Shown: positions 1 through 64,000 of the stretch, in pieces
Layout of the letters: each line of letters begins with the position of its first letter
Position numbering within the stretch: the first letter of the stretch is position 1
DNA from: a virus
Length of the DNA: 64,000 nt
Strand: one strand, 5' to 3'
Virus record (IMG/VR): IMGVR_UViG_3300047160_003189
Span: 1,411 to 65,410 of that record
The notes under the pieces: model-generated
The model's database searches: none
What the model saw: only the letters and a program-made list of their open reading frames with translations
What the model was told of the DNA's origin: nothing
Position numbers and translations under genes: made by a program

Positions 1-180
1 TTCGGCATCCGCTTGCTGGTAGACAACATCAGATCGATGAACTACGTTCCGGTGTCGGCGCATGTGGTCATGCAACAGATACACCGGGTGCCGAGCGTGC
101 TCGACCAGGCCTTTCCGGGCTACGCCGAGTTTGGCCTATTGGGAAAAGTCGTAACGATGGAAGAGGATAATGACCCCTAG
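1..180 (+). CDS. Partial hypothetical protein (3' end only)
   Basis: Frame 1 is open from the window edge (FGIRLLVDN...AFPGYAEFGLLGKV) to TAG at 178-180, overlapping the helicase start. Confidence 0.7.
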   Translation, partial: FGIRLLVDNIRSMNYVPVSAHVVMQQIHRVPSVLDQAFPGYAEFGLLGKVVTMEEDNDP

Positions 181-1630
181 ACGTAAGCTCAGACGCCCCT
201 TGCAAGAAGACTTGCTTACACTGTTGTGCCTCAGTAAAGAGGACGGCAAGGCGGTTTATCACATGGTAACGCCGGCACACTTCGAAGGGGAATACAAGTA
301 CATCGCCACCCTGGCGAGCGACTTCTGGAAGAAGCACAATACTTGCCCAGGCGAGGCGCATATCGCCGATCTGATGGACGAGGTAATATCCGACAAGAAC
401 AACCCGCGCACTCCGGTGCTCAAGGGAATACTCAGCAATATGTTCTCGCTGATGGGCTCCATAAATACCGTATATGTGCTCGACCGGGTGCAACAGTTCT
501 TGCGAGTACAGGAACTGAAAGGTACAATCATCAAATCCGCCGAAGTCATTCAGTTGAAGGAGGAGGAGGGGCTGCGCGAAGCCGAGGAGATCATCGACAA
601 GTTTCGACGTAACAAGCAAGCCGACTTCTCCCCTGGACTGCGCTTCGACAACTTCGACCAAGTTCTAAAGTATAACGAGCGGCGCGAACGCGAGTTCGTT
701 ACCGGCATCAAAGAGCTGGACACCATGAATATAGTACCGGCCCGGCAGACCCTGATGCTATACTTGGGCGAAGCCAAGTCGGGCAAGTCCTGGATGTGCG
801 TCAATCTCATCAAGTATAACTTCCTGCAAGGCAAGAAGATACTCTATATATCGAACGAGATGGGCGAGGAGCCTATACTTCAAAGATGCTACCAGTCGAT
901 CTTCTCGATCACCAAGCGGCCGGTCGATAACGTAGAAGTGACCCGCTTCATGTTCGAGAAAGACCCGTACGGCAGGGAAGTACTTAAAGGCTTCGAGACT
1001 ATCGGAGTAGTTCCTGAGTTCAGCATGGGAAGTAGAAACGCCAGGACCGAGCTGTTGACCCGCATACGCGCCTGGGGGATCAACGCCCACAAGAACCTAG
1101 TAATAAAACGCTTCCCGCCACGAAGCCTCACCCTGTCGATGTATCGGAACTACTTGGACAGTCTCGAAGACAAGGACTTCTGCCCCGATCTGGTCATCAT
1201 CGATTATCCGGCCAAAATGTACATAGACCCGCGCAACTATAGGATAGAGATGGGCTCGCTGATGGACAATCTGCGCGCGGAAGCGGTAGCTCGCAATCAC
1301 GCGCTGTTCTGCCCGCATCAGGCTACCCGCTCCGGTGCCAAGGCCAGGACAGTAACAGGTACTGACTTGAGTGAGGACTGGAGCATAGCCGGCGTAGCCG
1401 ATCGAATACTTACCTTCAGCCGTACTAGAGCCGAGAAGCAGGCGCGGCTGGCGCGCTTGCTGGTAGACCGCGACCGTGAGGAGGGGGACGGCTTCGGAGT
1501 GCTGATGTCTCAGAACTACAGTATAGGACAGTACTGTTTGGACAGCACTCTGTTGCCGCCAGAATACTTCGAGAAGTTCTATCCGGGCCGGCGCGAGGAC
1601 GACGAAGGAAAATCCGAGGCTGATCAATGA
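170..1630 (+). CDS. DnaB-like replicative helicase
   Basis: Walker A GEAKSGKS, LYISNEM, Walker B LVIIDY, HQATR motif and RDRE arginine-finger region. Confidence 0.9.
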   Translation: MTPRRKLRRPLQEDLLTLLCLSKEDGKAVYHMVTPAHFEGEYKYIATLASDFWKKHNTCPGEAHIADLMDEVISDKNNPRTPVLKGILSNMFSLMGSINTVYVLDRVQQFLRVQELKGTIIKSAEVIQLKEEEGLREAEEIIDKFRRNKQADFSPGLRFDNFDQVLKYNERREREFVTGIKELDTMNIVPARQTLMLYLGEAKSGKSWMCVNLIKYNFLQGKKILYISNEMGEEPILQRCYQSIFSITKRPVDNVEVTRFMFEKDPYGREVLKGFETIGVVPEFSMGSRNARTELLTRIRAWGINAHKNLVIKRFPPRSLTLSMYRNYLDSLEDKDFCPDLVIIDYPAKMYIDPRNYRIEMGSLMDNLRAEAVARNHALFCPHQATRSGAKARTVTGTDLSEDWSIAGVADRILTFSRTRAEKQARLARLLVDRDREEGDGFGVLMSQNYSIGQYCLDSTLLPPEYFEKFYPGRREDDEGKSEADQ

Positions 1631-1643
1631 CTTGACTGGGGAT

Positions 1644-1673
1644 TTGACAAGCTCTCATAAGATGCTCTATAGT
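1644..1673 (+). promoter_or_regulatory. Sigma70-like promoter
   Basis: TTGACA-N18-TATAGT just upstream of the 1691 ORF. Confidence 0.65.
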
Positions 1674-1690
1674 CGCCGGTTGAAGATCGG

Positions 1691-2830
1691 ATGGAAGAGA
1701 GGGACATTAATACTATGAACAAAGGCGACAAAGCAGGTATAAAGGGCAAGAGCTTCAGGTACACCCAGCAACTCCTGCCCAAGACCAAAGGCCGGCGGAC
1801 TGACGCACATGCGCTCGCGCGCGCGTTACGTAAACAGACCGACGATTTCTGTCAAGTCATTGCGCGGAGATACCAAGTGAGCAATGTAGTAGACTTCCAG
1901 ACCAGATCGCCACTGCCGAGTACTCTTGATGAGTGCAAGAACCGGATCGAACAGGAACGGCATGAGCTGCGACGTGACATAGTAATGCACTGCGTCAGCA
2001 TAGGCGAGTGGCTGATAATTGCCAAAGGGTTGTGTAGTAAAGAGCGCGTCTTGTGGACTACTTGGCTGCAAGACAACTGGCAATGGTCAGACCGTCACGC
2101 ACAAAAGTACATGAATGTTGCTAGGACTGTCGGCCAGATTGATCCGAAACCGGCTTCGGATCAATCTGTGGCAGAAATGTGGCCGTCGATAGATCAAGAA
2201 GCTGTGTTTCTACTATGCAGATCATCAACACCCTCGCAAGTGCGCGAGGAAATACTGCAACAGGGCCGCACTACAGGCCAGCATATCAGTAAGCAGGCAG
2301 TAAAGGCCAAGTTGGCAACAGTAGAAAAAATCGAGCCTTGGCCCAAGGCCAAACTCGACACCTTGAAGGAACTACGTCAAAGCGGCAAGTCGGTCGAGGA
2401 GTGTGCAGAAGCTTTGGGAGTTAGTAAAGGCTCCGTCTCTGGTGCCATTCACCAACGCTTGCCGGAACTGAAGACGAGGACTTACTACAAGGCGAGCAAA
2501 GCGCCAGCCAAGAAGGTTCCGAGGCAGATACAAATCAGCCCCATTGCCATCGACGAAACTGATCTAGTACAGTTCGCGATGAAACTGGACCCTAGACTAC
2601 ATAAGCGTGGCGCACAACAGCTCGCGCACCGCTTCGCCGATTTCGTCAAGAATAAATACCATGAGGAGATGAAGAGATCGATCACTCATGAAGTCATTCA
2701 GGAATTGCTGCCCACCATCAAACAGCTACGAGCCGAAGGCGACAAGGGAAACAGCTTTGGTTACGATCCAATCAAAGTATCCGTCTTGACGCAAAAGGTC
2801 GAGAAGCTGTTCAAGGAGTGGGAGCAATAA
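1691..2830 (+). CDS. DUF3102-like protein with GcrA-like HTH
   Basis: IGEWLIIAK...WLQDNWQWSDRHAQKYM resembles DUF3102; WPKAKLDTLKELRQSGKSVEECAEALGVSKGSVSGAIHQRL resembles the GcrA N-terminal HTH. Confidence 0.6.
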   Translation: MEERDINTMNKGDKAGIKGKSFRYTQQLLPKTKGRRTDAHALARALRKQTDDFCQVIARRYQVSNVVDFQTRSPLPSTLDECKNRIEQERHELRRDIVMHCVSIGEWLIIAKGLCSKERVLWTTWLQDNWQWSDRHAQKYMNVARTVGQIDPKPASDQSVAEMWPSIDQEAVFLLCRSSTPSQVREEILQQGRTTGQHISKQAVKAKLATVEKIEPWPKAKLDTLKELRQSGKSVEECAEALGVSKGSVSGAIHQRLPELKTRTYYKASKAPAKKVPRQIQISPIAIDETDLVQFAMKLDPRLHKRGAQQLAHRFADFVKNKYHEEMKRSITHEVIQELLPTIKQLRAEGDKGNSFGYDPIKVSVLTQKVEKLFKEWEQ

Positions 2831-2895
2831 GGGCACTGTTGTTACTGCGCTTCAACAGTACAACCCTTTAACCTCCAAGCGCGTGAGGGACTACC

Positions 2896-3912
2896 ATGGC
2901 TAAGAAGTCGTATGCACGTACTGCGCGTGACAAGGCTAAGGATGTTCCCGAGCCTGATACTACTGTAGTAGAGTTCCCGAGTTGGCATAAAGCCGGCTAC
3001 CGGCATATGGCTACTCGGATCGTGTCTCCTCTTACTATCGAGGATATACTTAAGCACGCCAATCTGGAGCAAGCTCCTTTCGAGCGCCCGCTCAACGAGA
3101 AGCGTGTCGAGTTCCTGATGAATAAAGTACGGAGCGGCTTGGCTGTTCCGTTCAACTGGACTGAAGCTGTTCTGAAGGGAAATACTGACATCGATAAGGA
3201 GAGTGTTGATAATACTTTCCGCATCAACGGTCAGCATTCCTCCGAAGCTCTCAAGCGTCTGCATGAGCTTGGCGAGCTTCCGAAAGGACTGATTGCTGTT
3301 ATCAGTACTTTCGAGATCAACAGCATGGAAGGCGCGGCTAATCTGTTCGCGCAGCTCGACCATCGTGGGTCTGCGCGTACCGAGCTGGATGTCTACGGCT
3401 CCTTCAAGGATACTCATGAAGAGCTTCGTAATATCAGCCGCAAGATCGGGCTCAGGGCTCTCAAGGCTTGGGCTTGGCATGAAAGGGAAGTCGAGGGTGT
3501 TAAAGTACCCGTCAACGACGATTTGCCTTTCCGCTACAGTGACGAAGGTCTGTGGCCTTGGTTGCTGTTCTGTGGTGAGATGGTCAACAGTAGTGCTGTC
3601 CACAAGCATATCCACCAGAGGGACAGTATTCTGGCCGCCATCTACGCCTGCTTCCTTGTTGACAGGGATGCCGCTCATATTTTCTGGAGCGCGGTCTGTA
3701 GGCAAGGGGGTATCTTCAGTGACGAGGAGCAGCATCCTGCGGTTACTCTCGCCGACTGGCTTGTGAAGCAGTGCGGCGACAACAAGGACGATGATGTAGC
3801 GCCGGCTGGTTTCTACCGGGCTTGCATCATCGCTTGGAATGCCTATCGCAGCGGCAAGCCTATGGCCAATGTACGTTGGACGGGTAAGGGCGAGCTGCCG
3901 ACTGCCAACTAA
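2896..3912 (+). CDS. ParB/DGQHR-fold-like protein
   Basis: ERPLNEKRV, RINGQHSSEAL and LDHRGSART match the RxL..., DGQHR and D...RS pattern. Confidence 0.55.
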   Translation: MAKKSYARTARDKAKDVPEPDTTVVEFPSWHKAGYRHMATRIVSPLTIEDILKHANLEQAPFERPLNEKRVEFLMNKVRSGLAVPFNWTEAVLKGNTDIDKESVDNTFRINGQHSSEALKRLHELGELPKGLIAVISTFEINSMEGAANLFAQLDHRGSARTELDVYGSFKDTHEELRNISRKIGLRALKAWAWHEREVEGVKVPVNDDLPFRYSDEGLWPWLLFCGEMVNSSAVHKHIHQRDSILAAIYACFLVDRDAAHIFWSAVCRQGGIFSDEEQHPAVTLADWLVKQCGDNKDDDVAPAGFYRACIIAWNAYRSGKPMANVRWTGKGELPTAN

Positions 3913-3930
3913 TAGCATAACCGAATACTA

Positions 3931-3959
3931 CCCACCGGGAGCGTTGGGCTCCCGGTGGG
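3931..3959. terminator. Stem-loop (possible terminator or processing hairpin)
   Basis: Perfect 12-bp stem CCCACCGGGAGC/GCTCCCGGTGGG with a 5-nt loop; no U-tract. Confidence 0.4.
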
Positions 3960-3985
3960 CTTAACATGAGGGCAAGGACACCCAA

Positions 3986-4489
3986 ATGACTACTCAGGGG
4001 AATGGGACCACAGACGATAGCAAGGTAGTCGCTGGATCGGTTACTCTTAAAGAACTGATGCAGTACTTCACCTACTTCGCTTCCAACAAGCTGTGGGAGA
4101 ATATTACTATTACTATCAACATCACGATAGGAGCGCCACCGGCTCCTCAACAAGTAAAGGTCGAGCCAATCGACCTTCCTCCTCCACCCCCTTCACCGGC
4201 TCCCGCCATAGTAATCACCGAGCCGGTGATATCGTATAGAGAAGGAATAAGCCTAAGCCCGCGCGAGCTTACTACTATAAAATCCCTGGCCATGGGGGAC
4301 AGTAACAAGCATATGGCACGAAGGTTGAACATCACCGAGGCGACCGTTAAAGTACACGTCAAGTCGGTGCTGCGCAAGCTGCGCCTGAAGAACCGCACCC
4401 AAGCCGCCGCTTGGTGGTACGAGCAAGGTCTGAAGCAATTCAATGGAGTACAAGTAAATGGACAAGCAAGCCATCCAGAAGTTACTTGA
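3986..4489 (+). CDS. LuxR-family HTH regulator with Pro-rich N-terminus
   Basis: LSPRELTTIKSLAMGDSNKHMARRLNITEATVKVHVKSVLRKLRLKNRTQAA is a typical LuxR C-terminal domain. Confidence 0.9.
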   Translation: MTTQGNGTTDDSKVVAGSVTLKELMQYFTYFASNKLWENITITINITIGAPPAPQQVKVEPIDLPPPPPSPAPAIVITEPVISYREGISLSPRELTTIKSLAMGDSNKHMARRLNITEATVKVHVKSVLRKLRLKNRTQAAAWWYEQGLKQFNGVQVNGQASHPEVT

Positions 4490-4613
4490 GCTGATCCGAG
4501 AAATCGTCAGCGAGAGTAACACGCCATGGAAGGAGAAGGCCGAAGCCATCAAGGCAGAAGCCAGCGATGACGAGCTTACGGCCCTGGCCGAGTTCTCGTC
4601 TTGGTTCGAGTAG
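4458..4613 (+). CDS. Hypothetical protein, 51 aa
   Basis: Translated by hand: MDKQAIQKLLELIREIV...AEFSSWFE; packs between neighbouring genes. Confidence 0.6.
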   Translation: MDKQAIQKLLELIREIVSESNTPWKEKAEAIKAEASDDELTALAEFSSWFE

Positions 4614-4694
4614 AACTAGACTTCGCGGCTAAGTACCTCCTGATCTGCTTTATAGTGGGCATGATCTGGGGGTACTTAAGTAAAGGGGAGTAGA

Positions 4695-5030
4695 ATGAGA
4701 AACCTAAACATAAGCCTCGACCGGCTCGACCGGCACAGTAAAGAAAGCTTGGCGCGCATGACGCGCAAGATCGAAAACCTGAAGGCCATGGCCAGCGTCG
4801 ATCCCAAGAACTTCCTCCGCTTATACGATAAAGCGGTAGATAGAAAAGAGAGGTACATAAAGCTCGTCGCCTTCGAGTTCGAAAATATCTACGATCTGTT
4901 GAGGCGACGGCAGCGGGCCGTAATGGAAATCCGCAAGATACAGCAGAAGCGTAAACATTACGAAGAGAAGAGGAAGTATTATGGACAGTCCGTACGAGGA
5001 AATGACCGAGATGCAAAAAGACGAGGTTAA
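4695..5030 (+). CDS. Hypothetical basic coiled-coil protein
   Basis: RBS GGGGAG, 111-aa ORF in operon orientation. Confidence 0.7.
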   Translation: MRNLNISLDRLDRHSKESLARMTRKIENLKAMASVDPKNFLRLYDKAVDRKERYIKLVAFEFENIYDLLRRRQRAVMEIRKIQQKRKHYEEKRKYYGQSVRGNDRDAKRRG

Positions 5031-5361
5031 GTGCCCTAAGATATACTGCTATCACTGCCCCGGTGCGCCGAAGCCATGGGTAGCAGTATATCACGGCACT
5101 CGCAAGAACAAGAACGGCAAAGTAACTTTCAGCCCGCTTCCCGTCAACTTCTACGGCAAGGAAGAGCTTGAGGTTACTGTCATGGCCGAGGAGTGGTGGA
5201 TCACCGAGGTCGCCAAGTATAAACGCCTCGACAAACGAAACCATGAGCTGGTCGAACGCCGGCGGCAATTCCTCGCCGACAAGGGGGAGGGAGAGCCAGT
5301 AGAGAACAACGAGTTCGCCGAGAAGGTGGCAGAGAAGGTAAAAGCCACCAAGAAGAAGTAA
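4981..5361 (+). CDS. Hypothetical protein
   Basis: 126-aa ORF in operon orientation, with CxxxYCxHC segment; start uncertain (4981 or 5002). Confidence 0.7.
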   Translation: MDSPYEEMTEMQKDEVKCPKIYCYHCPGAPKPWVAVYHGTRKNKNGKVTFSPLPVNFYGKEELEVTVMAEEWWITEVAKYKRLDKRNHELVERRRQFLADKGEGEPVENNEFAEKVAEKVKATKKK

Positions 5362-5416
5362 GCACACACTAGACTTGCGGTCAGCCCCCGCAAGTCTACT
5401 TTCAATGGAGAGAGTA

Positions 5417-6958
5417 ATGAGCAAGTGGCAGGGGGTTCCTCCGAAAGCTATACAAGACTTCCTCAACAGGAAGCTTGACGACTACCGAACAGCAAAAGAC
5501 ATCAGCGACGAGACGATCCAAGAACTATACGACCAACTGCCGATCACCCCGCCGATCTGGCGGATACTGAAGAGGGAACAGAAAATCTGCTTCCTCATTG
5601 GAGCCTGGACCCCGCGCTTCTACTTTGCGCTCGACCTGGGCATGGGCAAGACCCTGCTATCCATCGCACTCGGACGTTACTTCAATCATCTGGGCTATGC
5701 CGAGAAGATCATGGTATTAGTTCCTAGAGTAGCCAATAAGGAAGAGTGGGGGGCGTTGATCCGCAAGCATACTAAAGACGTTCCTTACTTAGTATTGAAA
5801 GGTTCGACCGCCGAGAAGTGGCGGCAGCTCGAAACTAGTAATGCGCTGTTCGTGATCGAGACTTACCCAGGCTTCCGCAAGATGATAAGCCGGCGCGTCA
5901 GTAACGGCAAGAAGACAGTAGAAGAGCTGGACCCTGGCCGGATGCGGCGCATGGCCGAGCTGATGCAGGGAATGATCTACGACGAGCTGACCCAGGCGAA
6001 GACCCAGAAGTCTCTCATCTTCAAGATCGCCTCTACTATGAGCAAGAGCTGCAAGTTTACTTTCGGTCTATCGGGGACGCCCTTCGGGCGCAACCCGCAT
6101 GACCTCTGGGCACAGATGTTTCTAGTAGACTTGGGCGAGACGTTGGGTAGGACGCTCAGCATCTTCCGAGCCGTGTTCTTCAATACTAATATTAACTACT
6201 GGGGTGGCTATGAGTACATCTTCAAGCGGACCCTTCGGCGCGAGCTGCACCGGACCTTGATGCACCGGATGATCCGCTTCAAGGCCGATGAGAGTACTCT
6301 ACCTCCGGTCAGCTTCCTCAAGCAACGCATACCATTGCCCAAGACCAACGAGCCTTTCTACAGAAGAGCCATCGCCGATCTGCGGGCGGCCAAAGGTAAT
6401 ATCAAGGAGATCGAGAACGCCTTCCTTAGACTACGGCAAATATCATCCGGCTTCGTCGGCTACAAGCACGATGCCGAGAAAGGCATCATCGATCTGCCAG
6501 ATAACCCGAAGCTTGAACTACTGATAACCATGCTGCAAAGCCTGGACGAGAAGGCAGTAGTCTTTCATGACTTCATCTACAGTGGAAAGCTGATAAAGGC
6601 CGAACTCGACAAGCTGGGTATCAAGTATTCTCACATCTACGGTTACACTAGGGACCATGAGAAAGAGCTGAGCCAGTTCGCCGATGACAAGGACTGTAAA
6701 GTAATGTTGCTCAACAGCTCGTCGGGAGCCTACGGCCTGGACCGGCTGAAGGCGGGGAAGTATGGGATATACTACGAGAGCCCGGTGCCGGCTGAGATAC
6801 GCTTCCAGTCCGAGCGGCGGGTGAGGCGTCAGCTCTCCAAGCATAAGAAAGTATTTCTCATCGATCTAGTAGTAACGGGCACCATGGATGATCGCATTCT
6901 ACAGTTCCATGCCGAGGGCAAAGACCTGTTCCAGAGTATAATTGAAGGGAAAATCTGA
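5417..6958 (+). CDS. SNF2/SF2 helicase
   Basis: LDLGMGKT (motif I), IYDELT (II), LSGTP (III), YGLDRL and QSERRVRR C-terminal helicase motifs. Confidence 0.88.
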   Translation: MSKWQGVPPKAIQDFLNRKLDDYRTAKDISDETIQELYDQLPITPPIWRILKREQKICFLIGAWTPRFYFALDLGMGKTLLSIALGRYFNHLGYAEKIMVLVPRVANKEEWGALIRKHTKDVPYLVLKGSTAEKWRQLETSNALFVIETYPGFRKMISRRVSNGKKTVEELDPGRMRRMAELMQGMIYDELTQAKTQKSLIFKIASTMSKSCKFTFGLSGTPFGRNPHDLWAQMFLVDLGETLGRTLSIFRAVFFNTNINYWGGYEYIFKRTLRRELHRTLMHRMIRFKADESTLPPVSFLKQRIPLPKTNEPFYRRAIADLRAAKGNIKEIENAFLRLRQISSGFVGYKHDAEKGIIDLPDNPKLELLITMLQSLDEKAVVFHDFIYSGKLIKAELDKLGIKYSHIYGYTRDHEKELSQFADDKDCKVMLLNSSSGAYGLDRLKAGKYGIYYESPVPAEIRFQSERRVRRQLSKHKKVFLIDLVVTGTMDDRILQFHAEGKDLFQSIIEGKI

Positions 6959-6984
6959 TTTGACTAGAAGACTTTAACGCCGAC

Positions 6985-7014
6985 TTGACAGCTTGGCTTG
7001 ACTTGAGATAAGAT
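6985..7014 (+). promoter_or_regulatory. Sigma70-like promoter
   Basis: TTGACA-N18-TAAGAT upstream of the GAGAGGGACT RBS. Confidence 0.55.
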
Positions 7015-7051
7015 GCACGTTCGCCCGCCATGGGCTCAGAGAGGGACTGAG

Positions 7052-7276
7052 ATGACTGACGAAAACGATACTACAACTGTACAAGGCATCGTGAGGCAAG
7101 ACATCGAGATGCTCGACGTTACTGGGGACTATAAGAGAAGAGGAGTAGAAGTAAATATTAGCGAGGACGCTAGAGTATTGTGGGTGAACGTAGCAGGCGT
7201 CTGCCGGCTGCGTGTTTGTCGGATCGAGGGGCCTATTACTATAAAAGCTCCCCGCTCCATCAAGATTACTAGATAG
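7052..7276 (+). CDS. Hypothetical protein
   Basis: RBS GAGAGGGA before ATG 7052; 74 aa. Confidence 0.7.
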   Translation: MTDENDTTTVQGIVRQDIEMLDVTGDYKRRGVEVNISEDARVLWVNVAGVCRLRVCRIEGPITIKAPRSIKITR

Positions 7277-7287
7277 GAGGGGTTGAG

Positions 7288-7470
7288 ATGAACCGCATGA
7301 GTAGACTTGAAGAGATCAAGCGGATGATTATCCGCTCACTACGCCGCGATGCTGAAAATTGCAGCAAGATACCGGGCGGCTATAGAATACATTCCGGCTG
7401 GATCAAGAGTATCGCCGATGACCTCGAACGCAACGAAGGCTACATCGAGATCATCGAGAGGAGGAAGTAA
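7288..7470 (+). CDS. Hypothetical protein
   Basis: RBS GGAGG, 60 aa, coupled to the next gene. Confidence 0.65.
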   Translation: MNRMSRLEEIKRMIIRSLRRDAENCSKIPGGYRIHSGWIKSIADDLERNEGYIEIIERRK

Positions 7471-7715
7471 TGAATAACGAGTTCTCGGTCTACCAGTTCT
7501 TCAAGGACGAAAGCTACGAGTGTGTTCGCAGCTTCGTTTCGGCCGAGGAAGCCGTGAAGGCGGCGCAACACTACTGCACAAGTGTGGGGGCGCGCATGGG
7601 TACTACCGTGCGCGTCATCATCACCGATGGCGGCGACTGCACCAACTTCGAGTGGAAGTATGGTGAGGGAGTTACTTTCCCCACCAGGGAAGAACTACAG
7701 AAGAAGGACCAATGA
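7470..7715 (+). CDS. Hypothetical protein
   Basis: 81 aa, TAATG coupling. Confidence 0.7.
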   Translation: MNNEFSVYQFFKDESYECVRSFVSAEEAVKAAQHYCTSVGARMGTTVRVIITDGGDCTNFEWKYGEGVTFPTREELQKKDQ

Positions 7716-7716
7716 C

Positions 7717-8616
7717 GTGCTTATCGATGATCTACTCAACAACCCCATGGTCGCCAAGACTTTCGGCGCTACTTGGGGGCAACTGCAATCTGATCTACAG
7801 AACTCGCAGAAGTTCGTCATCAGCAAGGAGATCGCCGAGGTCGCCGACGAGCTTTCTACTGACGAGAGCCAAGCCGAGAAAGTACTTCAGCATTGTCGGT
7901 TGCCGTTCCCGTTGGTCTGGGCGGAAGTAGTGCATCAAGATCGCCCCCACTACCTTAACGCCGAACGTCCTCCGGCAGCTCATGAGAAGGTGCCGGTGCG
8001 CGTCGGCGTTTTACTTCGTGGAATTGCAGACACCAAGGGGACGCAATTCCGAGCCAGCCTATTCTGGAACTACCCAGATGAGAAGATGGCTATTTGTAGT
8101 ATGATCGACATGCTTATCGATGTAACTAAAGGGGTGGACGGGAGCGTATTCATGCGCCCCTGTCCCTACTGGTACGATGCCGCCATGCTTATACTACAAG
8201 ACCATGGGCAGGACAGGCTCGCCAAGCTCATCGAGTGCTCGAAAGGCGACTGGCCCGGTGAGGTTCCCTTCTGGGCTTCTATACTTGCGCTGGTCAACTC
8301 GCGCAATGCGATAGAGTTGAAGATGGTAGATAATACTCTGTGGAACAGGAAGAGAGCCAAGCGAGGTCAGAAGCCGTTCGTTGACTACCGTGTCTGTCAC
8401 TTGCGCGTGCCGAAAGCCCTGCGCAATACTATAGGTGTTGTCGGCAACGAGCCGGGCGGCAAGAAGGCGTTTCACTACGTCAGCGGTCACTTCAAGGTCA
8501 GGAAGACCGGCATCTACTGGTGGCAGCCGCATTCGCGAGGCGACATCTCCTTGGGTGTAGTTCACCGCAAGCATACTATAGTGGAGGGAGCTGATGCCCC
8601 GCGTGAGGATCGGTAG
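7717..8616 (+). CDS. Conserved phage hypothetical protein
   Basis: Likely GTG start at 7717; C-terminal HYVSGHFKVRKTGIYWWQPHSRG basic His/Trp motif. Confidence 0.75.
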   Translation: MLIDDLLNNPMVAKTFGATWGQLQSDLQNSQKFVISKEIAEVADELSTDESQAEKVLQHCRLPFPLVWAEVVHQDRPHYLNAERPPAAHEKVPVRVGVLLRGIADTKGTQFRASLFWNYPDEKMAICSMIDMLIDVTKGVDGSVFMRPCPYWYDAAMLILQDHGQDRLAKLIECSKGDWPGEVPFWASILALVNSRNAIELKMVDNTLWNRKRAKRGQKPFVDYRVCHLRVPKALRNTIGVVGNEPGGKKAFHYVSGHFKVRKTGIYWWQPHSRGDISLGVVHRKHTIVEGADAPREDR

Positions 8617-8797
8617 AGTACGGATCAACAAGAGGGTCCGCATCAAACAACACTACTCTCCGTCTCAGTGGCAAGCTCTCTCGGAGAAGACCGATAGACT
8701 ACTCGAGGAAAGACTACAGGCATGGCGCGATGCTCACCCCTACCCAGAGCATCTAGGTATGAACCCGCACCAGCTCGTAAAGAAAGGAAAGAAGTAA
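8594..8797 (+). CDS. Small protein with triple RVRI N-terminus
   Basis: MPRVRIGRVRINKRVRIK; RBS GGAGGGAG; coupled to the next gene. Confidence 0.65.
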   Translation: MPRVRIGRVRINKRVRIKQHYSPSQWQALSEKTDRLLEERLQAWRDAHPYPEHLGMNPHQLVKKGKK

Positions 8798-9021
8798 TGT
8801 GCAAGACCACTGCCGTCGATCTCAAGGGACTAGTCTTCGGCACCCTGACGGTGAAGCGAAGACACTACCCGCATCAGGACGAAGTAAAGCATTGCCGGCT
8901 GGCCCGCTGGGTCTGCGAGTGCAGTGTTTGCGGCCGCAAGAGAGTACTCTTCAGTCAAGCCATCCGAGGCAAGGACTTCTCTACTTGCCGCTGCGCTAAT
9001 GCAAGGATTTTCGTGTCATGA
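8797..9021 (+). CDS. Small Cys-containing protein resembling the N-terminal domain of phage HNH/AP2 proteins
   Basis: DLKGLVFGTLTV...WVCECSVCG; no nuclease domain follows. Confidence 0.55.
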   Translation: MCKTTAVDLKGLVFGTLTVKRRHYPHQDEVKHCRLARWVCECSVCGRKRVLFSQAIRGKDFSTCRCANARIFVS

Positions 9022-9971
9022 CTACGTTCGACTGGAAGACCTTCCTCCGCGACCGAGGTATAGAGTATATCGAAAGCGGCAGGACTGCCACGCGAGGTAA
9101 TATCGCCATCAACTGCCCGATGTGCGGTAATGACCACAGTTTCTACTTGTCTATCTCGACCGAAGGCAAGGGCTGGCACTGTTGGCGTAATCCGGCGCAC
9201 AAAGGCTCAACTGAATACTTGGTGGCAGCTCTTACTCACAGTAGCATCGAGCAAGCCAAGCTGGTAGTTGACAGCGGTGCGGCACTGCCTACCGACTTTC
9301 TATTTACTGTGCATTCATTACTCAGTGAGGACGAGCCGGCGAACATAGAAGTAAAGCCGCGAGAGATGCCTACGGCGTTCCGCTCCTTTACTGACAAGAA
9401 CAGCTTCGTCTACCCATACTTAATCTACTTAAGCCAGCGAGGTATAGACACATTCGATGCCAATCAATTCGGATTGAAGTATTGTGTAGTTGGAGACTAC
9501 GCGGGGCGCATCATCTTCCCGGTCTACTATAAAGGGGAGCTAATGTGCTGGACGGGACGTAGTATATCCCCGAAAACCGCCCTTCGATATAAGACCAGCT
9601 CAACAGAGGACGGGCCGCCGATCACAGACTACTTGCTTTGGCATGACCAACTCCTTGAAGGTGGGCGCGATTTGGTCCTCTGCGAAGGTCCATTTGACAG
9701 TCTGAAAGTCAATGTGCTAGGTTGGCGTTTCGGGGTCAGATCGACTTGCTTCACTACTTCTTTCCCTTCTGACGAGCAAGTCAATAAACTACAGTCTATC
9801 ATCCCTCTCTTCGAGAGAACCATAGTAATCCTTGACGAGGGGATGACACATAATACTCTCCGGCTCAAAGCCAAGCTGGCTACGCACCGGATCAAAGGCG
9901 TCAACCTGATTACTCGCAAAGACCCTGGCGAGCTACAGTCTAGGCGTGAACTATTCGAGTTACTGGGTTAG
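9018..9971 (+). CDS. DNA primase (zinc finger plus TOPRIM)
   Basis: CPMCG...WHCW zinc-binding domain, RIIFPV, LCEGPFD TOPRIM acidic motif. Confidence 0.88.
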   Translation: MTTFDWKTFLRDRGIEYIESGRTATRGNIAINCPMCGNDHSFYLSISTEGKGWHCWRNPAHKGSTEYLVAALTHSSIEQAKLVVDSGAALPTDFLFTVHSLLSEDEPANIEVKPREMPTAFRSFTDKNSFVYPYLIYLSQRGIDTFDANQFGLKYCVVGDYAGRIIFPVYYKGELMCWTGRSISPKTALRYKTSSTEDGPPITDYLLWHDQLLEGGRDLVLCEGPFDSLKVNVLGWRFGVRSTCFTTSFPSDEQVNKLQSIIPLFERTIVILDEGMTHNTLRLKAKLATHRIKGVNLITRKDPGELQSRRELFELLG

Positions 9972-10046
9972 TCCCGGTTAGTAGTCGAGCCATGTTGCCC
10001 ACTCGACTACTTCTATTGGAGGGCAACTTGTTAGGAGAATACGACT

Positions 10047-10730
10047 ATGGCACGTAAGGCAACACCAGCGCCGGCCCCGGTTGTCGAGGAGGAGGTCACC
10101 CTCGAAGAATACTTGCTGCAAGAGACTGGGCAACCTCAGAAGAGCCGGCGCGAGAGCCAGCAGGATTACTTGGTTCGTATTGCCCAAGCCTGCGATCAAC
10201 TGGACGACAACTGGTACAACGCACAAGAAGACGACGCCAAGCAATGGTGCGATGCGGCGGCCCAGGCAGTCAAAGACGGAACTACTGTTCCCGACTTCGA
10301 CGGCACGGTAGAGGAAGAGGAAGCCGAGCCCGAGCCCGCTCCTACTCGCGGTAGAGGTAGGGGTCAGCCGGTGCAACCGGCTCCCGCACCTACTCGCGGA
10401 AGGGCGGCACCGACACCGGAGCCTACTCGCGGGCGCGGTGCTCGTACAGTAGAAGCGGCACCGGAGCCGGCTACTCGCGGACGTGGAGGTAGGGCAGCTC
10501 CCGCCCCGGCTCCTACGCCCGAGCCTGACCATCCAGTAATCAGTACTAACGAGCGGATCATGGAGTTGATTGTCGAAGACCCGCAAATTACTGGCGAAGA
10601 CATCATGGCCAAGCTCGAAGAGGAGCAACATGAGCTTTCCGCATTTGCGGTGTATGCCCTCCGCGCGGAGATATTGAGGTTCCTTAAAGTACTTCAAGAG
10701 TACGGTATGCTGACCGAGAATATGGTGTAA
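10047..10730 (+). CDS. Hypothetical protein with TRGR repeats, possibly nucleic-acid binding
   Basis: Acidic N-terminus; four P(A)TRGR units in a Pro/Ala-rich linker; helical C-terminus. Confidence 0.75.
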   Translation: MARKATPAPAPVVEEEVTLEEYLLQETGQPQKSRRESQQDYLVRIAQACDQLDDNWYNAQEDDAKQWCDAAAQAVKDGTTVPDFDGTVEEEEAEPEPAPTRGRGRGQPVQPAPAPTRGRAAPTPEPTRGRGARTVEAAPEPATRGRGGRAAPAPAPTPEPDHPVISTNERIMELIVEDPQITGEDIMAKLEEEQHELSAFAVYALRAEILRFLKVLQEYGMLTENMV

Positions 10731-10752
10731 GTGTAGCCTAACGGTCAGCGTT

Positions 10753-10797
10753 GCCCCTGGTGCCGGTCCCCTCTCCCGCACCGGGGGCTTCTCTTTT
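10753..10797 (+). terminator. Intrinsic terminator
   Basis: 11-bp GC stem GCCCCTGGTGC/GCACCGGGGGC followed by TTCTCTTTT. Confidence 0.55.
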
Positions 10798-10814
10798 CTC
10801 ATGGGGATAATACT

Positions 10815-11576
10815 ATGTTCCGCAAAGAACAGCTCAGCCACGACGTTACTATATATCTCGCCGACTGTGAGCTAGTCCTGGGGCTTCATGCGAACAAGGT
10901 CGATGCTGTACTAACCGATCCGCCCTACGGTATAGCCGAACAGTTCAAGACCGCGCCGACCTTCAACAAGAAGCGTATGATACGCAACGGCATCGATCCC
11001 AGCGAAGTAATAGACTTGCGCAATTCCTGGGACAGCAAGCCCGACCTTCGCCTTATGTATAAGCTGGTAAAGATGGCCGATGAGGTCATCATCTGGGGCG
11101 GCAACTACTTTGCTCTACCTCCCTCGCGTTGCTGGTTCGTCTGGAACAAGCCCAGACGTAACTTCTCGCTTGGTGATGCAGAGCTGGCCTGGACTAACCT
11201 CAACTCAGTAATCAGGACGTTCGACGGGGACTGGCGCGGCAAGGACGAGCTGATCTTCGGCGAGCATCCTACCCAGAAGCCGGTCGATCTGATGCGCTGG
11301 TGTATCAGTAGAATAGACGGCCACATTATACTGGACCCGTTCATGGGAGCCGGCACTACTGGCGTTGCCGCCGTCAGCATGGGGAGAGGCTTCGTCGGCA
11401 TCGAGAAGGAGCCTAAGTACTTTGAGATCGCCCTGCGCCGGATCGAGAACGCCGTCACCACTCCCCGGTTTATACTAGAGAAGCCTAAGCAACGTAGGCC
11501 GGCGAAGCAGCCGACCTTCTTCCCGAAGTCTACTATAGCAACCAAACGAGTAAGGATAAGTGAGGGACAACGATGA
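10815..11576 (+). CDS. DNA methyltransferase, N6-adenine/N4-cytosine, beta class
   Basis: TDPPYG catalytic motif precedes HPTQKP and [13 protein letters not shown]-binding motif. Confidence 0.92.
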
Positions 11577-12652
11577 CTAGAGTAAAACTGGACAGCAAGC
11601 CGGGCACCGTTACTTTGCCGCGCCAGGACTTTCTGAGTAGGCTTGAGCTGGTGGAGCCGGCCCTGTCGGACAACAGCGCCTTGCCGATCCTGTCCAACAT
11701 AGTATTCAACAAGACCAGCGTCCTAGCCTACAACGATCTGATCGCAATAGAGGTTCCGTTCGATACTGGTATAGTTGGCGCGGTAGATGGTAAGCTTCTC
11801 ATCAACTTGCTCAAGGCGTCGAGAGCCAAGACAGTAGACTTGCTGGTGGACGACGGGTGTCTTACCATCAAGGCGGCTACTGCTAAGCTCAAGCTGCCGG
11901 TGCTGGACGAGAAGTCTTTCGTATTCAAGATGCCGGAACCCCGAGGAGCCTCGCGAATACTATTCGTGGAGAAGATCGCCGGCCCGGTCGAGCACTGCTT
12001 ACGCTCGATCTCCAAGGATGCGGCCATAGTCGAGCAAAGCGGCGTTACTATGGTATTCGACAAGCAGGGAATAGGGCTATACTCTACAAACGCGCAAAGC
12101 CTCTCCCTGGCCAACGTGAACATGACCGGCAACACCGATCTGCGGATAGCCCTGCCGGCTCCCTTCTGCAAACAACTACTTGGTCTGGCAATCGATGGAG
12201 CCAAGCTGCATGTCTGCAAAGATTACGTGTTGATGACTGCGGGCAACGCCAAGCTGTTCTCTCGGCTTATACTGGTAGACCAGGGCAAGGAGATCAACTA
12301 CCAGAAGGTCATCGACAGCAATATACCAAAGGGCATGAAGCCGGCTCTTCGGCCCAAGACCCTCGACTTGGTAGTAAAGCGGGCCGAGGTCGTGGCCGGC
12401 AAGGAAGGCAGGACGACGATCACCGTGGAACACGGCAAGATGAAGTTCTATACTGCATCAGGTGGCGGCGAGGTCGTAGACTATCTGGAAGCCGACAAGG
12501 CTCAGCCAGACGTAGCCATCTCGGTCCAGCCGAGATATCTTGCGGATACCAACGACTTCAAGTTCATGACAGTAATCAATAGCTGCGTGATCTTCGCCGA
12601 CGACAACAACCGCAACATCTACATGGCTGCAAGCTCTTCGGTGAAATCATGA
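11573..12652 (+). CDS. dnaN: DNA polymerase III beta-type sliding clamp
   Basis: 359 aa; [31 protein letters not shown]...YQKVI match beta-clamp patterns. Confidence 0.8.
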
Positions 12653-12659
12653 GAGATAA

Positions 12660-12863
12660 ATGACCAAGAAAAGAGTACAATATGTTGTCTACTACAAAGT
12701 GCAGGACAACTGGATCAAGTATGATCCTGCCTTCGACTTCCTGGCTTCGGCCAAGTTGACGGCAGAGAAGAAGTTCAATCAGGGTGGCTACGATTGGGCT
12801 ATAGTAAAGCAGACCAGGGAAATTGAAGTTGGGGTTGGAACCGGATTAGGAGTTATACTGTGA
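12660..12863 (+). CDS. Hypothetical protein
   Basis: 67 aa in operon, RBS GAGAG. Confidence 0.6.
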   Translation: MTKKRVQYVVYYKVQDNWIKYDPAFDFLASAKLTAEKKFNQGGYDWAIVKQTREIEVGVGTGLGVIL

Positions 12864-13177
12864 CCCAAGCCAAGATGATCCGCATTACTTCCGTCGGCGT
12901 AGTAACCGAGAAAGAACTCGACCATGTGCCAGACTACAAAGAACTCAACGATGCCCTCGACGGCGGCCACATAGAAGTAATCCCACGCTTCAATCGGTTT
13001 CGCGGCGAGCTATGCTACGCCTTCTGCGACGAAGAGGGCAAGCTCAAAGGGCTGCCGTTCAATGCTACTGCTACCAAGTTATGGGAAAGATGCTGGGAAT
13101 ACGCTGGAACACTCGACCATCTCGTCGGACCCATAGTAATAATCGTCGGCTCGCCAGACTTCCTCTCGAAGCTATAG
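12860..13177 (+). CDS. DUF3846-like protein
   Basis: LDGGHIEVIP...FCDEEGKLKGLPFNATAT...LVGPIVII pattern. Confidence 0.7.
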   Translation: MTQAKMIRITSVGVVTEKELDHVPDYKELNDALDGGHIEVIPRFNRFRGELCYAFCDEEGKLKGLPFNATATKLWERCWEYAGTLDHLVGPIVIIVGSPDFLSKL

Positions 13178-13187
13178 GAGGTAATTA

Positions 13188-15713
13188 ATGTCTTTCGCCG
13201 GCCTAAACCTACAAAAGGTCAACAAGGTACGAACCCCTATACAGTACTCAGCGGAGCTGACGGCTAAAGGCTGCGCCGTCTGCCCGCTCAAGTCAGTAGA
13301 GCCTAAGCTCGAACCGACCGGCTCACCCGATCCGGTCATCTACATTATCGGCGAGGCACCGGGCGAGGAAGAGGCTCGCCAGGGAGTACAGTTTATCGGA
13401 TTGTCCGGTCAACTACTCAGGCAGCGCATTCCGCAAGACTGGCTCCCGTTTATACGTTGGAACAACTGCATCCGCTCACGCCCACCCGGCAACCGTGATC
13501 CTGATCCGGTAGAGCTGGCCTGTTGCCGGCCAAGTATAGTAGAAGACATCGAGCGCAGCAAGCCGAGAGCTATCTTCGGCTTCGGCAACGTGCCGCTCAA
13601 CTGGGCTCTCGGCGTTACTGGTATAACCGACTGGAACGGACGCAGGGCACCAGTAAAGATAGGCAATCATACTTGTTGGTACTATGCCTTCCTCCATCCC
13701 GCGGGAATACTGCGGGAGAACAGTGACCGCACCATCCACCCCGGCACTGACTACCACTCGGACAAGGAGTTTGCCTTTGCCTTCGCCTTACAACGAGCTT
13801 TCGAAGAGGTCGAGCATCTGCCCGATCCTATAGTAGACAACGAAGCAGTCGCCAAGGAGGGAGTTGTAGTATTGCGCAAGCCTTCCGAGATCATCAGCGT
13901 TATCGGAAGAGCTTGGAAGCAAACCAGCGTCGGACTGGACTACGAGACGAACGGCTTGCGACCGATGGCGGAAGGCGCGAAGATACTCAGTATAGGCATG
14001 TCCTATCGGCAAGCTCACTACTCTTGGCCGATGCATCACAAGGACGCTGGTTATACCAAGAACGACCTCAGTTGTATCGAAGAGGCTTTCGAGGAGTGGC
14101 TGCATAACAGTAAATGTCGGAAGATCGCCCACAACGCAGCTTTCGAGCAAGAGTGGAGCGGTCACTTCTACGGTTACGACTGCATCAACGATACTTGGGA
14201 GGACACGCAGTCACAAGCCTTCGTGCTCGACGTGCGCCAGGGAGTGATGTCCCTCGACCTGTTGTGCAACTTATACTTTGGGATCAAGGTAAAGTCTTTG
14301 TCGAACCTCGACCGCAAGCGCATGGAAGACTACTCGCTAGACGAGATATTGCCGTATAATGCCATCGATGCAAAGTATTGCAACATGCTGTTCACCGAGC
14401 AAACCGCCGAGCTGTTCAAGCAGGGTCTGGGCGAAGTCTACAAGCAACACATGCGGCGGGTGTCGGCGCTTACTCTCACGCAGCTCAAGGGGGTGCCGAT
14501 CTCGCAGAAGGCCAACGCCAGCCTTCTCGCCAAGTATGAAGGTAGAATAAAGCAACTCGACGCGCAGCTAGCCGCCGATCCCGACATCATCAAGTACAAC
14601 AAGATCAAGCCGAAGACGTTCCGCCCGACCTCGCCGGCTGATACAGTATTCTTGTTCAACAAAGTAATTGGCGGCTATGGCTTGAGCAATGCCGATGTCG
14701 AGGCATTGAACGGAGTAGATCATCCGCTGGTCGAGCCGATTATACAACATAGGAAGGCCAGCAAGGTTGTCTCTACTTACCTGAAACCGTTCACGACCGG
14801 CGCACCGACAATGTATCCTGACGGCAAGGCGCATCCGAGCTACCCGACAACCAGGGTTATTACTAGCAGGACATCCGCCGCTGATCCCAACATCCAGAAC
14901 CAGAACAAGCGCGACCTCGAAAGCAAGGAAGTCCGCTCACAAGTAGTTGCTCCTCTCGGCGACATCATCGTGTCAGTAGACTATGCCAGCATCCAGGCTC
15001 GTAACGTGGCTTGGGAAAGTAAAGACCCGAGCTTGGTGCAGGCTTTCATCGATCACTACGACATTCATCAGGATTGGATGGAGCGGCTAGTAAAACTATA
15101 TCCGAGCTGGATCAAGGAAGGAGTGCGGGCACTGTCCGACAAGAAGCTGAAAGGATCGTATCGGCACAAGGCGAAGAACAAGTTCGTATTCCCGTCATTC
15201 TTCGGGGCGGCTCCATCCTCGATAGCCTCGCATGGTTACTTGAATATCCCGATCAATACTGCCTACGACTTGCAGAACCAGCTATGGTCGAAGTTCGCCG
15301 GGATCAAGCGATGGCAGGATCGCATCAGGAATGACTTCTACTTAAACGGTTACGTTACCGGGTTGAGCGGCTATCGGCGACCGGCACCTACCGCTTATAC
15401 TGAAATAGTCAACTCGCCGATCCAGGCTGACGAGGCGAAGATTGTGATGGAAGCACTAGCTAGGTTGTCGGAGCGTCACATCTGGGACTTGCAACCGATA
15501 CTCGAGGTCCACGATGACATTACTTTCTGCTTCAGCAAGAAGAAGCTAGACTACTATCTACCGACAATATTACAGGACATGCTGCTAGTAGAATACGACT
15601 GGATCATCACTCCGGTGGCGGTTGAGGTATCTATCGGGCCGAACTGGCACGAGCTGGAAGAGATTGGTAAGTTTGAGAGCACTTCTGATGGAGGGTATCG
15701 TGAATACAAGTAA
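13188..15713 (+). CDS. Family A DNA polymerase with N-terminal uracil-DNA-glycosylase domain and 3'-5' exonuclease
   Basis: CAVCPL, IIGEAPG, NCIRSRPPGNRDP, HPAGILR (family-4 UDG); LDYETNG, HNAAFE, YNAID (Exo I-III); DYASIQAR, RHKAKNKFVF, VHDD (PolA motifs). Confidence 0.92.
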   Translation: MSFAGLNLQKVNKVRTPIQYSAELTAKGCAVCPLKSVEPKLEPTGSPDPVIYIIGEAPGEEEARQGVQFIGLSGQLLRQRIPQDWLPFIRWNNCIRSRPPGNRDPDPVELACCRPSIVEDIERSKPRAIFGFGNVPLNWALGVTGITDWNGRRAPVKIGNHTCWYYAFLHPAGILRENSDRTIHPGTDYHSDKEFAFAFALQRAFEEVEHLPDPIVDNEAVAKEGVVVLRKPSEIISVIGRAWKQTSVGLDYETNGLRPMAEGAKILSIGMSYRQAHYSWPMHHKDAGYTKNDLSCIEEAFEEWLHNSKCRKIAHNAAFEQEWSGHFYGYDCINDTWEDTQSQAFVLDVRQGVMSLDLLCNLYFGIKVKSLSNLDRKRMEDYSLDEILPYNAIDAKYCNMLFTEQTAELFKQGLGEVYKQHMRRVSALTLTQLKGVPISQKANASLLAKYEGRIKQLDAQLAADPDIIKYNKIKPKTFRPTSPADTVFLFNKVIGGYGLSNADVEALNGVDHPLVEPIIQHRKASKVVSTYLKPFTTGAPTMYPDGKAHPSYPTTRVITSRTSAADPNIQNQNKRDLESKEVRSQVVAPLGDIIVSVDYASIQARNVAWESKDPSLVQAFIDHYDIHQDWMERLVKLYPSWIKEGVRALSDKKLKGSYRHKAKNKFVFPSFFGAAPSSIASHGYLNIPINTAYDLQNQLWSKFAGIKRWQDRIRNDFYLNGYVTGLSGYRRPAPTAYTEIVNSPIQADEAKIVMEALARLSERHIWDLQPILEVHDDITFCFSKKKLDYYLPTILQDMLLVEYDWIITPVAVEVSIGPNWHELEEIGKFESTSDGGYREYK

Positions 15714-16071
15714 TCGCTGGCCTATGCGTCTCTACGACAAGAACCGGCCCAAGAACGGCATTGGACAACTACTCATGCAAGACGGTAACATCGTACCGAG
15801 CTTCAATCTGGACTTCAGCCCCAACGATAGCAACGTGAGGCTGACGGCTTGGCTGCAATCGAAGGGCAGTGGCAAGTACTCTTATCGACCTTACTACAAG
15901 ACCATGGACATAGCCAGCGTAAAGACTTGGATGCTCGACTTCATTACTGATCCAGAGAAAGCCATCCTCGAGTATTTCGGGTATAGCGTGATGGAAGGAG
16001 AGCCGGCCAAGCCGAGGGAGCGGGTGAGGATCGGCAACGTAGTTTCTATCGGAAGAGTGAGGATCAAGTAA
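15700..16071 (+). CDS. Hypothetical protein with two C-terminal RVRI motifs
   Basis: GTG start after RBS GGAGGG; ends RERVRIGNVVSIGRVRIK. Confidence 0.7.
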   Translation: MNTSNRWPMRLYDKNRPKNGIGQLLMQDGNIVPSFNLDFSPNDSNVRLTAWLQSKGSGKYSYRPYYKTMDIASVKTWMLDFITDPEKAILEYFGYSVMEGEPAKPRERVRIGNVVSIGRVRIK

Positions 16072-17003
16072 TGAGCGAGACTTTCATAAACAAATATAGG
16101 CCAAGGAACTGGATCGATGTCATTGGCCAAAAAGAAGTAGTTAGGTCGCTGCACAAAGCTATTACTGAAAGAGCGGCGCAGACCTTCCTGCTAGCTGGAC
16201 CGAGCGGCACCGGCAAGACTACTCTCGCCAGGATAGCGGCGCACGAAATCGGCGCGGATGGAGCTGACCTCATCGAGATCAACGCAGCTCGCGACACCGG
16301 AGTAGATGCTATGCGAGCCGTGCAAGACCTCATCCGCCATAGACCCTTCACCGGAGGTAGGCGAGCCCTCTTGGTAGACGAAGCGCACCGGCTCAGCGGC
16401 GCGGCATGGGACACGATACTGAAAGACACAGAAGAGCCGCCCGACTTTGCTTACTGGTTCTTCCTCACTACCAATCCAAGCAAAGTACCGAAGACTATTC
16501 GCACCCGCTCATCGGCTTATAATCTACAACTAGTCAGTGAAGCCGAGCTTGGTAAGCTGGTGCAATGGGTCTGCAAGCAAGAGGACATCAAGCTGGCGTC
16601 CGGTGTCCTCGACTTGATAGTGAGGCAAGCCCAAGGTAGTCCGAGGCAAGCCTTGAGCAATCTCGCCATCGCCTACGGCGCAGCAAATCAGACCGAGGCG
16701 GCTAGGCTGTTGGAAGCGGTGCTCGAAACCGATGCGGTGATCGATCTGTGTAGAGCGTTGGCCAGCGGCAATAGTAATCTGATGAAGGTGCAGGCTTTAC
16801 TGCAAAACTTACAGGATGAAAACCCCGAAGCTGTGCGAATAGTAGTAACGGCCTATTTCACCAAGGCGTTCCTCAATGCCACTACTGAAAGACAGGCCAA
16901 GCTCTACTTGAACGTGCTCGACTATTTCGAGCACCCCTATGCCGAGCGAGATGGGCTAGCGCCGCTCATCCTGTCGGCGGCCAGGGTTTTGATCCCTGGG
17001 TAA
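16071..17003 (+). CDS. dnaX: Clamp loader, Pol III gamma/tau-like AAA+ ATPase
   Basis: KYRPRNWIDVIGQ, GPSGTGKTT, EINAA, VDEAH, TIRTR (SRC-like), GSPRQALS. Confidence 0.9.
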   Translation: MSETFINKYRPRNWIDVIGQKEVVRSLHKAITERAAQTFLLAGPSGTGKTTLARIAAHEIGADGADLIEINAARDTGVDAMRAVQDLIRHRPFTGGRRALLVDEAHRLSGAAWDTILKDTEEPPDFAYWFFLTTNPSKVPKTIRTRSSAYNLQLVSEAELGKLVQWVCKQEDIKLASGVLDLIVRQAQGSPRQALSNLAIAYGAANQTEAARLLEAVLETDAVIDLCRALASGNSNLMKVQALLQNLQDENPEAVRIVVTAYFTKAFLNATTERQAKLYLNVLDYFEHPYAERDGLAPLILSAARVLIPG

Positions 17004-17046
17004 TTTCCTTACTTTTCAACGAGTTGACGGGGTATGAAAAAAGTTG

Positions 17047-17077
17047 TTGACACAGAGGGGTATACTCCCCATATAGG
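17047..17077 (+). promoter_or_regulatory. Possible promoter
   Basis: TTGACA followed by a CATATAGG -10-like box; spacing not ideal. Confidence 0.4.
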
Positions 17078-17109
17078 CGATTGCGGCAATTCCGCCGCCG
17101 AGAGGGACT

Positions 17110-17757
17110 ATGACCATGGCTACGACCAAAGCCCGCGTTTCGCGGAAGACACCCGCCCCGACTGCCAAGACGAAGCAGGCGACTACGGCGGCCCCGAAGA
17201 CGAGGACGAAAGTCCAAGTCAAGCCTACCGCCACCGAGGCGGCCCCCAAGCGGGGAGCTACTCGGCAGGCGGCACCCGCCACCCCCGCCAAGGGAAGGGT
17301 TCGCACTACTGCCCCGGTCGCCCAAGAGCGCGAGAAGGCAGTGAGGCGCTCCCATATCGAAGCCGCTGGCGATTACCTCACCGACGCTACCCCCAAGGGC
17401 AAGATCGGCGACTTGATCTCGGCGCTTCACAAGAAGGCGATGACGCTCGATGACATCCAAGACTTTTTGGATGTCGCCCGCAACGCCGCTTCTGCTTCCC
17501 TCTGGCACGTCAAGTGGAAGTACGGTTTTCAGGATATCGTCAAGGGCAAGAACCGCGACGGTAAAACTACTTGGAAGCTGGCCAGCTTGACGCGGGGGAT
17601 ACAGGGGACCAACGGAGCGAAGCCCGCCAAGGGACGCGCCAAGGTCCAGCCGGCTACGCCCGCTCCCGCTGCTACTCGCCAGCGGACGAAGGCGGCACCG
17701 GCAACCCCCGCCCCGGTTACGCCGGCCAAGCGGGTTCGCCAGCGGGTGTCGGCATAA
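17110..17757 (+). CDS. Histone-H1-like basic protein with central winged-helix-like domain
   Basis: Ala/Lys/Thr/Pro-rich arms flank a DUF3489-like segment (KIGDLISALHKKAMTLDDIQDFL...WHVKWKYGF); RBS GAGAGGGAC. Confidence 0.7.
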   Translation: MTMATTKARVSRKTPAPTAKTKQATTAAPKTRTKVQVKPTATEAAPKRGATRQAAPATPAKGRVRTTAPVAQEREKAVRRSHIEAAGDYLTDATPKGKIGDLISALHKKAMTLDDIQDFLDVARNAASASLWHVKWKYGFQDIVKGKNRDGKTTWKLASLTRGIQGTNGAKPAKGRAKVQPATPAPAATRQRTKAAPATPAPVTPAKRVRQRVSA

Positions 17758-17768
17758 CTTACCAAATC

Positions 17769-17796
17769 AGGGAGAGCTTCGGCTCTCCCTTTTTTT
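17769..17796 (+). terminator. Intrinsic terminator
   Basis: AGGGAGAGC-TTCG-GCTCTCCCT followed by a T run. Confidence 0.9.
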
Positions 17797-17847
17797 GTCT
17801 CTGAGAAAACTGATTGCATTTTGCAACTGGTTGCAAAATACTTTCAT

Positions 17848-17876
17848 TTGACCCTATTCCCTAGACGTGCTATAAA
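17848..17876 (+). promoter_or_regulatory. Sigma70-like early promoter
   Basis: TTGACC-N17-TATAAA about 55 nt upstream of hammerhead 1. Confidence 0.7.
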
Positions 17877-17932
17877 GCGGAGCGGTCAACCGACTGCGCG
17901 TTTTTTGACATCGTGAGCCTCCCTCTTTACAA

Positions 17933-17994
17933 GACCGAAACCGGCCGCGCGGAGCGCCGCTGGTCTGGCCGTAGCGCGGCCACTGACGAAGGTC
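17933..17994 (+). ncRNA. Type II hammerhead ribozyme 1
   Basis: GACC-GAAA-CCGG...CTGG-TC-TGGCCG(TAGCG)CGGCCA-CTGACGA-A-GGTC; all three stems pair; GUC cleavage after 17965. Confidence 0.8.
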
Positions 17995-18017
17995 AGTCAA
18001 CAGAGAGGGACTACAAA

Positions 18018-18275
18018 ATGAGTAAGGCACTCAAGAAGCAAAGCCGCACTAATCGTTGGATGGAAGCTGCCTCTAAGGCAGTATCCGCCCTCGAAGAGCT
18101 TGTTGAACTTCAGGAAGAATACTCCGAATGGTTCGACAACATGAATGAGAACTTGCAGAACGGCGCGACTGGCGAGAAGCTGCAAGCCCTCATCGACCTC
18201 GACCTGTCCTCTGCGCTCGATACTGCGCAAGAGGCGGAAGGAGCCGAGTTGCCTCTCGGCTTCGGACGCGACTGA
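18018..18275 (+). CDS. Hypothetical acidic helical early protein
   Basis: RBS GAGAGGGACTAC downstream of hammerhead 1; 85 aa. Confidence 0.8.
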   Translation: MSKALKKQSRTNRWMEAASKAVSALEELVELQEEYSEWFDNMNENLQNGATGEKLQALIDLDLSSALDTAQEAEGAELPLGFGRD

Positions 18276-18286
18276 TCGGGGAGTAA

Positions 18287-18348
18287 GGCCGAAAGGGGCG
18301 GGGAGTAATCCCCGTCTCTCTGACCGTGATGCGGTCACTGACGAGGCC
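18287..18348 (+). ncRNA. Type II hammerhead ribozyme 2
   Basis: GGCC-GAAA-GGGGCGGGGA(GTAA)TCCCCGTCTC-TC-TGACCG(TGATG)CGGTCA-CTGACGA-GGCC; canonical core; CUC cleavage after 18320. Confidence 0.9.
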
Positions 18349-18373
18349 AGTTGTTCTCAAGAGAGGGACTACC

Positions 18374-18709
18374 ATGGACTATCCTCATTACTTGGACGAT
18401 AATGATGAGATCGTCACGTTACCTTACACTTGGGAGATTTGCTCCCATTGTAGGGGACACGGCAAGTCGAGCGCCTATCTCGGAGCCTTCACGCAAAGCG
18501 AGATGGATGAGATGGGACCGGACTTCCGAGAGGACTACATGTCGGGCGGCTACGACAAGCCGTGCGATGTGTGCGACGGCACCGGGAAGGTGCCGGTGAT
18601 CGATGAGGCGCGCTGCAAGCCTGATGACCTCGCACGCTACCGCAAGGATTGCGAAGACGAGGAAGAGTATCAGGCTATGTGTGCGGCCGAGCGGCGCATG
18701 GGGTGTTGA
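18374..18709 (+). CDS. Hypothetical protein with CxxCxGxG zinc-finger-like motifs
   Basis: CSHCRGHG and CDVCDGTG; RBS GAGAGGGACTAC. Confidence 0.8.
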   Translation: MDYPHYLDDNDEIVTLPYTWEICSHCRGHGKSSAYLGAFTQSEMDEMGPDFREDYMSGGYDKPCDVCDGTGKVPVIDEARCKPDDLARYRKDCEDEEEYQAMCAAERRMGC

Positions 18710-18710
18710 G

Positions 18711-18953
18711 ATGATCTTCAAGAGCATCGAAGACTACTCCCGCTGCAAGGTCTGCGGATCGAAGCTGCCCGCTCCTATCCGCGCCTTCGCTGTTCGCAAA
18801 CTACAACCGTCTTGTTGCGGTCATGCCTGTTACCGGCGCGACATCATCAAGCGTTTCGCCTGTTGCGAGGATGCCGAGGTCATGGAGTGCGTTTGCATGT
18901 ATGCTTTCAAGTGCAAGACGCATGGTACTATGCATATCGGGACACATGACTAG
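18711..18953 (+). CDS. Cys-rich small protein
   Basis: CKVC, CCGHAC, CCEDA, CVC, CKTHG. Confidence 0.7.
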   Translation: MIFKSIEDYSRCKVCGSKLPAPIRAFAVRKLQPSCCGHACYRRDIIKRFACCEDAEVMECVCMYAFKCKTHGTMHIGTHD

Positions 18954-18955
18954 GA

Positions 18956-19159
18956 GTGACTATGCAGACACGCTTTCCCAAAGACTACTACATCGTTGAT
19001 GGCGATGTAGTCCGCACCATAGAGGCGTTGATGAACCGCCTCTACAACGATCTCACCGGGCCGATGCGCGGTGATGAGATGCGCGACTGGGCGAACACCC
19101 TGTACGCGAAACTTCGAAAGGTCGATGAGTACGACCCCAAGGCCGAAACCGGGGAGTGA
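18956..19159 (+). CDS. Hypothetical protein
   Basis: 67 aa, RBS AGGAG; its 3' end overlaps hammerhead 3. Confidence 0.7.
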   Translation: MTMQTRFPKDYYIVDGDVVRTIEALMNRLYNDLTGPMRGDEMRDWANTLYAKLRKVDEYDPKAETGE

Positions 19160-19197
19160 TCCCCGGTCTACTCGTCAGGCGAGTACTGAAGATGGCC
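19141..19197 (+). ncRNA. Type II hammerhead ribozyme 3
   Basis: GGCC-GAAA-CCGGGGA(GTGA)TCCCCGG-TC-TACTCG(TCAGG)CGAGTA-CTGAAGA-T-GGCC; GUC cleavage after 19168. Confidence 0.85.
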
Positions 19198-19223
19198 AGA
19201 CTGCACATCAGAGAGGGACTACT

Positions 19224-19796
19224 ATGATCTATGAAATCGCGAAGGCCGATGCGGTCGAGCGGGCGCAGAAGACACAGAAGAATGTGGACATCTGCTACTA
19301 CCGTGGCGTCTCACCCCATAACTACTTCATCAAGGACGTCGACCAGCCGCTGCCAGAGGACGCTATCCACGTTTCTACTGCGCACTGCAACGGCATCGTC
19401 GTCAGCGAAGTCGGCGACGGATCGGACGACGAGGCGGTGATGGAGTACGTAGAGGAGGAGGAGCCGAAGCCGGATTACTACTCGGTCGCCATCCACTTCG
19501 TTGATCGTTGCTACGGGGGACCGGAGGAAGGCGGCTGGTGGTATAATGCCGGGCATCCTATCACCGAAGTCCTCAAGGGCTACGACAACATGACACCGGA
19601 GGACAGCTTACCGAAATGCTTCCTCACGGAGGACGAGGCGCAAACCTACTGCGATCTACTCAACAACAAGCTGGCGGCTGGCCCGAACAAGGGGCGGCGC
19701 TCGATCTACTCCATGGCCAGCGAAGGCCGCTACCAAGCAATGGTGCAAGCCGGCTGGCCGCACGCATGGCCAAACCCGGCACCGCACTACGAATAA
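19224..19796 (+). CDS. Hypothetical early protein
   Basis: RBS GAGAGGGACTAC; contains DRCYGGPEEGGWWY and SEGRY motifs; may be a two-module fusion. Confidence 0.8.
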   Translation: MIYEIAKADAVERAQKTQKNVDICYYRGVSPHNYFIKDVDQPLPEDAIHVSTAHCNGIVVSEVGDGSDDEAVMEYVEEEEPKPDYYSVAIHFVDRCYGGPEEGGWWYNAGHPITEVLKGYDNMTPEDSLPKCFLTEDEAQTYCDLLNNKLAAGPNKGRRSIYSMASEGRYQAMVQAGWPHAWPNPAPHYE

Positions 19797-19800
19797 GAAA

Positions 19801-20013
19801 GTGAGTACTATGAAAAGCACCCTCAAGGTCAGACACCCCGAAGACTTTCGGGACTGGCTGGTACTGCATCTGCGCGAGCGGGCTAAGACCCCGCGAGAAA
19901 ACTACAACAGCAAGACGCTGCGCCTCAAGGATCGCTATCGGTATCTCGGTGAGGCGATGGCGCTCGATGAGATGGCGCGGATGCTCGAAAACCTCGAAAT
20001 CATAACCGACTAA
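19801..20013 (+). CDS. Hypothetical protein
   Basis: 70 aa; last gene before the terminator. Confidence 0.65.
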   Translation: MSTMKSTLKVRHPEDFRDWLVLHLRERAKTPRENYNSKTLRLKDRYRYLGEAMALDEMARMLENLEIITD

Positions 20014-20020
20014 CTACTGC

Positions 20021-20049
20021 GGGCGAGGGTTCACCCCCTCGCCCTTTTT
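20021..20049 (+). terminator. Intrinsic terminator ending the + arm
   Basis: GGGCGAGGG/CCCTCGCCC stem followed by TTTTT. Confidence 0.88.
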
Positions 20050-20156
20050 CGTAGCTGGTGAATGTAATGTTATAACGTCTCAATCTCAGATCCGGCTCAA
20101 ACCGGCTAGGAGGTTAGGTTGTCGAGCTGGAAACCCCCTAGGGCACAGAGGGAGAG

Positions 20157-20245
20157 GCGCGAGGATCGATTTGGAGGGGGCTAGAACGGCCGTTCACGAT
20201 TTCCGGCTAGGGTGATGCCACCCCACCCCCAAACGGGCGTCCTAG
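20157..20245 (+). repeat. Dispersed ~90-bp element, copy A (inverted relative to copy B)
   Basis: 20223-20245 is the exact reverse complement of 42626-42648; blocks CGAGGATCGATTT and CCGGCTAGGGT are also shared. Confidence 0.8.
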
Positions 20246-20646
20246 ACCGATAGGAAGCCCGGCAAATGGCATTTGCCGGGGAGGGGGACACCCCAGACGG
20301 CGATTTTCGAGCGGGAGGGGGGATCGGGGCGGCTCAGAGGACGCCTGTCAGCGGGCTCCCTAGGGGCTCCTAGAGGCATCCGAGCGGTAACCAGATTAAG
20401 GGGTTAGGGGGGTGAGCCCCAGCCAGGGGCGAGAGGAGCCGGGAAGGCGACACCCAAAGCACCTTCCCGCTCTTCGATCCCCCCTCACCTGTCAGGGGGC
20501 GGCGCGAGGCATTAGGACGCTGGAAAGGTAGCCTCGTCGTCTAGCGCGGTAGCACCGACGCAACCCGGTGTCAAAGCGGGAGGTCAAACGCCTACCCGGC
20601 TCGAATGGTTCCAGCCCTAGTTACTTAGCCGGCTAAGTATATGAGT

Positions 20647-20675
20647 AAAAGAAGCCCCGGCGCGAAGCCAGGGCT
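20647..20675 (-). terminator. Intrinsic terminator ending the - arm
   Basis: On the minus strand AGCCCTGGC-TTCGC-GCCGGGGCT followed by TCTTTT. Confidence 0.85.
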
Positions 20676-20694
20676 AGTCGGGGGCAGTCGATTA

Positions 20695-21642
20695 CTACGA
20701 GACGATCTTCAGCATTCGGATGAGGATCGGCATGTCCTGCCGAAGCCGGTCCATAGTAGCCTGATCGTATTCCAGATGATTGGCCCTGATAGTAGTGCGA
20801 TCACTACCACCATCGTCGGTCACGTAAGCTCCATAGTTCTTGAAGGCATTGAAGACCTTCTGGCCCAGCGGCGAAAGATTACTGGGCATTGCAGTACCTG
20901 ACGGAATGGCCAGAAGCATACTCTCCTGTAGAGGACCATTGGCCGTCTTGCCATCGTTGGCGATGGCTGGTGCTACTGTGCCGGGGCGGATCAAGGAAGT
21001 CTGGCAGGCGAGCCCGAGGGCGTGCTTGATGTCGCCCGCATCCGTCTCGGCTTGCATAAGTAATCCGCCGAGCTGAGATGCAGCACAAGCGGCAGTGCCG
21101 GCACCCTGATCTGGACTTGGAGTAGTATCACCCCAGCCGGTGCCGGTGATGACATCGCTTTTACCTTGGCTCGTCGCATGAGCCGTAGTATCACTATCCC
21201 GATAGAAGCGCCAGAAGTTCCAGGCCATCGTCCCGTCAACTACTACTATCGGGTGATCGGGGTTGCTCTCGCCGGGCGAGCCGGGACAACCGTCGGCACC
21301 CTTCGGCATACGAAGACTCGGGTTTGCCGGCCAGCCCCAGTCGGCTTTGCAAGTAACTTGCACCATGGGATCATCCGGCTTGGAGATGTAGACCGGAACT
21401 CCTGTGCTCTCCCAAGTACACCAATAGTTCCAGCCAGTAGAAGCCGGCCACGCTATGTTGGTATATCTGGCATTGCTCTTCACCGGCTTGTTCCACGCCG
21501 AAGTAGAAACCCAAGGCGGCTTGCTTGGATCGAATGCGGGCGGCGTGCCGGGATCGGGCGGCACGGTGCCGCCAGTATCAGGCGTGAAGGTAAAACTACC
21601 GTCGTCGTGATGAGTACCAGAACCTTTATGCGTAGTGGACAT
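20695..21642 (-). CDS. Hypothetical enzyme-like protein, possibly carbohydrate active
   Basis: 315 aa; Pro-rich leader then a Trp/Gly/Asp-rich domain (ASQLGGLL, HALGLA, AFKNYGAYVTDDGG); RBS GGGAGA. Confidence 0.6.
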   Translation of the reverse strand: MSTTHKGSGTHHDDGSFTFTPDTGGTVPPDPGTPPAFDPSKPPWVSTSAWNKPVKSNARYTNIAWPASTGWNYWCTWESTGVPVYISKPDDPMVQVTCKADWGWPANPSLRMPKGADGCPGSPGESNPDHPIVVVDGTMAWNFWRFYRDSDTTAHATSQGKSDVITGTGWGDTTPSPDQGAGTAACAASQLGGLLMQAETDAGDIKHALGLACQTSLIRPGTVAPAIANDGKTANGPLQESMLLAIPSGTAMPSNLSPLGQKVFNAFKNYGAYVTDDGGSDRTTIRANHLEYDQATMDRLRQDMPILIRMLKIVS

Positions 21643-21667
21643 TACTATCTCCCTGGTTGCCTATACT

Positions 21668-21720
21668 AAAAAGAGCCCCTCTCCACCAGCTCAAACAGCA
21701 AGACTGGTAGAAGAGGGGCT
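21668..21720 (-). terminator. Intrinsic terminator directly upstream of the 21642 start
   Basis: Minus strand AGCCCCTCTTCTACCAG / CTGGTGGAGAGGGGCT stem followed by CTTTTT. Confidence 0.75.
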
Positions 21721-21769
21721 GAGTTATAGCACACTACCCACCATGAGGAAAACCAGGGAAGATTTAGCC

Positions 21770-21995
21770 TCACGGTATCAAGCGCGCCTCAAGGGGATCG
21801 GGATGAGGCGCGCATGATCTACATGGGTGTCTGCCGAGGGTAGGAGCGGGAGCCAGGCAGGTACCGCTCTTCAACAGTAATCGACCCGGAGGGACGTAGG
21901 CCGTAGACTGCATTCCCCCGGCAGACCCATCACCCTGTACCTCGACTTGCCAGTAGAGCTTGGTTCTACTGCCAGCCCAGTGCGAGGGCAATTCA
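21770..21995 (-). ncRNA. Putative structured non-coding RNA
   Basis: No convincing ORF; several stems including a long-range ATGGGT-CTGCCG / CGGCAG-AC-ACCCAT pairing. Confidence 0.35.
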
Positions 21996-22001
21996 GTAAA
22001 A

Positions 22002-22253
22002 TTAGCTGTGCGTAGCCTCGATCAACTTGTTGATCTGTTCGCATGTCTCTACCGTGGAAACGAACTTGCCGTTGGTCATGAAGATGAGGCACTTGATGTC
22101 TTTGGTAAAGTGCCCATGCCCGCGCGGCTGGCGGATCGAGCTGATCTCGTTGACGTTCAACTCGATGACCTGACCCTGCGGCCCATGTACAGTAATCAGA
22201 CTGAGAGTGACGAACAACTCAACAAGCGTTGGCATATCAGCAAGCGTTGGCAT
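22002..22253 (-). CDS. Hypothetical protein
   Basis: RBS AGGGGGA; MPTLADMPTL duplicated start; 83 aa. Confidence 0.7.
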   Translation of the reverse strand: MPTLADMPTLVELFVTLSLITVHGPQGQVIELNVNEISSIRQPRGHGHFTKDIKCLIFMTNGKFVSTVETCEQINKLIEATHS

Positions 22254-22266
22254 AAAGTAGTCCCCC

Positions 22267-24558
22267 TTAATGACGCTGGGTCGTAGCCAGCGCCGAGCGA
22301 CCGCTAAAGTTGTAGTTGGCGCTAGAAGCATTGAGGACGTAGCCGCCCAGCGTCACGTAGTGTATTTGTTCAGAAAGTCCCTGAACAGCGTAGGTAGCAA
22401 AGAACGGCGTGTTGCTGGCTGGCTGGCTGGCGTAAGCAGTAGACCATGTTACCGACCAACTGCCGCTGGTTGCACTGTCGAAGCCGAGGATGAAGCCGCC
22501 GCCAGTACCTGCCGTGGACACTGCCGCCGACGCGAAGCCGGTCGCCTGCCCCGTGGCGAACATGCTCTCGTTGTTCCAGCATAGTATCTGACAGAAGTTC
22601 GTCATCATGCCGACGGCGCTCGTAGAAGACACGGTGAAAGTCGAGCCTTCCTGATCCGAGCAAGTCTCGCCCCAGTCGTTATACCACGAGCGCACGAAAC
22701 GGAACGACGCTGACGAAGCGAAGCCGCCTTGCGGCGTATAGTAGTAAACCATGCCGATCAAGCTGCGAGTACTATCGACACCTGGACCAGCGATCTGCCT
22801 GACCTCCGTACCGACGTTGCCAGCCGTCACGTCACGCTGGTGATGATTGGGACCGAGATGAGCACTATCGTAGAAGTCGCAAGTCAAGGTGCCAGCGTTG
22901 TTGAACAAGAACACCCAGTAGTAGTTGGCAGACAGTAGAGTGCCGCCCGGTGAACCGTTCAGATAGGTCGCGGTATCGTGGCAAGCAATACTAGTAGTAG
23001 GTATCTGGTAGATCGTCCCGTTGATACGGATCATGTCTCCGTTGAAAGGAGTGAAGAGAAGCGTATTGCCGCTGTTGTAGATTAGCTGCCCGCTAGTCGT
23101 CGGGCCAGCATAGCCAAGGTTGCCCGCGCCGGTAACAGTACCAGTCAGCGGATAATTGCCGCCGACACTAGTAACAGTGCCGGAAGTCGCGACACCGTTC
23201 TTGTAGATATTGGTGGCGACGTTTATAGTACCAGCACCCATGTCGCCGCCAGTGCCGCCCGAAGGCGAACCTATAGTAATGCCACCCGAAGGTTGCTGGC
23301 ATAGACTGTCGGCGGCACTAATACTACCAGTCGGCGTCGAGCCGATGCAAGTCTTGGTACCGTGCGCGCCGCCCGTCCAGTTCTGCGTTGCCCTCGCAGC
23401 TATGTAGCCGCCGGTACCTATACCCGAACCGTCATAGGCCAGAAACTGGTAGCTGCCGAGCATGTCGCCGCTGATCACCGCCGTCCGTGACCCGTTGGTG
23501 CCGTCGTAACGGATCAAGTTGTAGACCGGAATGGCACCGAAAGTATTGATCTCCATGCCTGTCTGTGTAGTATCCGGCCCGGTGATCTGGAAGAGATCAC
23601 CCGTCTGCAAGCCCGGTGCAGCAACAGTATTGAGGTTTATCAACTGGCTCTTGGTAAAAGTATTGGTGGCGCTAGCCAAGGCGGCGCTGTTGGAATTGGC
23701 TACCCAACGCCACTGCGTCAACGCCGCATTGTAAGTATAGCTGACTTGTCGGCCAGCGGCGATGACATCAGTAGTTCCATTGGGCATCAAAGTACCGACA
23801 CCGGCATTGATAGTAATGGAAGCCGAACCGTCCACATTGTCTACTACAATGCGAGTGCCCTCGACCATGCCCGGTACTCCGGTCGAGGGGAAAGTATCGG
23901 TCATCGCGCTACCGGCATTGGAGCGGCGCGTCAGCTTGAACAGGTCAGAGGTAGTAAAAGTCTTGCTGGCTCCGGTCGATACTTGTACTGGCTGCACCAT
24001 CTCCAAGCCGGCGAGCGGGCCAGTATAAGATGACGGCAGAAGAACGGAGACACCGTTGTTGAGGTTGATAGTAGTAGTGCTGCCGCCACTACTCGAGGTC
24101 AGCGGCAGAGATGCCGCGACATTAGTACCAGGTGATGGCTGAATGGGACCGACTGTACCTCCGTTGACTTGCACGAACAGACCGGCGCTAGTAACCCACA
24201 TATCGCCGTTCTGCGGCTGCGAAGGTACATTGCCGGGCGCGAGGTTGAAGCCGGCATTTTGTACGTAACCACTCCACGTCACCAGCCGCCCGGTCATCGA
24301 GCCGCCGGCACTGTTGAGCGGACCATAGCCAAGTACATCCTGCTTGGATGCCCAAGCCTGGTTCCACTGCCCAGGCGTCGGTACGTAACCTTGTGTCCAA
24401 GGTGGCTGCGGCACCGACTGGGCGTAAACTACTTCCTTTTGCTTGACGTGCGGCAGCTTCTTCAAGTACGGCTGGGTCAGCCGGAAGAATAGCGGAGTAT
24501 CGGCATGAGCCGCGTTGGCGAAGCCGAGTGCCAACAGTGCAAGTAACAGGCGCTTCAT
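22267..24558 (-). CDS. Tail-fibre-like protein with N-terminal Sec-type signal peptide
   Basis: MKRLLLALLALGFANAAHA leader; Gly/Thr/Ser-rich beta body; shares a module with the 24867 fibre. Confidence 0.7.
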   Translation of the reverse strand: MKRLLLALLALGFANAAHADTPLFFRLTQPYLKKLPHVKQKEVVYAQSVPQPPWTQGYVPTPGQWNQAWASKQDVLGYGPLNSAGGSMTGRLVTWSGYVQNAGFNLAPGNVPSQPQNGDMWVTSAGLFVQVNGGTVGPIQPSPGTNVAASLPLTSSSGGSTTTINLNNGVSVLLPSSYTGPLAGLEMVQPVQVSTGASKTFTTSDLFKLTRRSNAGSAMTDTFPSTGVPGMVEGTRIVVDNVDGSASITINAGVGTLMPNGTTDVIAAGRQVSYTYNAALTQWRWVANSNSAALASATNTFTKSQLINLNTVAAPGLQTGDLFQITGPDTTQTGMEINTFGAIPVYNLIRYDGTNGSRTAVISGDMLGSYQFLAYDGSGIGTGGYIAARATQNWTGGAHGTKTCIGSTPTGSISAADSLCQQPSGGITIGSPSGGTGGDMGAGTINVATNIYKNGVATSGTVTSVGGNYPLTGTVTGAGNLGYAGPTTSGQLIYNSGNTLLFTPFNGDMIRINGTIYQIPTTSIACHDTATYLNGSPGGTLLSANYYWVFLFNNAGTLTCDFYDSAHLGPNHHQRDVTAGNVGTEVRQIAGPGVDSTRSLIGMVYYYTPQGGFASSASFRFVRSWYNDWGETCSDQEGSTFTVSSTSAVGMMTNFCQILCWNNESMFATGQATGFASAAVSTAGTGGGFILGFDSATSGSWSVTWSTAYASQPASNTPFFATYAVQGLSEQIHYVTLGGYVLNASSANYNFSGRSALATTQRH

Positions 24559-24857
24559 GGATTGATCCTTACCTTGGGGGAACCACGCCTATCAAGTAGT
24601 TCCTTCAGCTTCTCCTTGGGATCACCTTCGAAAGGAGGGTGGATGCCCAACGCCATCAGGTGGTAAGTAGTATCGAAAGCCTCATCCGCGCCTTCCTCCT
24701 CCTTCGGCTGGTCGTCTGCCTTGGTGAAGCCGGCTTCGATGAAGGCGTCGGCTACACTGCCGGGGACGCTCAGTGTACCGTCTTTGTCGGGATAGGTAAG
24801 TAGTTTGCCGAAGCCGATCTCGTAGCAACCTTCCGGTGCTTTGAGCTTTACTAACAT
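24555..24857 (-). CDS. Hypothetical protein, possibly fibre assembly
   Basis: 100 aa between the two fibre genes; ends PKVRINP. Confidence 0.7.
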   Translation of the reverse strand: MLVKLKAPEGCYEIGFGKLLTYPDKDGTLSVPGSVADAFIEAGFTKADDQPKEEEGADEAFDTTYHLMALGIHPPFEGDPKEKLKELLDRRGSPKVRINP

Positions 24858-24866
24858 GCTGTCCTC

Positions 24867-26813
24867 CTAGTTGAAGTATCCACCAGTAGAAGGTGAAGCC
24901 GTGCCGTTGACGCTGCCGGGGAAGAAGGTCGCGCAAGCCGCCGCGCCCATCTGAGTATTGATGGTGCTCGACAAGGTAGCCGCACATCTTACTCCAAGAG
25001 CCGCGCCTACCCAATTAATGTTGCCGCTGGCGGCACCAGCGCAGCTCCAGTTGGAGCTAGTAGACACCGAACAGAAGGCACCACTGTAGTTAGGAGTGCT
25101 CGTCAGTGTTACAGTAAACCCGGCGTTGGGGCCGGAACAGGATATAGTACCACCCGACTGGCTGGTGAAGTGGCTGACCCCGCCACCCGATATACTGTAG
25201 TTGCCCACGATGTTGATGGTGCCGCCGGCGAAGTTACCTACCTGATACTGAGTACAGGCGGCGAAGTCGATGGCTTGGTAATTGATGGTCGATCCGGTAC
25301 CGCCGGCTGCAAGGCCGAAACCGTTGGGGCTCCCAGTCGAAGTAATTCGAAAGCCTTGTATCTGGAAGCGAGCACCGTCACCGGCAAACACTGCTATGGC
25401 ATTATTGGCAGTACAAGTAATGGTGCAGTTGGCCCAAGTAGTAGTGTTGCCCTCGATGAGCAACTGACTGACACTGGTCTGCCCTACCAAGGGACCAGCC
25501 ATATAAAAGACATTGCCGCCGCCAGCCACAGTATAGTTGCCGTCCGCACACTTGATCTTGACCTGTTGGGCATTCAGGTCGTAGTACTGTTGCAGTGCGT
25601 TGAGGGCGTGCTGGATCGTCTGGAACGGCCCGGTGATAGTGCCGGCTACCTGCGTCTGCACCAGTCCGGTATTGTTATCACTACTATTAGCGCCGCCCGA
25701 TGGATTGACGTATAGAGTAGTAAAAGACCCAGGGGTCAAACCCAGCCGCACCCGGTCAGGACGTTGCAGCACGAAGTAGTTGGAGCCGTCACTGTAGACT
25801 GTGGCATTCTGCCCCGGTCCCAGTACTAGATAACCCAGCGGAGTACCGTTGAGCACGGCTCCACTGCCGGCCACGACCGACAACAAGCCGGCAGTATCAT
25901 TGTTCTTGATCTGCATCTGAGTAAAAGCCGGCAACACTCCCGGCCCGGTGCCGGGGAGAGTATCAGCCATCGCATTGCCGCTGTTGGAGCGCATCACGAC
26001 CTTGTTGCCGTCAGTATTCAAGTAAGTATAGGTTCCGCCAGTAACGGTTTCCAGGCTGGTCAGGTTTTGCTGGAGCCCGATAGCCTGGAAGTGCGGAGTA
26101 TTGTAAAAGCCGACGGGAGGAGTTTGATCGTCGTAGCAGATAGCGACTATAGCGCCGGCCTTGAGATCACCGATGCCTAAAGAAGTACCATCTGGGTGAG
26201 TAATAGGCTGAGCCGTCAGGGTATTGACGGAGATGGTGACGTTGGTCGAAGTATTGGTGTGCGCAACCTGCACGAAGAAGATCATACCCTTGACGTAGTG
26301 CAAGTAAGGAGTAGTGGGGTTGATCTGAAGCTGGTTGGCTATACCTACGTCTTGCTGGTACAGAGGAGCCAGGACCAGCGCCAAGTCGGCGAACGTCGGA
26401 ATACCTACCCAGTTGGTCGCACCCAGTGCATCTGGATTTGTACTGTTGTTGTCGGCGAGGTTCAGCCACAGCTTTCCGGCAATAGTAGATTGTAGTATAG
26501 CTCCCTGCGGATAGCCGCCGATGGCACTGACGAAGCCAGAGGTTCCACTGTCGTACTGTACTGGGGAGCCGGCTGCGGTCCAACGCGCCCAGGCTGAAAT
26601 CTCGTTAAGTATTCCATTCATGTCCCGACCATCCGGCGGGATGCCGCCGGCACTGGTAGGAGTAAAGCAGAGAGGCGGGAAGCCGTCAGTGAGCGAAGCC
26701 GCCCCGGCTTGTATTCCTATCAAGGACGAAAGTTGAATGGGTCTGATGTAGGAGGGACCGGCGGAAGCGCCCCAAGGAACATTGAACTTTGCCGGGATAT
26801 TGTTGTATTGCAT
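24867..26813 (-). CDS. Tail fibre protein
   Basis: N-terminal baseplate anchor (PWGASAG...ASLTDGFPP...GGIPPDGRDMNGILNEIS) typical of Bcep781-like myoviruses; beta-helix-like C-terminus. Confidence 0.85.
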   Translation of the reverse strand: MQYNNIPAKFNVPWGASAGPSYIRPIQLSSLIGIQAGAASLTDGFPPLCFTPTSAGGIPPDGRDMNGILNEISAWARWTAAGSPVQYDSGTSGFVSAIGGYPQGAILQSTIAGKLWLNLADNNSTNPDALGATNWVGIPTFADLALVLAPLYQQDVGIANQLQINPTTPYLHYVKGMIFFVQVAHTNTSTNVTISVNTLTAQPITHPDGTSLGIGDLKAGAIVAICYDDQTPPVGFYNTPHFQAIGLQQNLTSLETVTGGTYTYLNTDGNKVVMRSNSGNAMADTLPGTGPGVLPAFTQMQIKNNDTAGLLSVVAGSGAVLNGTPLGYLVLGPGQNATVYSDGSNYFVLQRPDRVRLGLTPGSFTTLYVNPSGGANSSDNNTGLVQTQVAGTITGPFQTIQHALNALQQYYDLNAQQVKIKCADGNYTVAGGGNVFYMAGPLVGQTSVSQLLIEGNTTTWANCTITCTANNAIAVFAGDGARFQIQGFRITSTGSPNGFGLAAGGTGSTINYQAIDFAACTQYQVGNFAGGTINIVGNYSISGGGVSHFTSQSGGTISCSGPNAGFTVTLTSTPNYSGAFCSVSTSSNWSCAGAASGNINWVGAALGVRCAATLSSTINTQMGAAACATFFPGSVNGTASPSTGGYFN

Positions 26814-26824
26814 TTGTTTCTACC

Positions 26825-27949
26825 TCAATACTTGACGACCACAGTACTAGAAACCCCAGCGGGGCGCGGCAGGATGCCGGATTGAGTAACTATCGCCATC
26901 TCTACGCCCGAGAGCTGGAAGGCAAAGTTGTAAGTAATGCCCATATGCGACGGCACGAACTGCCCATTGAAGAAACCGGCTTGGTTGAAGCCTTGTATAT
27001 TACTGTCACCGACCGGGCCGATGGTTGGCAGTACAGGCGGCCCCAAGCCGTCAGCCTGCCAGAAGCCGAAGTAGGCGTGCATGATTTCGGGCTGTTCCGA
27101 CACCCAGGCATTGCCGCGACGAGGGATGCGGTAAGTACCTTGCATGGCTTCACTGCCGACCTTCAAAGTACTTCCAATCGGCGAGAGCTGATAGCGTCCG
27201 GTAGTATAAGGCTGCAATCCCCCAGTATAATCCTCGAGTTGTACTTCGACCTGGGTGCCGTCAGGTATGCCGAGGCCACTGATGGCACTGCCTATCGGAA
27301 TAGTACCGTTGCTGACAGCGGTCACGAACAACTGGCTATCTACTGTAGCCGGCGAAGTCGGCGAAGCTATGTAAGGTACGATGCTGCCGGTGAAGTTGGC
27401 CACGATTGGAGTAGTGCCGAAGAACTCCATCATCAGATGGTTGATCGACTTAATACTACCATCAGTGATGTTGTACATAGCCTTGGCCAGGATCATTCTG
27501 CGGTATTCCTGATCCGCTATGTAGTAGTTATGGGTCAGAGGCTCGCCGCTCCACAAAGCCGAGCCGCCTCCCTGACTACCGAACACGTCCGAGGTAGGCA
27601 GAGCTTGCGCGAAGCCGAACCAAGTAGACGTGGGTATTTGTACTACACGGTTGACGCCGACGATCCGGCCCCAGACATCGAGGCCGTAGCCGACTGCCGT
27701 GTCCACGTTCATGATGTTATCGTAGAACTCGACGATGCGGTTCGTCGGGTCGAACCAGGCATTTATGTAGTCTATCCAAGTATCCATAATCGGCGAGTTG
27801 GCATACTGCGAGATTATGGTCTGGCGGTACTGGAACAGCTCGACATCGCCGATAGGCATGGTGCCGATGGCACCGATGCCAATACCTATCTGATCCGGCG
27901 TCGGTGGCGGCGGATAGGGAGGTCCAGTAGTATCAAAAGGATTGCTCAT
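26825..27949 (-). CDS. Baseplate wedge protein, DUF2612-like
   Basis: TIISQYANSP, AVGYGLDVWGRIVG, YRRMILAKAMYNI, LPRPAGV. Confidence 0.85.
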   Translation of the reverse strand: MSNPFDTTGPPYPPPPTPDQIGIGIGAIGTMPIGDVELFQYRQTIISQYANSPIMDTWIDYINAWFDPTNRIVEFYDNIMNVDTAVGYGLDVWGRIVGVNRVVQIPTSTWFGFAQALPTSDVFGSQGGGSALWSGEPLTHNYYIADQEYRRMILAKAMYNITDGSIKSINHLMMEFFGTTPIVANFTGSIVPYIASPTSPATVDSQLFVTAVSNGTIPIGSAISGLGIPDGTQVEVQLEDYTGGLQPYTTGRYQLSPIGSTLKVGSEAMQGTYRIPRRGNAWVSEQPEIMHAYFGFWQADGLGPPVLPTIGPVGDSNIQGFNQAGFFNGQFVPSHMGITYNFAFQLSGVEMAIVTQSGILPRPAGVSSTVVVKY

Positions 27950-27959
27950 CTAATATTAC

Positions 27960-29423
27960 TCATTGAACGACGACGTTGATGTCATTCTGATCGCACACCG
28001 GATACTGATCGATGTTGACCGGGCAAGACAAGTTCAAAGGAGTTACACAACTCATATCTTCAACACCTACGGTTTGCGTGATGCTGACAGTATAAGTGCC
28101 GGCCCCGCCAGTAGCACCAGTAAGCTGATTGACGACAAAAGTACCATCCATCACCGTCCCGCTCGCATCTTGCACCATCGAGGCTCCCGGCTGAATATTA
28201 CCAGTATACATGACGCCGACCGTCAGCACCGCACCAGTTATCGAGCCATTGAAGGTCGCTTGCGCGACGTTGATGTTGCCAACAAGTATTTGATAGAGCC
28301 GCACCCAGTCGCCCAGCGCCTCGACCGGCGGATAGTAACGTGAAGCATAAATCCTCTTGCCGATGCGCTCGCGCGGCTTGCCGTCGCCACCATTGAAGGC
28401 ATTTACTATAGCGTTCTGGATTTGCGTTGCCGCGTCAGTAGGTACATCCGGTCCCTGCCCAATAGTCACGAGGAACACTGTAGTAGTAGGTGAGGGGCGC
28501 TCGAAAGTTATCAAGTAAGTCGGAGCCGGAGTACTATAACCTTCCGCCGCCGAGGCAGTCACGGTCACATGCGTGTTGCCGTTGTAAGCACAACCTGGGG
28601 GCTTGGACGCATAGATGGCCTGGGCCACGTCCAAGTCGGTGCCGCCGACTGCCGCTACATAAAGACTGTTGGGCTGCATCAAGTAACCACCCACCGTCGA
28701 AGCAGTATTAAGCGGGTTATCGACCACGAAAGCGTCGAGCACCCCCGGCACTGCTAGTACTTTACCTCTGATCGAAGCGAGCTGCCCCATGCTGTTGATG
28801 GCGACCGACTGAGATCGCCGCTCCTCCAATTCCGATCTACTCTCCGAAAGCTTGCCGATGGCTCCATCGACATCGTTGGTAATGCTCTCCCAGCCGGGGA
28901 TCATCTGGTAGACCGCGTTGAGAGTACCAGCCGGGCAAGGTATAGGCCCCTCGACCAAGCAGGCAAACTCTAGGACGACGATGCCGGTTACTGGATCGAT
29001 GGTGCCCTGTTGAGTACTTACATAAATGTTGCCGTCGGTAGCCCTGGCTCGAGCCCCTACCGGAATTATAGTATTTCCACCCCCGCCGCACTTGGCGGAT
29101 ACTACAGTCGGCAATGCGGGGTTGCGATAAATGAAGTATATCCTAGCCAGCGCATCTTGGTAGCGACCCTTAGAGTAGGCAGGATCGAACATCTGCGTCA
29201 TGTAGCGATAGGCTGCGTAGGCGTTGCTGACGCAAGCCGCTTGCGAGGCGGCGATCTGACCTTGCGGTGTCGGGTTGGTAACCGAGCCGCCCATAGTAGT
29301 AAAGTTGAGCTTGTTGTTGAAGGCTGCGTTGATGTCGAGCTGCACCCCGGCAAGTACATCCAATTCGAGGGGACCGACGAAGCCTTGTGAAGTAAAAGCT
29401 GGAGTAGGTACATTGGATGGCAT
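27960..29423 (-). CDS. Baseplate J-like protein
   Basis: TPQGQIAAS, DPAYSKGRYQDALARIY, ESRSELEERR, PPGCAYNG. Confidence 0.88.
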   Translation of the reverse strand: MPSNVPTPAFTSQGFVGPLELDVLAGVQLDINAAFNNKLNFTTMGGSVTNPTPQGQIAASQAACVSNAYAAYRYMTQMFDPAYSKGRYQDALARIYFIYRNPALPTVVSAKCGGGGNTIIPVGARARATDGNIYVSTQQGTIDPVTGIVVLEFACLVEGPIPCPAGTLNAVYQMIPGWESITNDVDGAIGKLSESRSELEERRSQSVAINSMGQLASIRGKVLAVPGVLDAFVVDNPLNTASTVGGYLMQPNSLYVAAVGGTDLDVAQAIYASKPPGCAYNGNTHVTVTASAAEGYSTPAPTYLITFERPSPTTTVFLVTIGQGPDVPTDAATQIQNAIVNAFNGGDGKPRERIGKRIYASRYYPPVEALGDWVRLYQILVGNINVAQATFNGSITGAVLTVGVMYTGNIQPGASMVQDASGTVMDGTFVVNQLTGATGGAGTYTVSITQTVGVEDMSCVTPLNLSCPVNIDQYPVCDQNDINVVVQ

Positions 29424-29424
29424 C

Positions 29425-29787
29425 TCAGAAGCTCACTGCTAAGCGTTGGCCGTTCTCGTCGGTGAACTGTAGTTGACCGGACAAAACCCGGTCCTCCCAT
29501 TTGGTGATATATACGACTGGTGTCGGGGTATCTACTACTCCCGGTATCGTCAATGCCGCCTGTACTATTCTGTACTTGACCAGAACCAGCGGCGGCCACT
29601 TGCCTAAGACTTCCTGCCAGTAGGGAACACCCTGCAAAGTGTCGTAGTATAGTTCGCCGAGGAACAGCTTCACGGCGCTAGCCACGTCCTGCGCCAGTGC
29701 GTACGGTCCTTCGGTCAGGGCAATGTTGCCGTAGCTGTCAACAGTAAAATCCCACATCTCGCGGTCTAGCAGCAATGTTGCCGGCAT
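29425..29787 (-). CDS. Baseplate wedge / gp25-like protein
   Basis: LDREMWD...GNIAL, AQDVASAVKLFLGELYYD...GVPY; position before baseplate J. Confidence 0.75.
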   Translation of the reverse strand: MPATLLLDREMWDFTVDSYGNIALTEGPYALAQDVASAVKLFLGELYYDTLQGVPYWQEVLGKWPPLVLVKYRIVQAALTIPGVVDTPTPVVYITKWEDRVLSGQLQFTDENGQRLAVSF

Positions 29788-30467
29788 TATACTTGCCACC
29801 TTCCGTTGACGTTGATGCAGGGACCGGAGCTAGTAGAAACTGGCGCGAACTTGGTCTTCGGTATCACTTCAGGGTCGCCACCCAAGTATAGTTTCTTGTC
29901 CGAGGTATCCCACTTGGCGGCCGGCGAGAGGTTGTCGCCCTCTATCGGCTGAAGTACCCACGAGCCATCTGGAAGTAGTCTTAAGTAACTCTTGAGCTTG
30001 GCATTGAGGACGCCACCCAAGTATATCCCGTCACTCATCGAGAAGCGGCGATGGCTACCCGGCTGCGCCTCGCCCCGGTTGGCTACGTTGGCGGAGATGT
30101 CCCGGTCGCAGATGGCGGCTATACCTATGTCGCCTACTGCCGGATCGTGGATCACGCCCATGGTTCCGGTTTGCAGTCGAAGGTAAGTAAGTCCGTAGAC
30201 TTTGCCGTGGCTTTGCGTGTTGCCCTCGCCATCCATCTGCTTAGTAAGAGGCTGGACATCTACTGTCCCGGCCACGTCCTTTGCTCCTCCTCCACCAGTA
30301 AGAGCCGTGACTTTTACTAGTTTGATCGTGGCTATACGTCCGAGATGCTGTTGTATGTGGAAGGCGTGTTGGTTGACTTCGCTGTTGCCCGACTGCGGCG
30401 ACATCTGGCCAGGGTTGCCGTTCTGTCCAGTAACCGGAGCCGCTTGAGCTGGTGATCCGTCTGCCAT
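29787..30467 (-). CDS. Baseplate spike (gp138/gpV-like)
   Basis: VDVQPL, LQTGTMGVIHDPAVGDIG, RDISA, RRFSMSDGIY. Confidence 0.85.
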   Translation of the reverse strand: MADGSPAQAAPVTGQNGNPGQMSPQSGNSEVNQHAFHIQQHLGRIATIKLVKVTALTGGGGAKDVAGTVDVQPLTKQMDGEGNTQSHGKVYGLTYLRLQTGTMGVIHDPAVGDIGIAAICDRDISANVANRGEAQPGSHRRFSMSDGIYLGGVLNAKLKSYLRLLPDGSWVLQPIEGDNLSPAAKWDTSDKKLYLGGDPEVIPKTKFAPVSTSSGPCINVNGRWQV

Positions 30468-30479
30468 TGTTGTTTCCCT

Positions 30480-31319
30480 CTACGATCCAAACTTGCTGCA
30501 ATTGCAGGTAGTAAACCACAGTCCTTGAGGTACCTCGCATTCCAGTTCATGCACCAAGTTGTTCACGGTCCACTTGCCGTTGGCCGGCGTCAGCTCGCTT
30601 TGTACAGTAATAGTGCCGCCGACCTTGATGCTGGGGTTGAAGTAAGTTTTGACGACGATGCCGTTCTGATTGAAGCCTGGGTAGCCGACCATGCCGGTTG
30701 TCGGCGAGATCGTCGGACTGGTATCATCAGGACGGACAGACTTGGGTGCAGTTACTACCATACTCTTGTCGTCTATGAAGTGCTGCGCCCCTATCGATCT
30801 GGCTATCTCCGTGAACTGTTCTACTGCTGAGCGGGCCACATAGACATTCTTCAACACCATGCCCTCGATACCAGCGAATAGTGGAGTAAGACCGAGCTTG
30901 CCGGCAATCTGGCCCAACAAGTCAGTAGCCTTAGCCGAGCCTTTTACCGAAGTAGGCTCAGCCTGCTTGTTCTTGTCGTCGGCTCCGGTCATCGCCTGAA
31001 TGCGAAAACATACCTTTGGCATCGACTGGGCGTCGATCCAAGCCATCTGAATAGTACCATGATAGACCTGGGACAATCCGGTTTCGTCGTCGCCTGCCTG
31101 CACGTCTATCGTATTGTTAGTAGTATAGTTCTGGTACCAGCTAAGAGTGGTCATAGTATTCATGGTGGACTTAGGCAGACCGTAGATGGCCATCTCCATC
31201 GTGCCGAAGCCTTCGGCACCGTCCTTCATGATCTTGCACGATATACGATGGTCCTTGACGCTCAAGCTCGATATCTTCGAGCCGGCTATAGATACTGAAA
31301 TCTTCTTCTTGGTGAACAT
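30480..31319 (-). CDS. Baseplate hub protein
   Basis: IYGLP, VQAGD, QVYHGTI, ISPTTGMVGYP, FNPSIKVGG. Confidence 0.82.
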   Translation of the reverse strand: MFTKKKISVSIAGSKISSLSVKDHRISCKIMKDGAEGFGTMEMAIYGLPKSTMNTMTTLSWYQNYTTNNTIDVQAGDDETGLSQVYHGTIQMAWIDAQSMPKVCFRIQAMTGADDKNKQAEPTSVKGSAKATDLLGQIAGKLGLTPLFAGIEGMVLKNVYVARSAVEQFTEIARSIGAQHFIDDKSMVVTAPKSVRPDDTSPTISPTTGMVGYPGFNQNGIVVKTYFNPSIKVGGTITVQSELTPANGKWTVNNLVHELECEVPQGLWFTTCNCSKFGS

Positions 31320-31630
31320 CAGTAGGTCACTTCATCCGGCGTCATGTAGATCAAGGCGAAGCGCGAGCCCAAGCCAGTATAAACCGGATCGTCGGTCCCC
31401 TGTCCATCGTAGAAGCAGAGATCGCCAGGGAAGCCTAAGTACTGATCCCGCACGATCTTGTTGTAGTTCTCGCATAACACTCCGGTCACTATTACTTCGT
31501 TGTTCCACCAGACATCGATGAACAGTCCGTACCTAGTGTAATAAATGAATACTTTGCAGATGTCGTTGGTGTTGAGGATGAACGATACGACCTGAGACGG
31601 CAGCGGGTCGAGCGGTATTGTGTAGCTCAT
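31319..31630 (-). CDS. Baseplate-associated small protein
   Basis: IPLDPLPSQ...GLFIDV...YLGFPGDLCFYD...GLGSRFALIY, typical of this gene slot. Confidence 0.75.
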   Translation of the reverse strand: MSYTIPLDPLPSQVVSFILNTNDICKVFIYYTRYGLFIDVWWNNEVIVTGVLCENYNKIVRDQYLGFPGDLCFYDGQGTDDPVYTGLGSRFALIYMTPDEVTY

Positions 31631-32364
31631 GTGGCGTTGCCCGGCACGAAGCCGCCCCCATATGATCCAGAATAGCTAGTAGAAGGCACCGGGCTGGGGC
31701 CTAGTACATCCGCGCGTGACGGAGGTATAGGGACACCGAAGTCGGCACCGGGGTTTGGGCGGGCCGGCGGTATGGGAACGTCGGAAGGCTGCACGCTGCC
31801 GCCATCCGAGGGGTTGGTGGCTGACGGGTCTTGAGTACTGGTAGTAGAAGAACTGCTACCGACTACCGTCTTTACTTGCAGACACCAGATGTCTACTTGC
31901 AGAAGACCGAGCCCCTGCCGCGCCGAGCGGTCATAGTCGTAGTGCGTGACGTTGGCGCTGGGATATACTCCGGTTGGCGAGACTATATCGTATAGATTGG
32001 TATCGCCGGCGATGGCGGCAATCGAGGCTAGTAGAGCCTGCCGCTTGATCTCCGAGCCGCCGATGACGAAACGAAAGCGGGCGTCGAAGGGAATGTAGAC
32101 TTTGTTGTAGGTTTCGAACTGCCCCTTCTCTATCGGGTAGTCGGACAGCGCCCACTCTTCCTTATAGCCGAAGCGCATCACAGTATCGGCGATGATGACC
32201 GGGATGCCAGACAAGTATATCCCCCAGCCCTGCGACAGGGCGACGTTGCCCATCATCAAGCCGGAAGCGTCAGCCACTACTAGACTGGCGACGGCACTTA
32301 TAGCGGTGTTGATGTTCCCTGGTATTGTCGGGACGCCAGGAATGTTTATTGGTACATCGACCAT
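31627..32364 (-). CDS. Tail tube initiator / baseplate protein
   Basis: SDYPIEKGQFETYNKV, LYDIVSP...Y motif; follows the tape measure. Confidence 0.75.
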   Translation of the reverse strand: MVDVPINIPGVPTIPGNINTAISAVASLVVADASGLMMGNVALSQGWGIYLSGIPVIIADTVMRFGYKEEWALSDYPIEKGQFETYNKVYIPFDARFRFVIGGSEIKRQALLASIAAIAGDTNLYDIVSPTGVYPSANVTHYDYDRSARQGLGLLQVDIWCLQVKTVVGSSSSTTSTQDPSATNPSDGGSVQPSDVPIPPARPNPGADFGVPIPPSRADVLGPSPVPSTSYSGSYGGGFVPGNAT

Positions 32365-34805
32365 TATGCTGCCTTCTCACTTGCTGGTATCTGTGCCATC
32401 ATTGCCGGCATGAGATCGGCGGCAAGCTCATGAGCATTGCCGCTATACGATGGCACAGTAAGATTAGCGATGTCCACGTTGTTCTGGGTATTACGCTGGA
32501 TCGGTCTGTCATTCATGGCGAAGGCCGCCGTCTGGCGCGCACCGGGGGTAAGCATACTCTGCGGCCCGACCTTGCCTCGCTTGGGCGGCAACGGTGGAGG
32601 AGTGTCATCGTCCTTCTTCTGTTCACTACCACCAGACTTCCTACCAGACTTGTACTCGTCAAGTATTCGAGAAGTAGGAGTTTGCCCCGCAAACCTGTCA
32701 GTCTGGCCGGTCCAGCCTTCCGCCCGCTCGAACTGAGCCGCGCCGCGCGAGCCTTCTTCAGGTGTCTTGGCAGCACGTAGAGTTCTGGCTGCCTGACGTT
32801 CTGTAGTATTCAATTCGCGAATAGCCAGGGACAACTGAGCATCGATGTCAGGATTACCATAAACACTGCCGGCGCGAGCATGGCTCCACTGACCGACACC
32901 CCAGTGTCCACCACCTAAGTAGTTTCTGGATGCTGGACCTTGCGGGGCTTCTACTGATGACCATCTAGCTACCAGTCCCGCCGCGCCGGCTTCGCTCAAA
33001 TGAGCTTCCTTCATCAGGCGCTCGATGGCATGTGCTCTACGTTCCGGTGTCCACCATTTACCAGTAGGCTTGGGTGGAAGATTGTCATTACCTCCACCAC
33101 CACCACCTTTACCACCACCACCAAGCCCGCCACCAGCAAAAGGATTATTACCGCCACCGAGCTGGCCGAAGTCCTTGAAGGCTTTCAACGCTCCTCTGTA
33201 GATCGGCTCTTGTATCTTGTCGATCTCTACGTCGGATAGACCTTGGAAGGCGGCTTGCAACCAGCCGCCTTTATTGTCAGTACCTTTGCCGCCGCTTTCA
33301 CTACCGCCAATGACTACTGCATCGTCCCAAGAACTGTCGCCGGAAGTATCTTTGTCCGGTCCCGTCAGACCAGTATAGGTCGCCTGCGGCCAGACAGTAT
33401 CCGCCTCGCTGCGCTTCTGCTTCCTTTTGCCGTAGCGAATACTTCCCTTAGCAGCACTAGCAGCCCGCCGCCGCCTTCTATTGGCAACATCCTTACCGAA
33501 TATAGTAGCAAAGATGTCATTGACATCCTCTTGCTTCGCGGGAGGTAAAGGTAAAGTACCTTCTCGCACTCTCCTACGCCGCTCGTCTCGTTTAACGCGC
33601 CTCTCGGTTTCCTTCTTGATCCAGGCGGCCAGTTGTTCATTCTGTAGCTGAGCGAGCGCACGCCCACCTTCGAATGCCAGTATTCCCAAGACGACACTAC
33701 GCAGCAACGGATTGAGGGCAATAAGTACAATAGAATGAAGACCAGCCGCAAAGCTGGCAATCTTGGATACGAGAGCCAACCCTATAAGTATCTCGAAGAC
33801 CCCGATCCAGCCTTCATGTATATTTTCCTGCACGAACTTGTCGATCTGTTCCCAGACCGGCTTCAAGTACCTCCAAGCGACTTCCCAGTCATCCTTGAGT
33901 ATCTTTATATACTCGCTGAGAGCCTTGAAGGCTTCCTCGATTTTATGTACTATATCCTCGCGATGCTCCTCCAACCACTTCTTCATCTCCTCGATGATGG
34001 TCGTCAAGGCCGGAGCCATGTTCTCGGTAATGCTGGTTCCGATACTCCTGATGAGGTTCTTGAGATCGATGAACTTCTCTTGTAGCTTATCGATCTGTTC
34101 TATCTGTTCGTTGGTAGGAGCCCACTTCTTGAAGAAGTCGAACTGCTCTCCGACTACTTCTGGACCCTGGACAAGTACTTTACCTTCTTCCGGCTGGTTG
34201 ATGATCCCTTGCTCAAGTATACTTCTGGTCAAAGCCGGGTCTTTGGCGTAGGCGGCTTTGGCGACCTCGGAGATGCGCTTAATGAGGCTTTCTACATTTT
34301 CGTCCTTGTCGAAGTGAAACTCTACTTTAGCCAGATTGGCCAGCTTCGACATTGCTTCGTACATGGCAGGCTTGCCACCATGCTTGAATTGTTGTAGCTG
34401 ATCCGACAAGCTCTGGAAGCTGGCGCGAGCCCTGGCTGCGCTGCCGCCCTGCCGCTCGACCATCATGCCGAACGCCGACATAGCCTGAGAAGTACTTTGC
34501 AGCCCCCAGGATAGACTACTTAATTCAGTTTGCCACCTAGTAATATTGGTGATGAACTCCTTGATGCCTCGGCCGCCAATGAATACTGCAAACAAGCCCA
34601 AGGCTTCACGCGCTACTGAAGCAATCGCCTTGGCCGCCTTCTCGTTGGCTTCGGCAATACTCTTGGCGGCTTTTACTCCCTCATCGCGCACCTTGACGAA
34701 AGACGAGGCGGCTTCCTTCGAGGCAACAGTAAACTTCGAAGGGTCGAGCCCTAGAGTAATTATAATACTGTCGATTACAGTAGCATTGGCGGGGGCGTCA
34801 GCCAT
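32364..34805 (-). CDS. Tape-measure-like protein 2 with phage-tail-lysozyme-like domain
   Basis: N-terminus paralogous to the 34808 gene; C-terminal AGAAGLVARWSSVE...GVGQWSHAR...QLSLAIREL...AAQFER. Confidence 0.75.
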   Translation of the reverse strand: MADAPANATVIDSIIITLGLDPSKFTVASKEAASSFVKVRDEGVKAAKSIAEANEKAAKAIASVAREALGLFAVFIGGRGIKEFITNITRWQTELSSLSWGLQSTSQAMSAFGMMVERQGGSAARARASFQSLSDQLQQFKHGGKPAMYEAMSKLANLAKVEFHFDKDENVESLIKRISEVAKAAYAKDPALTRSILEQGIINQPEEGKVLVQGPEVVGEQFDFFKKWAPTNEQIEQIDKLQEKFIDLKNLIRSIGTSITENMAPALTTIIEEMKKWLEEHREDIVHKIEEAFKALSEYIKILKDDWEVAWRYLKPVWEQIDKFVQENIHEGWIGVFEILIGLALVSKIASFAAGLHSIVLIALNPLLRSVVLGILAFEGGRALAQLQNEQLAAWIKKETERRVKRDERRRRVREGTLPLPPAKQEDVNDIFATIFGKDVANRRRRRAASAAKGSIRYGKRKQKRSEADTVWPQATYTGLTGPDKDTSGDSSWDDAVVIGGSESGGKGTDNKGGWLQAAFQGLSDVEIDKIQEPIYRGALKAFKDFGQLGGGNNPFAGGGLGGGGKGGGGGGNDNLPPKPTGKWWTPERRAHAIERLMKEAHLSEAGAAGLVARWSSVEAPQGPASRNYLGGGHWGVGQWSHARAGSVYGNPDIDAQLSLAIRELNTTERQAARTLRAAKTPEEGSRGAAQFERAEGWTGQTDRFAGQTPTSRILDEYKSGRKSGGSEQKKDDDTPPPLPPKRGKVGPQSMLTPGARQTAAFAMNDRPIQRNTQNNVDIANLTVPSYSGNAHELAADLMPAMMAQIPASEKAA

Positions 34806-34807
34806 GA

Positions 34808-37480
34808 CTAGGCAACTCCGTAATCAACTGTCTTGGCGTAGTTGGCGGCGCGGGCGAACTGTGGATGTACATCCGGCTTGTTGCCCATCATCTCGGCGGC
34901 TGAAGTCTGAATACTGATCTGAGCGACTTGCAGCTTGGTCGAGGTAGTATTACTGGACACGGCTTGCCGGTTGTTACTGATCGAGGCGATGGAGTGTGCT
35001 CCTATACCTAGCTGCGAGCTGTTCTCGTTCCATGGAGTAGAAGCATCGTCCAACCGCGATTGCTTGCCGGTATGATGAGCCGGTTTACTACTACTTCCTT
35101 CTTCTCCTCCTCCCTCGCTACCCCAAGGCGCATCTCTTGGTAACTGCAAGTGTGGTTTGTCCCTCATCCAATTACCACGAAAAGCCGGCGCTAGTCCGAC
35201 CTTTTCGGCTTCTTGGTGCATCAAATGGTATTCTCTTAAAGTACCTCCTCCTGGCCTAGCATCAATAGCTCTACCTTTACCATGCGGGCTCATGCCGGGG
35301 TGCGCCGCCGCATATCGAGTACCGTGACCGGACTTCTCCCATTCCTCTTGCTGATGCGCAAAGTCCCGGTATCCATAAGTAGTATGAAGCTCTATACCGT
35401 ACTTCTCGCGCATGTTCTTGCGCAATTGCTCGTAACGCTTAAGTAACTCAGGGCTCACATGACCGGGCGTCAGGTCTACGTGACCTGACTGCTTTACTCC
35501 AAGCTGACTGCCTCCACTATCGCCGCCTTTACCTGCGGCATCGTGCGCGTCTTTATTGTCACTACCACCCTTGCCGTCGCCACCACTACCGCTAAGGTTC
35601 TGGTGCGTCTCGCCGCTGGTAGCGGCACTGATGGAGAACACGAAGTACTCTTTGAGAGCCCTGAGTATTCCGAGATAGACCGGCTTCTCGGCTTTCAGCA
35701 AGTCTACTGAAGTATCCTCGTGACCTTCGCGGACCATGGTCGAGAGCCAGTCGGGGCTTTCACCGGCAGTAGGCATCTTGCCCATAGTATCCAGCGAGGA
35801 TTGCTTGGACTTCAGGAAGTCGAACAGATGCTTGATTTCCTCGATAGTCTCTGGACGGAACTTACGACCTCGAATAGTACGTGGAACGTCCTTGTGCTGT
35901 TGCTCGGGACCGGGATGTACTATGTTAGCCGGTCCTCCTTCGCCTCGCTGGTCGCGTCGAGGATGCCGCCCGGTGTCCCTCTCCGTTGTTACTGCTTCAC
36001 TGCCAAACACATCAGTATTAGGACTAGGCTTGGCCAGCTCGGCGGGAGGTTGTTCCCCCCATAATTGCACGAACGCATCAACTACTTTACCAACAGCTTC
36101 CGGCGGCCATCTACGTATATCGTCGTCCTTATCCCTGACAGCTCTATCCCTGTCGGCTGGAGTAACAGCACCGGGCCATCTCTTCCGGCCTTCGTCAAAA
36201 CCATACTGTTCCGGCTGCGCCTGCCACATAGGATCAGGGGCGCCCGGCCCCATCGGCCCAGGGCTTACCTTTCCGGTAACCGGGTCGAAGTGCCGCATAC
36301 CTATCATCCCAGGTTTTTCACCGGATGGTAGTACATCTTTGAGCTGTTGGAACCACTCCATGGCCGCCTTCAACCCCAGAAGGGCGGCAGTAACTGCAAG
36401 TACAGCTATTCCCAAAGTACCGAAGCTGGCAGCGACACCAAGACCCCAGCCGGCCAGCTTTACCGCAACCAATGCCTCAAGTATATGTATCCAGCCGTTC
36501 TCGCCCAGGTTCTTCTTGACGAAGTTGTCAAGCCAAGTAAATATCTCCTTGATGGTAGGCCATGCCGACTTCACGTCCTCGGTGATTACAGTAATCGCGG
36601 TGCCCAACGCGGTGAAGGCATCGGTAATGTACTCTTTGATCTTGTCCTTGTTCTCTTCCAGCCACTTACTGATAGTTTCGAACAGCTCGGTAAGCGGCTT
36701 GGCCATATTCTCAGTAACCGACAAGCCGATACTCTTGATGAGGTTCTTGAGATCGATGAACTTCTCGGAAAGGTCAGTAATTACTTTCTGCTGCTTGTCG
36801 GTAGGGGCGTTCTTCTTTTGCTCCTCTATGTCCTTCTCGTAGGCTTCGCGCCCCCTGACAAGTAGATGAGCCATGGCCCGGTCAGGAATAAAGGAGCGGA
36901 TCAACGCCTCAGTAAGTTCCGGTCCTATGCGCTTGGACGCCTTTTCAGCCGCCTCGGCGACTTGCGCTAAGTACTGTTCGACATCAGTATTTCTGGGAGG
37001 AATAGGTACTTCAGCGGTGCCGAACAGCTTGGCTATACCTTCGCTCATCGGCGAAGTACCAGTAATCCTCCACTGTTGCAGAGCATCGGCGAAGGCTTGT
37101 ACTGCCATCATGGTTCCGCTCTTGGAACCACCGATACGCTCGCTCATCATGCCGAGAGCATCGAGCGCCTGCGGCGTCATTCGTAGTCCCCAGCTCAACT
37201 TGTCCAAAGCGAGCTGGGCTCGAGTAATATCAGTAAAGAACTCCTTAAGTCCGCGCCCACCTATGAAGATGGCGAACAGTCCTAGTATTTCTCTGGACAC
37301 GCTGCGGATGGCTTCGGCGGCATGTCCAGTATGTTCTTCGACCTCGACAGCGTGCTTCTTCGCCTCGCCCTTAAGCTCTACTAGGCTTTCCTGTACTTTC
37401 TTGCTTTGCTCGTTGAACTGCGTCGGGTCCAGCCCAAGCTTTACTATAAGGGCGTCAACTACAGTCGCGCTTTCGGCCAT
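34808..37480 (-). CDS. Tape-measure-like protein 1 with M15 peptidase-like domain
   Basis: VVDALIVKLGLD N-terminus; C-terminal GYRDFAHQ...SPHGKGRAID...DKPHLQL (SxH, D, H zinc ligands). Confidence 0.78.
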   Translation of the reverse strand: MAESATVVDALIVKLGLDPTQFNEQSKKVQESLVELKGEAKKHAVEVEEHTGHAAEAIRSVSREILGLFAIFIGGRGLKEFFTDITRAQLALDKLSWGLRMTPQALDALGMMSERIGGSKSGTMMAVQAFADALQQWRITGTSPMSEGIAKLFGTAEVPIPPRNTDVEQYLAQVAEAAEKASKRIGPELTEALIRSFIPDRAMAHLLVRGREAYEKDIEEQKKNAPTDKQQKVITDLSEKFIDLKNLIKSIGLSVTENMAKPLTELFETISKWLEENKDKIKEYITDAFTALGTAITVITEDVKSAWPTIKEIFTWLDNFVKKNLGENGWIHILEALVAVKLAGWGLGVAASFGTLGIAVLAVTAALLGLKAAMEWFQQLKDVLPSGEKPGMIGMRHFDPVTGKVSPGPMGPGAPDPMWQAQPEQYGFDEGRKRWPGAVTPADRDRAVRDKDDDIRRWPPEAVGKVVDAFVQLWGEQPPAELAKPSPNTDVFGSEAVTTERDTGRHPRRDQRGEGGPANIVHPGPEQQHKDVPRTIRGRKFRPETIEEIKHLFDFLKSKQSSLDTMGKMPTAGESPDWLSTMVREGHEDTSVDLLKAEKPVYLGILRALKEYFVFSISAATSGETHQNLSGSGGDGKGGSDNKDAHDAAGKGGDSGGSQLGVKQSGHVDLTPGHVSPELLKRYEQLRKNMREKYGIELHTTYGYRDFAHQQEEWEKSGHGTRYAAAHPGMSPHGKGRAIDARPGGGTLREYHLMHQEAEKVGLAPAFRGNWMRDKPHLQLPRDAPWGSEGGGEEGSSSKPAHHTGKQSRLDDASTPWNENSSQLGIGAHSIASISNNRQAVSSNTTSTKLQVAQISIQTSAAEMMGNKPDVHPQFARAANYAKTVDYGVA

Positions 37481-37735
37481 CTAATTGTTCCGCTGATGCT
37501 TGCGCTCAAGATGCTCGCGCCACATGAGTTGATTGTGGGCGTCTACTCTTATAACCTCTATCAGATCATACAAGTCTTGAGTGCTGTAAACAGTATCCAG
37601 CTCATTTAGAGTAGCATATCTGGTGGAGACTACTGCCGCAATCCCTCGGGAGATGTTGGCGTATTCGATGAGCCCGTGGGGCTCGTCTTCGTCGCCTGTC
37701 CTTGTCTCCAGCGGGCGACGGTCTGCGAAAAACCC
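37481..37735 (-). CDS. Tail assembly chaperone, -1 frameshift extension
   Basis: The -1 frame is open from the GGGTTTT site to TAG at 37481 and encodes LIEYANISRGIAAVVSTRYATLNELDTVYSTQDLYDLIEV. Confidence 0.7.
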   Translation of the reverse strand, partial: GFFADRRPLETRTGDEDEPHGLIEYANISRGIAAVVSTRYATLNELDTVYSTQDLYDLIEVIRVDAHNQLMWREHLERKHQRNN

Positions 37736-38112
37736 GTGTGTAAATCAAATACCTCCCAGTATAGTTTCATCACCGTGGCGACTTCCTCGGTGTCAGTGTC
37801 TACTAATCCCCTGGTCACATTGGGAGCATTGGGATCGGGTAAGAATAATACACAACCCAGCAACTCGTCCAATAACGGCTTGGCGTCGTAATAGTCCATG
37901 CGTAGTAATGCCTGGAAGCCCATCACCGCTATACCTTCCATGCCCATCTCCATGACGTGTGCAGGTATCTCGACGTTGGACTTGCCCATGGCAAGTAGAG
38001 CGCGGGTCGCCCAGTCGGCGGCCCGTCGCGCCGGCATCTCGGTCAAGACGAATACTTTGCCCTGGTCCCGACCTTCGTCCGATACTCTGTAGTTACTTAT
38101 CTTCCTGGCCAT
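37630..38112 (-). CDS. Tail assembly chaperone
   Basis: Between tube and tape measure; RDQGKVFVLTEM, LLDELLGCV motifs. Confidence 0.8.
   Translation of the reverse strand: MARKISNYRVSDEGRDQGKVFVLTEMPARRAADWATRALLAMGKSNVEIPAHVMEMGMEGIAVMGFQALLRMDYYDAKPLLDELLGCVLFLPDPNAPNVTRGLVDTDTEEVATVMKLYWEVFDLHTGFSQTVARWRQGQATKTSPTGSSNTPTSPEGLRQ
37729..37735 (-). promoter_or_regulatory. -1 ribosomal slippery site G GGT TTT
   Basis: X XXY YYZ heptamer in the correct phase of the chaperone ORF. Confidence 0.7.
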
Positions 38113-38129
38113 CTGTCCCTCCTCGCTAC

Positions 38130-38561
38130 TTAAGCCGGTGCCGGTGACGCTACCTGCCAGACTATACTGTAGCGCCTCGGCCGCAAGGTTCTCGCCGCAT
38201 CAGGGATCGGCGGGAAGGTTGCAAGTACTCCGTTGGTCATCGTCCACTTCTTCTGCAAGCTCGGCAGAGTAATGATGGCATTCCCGAAGTAGACATCTTT
38301 CTGAGCTTGCTGCGCCGCCACCCAGTTGTCGAACACATCATTACTGGCGCTGTCGGCTTGCAAAGTAATGTGCTGCCGGATCGGCACGAAGACGTAGCCG
38401 GCTGACAGTATTCCATCGAGGCCCATGACTGCCTCGGCGATCTCTTGCGGGTCCGCGCCGAAAATCTCATCCGCCGAGAAACCCTGTAGTTGTTGCGGGG
38501 CTGGGTATAGGTTGGTAACGCCCAGCATGTAGATTGCGTTTGCACTAGTAATCGACGGCAT
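38130..38561 (-). CDS. Tail tube protein
   Basis: 143 aa directly after the sheath; ITSANA...LQGFSAD, MGLDGILSAG, ITLQADSAS. Confidence 0.82.
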   Translation of the reverse strand: MPSITSANAIYMLGVTNLYPAPQQLQGFSADEIFGADPQEIAEAVMGLDGILSAGYVFVPIRQHITLQADSASNDVFDNWVAAQQAQKDVYFGNAIITLPSLQKKWTMTNGVLATFPPIPDAARTLRPRRYSIVWQVASPAPA

Positions 38562-38577
38562 AGTTCGTCACTCCCTT

Positions 38578-40521
38578 CTACTGGACGTTAATGCTGTTGA
38601 TCTTGAGTTTCTGGATGGACTGCCCATCCATATACCACAAGTAGCAGGGCGGGCTCTCACGAGCCAACCTAACTTGCGGCTCGGCATCCTCCACCAAGAA
38701 GTACCAGCCGCGCGTGCTCAAGACATCATCGATCTTGCGGCCCGCATCCGAGTTTACTTCACTGACTTGGAACTGCGACAGTGTAACCCCTGGCCGGATG
38801 GCTCCGAACAGTAGAGCTTGGTTGATCGGGTCCATGGCCGCCATCTCGACCATAGTATATCCTGCCGCGTTGTAGGGGATCGAGCCGACGTTGGTCAGCA
38901 AGATCATCATCGACAACTGTAGTTGATTGTTGAGCCAAATCTGATTGACGTAGCTGTCGATCCACTTGAAGGGGCCGGATATCCCTCCATCGTAAAGTCC
39001 GTTGAACAACTGGTTCGCGGTTGCGAATACACAATAGGCCGAGTATCCGTTACCAACAAGATTGGTGTAAGCTGTGTCCGTCGTAACATCAGCCACGATG
39101 CCGGTCTGTTGCCGGAACTTGAAAGTAACGCGCCCGTTCCTCTTCTGGAAATCCACGCTGGCAATACTACCGGAGAGGAAGGCTGCCTTGTCGGGGAGCG
39201 CGCCGGCTGGCTGGAAGAGCGGAACCGTGCCACTGTAATCACCTTGCACCAGTTGATAGCCGAAGGACGCCAGCGCCGGATTGGATACTGTCGGACTGAG
39301 ATCGTGATCCGTCGCAATATATACGAAGTTGTCCTCGGTGTTGTTCACCCAGGCGGCGAAGGCCAGCTTTTGAGTATAGCCGCCCGAAGTCGTGTCTGGG
39401 TCGTATAGAGTAAAGAAGCTGGCCCAGTCCTGATCGAGCGCAGTAACACTGTCCATGAAATGTTGCTGAGCGGGAGCGTCCGCACCTTGCGAAGCAACAG
39501 CTCCGGTCGCGGAGGTCAGCATCAGTTGCGACGATAGAGTACCAGTAGCGAAGCCGATTGTCGAAGCCGGTCCAGTAGAACCGGAGCTGATCTGGTAAGC
39601 AGAGGACACCGCATCCCATGTGCAAGTAACTGCGGTAGCAGACGTGCCGGTGGGGGTAGCGGTCTGGGTCTTGTTGACGACGTAAGTACCCAACAGTCCT
39701 TGACCAGTAATCAAATCGGTGATGAGGGTGCCGGCTGAAGTCGAGCCGCCGGTGACGGTCTGCCCTATCGAGAGGGTGTTGGCACTGACGGCAGTAACCG
39801 TAAGCAAGCCCCACGTCTGGGTGATTGTTGTACTGGCAACATGCTGGACGATGCTAACCGCGTAAGTGCCGATACCTCCAGGGGTGCCGGTCAACTGGTT
39901 CTGAATGGCAGTACCGGCGGAAACCCCGGTGCCGCTGATGATGCCGCCGCGCACGATAGCGCCGGAGGTCACGCTGTTGACGGTAAGTATATTGCCGTCG
40001 ATTGTACCAACAACAACTGCGGGAGTACCTGCGGCGATGGTGCCGGTGAAGGAAGCCGCCGCCGGGACAGCGGCATTGAGGGCCGTCGCGATGATGGCGG
40101 CACCTGAAGTAAAACTCGTGGCCCCTGAGAAACCGAAGCTGGCGTTGCTGAATACTGCGCCATCCACAGTAACCGTGAGCGAGCCGGTCAGGTTCTTGAG
40201 CTGCGTCAAGGTGAGGGGGAGAGTACCTCCGCGCAGCCACGCGCCCACCTGGGTCACGTTATACTGCACAACCTTGAGAAAGGCCGGCTTCTGGGAAGAG
40301 TTATCGTAACCATTGAAGTAGATCGGGGCGATAGCCGCCTCGTCCGACCCAGGTCCGAAGTAACTCTCGACATCGGTATCGAGAGCAAAGGTTTCGATGG
40401 TATTGGCTGGTACTCTCGGATTGGGCGTCAGCAGCAAGCCGACCAGATCGAGAGCCCGTCCGCCAGGGGGAAGTACACCAGGGATGACATCAACTATGCG
40501 CTTTGCTGGGATTGTAGTCAT
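38578..40521 (-). CDS. Tail sheath protein, DUF3383-like
   Basis: FGPGSDEA, YFNGYDNS, DWASFFT, DSYVNQIWLNNQLQ, IPYNAAGY, RESPP, DGQSIQKL. Confidence 0.9.
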   Translation of the reverse strand: MTTIPAKRIVDVIPGVLPPGGRALDLVGLLLTPNPRVPANTIETFALDTDVESYFGPGSDEAAIAPIYFNGYDNSSQKPAFLKVVQYNVTQVGAWLRGGTLPLTLTQLKNLTGSLTVTVDGAVFSNASFGFSGATSFTSGAAIIATALNAAVPAAASFTGTIAAGTPAVVVGTIDGNILTVNSVTSGAIVRGGIISGTGVSAGTAIQNQLTGTPGGIGTYAVSIVQHVASTTITQTWGLLTVTAVSANTLSIGQTVTGGSTSAGTLITDLITGQGLLGTYVVNKTQTATPTGTSATAVTCTWDAVSSAYQISSGSTGPASTIGFATGTLSSQLMLTSATGAVASQGADAPAQQHFMDSVTALDQDWASFFTLYDPDTTSGGYTQKLAFAAWVNNTEDNFVYIATDHDLSPTVSNPALASFGYQLVQGDYSGTVPLFQPAGALPDKAAFLSGSIASVDFQKRNGRVTFKFRQQTGIVADVTTDTAYTNLVGNGYSAYCVFATANQLFNGLYDGGISGPFKWIDSYVNQIWLNNQLQLSMMILLTNVGSIPYNAAGYTMVEMAAMDPINQALLFGAIRPGVTLSQFQVSEVNSDAGRKIDDVLSTRGWYFLVEDAEPQVRLARESPPCYLWYMDGQSIQKLKINSINVQ

Positions 40522-41312
40522 AACCTTTCTCCTCTTCTACTTAAGACACGGTGCGGCCCGACCATCGGCGGATCGGGGAATTTGGCGTCTACGCTATTGA
40601 GGCCGATTTTCAGTTGATCCGCAAACTCTTGGTAGAGCTGCACGGTTTGGTTCGCCTGCATACAGGCTTCGACCACATACTTGCTCTCGTATTGCTGTGC
40701 CTCGTTGATGAAAGGTATTTGCTTGGGATCGTCGGCGTACAGAGGGACGACATCGAAACTTGTTCTCTGAAATACTTGGATGGCATAGGGATCACGGAAT
40801 AAAGTAGAAATGATCTGCGCCATGTTGGAAGCCGTCTTGAGGCTGGCGCTGTGGACATCCAACTGTACTGTAACGTCGGTGGGCTGCATGTAGGTGCCAA
40901 TGCCGGTCGCCATCTTTGCCCTGGCCACGGTCTGAGTAGGAGTTATAGTATAAACCCCGGTGCCGCCGACGATGCCGGATTGCTGGTCCACGACAGTAGA
41001 GTTAGGCAGGACATCGACGCCGAGTAGAGTGTGGCCAGCCTGGATATAGCCCAACAGCATAGTATCAACAGTCATGTCGGTGCCGTTGATGTCCGCCATG
41101 AAGGCGCAATCTAAGTACTGATCGATGTTGGTGGACAAACGATTTCGGCGGATCACCGTCATGACGATGAACTCGGTGCTCTTCGGTTCCGGTACTCTAT
41201 TGACCTGAGCCTCGATGACCTCGATGGTGTCGGGCAGAATACTAAACAGGAAAGCCCTGAGAGCGCACTGAATAGTAGACTGATCCGGGGTTAACTGTAC
41301 ATCGACCATCAC
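40518..41312 (-). CDS. Tail terminator / neck completion protein
   Basis: AQVNRVPEP, RLSTN, TVQLDVH, PLYADDPKQIPFIN..QQYE. Confidence 0.78.
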   Translation of the reverse strand: MMVDVQLTPDQSTIQCALRAFLFSILPDTIEVIEAQVNRVPEPKSTEFIVMTVIRRNRLSTNIDQYLDCAFMADINGTDMTVDTMLLGYIQAGHTLLGVDVLPNSTVVDQQSGIVGGTGVYTITPTQTVARAKMATGIGTYMQPTDVTVQLDVHSASLKTASNMAQIISTLFRDPYAIQVFQRTSFDVVPLYADDPKQIPFINEAQQYESKYVVEACMQANQTVQLYQEFADQLKIGLNSVDAKFPDPPMVGPHRVLSRRGERL

Positions 41313-41677
41313 TGAATGCCTATGGTGCAGTTACCAGTAGTTCCGGCCCCACCCCCGCCGCTGGCGTTAAGAGTAGTTGCCACGTAAAGACCATTGAGGA
41401 AGCGGAAGCCCAGACCGAGATCGGGCGTCAGCGGCGTATTAACCCAAGTAAAGCTGGCAACAACTACTGTTGTCCCCGGTGTCGGCGCTGTAGCAACGTC
41501 CCAGAATACCAGATAATCGGTGCCTGCCGTAGAAGCACAGTTTATCATAGTAACAACCCCAGGACCGGCCTTGAGCTTCTGCGGTGTCCCGGTGACACTC
41601 AAGAATTGCGGGAAGCCTTGAGCCAGTGCTGTAGTTACTATCAAAGACAGTAATGAGGTTAGTAAGTACTTTCTCAT
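41309..41677 (-). CDS. Hypothetical protein with signal peptide
   Basis: MRKYLLTSLLSLIVTTALA leader; beta-rich mature part. Confidence 0.7.
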   Translation of the reverse strand: MRKYLLTSLLSLIVTTALAQGFPQFLSVTGTPQKLKAGPGVVTMINCASTAGTDYLVFWDVATAPTPGTTVVVASFTWVNTPLTPDLGLGFRFLNGLYVATTLNASGGGGAGTTGNCTIGIQ

Positions 41678-41688
41678 GTCTCCTCCTC

Positions 41689-42075
41689 CTATTGGTTCTG
41701 CCTAGTAACGGCTACCTTGCACCAATCCGGCCAATCCTCCAACGGAAGAGTAATAAGCCAGGTCGTCCCCGCATCCACCCCGCCGTCTATAGTAATGATG
41801 TCGCCGCCGAACTGATCGGCGCGCGACAACCCGTTGATCCTGCCGTTGATGTAGATGGCCCGCTGGCTACCTTGAATGTTCAAGCCTTCGAGCTGGACGA
41901 TGTTCTTGTAGGTCAACGGTTGTATTTGACCCATCAAGCCGGTTATCGCCGGATTATACAAAGGTATTCGTTCTCCGTCATTGTTGGTAGTATAACCTGC
42001 CGACTGAAGTACGGTTATAGGGACGAATGGATTTACTGTATTGATTATCCCAGCAACCATACCATGCAGGTTCAC
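41689..42075 (-). CDS. Head closure / head-tail adaptor
   Basis: MNLHGMV...VNP, QIQPL, GLNIQG, GGDII, EDWPDWCKV. Confidence 0.78.
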   Translation of the reverse strand: MNLHGMVAGIINTVNPFVPITVLQSAGYTTNNDGERIPLYNPAITGLMGQIQPLTYKNIVQLEGLNIQGSQRAIYINGRINGLSRADQFGGDIITIDGGVDAGTTWLITLPLEDWPDWCKVAVTRQNQ

Positions 42076-42582
42076 TTATTCCTCCATTGTGGTGATCTTG
42101 TAAGCGGCGCTGTTGAGCATATGCTCGGTATCGATGAGAGGCGGCTTGCCCTTGCCCTTGCGGGCGATGGTGCTCGGCGCGTTGGGAGCGTAGTTGCCGG
42201 TCAGAATGCTGTCCTTCAGCTCGGCTACTATTTCCTGCCCCAGCGTCGTTAGTGTGTAGGTCATATTGTAGTTGGTGGACTTAAGTAGAGCGGCCAGCAT
42301 CTTCGGCCACTCCTTGGAGTTCTTGTCGATCATGTTGCGGAAGAACGGGCGCGGCGGTTGTACTACCGTCTTGCCGGTCTTGGTCTGGTAGGTTCTGCCG
42401 TATTCGTTGACGGTCGCCACCATCGGCAAAGAAGTACCGTCTGGGTAGTTGGCGTCTTCGAAGTAACCGACTTTCAGAGTATTACCCTTGCCCAACATGC
42501 GGGCGATCTCTTCCATACGTTGCTTGAACTTGTCGCCTCCCTTTACTTCGGAGGTCACTCGCGCCTTGCTTGCAGGGGCCAT
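42076..42582 (-). CDS. Neck / tail-completion protein
   Basis: LKVGY, VATVNEYG, PPRPFFR, PNAPSTIARKG..KPPLIDTEHMLNS. Confidence 0.78.
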   Translation of the reverse strand: MAPASKARVTSEVKGGDKFKQRMEEIARMLGKGNTLKVGYFEDANYPDGTSLPMVATVNEYGRTYQTKTGKTVVQPPRPFFRNMIDKNSKEWPKMLAALLKSTNYNMTYTLTTLGQEIVAELKDSILTGNYAPNAPSTIARKGKGKPPLIDTEHMLNSAAYKITTMEE

Positions 42583-42625
42583 CTGGTTCTCGTTTGAAGT
42601 GTTGTTTCCTGGGCTTTGGAACGTG

Positions 42626-42715
42626 CTAGGACGCCCGTTTGGGGGTGGACCCTCATGACCCTAGCCGGGGCACCCGAAATCGACTTAATCGGACGTTAGA
42701 AATCGATCCTCGGGC
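42626..42715 (-). repeat. Dispersed ~90-bp element, copy B
   Basis: Fills most of the only large intergenic gap in the neck region; reverse complement matches copy A. Confidence 0.8.
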
Positions 42716-42730
42716 CGGTTCCCTCTGAGA

Positions 42731-43189
42731 TCACCATCGCCGAGAATAAAACGGGTCGAATACTCGGCGAGGACCGGGGAAGTACCTGAATAGACGGTAG
42801 GGAGCCATCAAGTCCCAAGCCGCTGCACCGTACTTCGTCTGTTGATACCATGCCGCGTTGGGGTTTCTACCAATCAATGCAGTAATGCCCATGCTGACCG
42901 ATCCCTCGGTAGCGGACGATACTGCACCAGGGAAGGGTAGCGCCGGCATCAGCGAGGAGCCAGCAAAGAGCTGACCCAGGTGCGCGCAAAGTAAATTGAG
43001 GATGATAAACTGGGTATCCTGATCGCTGACCAAGCCGGTGCCGTCGTTCCTGCAATACTTACCGGCGATATCCCAGTATATTTCATACATGGGCTCGCTG
43101 ATGGTGTTGGTGAACTCGGGGAACAAAGTGATAAAGTAGTTATAGTCCAGTGTGGCTACCGCGCCGCCTTGTCCTTGATCTCCGTTCAT
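42731..43189 (-). CDS. Head-tail connector, DUF4054-like
   Basis: FITLFPEF, LLCAHLGQL, VSSATEGSVS, WYQQTKYGAAAW. Confidence 0.82.
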   Translation of the reverse strand: MNGDQGQGGAVATLDYNYFITLFPEFTNTISEPMYEIYWDIAGKYCRNDGTGLVSDQDTQFIILNLLCAHLGQLFAGSSLMPALPFPGAVSSATEGSVSMGITALIGRNPNAAWYQQTKYGAAAWDLMAPYRLFRYFPGPRRVFDPFYSRRW

Positions 43190-43741
43190 CTACTCCTCCC
43201 CTGGCCGCTCGCCTTCGTGCAGCGGCGTAAGATTTGGATTGTTGAGTAGAGGGTCGATGCGCTTGTCAGCCAATACTTCAACGCGCCGGCCTTTGTCGTC
43301 CTTCTCCTCGACCATACGTACATCGAGCGGCTCCAGCCCAGACAGCTCTTTACGATGCTCCTTGGCATGAGCTACAGTATCGTAGCGGTCCTCGTAAGCA
43401 TAGACGAGGCCGTTCTTGACGATTTCAGTATTGACGTTCTGGCGCAGCCACTCGGCGAAGAAGTCTCGATCTACTCCTTCGGTCAGCCCGACGCCATGTA
43501 TTACATCGGGCGAGGAGTGCCCCCAAGGTATCGACGGGCCGCGCAACCGCACCATGTCGCCGGTAGGAACAGCGATAGTAAACTTATGCTTGCCGCCGCC
43601 GTACAAGTTCTCGACTTGCTCCTCGAACTTGTAGAGACGAAGCTCAAGACCATTCGGCAACTTGCAGGCTACAGTAACTTTGGTGGACAGCGATTGCTCC
43701 GCGATGCGGACCCGCTTATGTGTCCCTGTTCTGGTAGTCAT
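43190..43741 (-). CDS. Conserved hypothetical protein downstream of the capsid gene
   Basis: VTVACKLPNGLELRL...GLTEGVDRDFFAEWL...SGLEPLD. Confidence 0.8.
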   Translation of the reverse strand: MTTRTGTHKRVRIAEQSLSTKVTVACKLPNGLELRLYKFEEQVENLYGGGKHKFTIAVPTGDMVRLRGPSIPWGHSSPDVIHGVGLTEGVDRDFFAEWLRQNVNTEIVKNGLVYAYEDRYDTVAHAKEHRKELSGLEPLDVRMVEEKDDKGRRVEVLADKRIDPLLNNPNLTPLHEGERPGEE

Positions 43742-43798
43742 AGGTAGTAACTCCGGTTATAGCGAGGTCCAAGCTACCTCGCTGTTGCTTGGATATAC

Positions 43799-44899
43799 TC
43801 AGATGCCGACCATCTGCGCGAGGCAGACCGGCTGACGGACGATGGCTCCCCAAGTACCACCAGTGACCTTCTGCTTGTAAGAAGAGAGGTCGCGGATGAT
43901 CGGGTGAGTACGCATCTTTTCGTTGAAAGCACAGTACCCACGGTCCTGCCCCTGTACACTGTCAACGAACATCTGCATCATATTGCCGGCGGCATTGCCG
44001 CCAGGGTTGGCCGAAGACTTCGCCAAGAACTGAGTAGCCGTCTTGATGGTAATATTGGGGAAGTTCTTCTTCAGTAGATCGGAGACGTTCACGGCGAAAG
44101 TATTGGTTGCCGTCAGGGCGACTTCGCTATCGGGGCTCATCGCCACGGTAATCTTGTCGCTCTTCTTGATGAGGCCGCGAGACTGTTGTACCAGCTTCAG
44201 GAATAGAGCCTGGAAGTCGGCGTATATTTCGTTCGAGGTCGCGGCGATGACGTTGCCGGTAGTGATCCAGGCAGTCGCGCCGGCAGAGTAAGCTTTCGGC
44301 GTAGCAGTAATCGGAGCCGAAAGACTGGGATCGTTGAGCCATCCGTAGTTCTGCAATCCACGAACACCGTAGAAGTAAGTGTAGTTCTGGAAGCGGTTCA
44401 TGGTCATGGCGCAGGCTGCGTCGATTTCGCCGACCCAGCTAATACGAGCACGTCCAGCCCGCTCGATCTCCCGCTCGCCGAGTTGCTTGATTGTTTGGTA
44501 GAGATAGCTCTGCTTCTGCGGGAAGTTCACGTTACTTCCAGTCGAGCCGGAAGTTGCGTAGTCTCCGTAGGACGAGACTTGCCCAGAATGCTCGACGATG
44601 GTGAACATCTGGGTTTCGTCGATCCAAGTACCTTTGCGCTGCTCACCGTAGATATTGGCGGCTTCCAGCGGCGAGAACAGTATACGGATGGTCGTCGGAT
44701 CGACCAACATGGTAAGCCAGTGGGGAATACCACTATTGGGGGCAGTAGAAAGCGGCGGCTGCGCCGCGTCCATTGCCATGTCGAAATCGGTACCCCATCC
44801 GTCGGGGATGTAGGTAAGGGCTTGGGGCAAGTACAGCCCCTTGTCCTCGAAGCGGTGCTTGTGCTTCTGCCACTCGCGAGCTGCGTCCTCATATCGCAT
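43799..44899 (-). CDS. Major capsid protein, DUF2184-like
   Basis: 366 aa; AMDAAQPPLST.PNSGIP, GEQRKGTW, YGDY, RFQNYTYFYGV.GLQNYGWLNDP. Confidence 0.88.
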   Translation of the reverse strand: MRYEDAAREWQKHKHRFEDKGLYLPQALTYIPDGWGTDFDMAMDAAQPPLSTAPNSGIPHWLTMLVDPTTIRILFSPLEAANIYGEQRKGTWIDETQMFTIVEHSGQVSSYGDYATSGSTGSNVNFPQKQSYLYQTIKQLGEREIERAGRARISWVGEIDAACAMTMNRFQNYTYFYGVRGLQNYGWLNDPSLSAPITATPKAYSAGATAWITTGNVIAATSNEIYADFQALFLKLVQQSRGLIKKSDKITVAMSPDSEVALTATNTFAVNVSDLLKKNFPNITIKTATQFLAKSSANPGGNAAGNMMQMFVDSVQGQDRGYCAFNEKMRTHPIIRDLSSYKQKVTGGTWGAIVRQPVCLAQMVGI

Positions 44900-44932
44900 A
44901 GTATTTCTCCTTTACTTGAGTTGCACCAATAC

Positions 44933-45898
44933 TTATCGATTGGCGAAGTTGGGCGAGATCATGAAGACTTCGCCGGGAGCTGCCATCGAGCCGGCATACC
45001 ATCCGGTAGCGGAAGCGCCCGCACCAGTAAGAACACCCTGGCCGGCGTTGCCGGATGTCTGAGTATAGTTGACGACTGCGGTCGAGCCGCTGCCGCCGGT
45101 GCCGGTCAGCATTTGCAGTATCTTGGTTCCGGCAGTAACACCAGCGGATGCGCCGGTCAGTACTTGATTGACACCGAAGCTGCCGGCAGTAACCGTCGTC
45201 AAGGTCAACGTGCCGTAAGTAATGGTGATGGTGGTCGAAGCGACGTTCTGGTTGGGAGGACTGACCTCGTAAGTACCAGCCCCGCCGGTCGTGCCGCTCA
45301 ACTGCCGAGTGATAACAGTTCCAGTAGTAACACCGGAGCCGGTGACCACTGCACCGGGGTAGATGGTGCCGGTAACTGCGCCGGAAGTCGCCATCACGTT
45401 GTCGGTGATGGTGCCGGTGAACGAAGCAGTAGCCGCCGCGATGCCCCAAGTAGAAGCAGTCGCTCCACCAGCGGTCGCGGTCTTCAGGCACCGACCAGTA
45501 GAGTTGTCGGCGTAGATTTGATCACCAGGGTTGATCTGTACTGTATCATCGTTGAGAGCCCACAGATCACCAGAGTACACCAGCGAAGTCTCGAAGCCGG
45601 CCGGAAGTAGATTGCTGGCATAAGAAAGGTAGCCGGTGATGAATGCCTGTTGCTCGCGATGCACGAAGCCATCAGGTGCGCCGGTGCCGTAGTTATTGGC
45701 CATGGCCGCCGAACCGCGAAAATCGGCGGGCCAGTCCAGCCATGCGAAACGACCGACAGTCAATCCATTGGGACCGGCTTGTAGTCCAAGCGGGCCAGCT
45801 ACGACCATCTGGCGCGGATTGGCGGAAGCGAAGTCCCCGGCAAGTGCCGGTGCCATATCCGTCTCGACCTGGGTCTGAAACCCTTGAAGGGCTGCCAT
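44933..45898 (-). CDS. Head decoration / cement protein with inserted beta-rich modules
   Basis: FQTQV..DMAPALAGDFASANP, GLTVGRFAW, PDGFVHREQQAFIT. Confidence 0.78.
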   Translation of the reverse strand: MAALQGFQTQVETDMAPALAGDFASANPRQMVVAGPLGLQAGPNGLTVGRFAWLDWPADFRGSAAMANNYGTGAPDGFVHREQQAFITGYLSYASNLLPAGFETSLVYSGDLWALNDDTVQINPGDQIYADNSTGRCLKTATAGGATASTWGIAAATASFTGTITDNVMATSGAVTGTIYPGAVVTGSGVTTGTVITRQLSGTTGGAGTYEVSPPNQNVASTTITITYGTLTLTTVTAGSFGVNQVLTGASAGVTAGTKILQMLTGTGGSGSTAVVNYTQTSGNAGQGVLTGAGASATGWYAGSMAAPGEVFMISPNFANR

Positions 45899-45942
45899 AG
45901 TATATTCTCCTCTTATTCAGTACTTACTAAGTACCTGGGGGT

Positions 45943-47439
45943 TTAGACGGAGCTTCGAATACGCGCCGCCTCGGGGAACATCTTGTCGAAGCTGTCGCCA
46001 TCGGCGGCATCTTGCGCGTACTCCTCTTCACGGCGCGAGCTGCGCCGAGTATCCTTCCCGCGAGTGCTCTCGCGCTCCAATATTGTCTTGTAGGCGGAAG
46101 GATGAACGCCCTTCACGTCGATCTTCAGTACACCGAGTGCTTCTTTGTAGACATCTTCGGGCGTCTCGAAGCTGTCCATCGCCAGCTCGCCGACCAGCGG
46201 GCGAGTAACGCGAAGAGCCGCGCGAATACCCCTTTGGTTCTCGCGCTCCGCTGCCACTGCATCATCAATGGCTTTAGTAACGGCTTCTTGGTCGAAGGCC
46301 ATACTGTCCTGGGCACCATTCTTCTTGTCCATGTACTCTCCTTTCCCACTATCATCATCGTCTTCGTCGTCTTCATCCTCATCATCGTCCCTCTTCTTCT
46401 TCTTTTTACTGTCGGGCGGGCAATTCTCCTCGTCAATAGCCGCATGAGGCAGATCGGAACTGGTAGCCGCCGCCGGCAGTGCGTCGAGTGCCATCAATAC
46501 TTCGTCCACGTCATCGATGTCCTGATCTTGGGCGAGCTTCAACTTGCCGCCTACTGATCTCTTCATCACGTCGGCGATGGCGACCCGCTGTTGCTTGTAG
46601 TTGTCCTCGGTCACTCCCTTGATGAGCGGGGTGAGATCGGGGACGGCGGTATCCATTGCCATCTTCGGCGTCAAGTAAGCGTGCAAGGCACCCATCGTCA
46701 GTACTGCCTTGGAGCTGAGCTGTGCAGGCATGTTCCAGTCCTCCTCTTCGGGTTGTTCGTCGCCGATAACCGCATCGGCTCCTACTCTACCAGTCTTCAC
46801 CAGTGTTACGTGGTTTCCGACAATATCGGTCATGATCCCGTCGTAGGCAGTTCCTTCGTAGTTACCGGAGGTCATGACCGGCTTATAGTTGTAGGCGCAG
46901 GATAGTTGCTTACGCTTGTTCTTCTCTACATCATCCTTGGCGCTCTTCTTCCAGATCGCTAAGCTGTTCTTTAAGTATGGATGCTCGTACACGGCACTGC
47001 TGCCGGTAGTACCAATGATCTCGTCGGGCTGATGGTCGTCAATATCTACTGGAATATGCTGGTCGAGGAATTGGATGTTGTTGAAAGTATTTACCGACTT
47101 ACGTAGTTCGTCGGGATGGCGCAACATTTGGTAAGTATGATCCGGGTCGAGGCCGAGTTCGCGCCAGCCGGGTATCTGCTTTCCCTTGTAGGGACTGACG
47201 CAAGCTTTGCTGATGACGGCTTGCTCGATATGCATCCGGCCTACTTTGTCCTCGGACCTGACCGACGCCTCATCGAAGGCGTAGACCTCGGCCCATTCGT
47301 CTTGCGCTTGTACTTGTTTCTTCTTCTGCCTCATGCGCTTCCTTCTGTACTTCTCATGTATCTTCTCCCTGATGTTGGCGCGCTTGCCTTCCTCGGTCAG
47401 GAAGTCGGTACCGTCCCACTTCATCAGCTCGATATACAT
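45943..47439 (-). CDS. DUF2213 prohead protease / scaffold
   Basis: ISKACVSPYKG, QLSCAY, YEGTAYDGIMTDIVGNHVTLV..GRVG; acidic low-complexity C-terminal half. Confidence 0.85.
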   Translation of the reverse strand: MYIELMKWDGTDFLTEEGKRANIREKIHEKYRRKRMRQKKKQVQAQDEWAEVYAFDEASVRSEDKVGRMHIEQAVISKACVSPYKGKQIPGWRELGLDPDHTYQMLRHPDELRKSVNTFNNIQFLDQHIPVDIDDHQPDEIIGTTGSSAVYEHPYLKNSLAIWKKSAKDDVEKNKRKQLSCAYNYKPVMTSGNYEGTAYDGIMTDIVGNHVTLVKTGRVGADAVIGDEQPEEEDWNMPAQLSSKAVLTMGALHAYLTPKMAMDTAVPDLTPLIKGVTEDNYKQQRVAIADVMKRSVGGKLKLAQDQDIDDVDEVLMALDALPAAATSSDLPHAAIDEENCPPDSKKKKKRDDDEDEDDEDDDDSGKGEYMDKKNGAQDSMAFDQEAVTKAIDDAVAAERENQRGIRAALRVTRPLVGELAMDSFETPEDVYKEALGVLKIDVKGVHPSAYKTILERESTRGKDTRRSSRREEEYAQDAADGDSFDKMFPEAARIRSSV

Positions 47440-47440
47440 C

Positions 47441-50400
47441 TCAGTGGACCTTTGTACTTAAGAACTTGTCCAGCTTCTCGGTTCCCGTCCCGCTGTCCAA
47501 GAAGTTGCCGCCTTTGTGAGTATAGACGAACCAGCCCCCGTCATCATGCAGGTTGATGCTCAGCCCCATGTCGGGGTTATCGTAATGCGCGTGCTCCGAC
47601 GATGCCGCCAAATTATACTTGAAGCCGTGCTTCTGCATCACGTCCTTGATCTTGGTGTAACCAGGGGCGGGAGTAGAGAGGGGGATCGACGGAGCTTCTG
47701 CGTCGGCTATTATCTTTTCTACTTTGCTATGCAAGTAAGGGTCAGTGACCTTCTTGGATACGTTGCCCTTGATAACCTGAAGGTTGCCTACAACTACACT
47801 GGGATCGTTCTGGGCATGGAACGACCAGTTGGCAACCACATGCGCCTGGTACTCTAACGGCCAAGCATCAGTCGTTAAGTAGTAATGCGGACCACCCCAA
47901 TTGGAAGTCGTACCTTGCTTTACGTTCTTGATGATGGCTTTGTCTAGTAGAACCTTGGCGTGATTATCCGCCATGGACAGAGGCTCGCCCGTCGAGCTGA
48001 CGGCTTTGCCGGCATTGTAGTTCTTAATATACTCTGAAGCCTGATCGGCAGTGTGGAACTCGCCATGAACGGCTTGCTTTATAGTATCGGGGGAAGGCTT
48101 ATAAGTGTGAACAACTTGGTAGTAATCAGTATTGTTGCTCGCCTGATGCGGATAGATTACGTTCCAATGACCTTCCTTGTCGGTCGAGGCTCCGCTCGGT
48201 TGTACCGGCTCCATGGGCGGTTTCGGCTTCGGCTTCACCATAGCAGTAGCAGCATCAATGACGTTCTGCATGTGCGAGTGCAAGTACGGATTGGTCACCT
48301 TACTGATAACGCTGCCCAGATCGCCCACTCCCTTGCCCGCAAGTATATCGAGGCTTTGATGGACGAACTTGGGGTTGTTTTTCAAGTTGTACATCCAATT
48401 GGATACTGTCTGAGCCTGCTTGGCCAAGCTCCACGTCTTCTCGTAGTCTTCGCCGATATCGTCAGAAGTATCGTTCTCCGCTACGGTCTTTTGGATGAAG
48501 TGATTAAGCAACGCCTTGGCTGGGGTGACGTAAGGCTCTGACTTGTTGCCACCGTACATTTTTATGTAGTCATCAACATAACTTTCCGCTGCGGCCTTGG
48601 TAGAGAAGTCGGCATGTTTGAATACTTGCTTGGTCGCCGGATTGAACTTCTCGACTACATACTTGTTATCGGCCTTGTTTAGAGTAATAGTGAATGGGTA
48701 CTCGTTCGAGGCTTTCTGAGCCGGCGTCAACGAAGTCCCTCCGCTCATCTTTACGTAGTTCTTCACGAAGTCCTCGGCCGACTGCTTGACCGAGAAGTGA
48801 CCATGAACAGTAGTTTTGCCGGTGTCGGGGTTGGTGAGATAAACACCAAAGTTACTCTTGTCCTTGTCAAACCTTATACTGAAGTCCTTCTCATGGGCGA
48901 CCGGCGGCGGCTTGAAGCCTTCGCCTATCGGCACCGCTTCGAAAGACGGAGCACTACGTTTGTAAGCGTCCCATTTGTTCCAGGCAGTACCAGCAATGAC
49001 CAGCTCACGCTCGCTATATACGTTGATACCATAAGCGGGGACACTGATGAATGCAGTACGAGGAGCGTTGATGCGCAACACTACTCTATTAGTATCGCCG
49101 CCCCAGCCATTCGAGACGGAGCGGGCCATCGAAGTAGAAGCCGCTCCGTTGCGCTCCACGAACAGATCGGGCAGGCGAGTATACTTGTCGAAGTCAGCAT
49201 AGACGCTGGGTACTCCTACCTCCTCGGTCTTCTCGTCTTTGGGTACATCCATGCCAATGCCGCGATAGACCTCCACAGTATTCAAGCCGGCCTTATCGAG
49301 CAAGTACTGTGTAGTCTCCCACTTGGCACGCAGATAGGCTCTAATACCTTGGAAGCCGCCAATATTGGGGAATTGCCGGTCTGCTTCAGCCATGGCCCCA
49401 GCTACATCATACGGTGAGCCGGGCCTGCCAGGGGAGCGGAAGCGCCCGCCTAGCTCGTTGGCAGTCGCCAGTTGAAGTAGCTTACCCTCGAACGAGGTCG
49501 AGCTGCCCTTCCAGGCGTGCCAAAGTTTACTGTCGAATGCAGTAAGAGCGGAGCGCAAGCCGGCGTCGTTAGTCATGATGCCGGTCTTGATGCCGCGCTC
49601 CCTGATTACTTTAATGGCCCGCTCGATAGACAAGTACCTAGCTATAGCCTGGGTCTTCTTGTAGTCTTCGCCGTTCGTCTCGTTGGTGGGATCGAACCTG
49701 TGCGGCAAGGCTATCTGAGTAATGGGAACGGGTGGAGTATTGGCATCGGGTGGATCGTCAGGCTTGGGGACCATATTGTAGTCATCGGCATACTGGAACT
49801 TCTGAGTATCCTCCATCTGTCCCCAGTAATCATCCAGTTGCTCGTCTACGCCTTCCTTCAAGTACTCTGGCGGCTCGATGTCGTAAGACTTCTTCTCGGC
49901 TTTGTCGTTGAAAGCTTTTACCAAAGCCGCAATCAGATCGGCGCGCATGTCCTCGTCAAGTAGTTTGGCCGGCTGTATGTCCTCGAAGCCGGCGAACTGC
50001 GGCTCGTCCTCTTTCTTCATTACCATACTATTCAGCATATCGTCGTCGAACTCGATGTCAGGGTCTTGCATACCTTCGCCATGACCTTCGTACTTTACTT
50101 TGAGAGCATCGAGCAAATCAGTTGCAGTAAAAGGTATAGGCTTCGGAGGCTCCTCGGGCTCTAAAGGTATCGGACTGGTAGGATCGGGCTTGGCCGGCTC
50201 GCGCTCTTCGAACCATTCCTTGATGGCGTCCTCGGCCCATTCAAATTCTTTGTCCGAAGGCTTATTACTATTGAAAAGGTCAGCCAAGTCGTTCTTGGCA
50301 CTCTCTAAGGGGTTGCCGCTTTCGGACCAGCTCTGGACCTCGCTGTCGTAGAAGTTACTGTAGTTGTTGCTCTTCCACTTCTCCATTACTTCATCTTGCT

Positions 50401-51832
50401 TCTCTTGGGACATCTCCTCCCAAGAGGTAGGATAGTAAACCTCCGGCTCTTCGTCCTCGTCGGGATCGGACGGTTCAGTATAAGTAGTCTCTTTCGGCCC
50501 GCCGACAGTAAGTCCTTCCGATATCAGCTTGTCGAGCGCCGGCTTCGCTTCTTGGTACTCTTTCTCAAGCTTGGCGGCTATACGCTTGTTCCACTCGTCG
50601 CCGCCGGAAGGTACTAGCTCGGGATGCAGCTCGGGACTGTCCTTCTGATCTTTATCTACTTTGGCAATATGCAAGGCTTTAAGTAAATCCATGACGCCGG
50701 GGTGCAGATCGAAATCGCCAGTACTAGCTTTCTTGAGTATATCTTCCGGCTTCATCCATACGAAAGCATCGTGCTCCCAGTTGAGGGTAGGATCGAAGCT
50801 CTCTTTTACATTAGCCTTGAAAGCATGGTAGTCGATCTTCTCGTTGGTGATCTGCTGTAGAAACTCGACATTGGCCGCCTTGTGCTGTACTTCCTCTTCC
50901 GCTTCACGTATAGCCGCCTGTTCCGGTGTCTCGCCTTCCTTCAAGTCTATACTTCCGCCAGGGAATGACCAGTAGCCAGCAAAGTTGGTACCCGACCTTC
51001 TCAAGAACAGCCATTCGCCCTTCTCGTTGACGAAGATCATACCGGCTACTTGGCGAGGCGGCTTCACGCCGAGGATTGAAGTACTTCCCTTTTCCTTGAA
51101 CTTGCCGCCCTTACCCTCTATAGTACCTTTCGGGTGGCGCGGGTGATCCTGTTCGTTCCAGACATCGAAGGCCCAGTCTTGAGCCATCGGCTTATACTGT
51201 TTTCCGGTCCACTCGCCAGCGTACTTGTCCCACTCTTCACGCGAGCCGAGATGCTTCTTCAGCTCTTCCAGATGTTCTACTGTCTTGCCGAAGTTCTTCC
51301 TGCCAAGATGTACTGCCGCTTCGCGGGCGTGATGCTGGGCTTCGTTGTAGACCGGAAGCTTGGCGTGCTCGTCAGCGTACTTGCCAAGTAGATCATTGAC
51401 CTTGGCGTGCAAGTCCTTCGGCGACATCTTGCGATACTGAGCGTTGTTCTGTACATTCTCGTTGTGCTCAAGCTCGAAACCCAGACCGCCGGCCTTCTTT
51501 AGGCGCTTCAGGTTGCTTTCTACTTTATCCTTCACCGTCTCGTAGCCGAAACGGTTGTGCTCGGCCATCTCCGACATGCGATGCGTCAGGTCGCCGATAT
51601 GTTCTACTGCTGGATTGAGAATGCCGCCCCCGTTGCCAAACTGTACTCTAGTCATGGCGCTTTCCGGCTTGTCTCGCTGTAGACTGGCAAGCTCTCGGAA
51701 AGCCTTGTTGCGGTCTGCGCCGGTAGCAGTCCACTTGCCAAGCTTGTCTCGTAGTTGAGCGGGATCGAAGGCGTCAAAAGCCCACTCTTCTACTGACCAG
51801 TCGATGAAGTCGGAGGGTGAGAAAGTATTCAT
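47441..51832 (-). CDS. 1463-aa multidomain protein: NUDIX hydrolase, ADP-ribosyltransferase-like domain and repeats
   Basis: Nudix box WSFPGG...GETPEQAAIREAEEEV; ART triad VYRG / ASTS / SERE. Confidence 0.8.
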   Translation of the reverse strand: MNTFSPSDFIDWSVEEWAFDAFDPAQLRDKLGKWTATGADRNKAFRELASLQRDKPESAMTRVQFGNGGGILNPAVEHIGDLTHRMSEMAEHNRFGYETVKDKVESNLKRLKKAGGLGFELEHNENVQNNAQYRKMSPKDLHAKVNDLLGKYADEHAKLPVYNEAQHHAREAAVHLGRKNFGKTVEHLEELKKHLGSREEWDKYAGEWTGKQYKPMAQDWAFDVWNEQDHPRHPKGTIEGKGGKFKEKGSTSILGVKPPRQVAGMIFVNEKGEWLFLRRSGTNFAGYWSFPGGSIDLKEGETPEQAAIREAEEEVQHKAANVEFLQQITNEKIDYHAFKANVKESFDPTLNWEHDAFVWMKPEDILKKASTGDFDLHPGVMDLLKALHIAKVDKDQKDSPELHPELVPSGGDEWNKRIAAKLEKEYQEAKPALDKLISEGLTVGGPKETTYTEPSDPDEDEEPEVYYPTSWEEMSQEKQDEVMEKWKSNNYSNFYDSEVQSWSESGNPLESAKNDLADLFNSNKPSDKEFEWAEDAIKEWFEEREPAKPDPTSPIPLEPEEPPKPIPFTATDLLDALKVKYEGHGEGMQDPDIEFDDDMLNSMVMKKEDEPQFAGFEDIQPAKLLDEDMRADLIAALVKAFNDKAEKKSYDIEPPEYLKEGVDEQLDDYWGQMEDTQKFQYADDYNMVPKPDDPPDANTPPVPITQIALPHRFDPTNETNGEDYKKTQAIARYLSIERAIKVIRERGIKTGIMTNDAGLRSALTAFDSKLWHAWKGSSTSFEGKLLQLATANELGGRFRSPGRPGSPYDVAGAMAEADRQFPNIGGFQGIRAYLRAKWETTQYLLDKAGLNTVEVYRGIGMDVPKDEKTEEVGVPSVYADFDKYTRLPDLFVERNGAASTSMARSVSNGWGGDTNRVVLRINAPRTAFISVPAYGINVYSERELVIAGTAWNKWDAYKRSAPSFEAVPIGEGFKPPPVAHEKDFSIRFDKDKSNFGVYLTNPDTGKTTVHGHFSVKQSAEDFVKNYVKMSGGTSLTPAQKASNEYPFTITLNKADNKYVVEKFNPATKQVFKHADFSTKAAAESYVDDYIKMYGGNKSEPYVTPAKALLNHFIQKTVAENDTSDDIGEDYEKTWSLAKQAQTVSNWMYNLKNNPKFVHQSLDILAGKGVGDLGSVISKVTNPYLHSHMQNVIDAATAMVKPKPKPPMEPVQPSGASTDKEGHWNVIYPHQASNNTDYYQVVHTYKPSPDTIKQAVHGEFHTADQASEYIKNYNAGKAVSSTGEPLSMADNHAKVLLDKAIIKNVKQGTTSNWGGPHYYLTTDAWPLEYQAHVVANWSFHAQNDPSVVVGNLQVIKGNVSKKVTDPYLHSKVEKIIADAEAPSIPLSTPAPGYTKIKDVMQKHGFKYNLAASSEHAHYDNPDMGLSINLHDDGGWFVYTHKGGNFLDSGTGTEKLDKFLSTKVH

Positions 51833-51835
51833 GGC

Positions 51836-52027
51836 TCAGAAGGTGAGATGCAATGCCGGGGCGACTTCACGCAGGACCAACAGTAGAGCAATCAAGCCGA
51901 TAACCAGCTTGACCAGCATGGGGACCGGAGCGGGAATACCAGTAGAGGCGGCCAGGATGTCCACGATATAGCAAAGAATAACTACCACTATCAGGAGAAC
52001 CAGAACCGTAATCAGTAGAGAGATCAT
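51836..52027 (-). CDS. Small two-TM membrane protein
   Basis: 63 aa, two hydrophobic helices; RBS GGAGG. Confidence 0.75.
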   Translation of the reverse strand: MISLLITVLVLLIVVVILCYIVDILAASTGIPAPVPMLVKLVIGLIALLLVLREVAPALHLTF

Positions 52028-52040
52028 GGCATCCTCCCTT

Positions 52041-52277
52041 TTACTTGGTAATGTGCTTCACTGCCCACATTACCGCTTCCTCGGTCTTGGTCTTGGCAAT
52101 CGACAGCTCGCGGCTGGAACCAAACCCCTCGATCAATTCAAGTAGTTCCGCCCCCTTGTCCTTGACTGCCAGTACGTCTCTCTTCTCGGCATCCGACAGA
52201 ACTCTGTACTGATGACGCATAGTATTGTTGACGGTGCGCTCATCGGAGACGGAGCTGACGGTCTTCTCATCGGACAT
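52041..52277 (-). CDS. Acb2/Tad1-like cyclic-nucleotide sponge (anti-defence)
   Basis: YRVLSDAE...VKDKGAELL...RELSIAKTKTEEAVMWAVKHI resembles the Acb2/Tad1 helical-hairpin family. Confidence 0.65.
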   Translation of the reverse strand: MSDEKTVSSVSDERTVNNTMRHQYRVLSDAEKRDVLAVKDKGAELLELIEGFGSSRELSIAKTKTEEAVMWAVKHITK

Positions 52278-52286
52278 GACTATCTC

Positions 52287-53111
52287 CTACTTGGTGTAGC
52301 CCTTGATGACCGGCTTAGAGTAGCAACGGCAGTTAATCAGCTCGCCGGGAAATATATACTTGCCTTCGTGCGGGTCGAACCAGCCGATATCTACTCTATA
52401 GCGTTGGCGGCGCTTGCCGGCGGCCAGATGAGTAGGTCTAGGCTCCTTCGGCAGTCCGCTATGTACCCAAATGGCTTCTTCGATGCCTGCCTGCTTCTGG
52501 CGAGCGGCGTTGAGCACTGACTGTACTTTCTTGACCTGATCGTTGGCGATGAAGATGGCTCGCTTACGTGCCTTCTTCTTCTCCAAGTCCATGCTCTTCT
52601 GTATTTGCTTCTCCAAGCCGGCTACTAATCTCTGCATCGCGCCCCCGTGCTTTATACTATCCATCAGCAGTCTTTCGATCTGCGCATAGTATTGTGTGGG
52701 GATGGACTTGATTAAAGCTACGTTCTCGCGGATCGAGGCGGCGGCTATGTCCTGCAAGTTCTTCTCAAGGTGAAACTTACCAAGCGACATCGGGCTGACC
52801 TTGGCCTTGTCGAGCGCCTTGTCCATTACTCGCTTGGTGCGAGTATCGACTTCATGGACCAGCTTAGTAGAAATCTCCTCGGCGTGAGGGTCCAGCGAAT
52901 GCCCGAATTGCAGTGAAAGACTACTGATCAAATTGGAGATGCGATCTGCGATGCTGTCCATCGCCATCATCTCAGCCTTGAATGTAGTAAGTATATGCTT
53001 GGCGCTACTCTTGTGCATCAGCTCGACTATGGCGAGCAACTGCCTTCTATACCAAGCCTCGGTGCCGGCGCTCGGTCTGACTGGCGTTAGTAGTACTTCC
53101 TTGATCCTCAT
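52287..53111 (-). CDS. MuF / SPP1 gp7-like head morphogenesis protein
   Basis: ENVALIKSIP, RAIFIANDQ, WVHSG..KEPRPTH, PGELINCRC. Confidence 0.88.
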   Translation of the reverse strand: MRIKEVLLTPVRPSAGTEAWYRRQLLAIVELMHKSSAKHILTTFKAEMMAMDSIADRISNLISSLSLQFGHSLDPHAEEISTKLVHEVDTRTKRVMDKALDKAKVSPMSLGKFHLEKNLQDIAAASIRENVALIKSIPTQYYAQIERLLMDSIKHGGAMQRLVAGLEKQIQKSMDLEKKKARKRAIFIANDQVKKVQSVLNAARQKQAGIEEAIWVHSGLPKEPRPTHLAAGKRRQRYRVDIGWFDPHEGKYIFPGELINCRCYSKPVIKGYTK

Positions 53112-53150
53112 CGCAGTAAAGGGGAGGTTAGTCCCTCCTCCCCTCTCCCT

Positions 53151-53423
53151 CTACTGGGAATGCTCGTCTTCGTGCTCGCCCTCGGCGGGCTTCTTCGCGT
53201 CCGCTTTACTGTCTTCCTTCTCTTCCTTGCCGACGAGGGCATCTACCAGTTCCGTCTCGCCGTAGGTGAGATCGTCCATCAGCTTGCCAAGCTTCTGCGG
53301 CGACGGACCAGCCGCCTTTATCATCTTGGTAATGTTGTTGAGTACAAGAGCTGCGCGCTTCTTGGCGTCCGGTTCCTCTTGCAGATCGTTGATGGTCTGC
53401 TTCACACTGGTATTCATGCTCAT
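53151..53423 (-). CDS. Hypothetical protein
   Basis: 90 aa; RBS AGAGG. Confidence 0.65.
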   Translation of the reverse strand: MSMNTSVKQTINDLQEEPDAKKRAALVLNNITKMIKAAGPSPQKLGKLMDDLTYGETELVDALVGKEEKEDSKADAKKPAEGEHEDEHSQ

Positions 53424-53498
53424 GGTAAACCTCTCTTCTGGGGTTTCTGTAGTAAAAGGGAGGCCAGCCCTCCTCCCTCTACTCAACTCAGACTGTAC

Positions 53499-54014
53499 TT
53501 ACTTCTTCTTGACAGGCTCGGGATGTGGGGCATTCGGATCGGTGGGCGGCGGTACTGTAGGATCGGGAGGAATGCTGTCGCTGGGAGTGACCGGCTTCGG
53601 CACCAAGACTTTGCCGATACCAGGGTAGCTCACCACAATAAACGGTGGCGGAACAATACTGGCGACCGGCTGACCTGGGATCGGAAGTACAACAGGCGGC
53701 GAGCCTGGAGGAGGAACAGTAACATCCGGCGGAACTACTGGGGGTTGATCCGGCGGGATGACAATCGGATGCTCGGGGTGAGGATAACCCCCAGGTGGTA
53801 CAATCGGATGCTCGGGGTGAGGATAACCCCCAGGTGGTACAATAGGATGCTCTGGCGTTCCGCCCGAACCGGGAGGTTGATCCGGCGGCATGATCGGGCC
53901 GCCACCGACAGTCAATCCAAGTATATGCGCGTGGCCGATAAGAGATACCTTGCGCCCGGACTTGTTGGCGTGGTCCCATAGTACGCCATCGATCTGGATA
54001 GGAACTGCTGCCAC
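53499..54014 (-). CDS. Proline-rich repeat protein
   Basis: RBS GGAGAC; PPGGYPHPEHPIV repeats. Confidence 0.75.
   Translation of the reverse strand: MAAVPIQIDGVLWDHANKSGRKVSLIGHAHILGLTVGGGPIMPPDQPPGSGGTPEHPIVPPGGYPHPEHPIVPPGGYPHPEHPIVIPPDQPPVVPPDVTVPPPGSPPVVLPIPGQPVASIVPPPFIVVSYPGIGKVLVPKPVTPSDSIPPDPTVPPPTDPNAPHPEPVKKK
53761..53852. repeat. 39-bp tandem repeat (2 exact copies plus a partial)
   Basis: ACAATCGGATGCTCGGGGTGAGGATAACCCCCAGGTGGT at 53761 and 53800, partial at 53839. Confidence 0.9.
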
Positions 54015-54044
54015 TTTAGTCTCCTTTTACTGAGGGTTTTTACT

Positions 54045-54221
54045 CTACTCATCGTCCCCTTCCTCGTCCTCGGAAGGGTCGAAGCCAAGAATGTCCGCGA
54101 TGCCGTCAACTACTACAACCCCGTCGTCATCGGCTTCGTCAGCCGGGTCGAGGTCGCGAATGGGGGTATCGTCCGTCTCTTCGGTATTGCCGTAGTGTAC
54201 TTCTGGAAGACGCGGGCTCAT
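54045..54221 (-). CDS. Small acidic protein
   Basis: 58 aa, ATGA-coupled to the topoisomerase gene. Confidence 0.6.
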   Translation of the reverse strand: MSPRLPEVHYGNTEETDDTPIRDLDPADEADDDGVVVVDGIADILGFDPSEDEEGDDE

Positions 54222-55291
54222 GCATGTACTCCACTGACTTGTTGCCAATGCCCGAATATCTGCGGGGCGATGTAGCTGGACAATGCTACCGCTGGGGTGT
54301 TGCCCAGCTTCTCCGCTACTACTTTGGCGACTGCCTTCACCGCTCGTTTATACTCGGTGATGCTCTTCGGCACCGGGGCGCTATCTACCAAGTCCTGCGC
54401 CGTCTGTGTTGCCAGTAGTGTGCGGAAGTCTTTTGTCTTGAAGTGGGGATCGAGGGTCTTCAAGTACTGACTGAGGCTTTGCCTAGTAACGTCTGGAAAC
54501 AATTCCTCGTCGTCCTTGTTCTTGCGATCCAGCAACATGCGGCCGGCTGAGCCGCCGACCTCCATGTCTATACTTACTCCCTTCTTGCCGACGAAGTGTA
54601 GTCTTGCCTTGTTGCCGTCCCTGGTTACGTGCTTGCCGAGAAGAGTGGTCGCGCCGTAGGCTTTCACCGCTCCTCCACGATCCGCATCGTCGCCGGGACG
54701 TATGCCGGTCTGCGAGATCAAATGTAGTATATCGGCGTGCTGCGCAGTCGTATCGTTGTTGCTCAGCCGGTTGTGGTTGTTCTGTTGTAGTATAGAGCCG
54801 ATCTTCTTCTCGAGACTTACTATGCGGCGGAACTTGTTGGCCGCCTGGGAAGCCTTGAAGGCGGGATTATAGATATACTGTTTTCGTCCCTTGGCATCGA
54901 TGCCGGTAACGTAGAGGTTCGACTTGGGGTTATGGTTCACCAGTACATTCTTCCAAGCCGGAGGTATCTTTAAGTCTCGTATATGATCTGGACGATGCGC
55001 TCCTAGCTCCGTCCATCTACCAGCTTTGTCGCGCGGCTCGTTGGGGTCGTAGGCATCTGACGTAATCATCCCCTCTTCGGTGTCAGCCCACCAGGGGCGT
55101 TTACTTTGGTCGCGGCTATCCTGAGCCATTACTACGTTCTTCGGGTCGCGCTTCAGAAACACTACTTGCCCATCATCGGGCCAAGTGATCTTGACCAGCG
55201 TAGCATCGTCCTTATCGACCAGCTCGAACTTGTCGTTGAACCAAGCTACTACTGCGGTCTTGCCTTGTACTTCCATTTTCTCGATGGTCAT
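54218..55291 (-). CDS. DNA topoisomerase IB (bacterial/poxviral type) with N-terminal leader
   Basis: IPPAW, GIDAKGRKQYIY, TGIRPG (R), FVGKKG (K), KDFRT (K, R), LGNTPAVALSSYI (catalytic Y). Confidence 0.9.
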   Translation of the reverse strand: MTIEKMEVQGKTAVVAWFNDKFELVDKDDATLVKITWPDDGQVVFLKRDPKNVVMAQDSRDQSKRPWWADTEEGMITSDAYDPNEPRDKAGRWTELGAHRPDHIRDLKIPPAWKNVLVNHNPKSNLYVTGIDAKGRKQYIYNPAFKASQAANKFRRIVSLEKKIGSILQQNNHNRLSNNDTTAQHADILHLISQTGIRPGDDADRGGAVKAYGATTLLGKHVTRDGNKARLHFVGKKGVSIDMEVGGSAGRMLLDRKNKDDEELFPDVTRQSLSQYLKTLDPHFKTKDFRTLLATQTAQDLVDSAPVPKSITEYKRAVKAVAKVVAEKLGNTPAVALSSYIAPQIFGHWQQVSGVHA

Positions 55292-58200
55292 GACGGCTTA
55301 TGCGCCCTTACTTCATCCATGGTCTTCGAGCCCTCCACGCCGGTGATATGGAATTTTACTCCCTGCGAGGCGAGACGCCTGAGTTGCGATTTGGTAGGTA
55401 TAAGTCCAGTACTCTCGCTTTCGCTGGCCAGCGGGAAGCTGATGACCGGGCCGGTATCCTTCCACGAATTGAATACTACGTTCTCAAGCGGGTTGTTCTC
55501 AAGGTTCGACATATCTACGTTGTCGAACAGGTCTTTGTGAATACCCTGATCCGCACCTATCCAGTACAAATTGCCGGCGGCATCCATGACGCCACGCAAT
55601 GCGCCTTCGCCCCACTCGTCATGCGCCCAACTCTTTACTGTGTCAGGGTCGCCAATACGCTTGAGAGCCGCTTCGCTCATAGCTACTAGTTCCTTGGCCG
55701 AAGGGTTCTTGTACATGTTGACCGTCTGGCCAGTATTGGCCACGATCTTCTGCGGTGGAGTAAAAGGCTGTACTTTATCGCCTTCCTCGGGGACTTCTAC
55801 TTTATGCCCGTCTGGACCTATAGTAAATCTGCCGCGCCAGTTCTCGATAGGCAATGCGCCGGTAGACTGGAAGCCGGGATTTACTGCCATGAACAGATCA
55901 TGCCAAGCCTTAGTACCTTTCTCGATCTCCTCATCCATCTTGTTGAACCGCTCGTCGTCTGTACCAGTAACTCCTTCCCAAGCCTTCTTCTCGCCGAGTG
56001 GCGGGCCTTTATGTACTGGAAAGCCGGTCTTGGGATTTACGTCCATCCCAGGCTCGGGACCGGAGCGGCCATTCTCATAGAATACTCTGGCCATCTCCGC
56101 CAGGGTTTCGTGCATGGCCCTGTCAGTAGACATCTCGCCCTTCCACCACAAATCCCAGTACTTCTTGCTATAGTTGGTAACGCCATCGGCGCGGGCGAAG
56201 GTCTGCGGGTTGATCTGGCTCACCAGCTTATTGTACTGTTGATAGATCGGATACTTCTCGGCATAGGGCGGCTTCAGCTCTCCGGTGTCGGCGCGCATCA
56301 GCTCACGGCCCGGTACGTTCATGTTCTCGTTGATGACCTTCTGATACTCCGCTTCATACTTGTCGATCCAGTCTTGGAAGCGGGTATGCTCGATCTCATG
56401 CGCCGTGACGCCGGCTATGGTGTCGCGGCTGAGCTGCCGCAAGTATAAAGTAATATTGCCCTTCTCGGGACCGCTGATCTGAGCCGCACCTGCGTAGTGC
56501 ATGACCTCATCGCCCAGCTTGAAAGTACGATCCTTAGTCTCGAAGTGTACTTTATTGATGTCGAAAGGTATATCCTTGAGGACATGCTCGACAATAGTAC
56601 GCGCATCCTTGAGGCTGGCCCTGGTCATCATAGCAGTATCACTAACCGGGAACAGGCCAATGTAGCTCTGACCATTCCAAGTCGTCTTGCGCAGCTCCAT
56701 GCCCAGCTTGTCGATCTCGTCTTCGAGAGTGTAGTGCAAGCCCTGCGCCGGGAAGTAGTTCTTGAGAAGGTCGAGGCTATCGAGGTCTTTGCGCGGCATG
56801 TAGCCATTGAAGTTGTTGAGTAGAGCCCTGACCGGACCTCGGGTTTTCTTAGTATAGCCGAGAGCTACCATCACATCGTCGGAGTGCAAGCCTCGGTTCT
56901 TGGCGTGCTCACTGTTGGAAAAGTCACTACCGCGCTCCGGCTCCTTGTCGGACTTCTCTTCAGTAATCTCTCTGTACTTCTGAGGAGCGCCGGCTTCGCC
57001 CAGCTCGCCGCCTACCTTCTTAGTGAATTGTCCGCCCCCTGTTTGGCCAAAAGGGACACGAGGGTGGTCCTCCTCGCGCCACTCGTCTGTACTGAGGAAT
57101 ATCTCTGGATCGAAGCTGTCGGCGGCGGTAGCGCCCTTATGGCCGGCTCCTCCGGTGAACTTGTCGGCTTCCTCGAGTAGTTGCACAATATCCATGTCAA
57201 CTCTGGCGACCCTCATAGTATTGTCGCCCAGCTTGTTGTTCTCGGCGTCGAGTGCGATCATCGCGCCCCAGTGGTGATGACCGTCGAGTATGTAGTTGTC
57301 CCGCGACACTACTACTCTGCGCTGACCTTTACTCGGGTCGAGCCTGATCTTGTCGGCGTTGGCCTTGATCTTGGCAGCTACTATCTGATCCTGGGTTGCA
57401 CGCATATACTGCGGCTTCTCCTCGTCTTTATCTACATCGATGCCGCGCTCCTGTAGAGACTTCAGGAAAGCCTTGGTCTGTTCTTTGGTAAGTTGCGGCA
57501 TCTTGATGCGAGGTATTCCCTTAGCCTCGGCACAGAACAGGTTGGTGCCGGCGACCGATACGTTGCAGAGATTGAAGTCGGGAGCCTTGCCGCCAAGCTT
57601 CACCATCTCGGTCGTTACTTTGGCGAGCTTGTCAACCAAAGTAGAAACCTCACGAGGCTGGTGCAGTTCTACTTTCTTATTCTCGTAGAGAGCCCTGACT
57701 GCATCGTCCACGTTGGTAGTATAGATTTTGCCCTGGAAGAGCTTGGCGCTCTTCGAGTATCCGTGACCGGGGTGCTCGACGTTCTGGCCTTCCCACATAT
57801 GCTTCATACGTCCAGCGGCGAGCTGTTCCTTGCGCAGCTTTTGCTGTCCTTCGGGAGTATTGTAGTTGCCGGGACCGAACTCGCCCTTATTGGTAGGCTG
57901 GCCGCGATGTATTTTACTCTCATCGAAGTGCCGCTTATCCTCGGCAAGTATATCTGCGTCCTTGGCGACCGGCTTACCTTTCGGCTTCATCCTGGCGAGC
58001 TGTTGCTGGCCCTGTTGCTTCTTGTTCTCTAGTTGTAGTTTATTCTTGTGGTCTTGCTGCATCAGCTCTTTCTTCCGCTGATGCTCCTTGTCCATACGTT
58101 GACCCTCGGGCATCTCTTGCCCCTGGTCTTGCTCGTTACCTTGCTGTTCCTGTCCAGGCTCGCCCGGCTGGCCGCCCATCTGCGGCTGTAGTAATTCTGG

Positions 58201-59682
58201 CACGTCCTCGATATCGAGCCCTTCGTATGGCGTGTCGGGATCGTTGGCTATACGCTTGCGCTCCTCTTCTGGATGCAAGACGCCAGTATTGATAAGTCCT
58301 TCGCCAGTAGTAGCGTCGATCTGCCGCTTCTGCGACTTCTCCAATTCGGTCATCTCGTAGAGTTCGACGTATTCGTAAGTAATATCGTCGTCGATCTGCC
58401 CGAACCTGTTGAGCTGCAAGAAGCCAAGTATAGTGTGCAAGTGATCGTTGTACATCGCCTCTTGCTCGGAATGGATGAGATCGTAGAAAACCCTGATCTC
58501 CCACTCGGACGTAGCATTGAGGCCGGAAGGGCTGATGCCAGTGTACTTAACCAGCGGAATGCCGCACGAGGCGCATATCTGTTCGAGCGCCTGTACTTGC
58601 AGCTTGTCGAGGCCGCTTAGCGGAGTAGCCACGACAACGAAGTCTTCGCTTTCCATGTCCAATACTGCAAGGCCACGGTTGTCGCGAGTATTGTTGTAGA
58701 ACTCCATGCGCCTGAAGAGGTCTTCGCCGCCTTCCTTCAAGCCAGCCGACAGATCGGTCTTGATGCAAGATACTGCATAAGAGTGGATCATATCGCTGAC
58801 CGACTGGCGAGTACGCAGCCAGTTGTCTACATATGGCTTCGACATCTGACTTCTACTTAAGCCGCCGAAGCTGAAAGCCGGCTTGTAGATGTCGGGGACC
58901 GGGCGACCGATGAAGGTCAGCAACCGAGAGGCGTGCATGGGTCGCGACATGCAGTACCACTCTGTCGGGTTATACCAGTCGTCGGCAAGTGGATCGGTGG
59001 TATTATACTTGGTTGGCCAGCACCAGATCGGATCTACTGCCTTGAAGCCAAGTAGAGAGCCTGGCTTGAACTTCTTCAAGCTGACCTCGTTGCGACCGTC
59101 GCCGATGTCGGTAAGTAATTCCTTGGGGCTTTCGAGCTGCCCGGTGTCTATGTAGATGTGTGCCCTGCCAAAGTAGCCGTCCAATGCAGTCACATGCTGC
59201 ATGACCTCTTTTACTTTGAAGTTCTTGATATCGTCGTTGAGCATACTGATTTGCTCGGCCTTGGCTCCCTCGTCGCCTTTGGCCTTCAGGCGGATGAACT
59301 TGCGCGTCATCTCAGTAGCGAATATCTCGCTGATCCGTCTATACTCTGTGCGGAGCGCCAGCTCGGCAAGATACGGATAGCCGAGAAAAGTAGTTCCCTC
59401 GGCTATCATGCTCGACAGGTCAGTATTCGCCCAGCCGACCCCCGACAGCATGGCGTCGTCCATCGCCATAGTAGGATGCTGATTATACTTGGTGGGCTTC
59501 GGCCCGACGCCGGGAGGATGTAGTAACCTCGGAGTGAAGGGGTTCATCATCAGTCCAGGCTCGACAGGCTTGCGGCGCGAGCGGGCTACCATCTCTTGGG
59601 TGATCTTGATGGCGGGCTTGTTGATACGCACCCTGGCTTTGGGAGCGTTTATACGAACTCGCTTCTTGGGCATGTCGAGCAT
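55288..59682 (-). CDS. Portal protein (DUF1073-like) fused to about 900 aa of extra domains
   Basis: FLGYPYLAELA, YFGRAHIYID, HASRL, GGLSRSQ, IPLVKYTGISPSGLNATSE; extension has ILDGHHHW and AHEIEH motifs. Confidence 0.85.
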   Translation of the reverse strand: MLDMPKKRVRINAPKARVRINKPAIKITQEMVARSRRKPVEPGLMMNPFTPRLLHPPGVGPKPTKYNQHPTMAMDDAMLSGVGWANTDLSSMIAEGTTFLGYPYLAELALRTEYRRISEIFATEMTRKFIRLKAKGDEGAKAEQISMLNDDIKNFKVKEVMQHVTALDGYFGRAHIYIDTGQLESPKELLTDIGDGRNEVSLKKFKPGSLLGFKAVDPIWCWPTKYNTTDPLADDWYNPTEWYCMSRPMHASRLLTFIGRPVPDIYKPAFSFGGLSRSQMSKPYVDNWLRTRQSVSDMIHSYAVSCIKTDLSAGLKEGGEDLFRRMEFYNNTRDNRGLAVLDMESEDFVVVATPLSGLDKLQVQALEQICASCGIPLVKYTGISPSGLNATSEWEIRVFYDLIHSEQEAMYNDHLHTILGFLQLNRFGQIDDDITYEYVELYEMTELEKSQKRQIDATTGEGLINTGVLHPEEERKRIANDPDTPYEGLDIEDVPELLQPQMGGQPGEPGQEQQGNEQDQGQEMPEGQRMDKEHQRKKELMQQDHKNKLQLENKKQQGQQQLARMKPKGKPVAKDADILAEDKRHFDESKIHRGQPTNKGEFGPGNYNTPEGQQKLRKEQLAAGRMKHMWEGQNVEHPGHGYSKSAKLFQGKIYTTNVDDAVRALYENKKVELHQPREVSTLVDKLAKVTTEMVKLGGKAPDFNLCNVSVAGTNLFCAEAKGIPRIKMPQLTKEQTKAFLKSLQERGIDVDKDEEKPQYMRATQDQIVAAKIKANADKIRLDPSKGQRRVVVSRDNYILDGHHHWGAMIALDAENNKLGDNTMRVARVDMDIVQLLEEADKFTGGAGHKGATAADSFDPEIFLSTDEWREEDHPRVPFGQTGGGQFTKKVGGELGEAGAPQKYREITEEKSDKEPERGSDFSNSEHAKNRGLHSDDVMVALGYTKKTRGPVRALLNNFNGYMPRKDLDSLDLLKNYFPAQGLHYTLEDEIDKLGMELRKTTWNGQSYIGLFPVSDTAMMTRASLKDARTIVEHVLKDIPFDINKVHFETKDRTFKLGDEVMHYAGAAQISGPEKGNITLYLRQLSRDTIAGVTAHEIEHTRFQDWIDKYEAEYQKVINENMNVPGRELMRADTGELKPPYAEKYPIYQQYNKLVSQINPQTFARADGVTNYSKKYWDLWWKGEMSTDRAMHETLAEMARVFYENGRSGPEPGMDVNPKTGFPVHKGPPLGEKKAWEGVTGTDDERFNKMDEEIEKGTKAWHDLFMAVNPGFQSTGALPIENWRGRFTIGPDGHKVEVPEEGDKVQPFTPPQKIVANTGQTVNMYKNPSAKELVAMSEAALKRIGDPDTVKSWAHDEWGEGALRGVMDAAGNLYWIGADQGIHKDLFDNVDMSNLENNPLENVVFNSWKDTGPVISFPLASESESTGLIPTKSQLRRLASQGVKFHITGVEGSKTMDEVRAHKPS

Positions 59683-59715
59683 AGTACTGTCCTCTGATAG
59701 TATAACCTCGAGAAA

Positions 59716-60213
59716 CTACTTATGCTTCTTCTTCTTCTTGCCGTACTCGTCTTCGTGGTAGTCTTCCTCCGCATCCTGCGGGTGCTCGTGCGGCGGCTCC
59801 TTCTCGGTAGGCGCGGCTTCCTCTGGATTGGTAGGCTCCTCTGGATTGGTAGGCTCCTCGGAGGGAGGATCGGCGGGAAGTTCTGTACTTCCCTCGCCTT
59901 CCTTCTTCTCTTCTCCCAATACCATGACTGAGCCGGAAGTGACGATGGCGTTGTCTTTATACTGTTCCATCCACTTCTGCATATACTCGGCATCTACCGT
60001 GTTGACGCCATGAATGAGCTTGACGTTGGGAACGTCTACTGCACTGTGGCGCATCTCGCCGTTCGTCTCATCCCTTACTGCCGGCCCGAACAGGCGCAGC
60101 TCGATGCCGCTCGGCATGTTGCACAATACTTGTACTTTCTTCTTCTCGGGCGGCGCTTCTACTTTCACATCCTCGGTCGCCGGCGCTTCTACTTCCTTTT
60201 CCTCGTCAGCCAT
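59716..60213 (-). CDS. Hypothetical protein, paralogue of the 43190 gene
   Basis: VQVLCNMPSGIELRL...GVNTVDAEYMQKW; acidic tail with an 18-bp duplication at 59821-59856. Confidence 0.75.
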   Translation of the reverse strand: MADEEKEVEAPATEDVKVEAPPEKKKVQVLCNMPSGIELRLFGPAVRDETNGEMRHSAVDVPNVKLIHGVNTVDAEYMQKWMEQYKDNAIVTSGSVMVLGEEKKEGEGSTELPADPPSEEPTNPEEPTNPEEAAPTEKEPPHEHPQDAEEDYHEDEYGKKKKKHK

Positions 60214-62044
60214 TTCTTCTACTCCTCTTGAGAGCTGCATCGCTGATACGAAACTTCGGCCCCTCCTTCTTGTCGGGAGCCGTCTCTTCCAGCCGCTTCA
60301 AGTACGGTCTTGGAACTTGAGGTAGTCTTGAGGCGGACAGCATAGTGTCAGTAATTCTCGGCAATGGCGAGCGGGCCGGGAAGTAGTTCATCACTACAGC
60401 GTCGGCGATATTGGGCGACTTGCTGCCGTCTGGCTTCTTATCGACCAGTAGTTTGAGGCTTGTAGATTGAACCATGCATGGCTGCGATAGCTCTTTACAT
60501 AACTTTCTAAGCAAAGGTATTGTGGAGGGAATAGAAATAAGATCGTTTGGATCGTAAGTAAAGAACTTGTCGCTGACAGCTCTGTAAGTAAGCTCGAAGC
60601 GTCGCCTGAGAGCCCACCAAGCCTGCGCCTTGAAGTTCTGGTAGAAGTCTTGGTTGAGCGGAGATTGCTTGTCGCCATCGATCACTCGTCTTTCCGGCCA
60701 AAGTACTTTCGCACCGGCGTGCCAGGGAACCATAGTAATTCCAGCGGGCACCAAGTTGTCTTCCTTCAGTCTATTGTATTCGCTGCGCACCCCGGCACCG
60801 ACGCCCACCGCATCGTACTGGATAGTGACAGGCCCAAGCATACGGCAAGCATCGATGGCTCGTCTGGTAGTAAATCCAGTATCACGTTGACCCCATTCAT
60901 CAACAGATTTAAGTACAACTCCCTTTCGAAGAGTAAAAGCATTGGCATCCCCGCCACCCCTGCCGCTGAAGGTCTTTCTGGTATCGGCCCTGAGCTTCTC
61001 CGGTACATCATCAGCAACGTCGAGTGCCGCCGACCAGCCGCCCGTATCATCGAAGCCGAGCTTGACGTGGGCATCGATGGCTGCGTTTACGTATTCGCCG
61101 GGGATGATAATCCCAGCCATGGATGCAGCGTAGTCTCTATCGATCTCCTGCTTGAAGACATGCAGTAGTCCCTCGTCCTCTGCCTTCTGCCGCTTAGTAC
61201 TATACCATTCTTTACTCTTGCGCGGGTCTTCCGACCAGTCGAACACGAATACGTTAGTCCTGCCCTTTACTATCGACTGGCCGGGAGCCCAATCAACTCC
61301 TACGTCCCGTCTGCGTTCGAATAGAGTACCAAAGCCTGAAACGCTGGAGACATCTACCTGACATCTAGTATTCTCTGACAGCGCCGCCTCGATGAACTCG
61401 GGGTGCTCGAGGTGAGCCGCCTCGTCAACGAAGTAGATCAACGATCTGCCGCCGCGCCCGATGTTGTCGCCGATGTCTCCAGTAATGGTCGAGCCGTTCT
61501 CCGAGTTTATGATCCGCATATACGTCGTATGTACTTTGGGGTTGAAGCCCTTGGGCAGCATCTCGGGCGGCAGGCCACGTATAATAATCCGCATCTTCTC
61601 GAATATACTGTTGTGGTCGCCGAGATTGTCTACCAAGTCCTTTTCCCTCGATCCCCAGCCGATCGCCGCTCCCTTGCGGTACAGCCAAAGCCAGACCGAG
61701 AAGGCGCAGCATAGCCAAGTCGCGCCCATCTCGCGGGACTTCTCTACTAGTCCTCCCTCTTGGGCTTTCAGCAATAAGTACAAGTAATCGATGAACTCAC
61801 GCTGACGCTCGAACAGTATAAAGGGGAGATTGGGCGGCTTGTCCTCTTCCATGGCGAGGCGCGGGTCGTAGGTCTGCACCCAATGCTCGATCCACTCGGC
61901 CGGCTTGTCCTTGTAGTATTCCTTTGTTCCGATCATCAGGTTGTAGTCATAGTGACGCATCCGCAAGATGTATTCTTGGCGGATGCGATAGACTTCAAAG
62001 TAGTTTGGCGGCCAGGACTGTTGCGGCCACTGAGTATTCATCAT
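60206..62044 (-). CDS. terL: Terminase large subunit
   Basis: EKSREMGATW (Walker A), GRGGR, YFVDEAAH (Walker B), LDVADD nuclease Asp, SPNIADA. Confidence 0.92.
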   Translation of the reverse strand: MMNTQWPQQSWPPNYFEVYRIRQEYILRMRHYDYNLMIGTKEYYKDKPAEWIEHWVQTYDPRLAMEEDKPPNLPFILFERQREFIDYLYLLLKAQEGGLVEKSREMGATWLCCAFSVWLWLYRKGAAIGWGSREKDLVDNLGDHNSIFEKMRIIIRGLPPEMLPKGFNPKVHTTYMRIINSENGSTITGDIGDNIGRGGRSLIYFVDEAAHLEHPEFIEAALSENTRCQVDVSSVSGFGTLFERRRDVGVDWAPGQSIVKGRTNVFVFDWSEDPRKSKEWYSTKRQKAEDEGLLHVFKQEIDRDYAASMAGIIIPGEYVNAAIDAHVKLGFDDTGGWSAALDVADDVPEKLRADTRKTFSGRGGGDANAFTLRKGVVLKSVDEWGQRDTGFTTRRAIDACRMLGPVTIQYDAVGVGAGVRSEYNRLKEDNLVPAGITMVPWHAGAKVLWPERRVIDGDKQSPLNQDFYQNFKAQAWWALRRRFELTYRAVSDKFFTYDPNDLISIPSTIPLLRKLCKELSQPCMVQSTSLKLLVDKKPDGSKSPNIADAVVMNYFPARSPLPRITDTMLSASRLPQVPRPYLKRLEETAPDKKEGPKFRISDAALKRSRRNG

Positions 62045-62196
62045 GATATTACTATCCCCAAGCCTATGAAGAAGATCGCCCCGCCGACCAGCAACGCCGC
62101 TGCGGCGTAGACTGGTTTCCAAGCTATCATGCTCGCACCATAGCCGGCACTGGCCAGCAACGGGCCTACTATCATAAGTATAACTCCCCTGGACAT
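62041..62196 (-). CDS. Small two-TM membrane protein
   Basis: Translated by hand: MSRGVILMIVGPLLASAGYGASMIAWKPVYAAAALLVGGAIFFIGLGIVIS; coupled to genes on both sides. Confidence 0.6.
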   Translation of the reverse strand: MSRGVILMIVGPLLASAGYGASMIAWKPVYAAAALLVGGAIFFIGLGIVIS

Positions 62197-62921
62197 CAGG
62201 CGATATCAATATTGCTGTAGACGGCGGCGATGGTCTGATTGGTGGCGGCCCGGTAGATACCGCACTTGAAGTAGTTGGTGTCCGAGCTGTCGCCGCCGAG
62301 CGCCCCGTCGTAATCTACTATCTTTTCTCCGTCGCGCCAGACCTTGACCGTACCGGCATTGTTGCCGAACTGCGCGGCGATCTCCATCGCATACTTGCGA
62401 TTTCGTACTATAGGCTGCGGATCGGAGTAAGCTCTGATCTCAGTACTACTGGGATCACGAAGTATAATATTCATGTGCTCGCCGTACATAGCCACGGCAA
62501 ATGGAGGGTTGGCGATCTGATGACCGTGTATCTGCCCGATTATCATCCAGTCCGCTTTGTTGGCCGGGCTCTCCTCCAAAGTAAAACCGTAGGCAATGCT
62601 TATCAAGGTGCCGTGCGTCCAATAGGGACTTTGCCGCTCGATCTCGCTACGATTGACATCATTACTATCTTGGCGATTGTGGTCCCCGCCTCTTACTTCG
62701 AAACGCAAACTGTACTCGTCTGGATTGGTCAGGCTCCACTCGCGGTCTGCATTCTGAGTATAATAACCGTGACCGTCGATCTCGATCCTGGCGTCGTTGG
62801 CACCGGAGAACTCAGTAATCAGGCCGGCTTCGTTATCAGGATCGGGCGGATTGATTGGCGGTTGCTCCTCGTAAGTCAAAGTACCATTGAAGATACCGTT
62901 CACTATAGTAATGGTTGGCAT
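62196..62921 (-). CDS. Polysaccharide lyase-like protein (beta-jelly roll)
   Basis: RFEVRGGD...RSEIE, IIGQIHG, VKVWRDG, YFKCGIYR. Confidence 0.75.
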   Translation of the reverse strand: MPTITIVNGIFNGTLTYEEQPPINPPDPDNEAGLITEFSGANDARIEIDGHGYYTQNADREWSLTNPDEYSLRFEVRGGDHNRQDSNDVNRSEIERQSPYWTHGTLISIAYGFTLEESPANKADWMIIGQIHGHQIANPPFAVAMYGEHMNIILRDPSSTEIRAYSDPQPIVRNRKYAMEIAAQFGNNAGTVKVWRDGEKIVDYDGALGGDSSDTNYFKCGIYRAATNQTIAAVYSNIDIA

Positions 62922-62931
62922 TGTTCCTCTC

Positions 62932-63231
62932 CTAGTACACTGTGGGAACGAAGAAGCAAAATACGTTGGATGCTCTGGCTCTCATCAAGTAGAAAGCCCA
63001 GGCGTGTCCGTCCTGCGAGACATAGGGGTGAGTAATTACCATGTCTATGCCTTCGATCTTGTAGCCGCCTCTGACCTGCCACCAAGCTATACCTTCGGCG
63101 TCGAGGTCGTGCGCGTCACTCTCGCCGCAACACTTGTCCTTGACCCATGTTGGTATCGGCTTGCCGTTCGACCAGCTCTCATGAGCATGGGCAGTAGAGC
63201 ACAGTAGAAAGAGCAAGCTATACTTTAGCAT
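62932..63231 (-). CDS. Small Cys-containing protein with signal peptide
   Basis: MLKYSLLFLLCSTAHA leader; CCGESD...CFFVP. Confidence 0.7.
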   Translation of the reverse strand: MLKYSLLFLLCSTAHAHESWSNGKPIPTWVKDKCCGESDAHDLDAEGIAWWQVRGGYKIEGIDMVITHPYVSQDGHAWAFYLMRARASNVFCFFVPTVY

Positions 63232-63258
63232 CGTTCACCTTCTCGCTCGTCGGACATT

Positions 63259-63888
63259 TTACTTCCTCAAGCCTTGCAGTGCCGGCCGTCGCCTCTTGGG
63301 CACATCGATCTGTACCAGCGCCGCCTTGAAGTCATAGTAGTAATCAGCAATCAACGTATCCTTGTCGTGACCGTTGACTATAGTACGAGCGTTCACCGGG
63401 TCTTCAGTATTCTCATCGAAGAACTTGGGCAGACCGACGCCGGTAAACCAGCCGTCTATCATGCCGTCGAATAGTACTATTGCGCTCGGCTGGTCTTCGA
63501 GCATCCTATGCGGATACTGATGAAGCGGGACGTTCATCCCGTATTCGTCAAGTACTCCCTGACCTTTTATGTAGTTCTCTTCCCAGGTCAACTGCACATG
63601 CCCGCGACCGTAGTAGCATTGACCATATGGCCCGGTGGGCTTTCCGTACTCATGACCTGATCCGCGACCATACTCTTCTATCGGACGCATCTGGGTCGCC
63701 GTCTCATGGAATACTGTAGCTAGACAGTAAGCCAGCCAGGGAGTTGATTGCTCGGCTGCGCTTTCCTCGAAACGGCATTCCCATTCGCTCATCAAGTAGT
63801 TCATGCCGTCTACTTGTTGCTGGCTCAGCGAGCCGCCGAACGGCTTTACTCGTACTCTTTCGAAGAACAAGTCTGCGTCGTAGGGCAT
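63259..63888 (-). CDS. GH19 (chitinase-like) endolysin
   Basis: YCLATVFHET, PIEEYG, YYGRGHVQLTWEENY, ARTIVNG. Confidence 0.88.
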   Translation of the reverse strand: MPYDADLFFERVRVKPFGGSLSQQQVDGMNYLMSEWECRFEESAAEQSTPWLAYCLATVFHETATQMRPIEEYGRGSGHEYGKPTGPYGQCYYGRGHVQLTWEENYIKGQGVLDEYGMNVPLHQYPHRMLEDQPSAIVLFDGMIDGWFTGVGLPKFFDENTEDPVNARTIVNGHDKDTLIADYYYDFKAALVQIDVPKRRRPALQGLRK

Positions 63889-63901
63889 GTGCTTTCCTTT
63901 T

Positions 63902-64000
63902 CTACGTCCAAGTCCCCTCATCGAGCTTCTGCCATCTGCCGGCTATTCTTCTTCCCAGTACTGGCCTGCCGGCGATGATGCGGACCTCGACATCATCACT
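63902..64000 (-). CDS. Partial hypothetical protein (3' end only)
   Basis: Open from the window edge, SDDVEVRIIAGRPVLG...GTWT, to TAG at 63902. Confidence 0.5.
   Translation of the reverse strand, partial: SDDVEVRIIAGRPVLGRRIAGRWQKLDEGTWT

Follow-up and report, generated by a model that had tools for sequence, protein, structure and literature searches.

A terminal Arg-Val-Arg-Ile peptide on unrelated proteins of an uncultured soil phage appears to follow the replication-recombination module and may be a docking label

Why do several unrelated proteins of one uncultured soil phage have a common Arg-Val-Arg-Ile (RVRI) peptide at one end? The original prediction, made for a window of 64,000 nucleotides (the whole stretch of DNA that was analysed), listed ten [RK]VRI copies near protein termini; all ten are present in coding frames (Table 1), and the near variants named alongside them, in the clamp (MTRVKL), the polymerase (KVRT) and the H1-like protein (RVRT and RVRQ), were confirmed. 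The whole genome comprises 79.7 kb, for which a simple in-house gene caller gave 96 proteins with 24,422 residues in total. RVRI is its top tetrapeptide by count, with 13 coding copies compared with 0.25-0.27 expected from within-protein shuffles (two runs; shuffle maximum 3), and all 13 are located within 20 residues of a protein end. The 30-residue terminal zone makes up 23% of all residues, and when only these terminal segments were shuffled, 14 [RK]VRI copies were observed vs 0.24 expected, so both the enrichment and the terminal bias that had been claimed stand. The looser class R-x-[RK]-[ILV] occurs 20 times in the 14-residue end segments compared with 6.6 in local-composition shuffles, a count reached in 0 of 3000 shuffles; with RVRI itself removed, the class is barely enriched in this phage (6 terminal copies vs 2.4 expected, P = 0.03). 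Position 2 of the tags is Val, Ile, Glu, Lys or Arg, and is aromatic in none.

At least eleven proteins of the phage bear the tag, a number that rises to as many as fifteen when looser variants are included. On the basis of Pfam/PHROG matches the carriers are mostly DNA-handling proteins, including a RecA-like recombinase, a PDDEXK nuclease, a DNA methyltransferase, the small terminase and the portal, together with several small proteins; variant tags are present on a gp32-like SSB and on the clamp. Beyond the window, coding RVRI copies are found at the N termini of the small terminase and the RecA-like protein, on the PDDEXK nuclease, where they are the last four residues, and at the C terminus of a 143-residue protein. 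The motif lies outside the Pfam/PHROG match in the methyltransferase, clamp, recombinase, portal and 183-residue protein. Thus, the Pfam N6_N4_Mtase match stops at residue 207 of 253, which places the methyltransferase tag in a C-terminal appendage, the Pfam DNA_pol3_beta match of the clamp begins at residue 14, behind a 13-residue N-terminal stretch that holds the variant, and the matches of the portal (portal domain) and of the 183-residue protein (phrog_2085), the gene for which adjoins the major capsid gene, begin at residues 64 and 20, respectively. The tandem copies of the portal are spelled RVRIN-APKA-RVRIN and are followed by a third related unit, AIKIT; those of the small terminase read RIRIN-EPRQ-RVRIK. 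With respect to the small carriers, the 67-residue protein, which has GGAGG upstream of its start codon, has no relative but itself among 5.8 billion clusters, and its AlphaFold2 model is of low confidence, helical and uninformative. Neither the 127-residue protein, the gene for which lies between those of the polymerase and the clamp loader, nor the 215-residue protein, which is rich in Lys, Ala and Pro, has a Pfam/PHROG family match; the 100-residue protein has a weak match to phrog_26071.

Table 1. Terminal tags and variant tags in the window, with the proteins that carry them.
Tag	Carrier (gene coordinates)	Place in carrier	Coordinates	Strand
RVRI, three in tandem	67-aa protein (8594-8797)	Residues 3, 8, 14	8600-8611, 8615-8626, 8633-8644	+
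RVRI	N6/N4 DNA methyltransferase (10815-11576)	5 residues before C-end	11547-11558	+
RVKL (variant)	Beta-clamp (11573-12652)	Residue 3	11579-11590	+
RVRI, two	127-aa protein (15688-16071)	C-end	16021-16032, 16054-16065	+
RVRQ(RV) (variant)	215-aa protein (17110-17757)	4 residues from C-end	17731-17742	+
KVRI	100-aa protein, tail-fibre region (24555-24857)	2 residues before C-end	24564-24575	-
RVRI	183-aa protein (43190-43741)	Residue 10	43703-43714	-
RVRI, two	1464-aa portal fusion protein (55288-59682)	N-end, residues 8 (59650) and 17 (59623)	59623-59661	-
RVRV (variant)	209-aa protein (63259-63888)	Residue 11	63847-63858	-

The Arg codons of RVRI switch between CGN and AGR at both Arg positions, which argues that selection acts on the protein; the earlier statement that codons vary among copies, and that conservation is at the protein level, is borne out. 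A DNA-level signal was rejected on the basis of the variable Arg codons, the chance level of non-coding matches and the ordinary counts and positions of GATC/GGATC. Genome-wide, the five non-coding frames hold three RVRI matches, i.e. two in the window (37836 on the plus strand and 16496 on the minus strand; about chance level) and one at genome position 601, over a ribosome-binding site. AGGA-type ribosome-binding sites, 7-9 nucleotides before the next start, coincide with the copies at 16054 and 24564 as well as with the non-coding match at 601; the site overlapped by the 16054 copy serves the clamp-loader gene and that overlapped by the 24564 copy the next gene, and such overlap may have favoured AGG codons in these copies. 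A ribosome-binding-site by-product accounts for at most three copies. That the motif is in itself functionless, being a by-product of composition, of ribosome-binding sites at gene ends or of mis-called starts, is hardly credible: the three coincidences speak for it, but most copies have CGN codons or a position inside the N terminus, recombinase orthologues confirm the N-terminal position, the control genomes lack enrichment and no shuffle approached the observed counts. The shuffles leave this reading close to refuted.

Comparison with orthologues reveals conservation in some carriers and not in others. In the recombinases, R-x-[RK]-[ILV] occurs in the first 14 residues of 56 of the 119 orthologues (~47%) vs an internal background of 4.6%, and the tag sits just upstream of a conserved GG-x-YF-x-x-P element; judged by these alignments, it appears to be characteristic of the N-terminal leader in a large clade of RecA-like recombinases from phages, for which more than 1,400 homologues were counted. 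In the AlphaFold2 model, residues 1-11 of the recombinase are disordered (pLDDT <50 vs a mean of 85.6), the rest being confident, and docking of the leader on its own core was rejected since the leader is left disordered. The C terminus of the PDDEXK nuclease reads KRVRI in this phage, RERIRLEPIKRKRIRL in the related phage G003 and PRRRLKR in another, L031, each at the stop, and that of the 143-residue HTH-like protein reads RVRIREAA in this phage and RKRLKKAA in L031. Conservation in orthologues, the lack of which was to count against the original prediction, therefore holds for these three proteins but fails for the 183-residue head protein, where it is absent from nine aligned orthologues (32-43% identity) and where 0 of 16 homologues have R-x-[RK]-[ILV] in their first 14 residues. 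Portal homologues start with the looser motif in 11 of 149 cases vs a background of 2.6%, and the clamps of four relatives do not start with the tag. Many relatives have acidic residues directly after the tag (MARVKLEED; RVVEE plus an acidic run). Close relatives suited to a dN/dS or conservation test were not found: a megablast comparison with 50,697 phage records gave no match, identity to the closest capsid match is 61%, and the other contigs with the 183-residue protein are all short fragments that encode an identical copy.

The tag is not confined to its own phage: related phages bear versions on the same recombination and replication proteins. Among phages with the module in common, C-terminal tags are present on the PDDEXK nuclease, the HTH-like protein, a phrog_1069 protein, a SNF2 helicase and SbcC. 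RVRI thus appears to be the spelling, in this phage, of a looser terminal tag, R-x-[RK]-[ILV], that occupies the same ends of orthologous proteins in related phages, and the tag, on this evidence, seems to be older than the present phage. G003, with which replication genes are held in common (polymerase 40%, recombinase 45%), has 12 terminal copies vs 2.2 expected, whereas G001, with which capsid genes are held in common (major capsid protein 61%), has 1 copy vs 1.4 expected; moreover, G001 has no RVRI-coding DNA pattern and, by k-mer counts, no analogous terminal motif of another sequence. Because the phage with the capsid genes lacks enrichment and that with the replication genes is enriched, the tag is not capsid-linked, and it appears to follow the replication-recombination module rather than the virion module. 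Its spelling is specific to the genome: 14 of the 20 tags in this phage end in Ile, whereas Leu is the final residue of 10 of 15 tags in G003 and of 9 of 9 in L031 (Fisher tests, P = 7e-5 and 0.004). The L031 tags sit within generally basic tails, and the L031 signal could be in part one of plain DNA-binding basic ends. The cultured Vibrio phage MAR10, which has a similar replication module, has 4 copies vs 1.4 expected (P = 0.055; P = 0.50 by local shuffle) and was set aside as a cultured model of the tag, there being no clear enrichment.

The enrichment, the terminal restriction, selection at the protein level, conservation of orthologous ends, a genome-specific variant and linkage to the replication module are directly supported by our results, and we lean toward the view that RVRI is a basic-hydrophobic peptide that serves for docking at protein termini, its reader being a single partner that co-evolves with it and is linked to the replication-recombination machinery. 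The docking or address tag of the original prediction fits because the motif is terminal, lies outside domain matches and is present on unrelated proteins, of both replication and virion types, and is maintained at the protein level; what needs correcting is its scope, the tag being neither confined to this phage nor linked to the virion module, and docking itself is what we propose. We infer both the single partner and its identity: copies that agree within genomes yet differ between genomes are the pattern expected if a single partner reads every copy in a given phage and its binding pocket co-evolves with the tags. Through the tag, the carriers would be tethered to one and the same hub of the machinery; the tag would probably add a beta-strand there, with the two Arg residues on one face and the two aliphatic residues on the other. 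In this phage it has also come to mark the small terminase, portal, head protein and tail-region protein. Shared docking would gather DNA modification, recombination, junction resolution and packaging at the same replicating DNA. Candidate partners would be, in order of preference, the acidic tail of the gp32-like SSB, the phage clamp, the recombinase filament and a host factor. Counting against hub docking are the absence of the tag from the polymerase, clamp loader, helicase and primase, and the tag-like copies on the SSB and clamp, both of which are themselves hub candidates; the virion carriers also fit a replisome hub poorly, the orthologues of the 183-residue head protein being without the tag. 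A complementary acidic-aliphatic repeat that could act as partner strand was sought in the proteome, with nothing convincing found except, at most, a 63-residue protein ending DLDV..EVEV.

Other receptors can be envisaged. The tag might bind nucleic acid directly, as an Arg-aliphatic strand, alone or paired as a beta-ribbon, that anchors DNA-handling proteins on DNA or RNA. Nearly all of the carriers act on DNA, the R-V-R-I alternation places both Arg residues on one face, hairpins could form where tandem copies are joined by short turns (portal, terminase), and the L031 tags lie in basic tails. We nevertheless regard direct binding as unlikely, given that generic DNA binding does not need the exact tetrapeptide, that the looser class without RVRI is barely enriched here, that acidic residues directly follow the tag in many relatives, and that the aliphatic residue varies between genomes in a manner that points to a protein pocket. 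The polar/hydrophobic alternation is shared with ribbon-helix-helix proteins, but that fold needs two helices after its strand and half of the copies are at C termini with nothing after them; no carrier has a Pfam/PHROG match to the family, and the 67-residue protein is predicted, at low confidence, to be helical. A role as a handle for an AAA+ unfoldase or protease, either a host ClpX-like enzyme or the Clp-like ATPase of relatives, would make the tag a terminal degron or tether that times removal or remodelling of its carriers, and is about as improbable. The peptides that ClpX recognises are short and basic-aliphatic and act only close to a free end (MuA RRKKAI-COOH, the SspB tail LRVVK-COOH and the lambda O and Dps N termini with T-A-K-I/L); examples are found on replication and transposition proteins of phages.

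The tag is short and basic-aliphatic and lies no more than about 20 residues from a free N or C terminus, as engagement by an unfoldase requires, and KRVRI-COOH, RVRIK-COOH and MTRVRI/MARVKL resemble the ClpX signals, albeit loosely, the consensus not being identical. A Clp-type (AAA_2) ATPase of ~690 residues is encoded in L028, L032 and L033, and an AAA protein in L031, near the module; this phage and G003, which are rich in tags, encode no Clp-type ATPase, and a phage-encoded receptor of this type was therefore rejected for both. The tags differ between phage genomes, which is not expected with a conserved host receptor; a universal host receptor thus poorly explains a genome-specific preferred variant, and destruction of a tagged portal, terminase, SSB or recombinase seems costly. 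Least probable of these three is a signal for capsid loading, or for ejection, acting at the procapsid in the manner of the T4 capsid-targeting sequence or encapsulin cargo peptides. Encapsulins accept cargo tags on either end and their shells share the phage capsid fold, and the portal, a head-region protein and the small terminase are tagged here. Most carriers, however, are replication and recombination enzymes: the tagged set is not one of packaged proteins, comprising as it does the recombinase, PDDEXK nuclease, methyltransferase and small terminase, with variants on the SSB and clamp. Nor do the tags travel with the capsid genes, being kept in phages with different virion genes and lacking in G001, which has the capsid module.

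A docking label read by one partner is thus the interpretation that we carry forward. To our knowledge, shared terminal peptides, as in the T4 and T7 replisomes, are acidic C-terminal tails on few proteins; here, one four-residue basic-aliphatic label spans recombinase to portal in a single phage and recurs, with genome-specific spelling, at the same orthologous ends in related uncultured phages. Literature searches revealed no description of the tag and no paper with both 'RVRI' and 'phage', and wider queries brought up nothing beyond general reviews of clamps, SSB and T4. If one partner reads the tag, a whole interaction network would be exposed from sequence alone, including how clients join it, the hub would be findable by covariation, and a small portable tag would be at hand to steer proteins to phage replication sites. 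It may even be, though we hold this to be doubtful, that a phage clade uses a portable co-evolving label to assemble its recombination, DNA-modification and nuclease proteins, joined in this phage by those of packaging and the virion, on a single receptor, possibly an acidic, repeat-rich SSB tail that scaffolds a replication factory or condensate. A clade-wide label, if real, would be a bacterial-virus counterpart of eukaryotic localisation signals, with new clients recruited by evolving four residues at an end. As an aid to annotation, a terminal R-x-[RK]-aliphatic motif on an uncharacterised protein of this phage group suggests a link with replication-recombination.

Comparison with known systems reveals partial likenesses. 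Bacterial beta-clamp-binding motifs (QL[SD]LF or QLxLxL) bind the hydrophobic cleft of the clamp from flexible stretches, commonly at the extreme N or C terminus, a location that all 13 RVRI copies share; no copy fits QLxLF. The N termini of the polymerases (MSFAGLNL here, MGFFF in relatives) look closer to this consensus. APIM, the PCNA-interacting [KR]-[FYW]-[LIVA]-[LIVA]-[KR] motif that tethers repair proteins to the sliding clamp, sometimes from the extreme N terminus, is also short (five residues) and basic-hydrophobic, but no tag has an aromatic second residue, and this phage has a bacterial-type beta-clamp. The BRC repeats of BRCA2 mimic the polymerisation motif of RAD51 (FxxA), and in a similar manner the recombinase bears the tag in a flexible N-terminal leader and other proteins bear copies; unlike in that system, the AlphaFold2 monomer leaves the leader disordered, a prediction that does not support contact of the leader with a neighbouring subunit.

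Closer parallels are found in phage and bacterial replication. The C-terminal tails of T4 gp43, gp33 and gp55 dock on the gp45 clamp, a hub to which T4 couples late transcription and packaging, and the acidic C-terminal tails of T7 gp2.5 and gp4 dock on the polymerase. In these phages, as here, several unrelated proteins of one phage have the same short terminal peptide. The T4 and T7 tails are acidic-hydrophobic and always C-terminal, whereas the RVRI tag is basic-aliphatic, occurs at either end, is often in tandem and marks far more proteins, the portal and small terminase among them; no tag fits the acidic hub-tail consensus, and only the SSB, which ends in EDDDIPF, has such a tail. The C-terminal tip of bacterial SSB (DDDIPF) is an interaction hub, where the tip supplies the peptide and folded pockets on the partners receive it. 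Several relatives of the phage have SSBs with acidic runs and no IPF tip, and, unlike in the bacterial system, the putative partners would here be the ones to offer the peptide. The set of carriers (recombinase, nuclease, helicase-like and DNA-modifying enzymes) nonetheless resembles the SSB interactome, and a basic-aliphatic tag is in its chemistry complementary to an acidic-hydrophobic tail.

The most frequent tetrapeptide of the whole proteome (96 proteins and 24,422 residues genome-wide, called with our own codon-usage caller) is RVRI, which occurs 13 times, compared with 0.25-0.27 expected and a maximum of 3 in within-protein shuffles of the whole genome; all 13 copies lie at most 20 residues from a protein end. 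The ten [RK]VRI copies of the original prediction were all recovered in place and in coding frames, the clamp N terminus reads MTRVKL as proposed, and the excess over composition-matched shuffles holds when shuffling is confined to 30-residue end segments (14 [RK]VRI copies versus 0.24 expected). In this phage the enrichment is of exact RVRI, the looser class R-x-[RK]-[ILV] without RVRI being mildly terminal (6 versus 2.4 expected). The starts of the N-terminal carriers are backed by ribosome-binding sites, that of the recombinase additionally by orthologues.

The proposal of conservation at the protein level is borne out. Both CGN and AGR codons are used at both Arg positions, RVRI matches in non-coding frames number only three genome-wide, the chance number, and neither GATC nor GGATC is unusual in number or placement; these observations rule out a DNA-level signal and imply selection on the peptide. 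AGGA-type ribosome-binding sites overlap three copies near gene ends, one of them (genome 601) outside the coding frame.

The virus record (79,685 bp, of which the window is bases 1411-65410; completeness estimate 97%) encodes, in the window, a contractile-tailed phage with no near relative among 50,697 phage records, the closest capsid match in IMG/VR having 61% identity. Many of its early genes have an unusually long ribosome-binding region directly before the start codon, and the most frequent hexamer upstream of starts is GAGGGA (13/96 starts). The final 60 bases of the record are repeated from position 41 near its start, and the left end bears several imperfect direct repeats with a unit of ~35 bp (GTGTAGAAGTTGAAGACTACAGTACAATACTAAT); terminal redundancy is one possible explanation, a region for packaging or an origin another.

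Tag carriers and other features of this phage and its relatives
Feature	Location	Detail
Replication block	window, + strand	DnaB-like helicase, SNF2 helicase, primase, N6/N4 methyltransferase, beta-clamp, UDG-PolA polymerase, clamp loader
Virion block	window, - strand	sheath, major capsid protein, prohead protease, 1464-aa portal fusion, large terminase
Further genes	right of window edge	small terminase, SbcCD, PDDEXK nuclease, RecA/UvsX-like recombinase, gp32-like SSB ending EDDDIPF
Small terminase (new carrier)	outside window	MRIRINEPRQRVRIK...
Recombinase (new carrier)	outside window; L025:10301-11233, - strand	MTRVRINN...
PDDEXK nuclease (new carrier)	outside window	...SKRVRI-stop
143-aa HTH-like protein (new carrier)	outside window	...TRVRIREAA-stop
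gp32-like SSB	L025:11803-12738, - strand; genome 76803-77738	weak PF08804 match, phrog_34306
63-aa protein	genome 69459-69650, - strand	acidic-aliphatic tail ..YDLDVEEKSNEVEVTE
Portal, after its two RVRI copies	window 59590-59622	AIKITQEMVARS
Long ribosome-binding region	window 18000-19230 and other gene starts	AGAGAGGGACTAC
Record-end repeat	genome 1-200 and 79486-79685
SNF2, related contigs		...EGRVKL-stop
phrog_1069 proteins, related contigs		...ARVRV-stop; ...RRVRVEP-stop
PDDEXK, related contigs		...PRRRLKR-stop
HTH_17 protein, related contigs		...RKRLKKAA-stop, parallel to RVRIREAA-stop in this phage
SbcC, related contigs		...RKRLRRA-stop
SSB tails, related contigs		R-x-RVVEE, then acidic run
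DpdA-like DNA transglycosylase	G003	MVKRIRLVDD
PDDEXK nuclease	G003	RERIRLEPIKRKRIRL-stop
Recombinase	G003	MVARERLK
Three small proteins	G003	C-ends RIRL, RVRI, RERL
Clp-type AAA_2 ATPase, ~690 aa	L028, L032, L033 (~19-21 kb in each locus)	module-sharing relatives
AAA/AAA_lid_3 protein	L031:15464-17065

Family matches exclude the tag wherever a carrier has one, beginning at residue 64 of the portal, 14 of the clamp, 20 of the 183-aa head protein and 19 of the recombinase, while in the methyltransferase the domain stops at residue 207 of 253. The recombinase was modelled with AlphaFold2 (60 homologues; mean pLDDT 85.6), and residues 1-11 form the only long low-confidence stretch of the model. 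Because of this and their position outside the family matches, the tags are predicted to be flexible appendages at protein ends, frequently as tandem copies; one and the same two-unit layout is seen in the portal (RVRIN-APKA-RVRIN) and small terminase (RIRIN-EPRQ-RVRIK). The C-terminal linker of the SSB has three tag-like repeats, RTRI, RVRM and RVRV (GRTRIT, GRVRMS, GRVRVN), before its bacterial-type tip. The portal sequence after the two RVRI copies has a similar counterpart at the N-end of several portal homologues, including P0180, P0223 and P0245, where a helix-like stretch comes after a [RK]-[IV]-x-[IV]-[TS] strand; this may be a conserved portal element. The tail of the 63-aa protein is the sole sequence of the proteome that appears complementary to an RVRI strand, possibly by coincidence.

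With respect to conservation in orthologues, the prediction stood for the recombinase and not for the 183-aa head protein, whose orthologues are without the motif. The tag extends beyond this phage: R-x-[RK]-[ILV] occurs within the first 14 residues of 56/119 metagenomic recombinase orthologues (46-57% identity; internal background 4.6%), as in MARVKLEE, MPRVKIEE, MERVRLNR and MARVRIRS; portal homologues have a weaker N-terminal enrichment (11/149 versus 2.6% background). The contigs around these recombinases, mostly read in part, share with this phage the module of clamp, UDG-PolA, clamp loader, SSB, recombinase, PDDEXK and SbcCD, and they bear further tags at protein ends. G003, a 71.8-kb IMG/VR relative by replication genes (polymerase 40%, recombinase 45%, PDDEXK 42% and SNF2 45%), has R-x-R-[ILV] at the ends of 9 proteins, 12 terminal copies in all versus 2.2 expected. 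In tests against shuffles within 14-residue end segments, terminal R-x-[RK]-[ILV] was observed 20 times in this phage (6.6 expected; reached by 0/3000 shuffles), 15 in G003 (6.2; P 0.001), and, in two loci of module-sharing relatives, 9 in L031 (2.4; 0/3000) and 5 in L028 (1.6; P 0.02), compared with 3 in the control G001 (4.0; P 0.76) and 5 in the control Vibrio phage MAR10 (4.6; P 0.50). G001, a complete 70-kb genome and the closest by capsid genes, has zero RVRI-coding DNA patterns and no other repeated terminal peptide. Module-sharing relatives also encode the 7-deazaguanine pathway genes QueF, GTP cyclohydrolase I and DpdA-like.

The tag ends in Ile in 14/20 cases in this phage, in Leu in 10/15 in G003 and in Leu in 9/9 in L031 (Fisher tests, P = 0.004 and 7e-5), covariation evidence that comprises three genomes. 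Tags at orthologous ends are thus conserved in position and respelled in step inside each genome, the pattern expected if a single co-evolving site reads many peptides.

The tag tracks replication genes, not capsid genes, and the majority of carriers handle DNA. The best-supported reading is of a putative short linear docking motif, whose single reader would belong with the replication-recombination module. As an extended strand, it would present two Arg residues on one face and two aliphatic residues on the alternate face. In this phage the small terminase, the portal, a head protein and a tail-region protein have acquired it as well. Candidate partners include the acidic SSB tail, which is chemically complementary and whose interactome the carrier list resembles, although the SSB bears tag-like copies of its own. 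The sliding clamp, a classic reader of terminal peptides, is likewise a candidate, but the polymerase is without a tag and the clamp of this phage itself bears a variant. In relatives, the place of the EDDDIPF tip of the SSB is taken by long repeats, either acidic or with acidic and basic residues alternating, e.g. DDDDKPARRGR units in G003.

Reading by a host unfoldase such as ClpX, which recognises similar basic-aliphatic end peptides, fits poorly, since a conserved host receptor is at odds with genome-specific spelling and neither this phage nor G003 encodes a Clp-type ATPase. Direct binding of nucleic acid by the tag is weakened by the requirement for one exact peptide, by the acidic residues directly after the tag in many relatives and by covariation of the aliphatic residue. 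Two observations contradict a capsid-loading signal, namely the list of carriers and the case of G001, which shares capsid genes and is without tags.

Among the papers searched, none contained both 'RVRI' and 'phage', and broader searching yielded nothing beyond general literature on clamps, SSB and T4; what is new here is a basic, two-ended terminal tag tied to a replication module. The ancestral copy is that of the recombinase, and therefore other carriers may be copying its leader, by analogy with BRC repeats, which mimic RAD51's own motif; against the recombinase as partner, its leader remains disordered in the monomer model. Between tag and ATPase core, the recombinase clade has a near-invariant GG-x-YF-x-x-P (alignment A2; residues 10-17 in this phage), in a position like that of the RAD51/RadA FxxA polymerisation motif, which suggests by analogy that phage recombinases of this clade may polymerise in the manner of RadA.

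Follow-up and report, generated by a model that had tools for sequence, protein, structure and literature searches.

Genomic context and organization of the locus

The window (the whole 64-kb stretch of DNA that was analysed) belongs to the 79.7-kb genome of a phage represented by an IMG/VR virus record, which encodes a DNA polymerase, a clamp loader, and a tail protein. The phage is uncultivated and is present in soil DNA runs only, and in no RNA run. Contigs from four other soil metagenome runs are identical across the region and thus add no covariation, a blastn search of 17700-19400 against 50,697 phage records gave no match, and no hammerhead occurs in the 12.9-kb locus of L002 (39% identity), the only viral relative to which the clamp-loader protein led.

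The locus comprises six genes between two terminators (Table 1). Three hammerhead motifs on the plus strand, HH1, HH2, and HH3, lie within 1.3 kb and bound gene 1 and the block of genes 2-4. For the product of gene 2, the DnaJ CXXCXGXG zinc finger is a weak match that stays below threshold. The candidate promoter agrees with the consensus at 10 of 12 positions and has a predicted start near 17883. A consensus promoter scan made no call at 17848-17876, because the -10 hexamer ends in A and the scan demands a final T. The sequence-only reading had a single transcript run from this promoter through the operon, and a single transcription unit between the two terminators is plausible: the TTGACC-17 nt-TATAAA arrangement and the flanking terminators argue for it.

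Table 1. Features of the candidate transcription unit, in window positions (SD, Shine-Dalgarno sequence; RBS, ribosome-binding site)
Feature	Position	Strand	Description
Upstream terminator	17769-17790		precedes promoter
Candidate sigma-70-type promoter	17848-17876	+	-35 TTGACC 17848-17853, 17-nt spacer, -10 TATAAA 17871-17876
Anti-SD tract UCCCUCUUU	17920-17928	+	can pair with gene 1 SD 18002-18010, extending HH1 stem II
HH1, type II	17933-17994	+	in 5' leader; predicted cut after C17 = 17965; extra A 17990
RBS block GAGAGGGACTAC, copy 1	18003-18014	+	gene 1 ATG at 18018
Gene 1	18018-18275	+	85 aa, phrog_4068
HH2, type II	18287-18348	+	predicted cut after C17 = 18320; canonical core, no insertion
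RBS block GAGAGGGACTAC, copy 2	18361-18372	+	gene 2 ATG at 18374
Gene 2	18374-18709	+	tightly spaced or coupled with genes 3-4
Gene 3	18711-18953	+	
Gene 4	18962-19159	+	stop codon 19157-19159
HH3, type II	19141-19197	+	predicted cut after C17 = 19168; extra U 19193
RBS block GAGAGGGACTAC, copy 3	19211-19222	+	gene 5 ATG at 19224
Gene 5	19224-19796	+	190 aa
Gene 6	about 19810-20013	+	
Intrinsic terminator closing unit	20021-20044	+	9-bp GC-rich stem, then TTTTT

The 12-nt RBS block GAGAGGGACTAC occurs exactly three times in the whole 79.7-kb genome, each time behind a ribozyme, and begins 8, 12, and 13 nt past the end of stem II in HH1, HH2, and HH3, respectively. A common RBS and start codon soon after each hammerhead, as claimed from the sequence, are thus present at all three sites, and the leaders, given earlier as about 55 nt, measure 52, 53, and 55 nt from cut to ATG. 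On the upstream side, HH2 begins (18287) 11 nt past the stop of gene 1. The gene 4 stop codon falls inside the stem III loop of HH3, and the 5' half of HH3 encodes the last residues of gene 4; translation up to this codon would unfold HH3.

Hammerhead core and helices

All three motifs have the type II permutation, in the order stem II 3' strand, GAA, stem III hairpin, C17, stem I hairpin, CUGANGA, and stem II 5' strand, so that loops close stems I and III while stem II is the open one. In HH1, for instance, GACC and GAA lead into stem III (17940-17964) and C17 (17965), after which follow stem I (17966-17982), CUGACGA (17983-17989), the extra A (17990), and GGUC (17991-17994). The core C3 U4 G5 A6 N7 G8 A9 is complete in every copy, as CUGACGA in HH1 and in HH2 (18338-18344), and as CUGAAGA in HH3 (19186-19192). 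Every copy likewise has GAA, then A15.1, U16.1, and C17 (an H17 position, not G), together with the core-adjacent pairs G10.1-C11.1, U1.1-A2.1, and A15.1-U16.1, and a stem I of 6 bp with a 5-nt loop (U...G). One additional nucleotide stands between A9 and G10.1 in HH1 (A) and HH3 (U). Neither these insertions nor the gene 4 stop codon within HH3 had been remarked on in the sequence-only reading. With core and helices complete, the three elements, their predicted cuts after C17, and the constant stem I stand as the sequence-only reading had placed them.

A descriptor composed of the core, A15.1-U16.1, H17, and the three helices matched the 64-kb window exactly three times, always on the plus strand, and found nothing in 50 shuffles, by which a chance origin of the three motifs is rejected. 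In the remaining window and the rest of the genome, no additional hammerhead was found. The stems had also been said to differ while keeping their pairing; across the three copies, 98.3% of cells are paired, and both sides have changed in 8 of 21 pairs. In isolation, the minimum free energy (MFE) fold of HH1 is the three-way junction (-29.9 kcal/mol), and those of HH2 and HH3 are hammerhead junctions (-34.2 and -28.1 kcal/mol, respectively). In the MFE fold of a longer HH1 precursor, stem II has a competitor in a local hairpin (ACUGAC/GUCAGU). Judged by their sequence, the three motifs are genuine type II hammerheads fronting three genes of one small phage operon.

A phage-borne subfamily of type II hammerheads

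A model built from the three copies (HH1 scores 84.7 bits against R1, by construction) returned 50 matches. Of these, 47 are further copies spread over 30 IMG/VR contigs, many of which carry an array of 2-4. In the 44 distinct rows of the 50-match alignment, 98.2% of cells are paired and 19 of 21 pairs show compensatory change; none of 500 shuffles was as good, and slid controls were 32-47% paired. The model confirms 30 of 30 pattern matches in viral contigs. Among bacterial and archaeal genomes it confirms 3 of 34 pattern-matched loci (4 hits), namely in a Halieaceae MAG, in Asticcacaulis biprosthecium (2 hits), and in a Spartobacteria MAG; the other pattern-matched loci in these genomes, which the model does not confirm, are set aside as chance matches.

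Across the family, the median distance from the end of the upstream open reading frame to stem II is 2 nt, and that from the element to an SD with a start codon is 24 nt. Of 44 cases, 27 show both features, compared with 110 of 1200 random positions, which places the ribozymes of the family in the gap that separates a stop codon from the following RBS. Within a contig, copies resemble each other more closely than they resemble those of other contigs, in the stems (identity 0.73 vs. 0.48) as well as in the leaders (0.51 vs. 0.35). The subfamily is phage-borne. Its open stem II has 4 bp (GRCC/GGYC), with an unpaired A on one side and A(G) on the other; stem I has 6 bp and a U...G loop, and stem III is long and GC-rich.

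Relation to the Rfam model and the loop I-tail pseudoknot

The sequence-only reading proposed a search with hammerhead models as a check. Rfam at gathering thresholds returned nothing in the whole window; below threshold, HH1 matches Hammerhead_II (RF02276) with 25.5 bits (E 0.018), short of the gathering score of 37, and HH2 and HH3 have no match to RF02276 at E <= 10. Among 14 related viral loci scanned with RF02276, above-threshold matches occur in one only (L018). Since the core is complete and the stems covary, the sub-threshold scores reflect the limited reach of the seed model and do not count against the motif. Hammerhead_II (clan CL00010) has the same core and the same permutation with stem II open, and in its consensus stem II is likewise preceded by an unpaired A and followed by an unpaired AG. 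The present elements differ from it in scoring under the gathering threshold, in a stem II of 4 bp, in that no conserved pseudoknot was found, and in the 1-nt insertion after A9 of HH1 and HH3.

A pseudoknot between loop I and the 3' tail is found in the majority of type II hammerheads, though it is not obligatory (Perreault et al., 2011; PMC3088659). In the three copies no such pseudoknot of at least 4 bp was found, the best Watson-Crick match being 3 bp in each, and the family mean of this match is 3.11, vs. 2.83 +/- 0.115 after permutation; the pseudoknot thus has marginal support at best, in the copies and in the family. Because it is not evident, fast cleavage at cellular Mg2+ is not assured. 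The conserved unpaired A and AG that flank stem II are candidates for the tertiary contact of this subtype.

Proposed processing of the transcript

The observed motifs, with their conservation and covariation, their placement between stop codon and RBS, and the boundaries of the unit, suggest that three functional type II hammerheads split the ~2.1-kb unit into insulated translation units, a reading to which we assign a probability of about 0.7. On this reading, the message of the operon is probably cut into separate pieces by the hammerheads. Transcription would proceed from about 17883 to the terminator at 20044, and each ribozyme would fold and then cut after its own C17. Cleavage would yield a leader of ~83 nt and three mRNAs, carrying gene 1 alone (17966-18320, 355 nt), genes 2-4 (18321-19168, 848 nt), and genes 5-6 (19169 to about 20050, about 880 nt). 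Because of the type II topology, upstream products would end in the stem III hairpin (-15 to -19.5 kcal/mol) and C17 with a 2',3'-cyclic phosphate, and downstream products would start with the stem I hairpin flush at the 5'-OH end, with the same strong RBS about 30 nt on. Quick separation of the products is expected, since only the 4-bp stem II would hold them together. Provided that cleavage and product release take place in vivo as the sequence suggests, the likely outcome would be three translation units, each with a standardised 5' leader insulated from its context and with hairpins capping its ends, and the stability and translation of these units would become mutually independent.

Comparison with known systems

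It has been proposed that the clustered hammerheads of prophages divide long transcripts into mRNAs that span one gene or one operon (Perreault et al., 2011, PLoS Comput Biol; PMC3088659), and a 2019 review restates this idea and calls the purpose unresolved (PMC6765202). The protein-free mRNA processing that the sequence-only reading put forward is therefore not new. The layout has been known for prophages since 2011, and the present locus is a fresh, clean example of it, not a novel type of system. As in those arrays, several hammerheads of the same orientation occupy intergenic gaps of a phage transcription unit near small genes without known function, and the same role is proposed, the conversion of a long transcript into single-gene or short-operon mRNAs. 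The locus likewise qualifies as a clustered array, in which at least two hammerheads that point the same way border single genes or short gene blocks of a phage. Those arrays come from prophages, whereas the present one was recovered from soil metagenomes in the genome of a free phage. Its three members are uniformly type II and belong to a subtype that lacks the usual loop I-tail pseudoknot, and behind each stands the same 12-nt RBS block, which is absent elsewhere in the genome.

Cleavage in the course of in vitro transcription has been shown for the triple arrays of Agrobacterium tumefaciens, Azorhizobium caulinodans, and Clostridium scindens (PMC3088659). Through cyPhyRNA-seq, three type II hammerheads near phage-like genes of Desulfovibrio vulgaris, two of them close together, were found to cleave in vivo, and they do so in vitro as well (Olzog et al., 2021; PMC8782182). 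They share the type and the phage-gene context with the present elements; organism and sequences differ, and the present phage is known from DNA. As for the inserted nucleotides, the CChMVd (+) hammerhead tolerates a one-residue insertion after A9, ahead of G10.1, when the residue is A or U (De la Pena and Flores, 2001, via PMC3705267). This is the same core position, with the A corresponding to HH1 and the U to HH3. The CChMVd hammerhead, however, is a type III viroid ribozyme, whereas the insertions in HH1 and HH3 sit in a type II scaffold.

RiboJ, a type III sTRSV ribozyme that was engineered and given an extra hairpin, and related synthetic ribozyme insulators, reportedly described by Lou and colleagues in 2012, are placed before the RBS. 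The present elements resemble RiboJ in being hammerheads directly upstream of an RBS, and their predicted self-cleavage would strip the upstream context and leave a defined 5'-OH leader starting with a hairpin. They differ from it in being natural and type II and in that the upstream product would also be hairpin-ended, and their insulating function is a reading of the layout. A doubtful extension of this likeness is that hammerhead, short leader, and RBS form a standard expression cassette copied within phage genomes. The HH1 copy would add a leader anti-SD, making translation of gene 1 dependent on ribozyme cleavage, and type II would be favoured because it is the only permutation that leaves a terminal hairpin on both products. 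Such a cassette, if true, would be a natural counterpart of the synthetic insulators.

Alternative explanations

It is unlikely that the hammerheads, though real, mainly lower or differentiate expression instead of stabilising the mRNAs. They would then be a timing or dosage device, in which the 5'-OH and cyclic-phosphate ends mark the pieces for decay or uncoupling lowers the expression of distal genes. The hairpins predicted at the new ends, stem I flush at the 5' end and one of -15 to -19.5 kcal/mol at the 3' end, speak against this, as terminal hairpins of this kind usually protect RNA. Stabilisation is, however, not the sole possible outcome of a 5'-OH end, since in Bacillus the 5'-OH that the glmS ribozyme leaves behind marks the RNA for decay by RNase J1. 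The three pieces, moreover, would carry different gene sets, and their ribozymes differ in a manner expected to affect rate: HH1 has an inserted A, HH3 an inserted U, and HH2 no insertion. In CChMVd, cleavage is slowed by an inserted A and accelerated by an inserted U (PMC3705267), and the 2019 review keeps open "different stabilities or translation efficiencies" (PMC6765202).

Less credit still is given to HH1 acting as a cleavage-dependent translational switch, in which the anti-SD tract of the leader would mask the gene 1 RBS until cleavage and loss of the ~83-nt leader unmask it. A 9-bp helix is present in the MFE fold, and the predicted unpaired probability of the gene 1 SD rises from 0.04 in the precursor to 0.68 in the 3' product. 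This rise is confined to HH1, with no such effect at HH2 or HH3. The anti-SD duplex (-18.1 kcal/mol) falls only within the 5.7% tail of permuted flank pairs, so that the modelled pairing is suggestive only, and 9 + 4 bp in trans would keep the leader attached even after cleavage. Masking of the SD by pairing of the 5' and 3' flanks was also considered as a family-wide property and rejected, as it is not enriched (-11.5 vs. -11.2 +/- 0.45 kcal/mol).

That the motifs are slow or inactive relics, now serving as structured intergenic hairpins or as boundaries of duplicated cassettes, is very improbable. The tertiary contact that was not found, the Rfam scores under threshold, and the competing hairpin at HH1 would fit this explanation, and the closer likeness of copies within one contig fits duplication. 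Against it, all core nucleotides are intact in the three copies, the stems have diverged with compensation, and relatives of the same architecture are conserved across 30 contigs; an intact core together with compensated stem divergence is the signature of selection on the catalytic fold.

Least probable is that paired cleavages free the 355-nt and 848-nt segments to be circularised or spliced by a host RtcB-type ligase, a possibility raised by Perreault et al., since, although 5'-OH and 2',3'-cyclic phosphate ends are RtcB substrates, such products were sought by the same authors and none was found (PMC3088659), the sequence offers nothing to bring two ends together, and the phage genome has no RtcB and no RNA ligase domain, which leaves religation directed by the phage unsupported.

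Significance

As a discovery, the locus is one more example and brings no new principle. It does bring into view a phage-borne type II subtype that is largely missed at Rfam thresholds and is confirmed here in 30 viral contigs. The role of genome-encoded hammerheads of bacteria and phages is still open (PMC6765202), and the processing of one message into insulated translation units may be examined here in a compact test case: a single 2.1-kb unit from promoter to terminator, with three ribozymes, each with an identical RBS, and, in the same unit, natural variation at one core position (none, A, or U) and one RBS that may be masked.

Three type II hammerheads in a compact predicted transcription unit

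The virus record that holds the window is 79,685 bp long (estimated 97% complete). Replication genes (DNA polymerase, clamp loader) lie on the + strand of the window and tail-type genes on the - strand, and between them is placed a small + strand unit bearing three hammerheads, HH1, HH2, and HH3 (table). The sequence-only reading labels this unit "early", for which the sole grounds are the promoter-like site and the small ORFs of unassigned function. Four further soil metagenome runs contain contigs that match 17850-19300 with zero differences, so the same phage occurs, at low depth, in several soil samples; it was found in no RNA run.

Features of the hammerhead unit and its flanks (C17, cleavage-site nucleotide, after which the cut is predicted)
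Feature	Position	Strand	Remark
Intrinsic terminator	17769-17790		ahead of the hammerhead unit
Perfect palindrome	17821-17836		TTGCAAC-TG-GTTGCAA, inside a longer inverted repeat (17816-17841)
Promoter-like site	17848-17876	+	TTGACC-17 nt-TATAAA, ahead of HH1
Small hairpin	17882-17907		GCGGTC/GACTGC, then GCGTTTTTTG; at the predicted transcript start
HH1	17933-17994	+	C17 at 17965
Gene 1	18018-18275	+	small ORF without assigned function
HH2	18287-18348	+	C17 at 18320
Gene 2	18374-18709	+	small ORF without assigned function, 111 aa
Gene 3	18711-18953	+	small ORF without assigned function
Gene 4	18962-19159	+	small ORF without assigned function
HH3	19141-19197	+	C17 at 19168
Gene 5	19224-19796	+	small ORF without assigned function
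Gene 6	about 19810-20013	+	small ORF without assigned function
Terminator	20021-20044		closes the hammerhead unit
Intergenic stretch	20055-20650		between convergent terminators

Each element runs from the 3' strand of stem II through GAA, the stem III hairpin (A15.1...U16.1), C17, the stem I hairpin, and CUGANGA to the 5' strand of stem II, which bears out the three type II hammerheads of the sequence-only reading, with the predicted cuts where it had placed them. Stem I comprises 6 bp and a 5-nt loop (U...G) in all three copies, and the stems have, as claimed, diverged with their pairing kept: 98.3% of cells are paired, and in 8 of 21 pairs both nucleotides differ. A descriptor scan, run on the two strands of the window, returned exactly HH1-HH3 and nothing more (0 matches in 50 shuffles), and the minimum-energy fold of each isolated element is the hammerhead three-way junction (3/3), with stem III energies of -15.2, -19.5, and -15.3 kcal/mol for HH1, HH2, and HH3, respectively. 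In a longer HH1 precursor, a local hairpin is predicted to compete with stem II.

The structural reading (core, cut sites, common RBS, and leaders) was right, and two details that it missed can be added. One extra nucleotide lies between A9 and G10.1 in HH1 (A17990) and in HH3 (U19193). An insertion at this position is known from the CChMVd hammerhead, where an A moderately decreases the rate and a U increases it 3-4-fold (PMC3705267); here, HH1 carries the A and HH3 the U. Secondly, the gene 4 stop codon (19157-19159) sits inside the HH3 stem III loop, so that the 5' half of HH3 is coding, and ribosomes completing gene 4 would unfold this ribozyme.

Several other features of the locus were observed. 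Gene 2 encodes Cys-rich repeats that weakly resemble the CXXCXGXG zinc-finger domain of DnaJ, at a score below threshold (19.2 bits vs. a cut-off of 32.7; E 0.0015). The palindrome, directly upstream of the candidate promoter -35 and with no second exact copy within the window, looks like a candidate operator for a dimeric regulator of the hammerhead unit, and the small hairpin, located where the transcript is predicted to start, might form its 5' terminus or act as a weak attenuator before HH1. The intergenic stretch of ~600 nt contains no ORF above 45 aa; CTAG-containing motifs recur in its G-rich sequence, which also has long-range inverted repeats (e.g., 20315-20326 with 20475-20486, 12/12, and 20436-20449 with 20589-20602) and a folding z-score of about -3 on both strands. 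It yielded no tRNA and no Rfam match; possible identities are a structured RNA, an origin, or a packaging region.

A phage-borne hammerhead family

The sequence-only reading had proposed an Infernal search as a check. With Rfam models, no match was found in the window at gathering thresholds, and on permissive settings HH1 alone matched Hammerhead_II (25.5 bits vs. a gathering threshold of 37). A covariance model was built from HH1, HH2, and HH3; beyond these it detected none, whether in the window or elsewhere in the genome. With a degenerate DNA pattern of the subtype, which left the stems unconstrained, 30 IMG/VR contigs were matched; the model confirmed a hammerhead at all 30 and added 20 more in the same loci, giving 50 matches including the window's three (44 distinct), with arrays of 2-4 hammerheads on ten contigs. 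Run over 596 Gb of genomes from bacteria and archaea, the same pattern gave 34 matches, and the model confirmed only 4 hits in 3 loci. This indicates that the subtype is strongly enriched in viral contigs, and that the model tells real elements from pattern noise. Among 14 related viral loci, above-threshold Hammerhead_II matches were found in one only (L018, IMGVR_UViG_3300034980_000253). On its - strand, at about 5300-10820 (~5.5 kb), self-cleaving ribozymes of mixed type are densely arrayed: four Rfam Hammerhead_II, four Twister-P5, and further hammerheads detected by the three-copy model alone.

In the family alignment, 98.2% of cells are paired and compensatory changes occur in 19 of 21 pairs; none of 500 shuffles comes close, and slid controls are 32-47% paired. 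Stem III is long and GC-rich (median 8 bp, -12.5 kcal/mol). Among the 44 distinct members, the median distance is 2 nt from the upstream ORF end to stem II and 24 nt from the element to an SD and start codon; 27 of 44 have both neighbors, compared with 110 of 1200 positions drawn at random from the same loci. The family ribozyme is therefore an intercistronic element, situated behind one stop codon and ahead of the following RBS.

For most type II hammerheads, Perreault et al. (2011; PMC3088659) report that loop I forms a pseudoknot with the 3' tail. No such pseudoknot is evident in the window copies or their family: in each window copy the best pairing reaches 3 bp, and across the family its mean is only marginally above that of permuted pairs. 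Stem II is preceded by an unpaired A and followed by an A(G), both nearly invariant in the family and also present in the Rfam consensus; they are candidates for a tertiary contact.

The ribosome-binding block and the leaders

As the sequence-only reading held, each window ribozyme is followed, after 8, 12, and 13 nt, by GAGAGGGACTAC and then ATG; the leaders, put by that reading at ~55 nt, measure 52, 53, and 55 nt from cut to ATG. This exact 12-mer occurs three times in the entire genome, every time behind a ribozyme, and two one-mismatch versions precede other start codons (2896 and 17110); it is thus the strongest version of the usual RBS of this phage. Within contigs, identity is higher than between contigs for the stems (0.73 vs. 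0.48) and for the 35-nt leader (0.51 vs. 0.35), suggesting that ribozyme, leader, and RBS behave as a unit duplicated or homogenised within a genome. Three related viral contigs, L006 (2911-4014), L017 (7490-8401), and L004 (8425-9240), each carry, behind all of their hammerheads, a leader and RBS that are near-identical within the contig (in L006, 4/4 copies precede ...CTCGAACCAGGAGCAGACTGACATG or a variant close to it), a sequence pattern that suggests copying as one cassette.

For HH1, masking of the gene 1 SD by the leader tract is an additional possibility. In fold predictions, 17920-17928 pairs with this SD (18002-18010), whose unpaired probability is 0.04 in the precursor vs. 0.68 in the product. 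Set against permuted flanks, this pairing energy falls no further out than the 5.7% tail, and no such trend was found across the family.

Proposed mRNA processing

Hammerhead cleavage takes place behind C17 and gives the upstream piece a 2',3'-cyclic phosphate and the downstream piece a 5'-OH. A transcript starting near 17883 and cut at all three C17 would give a leader of ~83 nt and mRNAs of 355 nt (gene 1), 848 nt (genes 2-4), and ~880 nt (genes 5-6). By its strand order, type II is the only permutation in which each of the two products receives a terminal hairpin; stem III would form the 3' end of the upstream piece and stem I would lie flush at the downstream 5' end. Joined by the 4-bp stem II alone, the products would be expected to separate quickly, their ends would be poor substrates for end-dependent RNases, and each RBS would be preceded by an identical, context-free leader, much as in synthetic ribozyme insulators. 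In a host with RNase J1, decay can be triggered by such a 5'-OH end (glmS precedent). The phage encodes no RtcB or RNA ligase, and religation of the cleaved pieces therefore has no support from such an enzyme.

This proposed role is the standard hypothesis already published. Natural type II hammerheads and hammerhead clusters flanking prophage genes were described by Perreault et al. (2011; PMC3088659), who proposed processing to single-gene or operon-length mRNAs, found in vitro cleavage of three triple arrays, and sought spliced or circular products, finding none. In D. vulgaris, three type II hammerheads near phage-like genes cleave in vivo (Olzog et al., 2021; PMC8782182), and a 2019 review still lists the purpose of such hammerheads as unresolved (PMC6765202). 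What is added here is a subtype largely unreported at Rfam thresholds, ribozymes coupled exclusively to a single RBS block, and a compact unit that lends itself to tests of the purpose of phage hammerheads.
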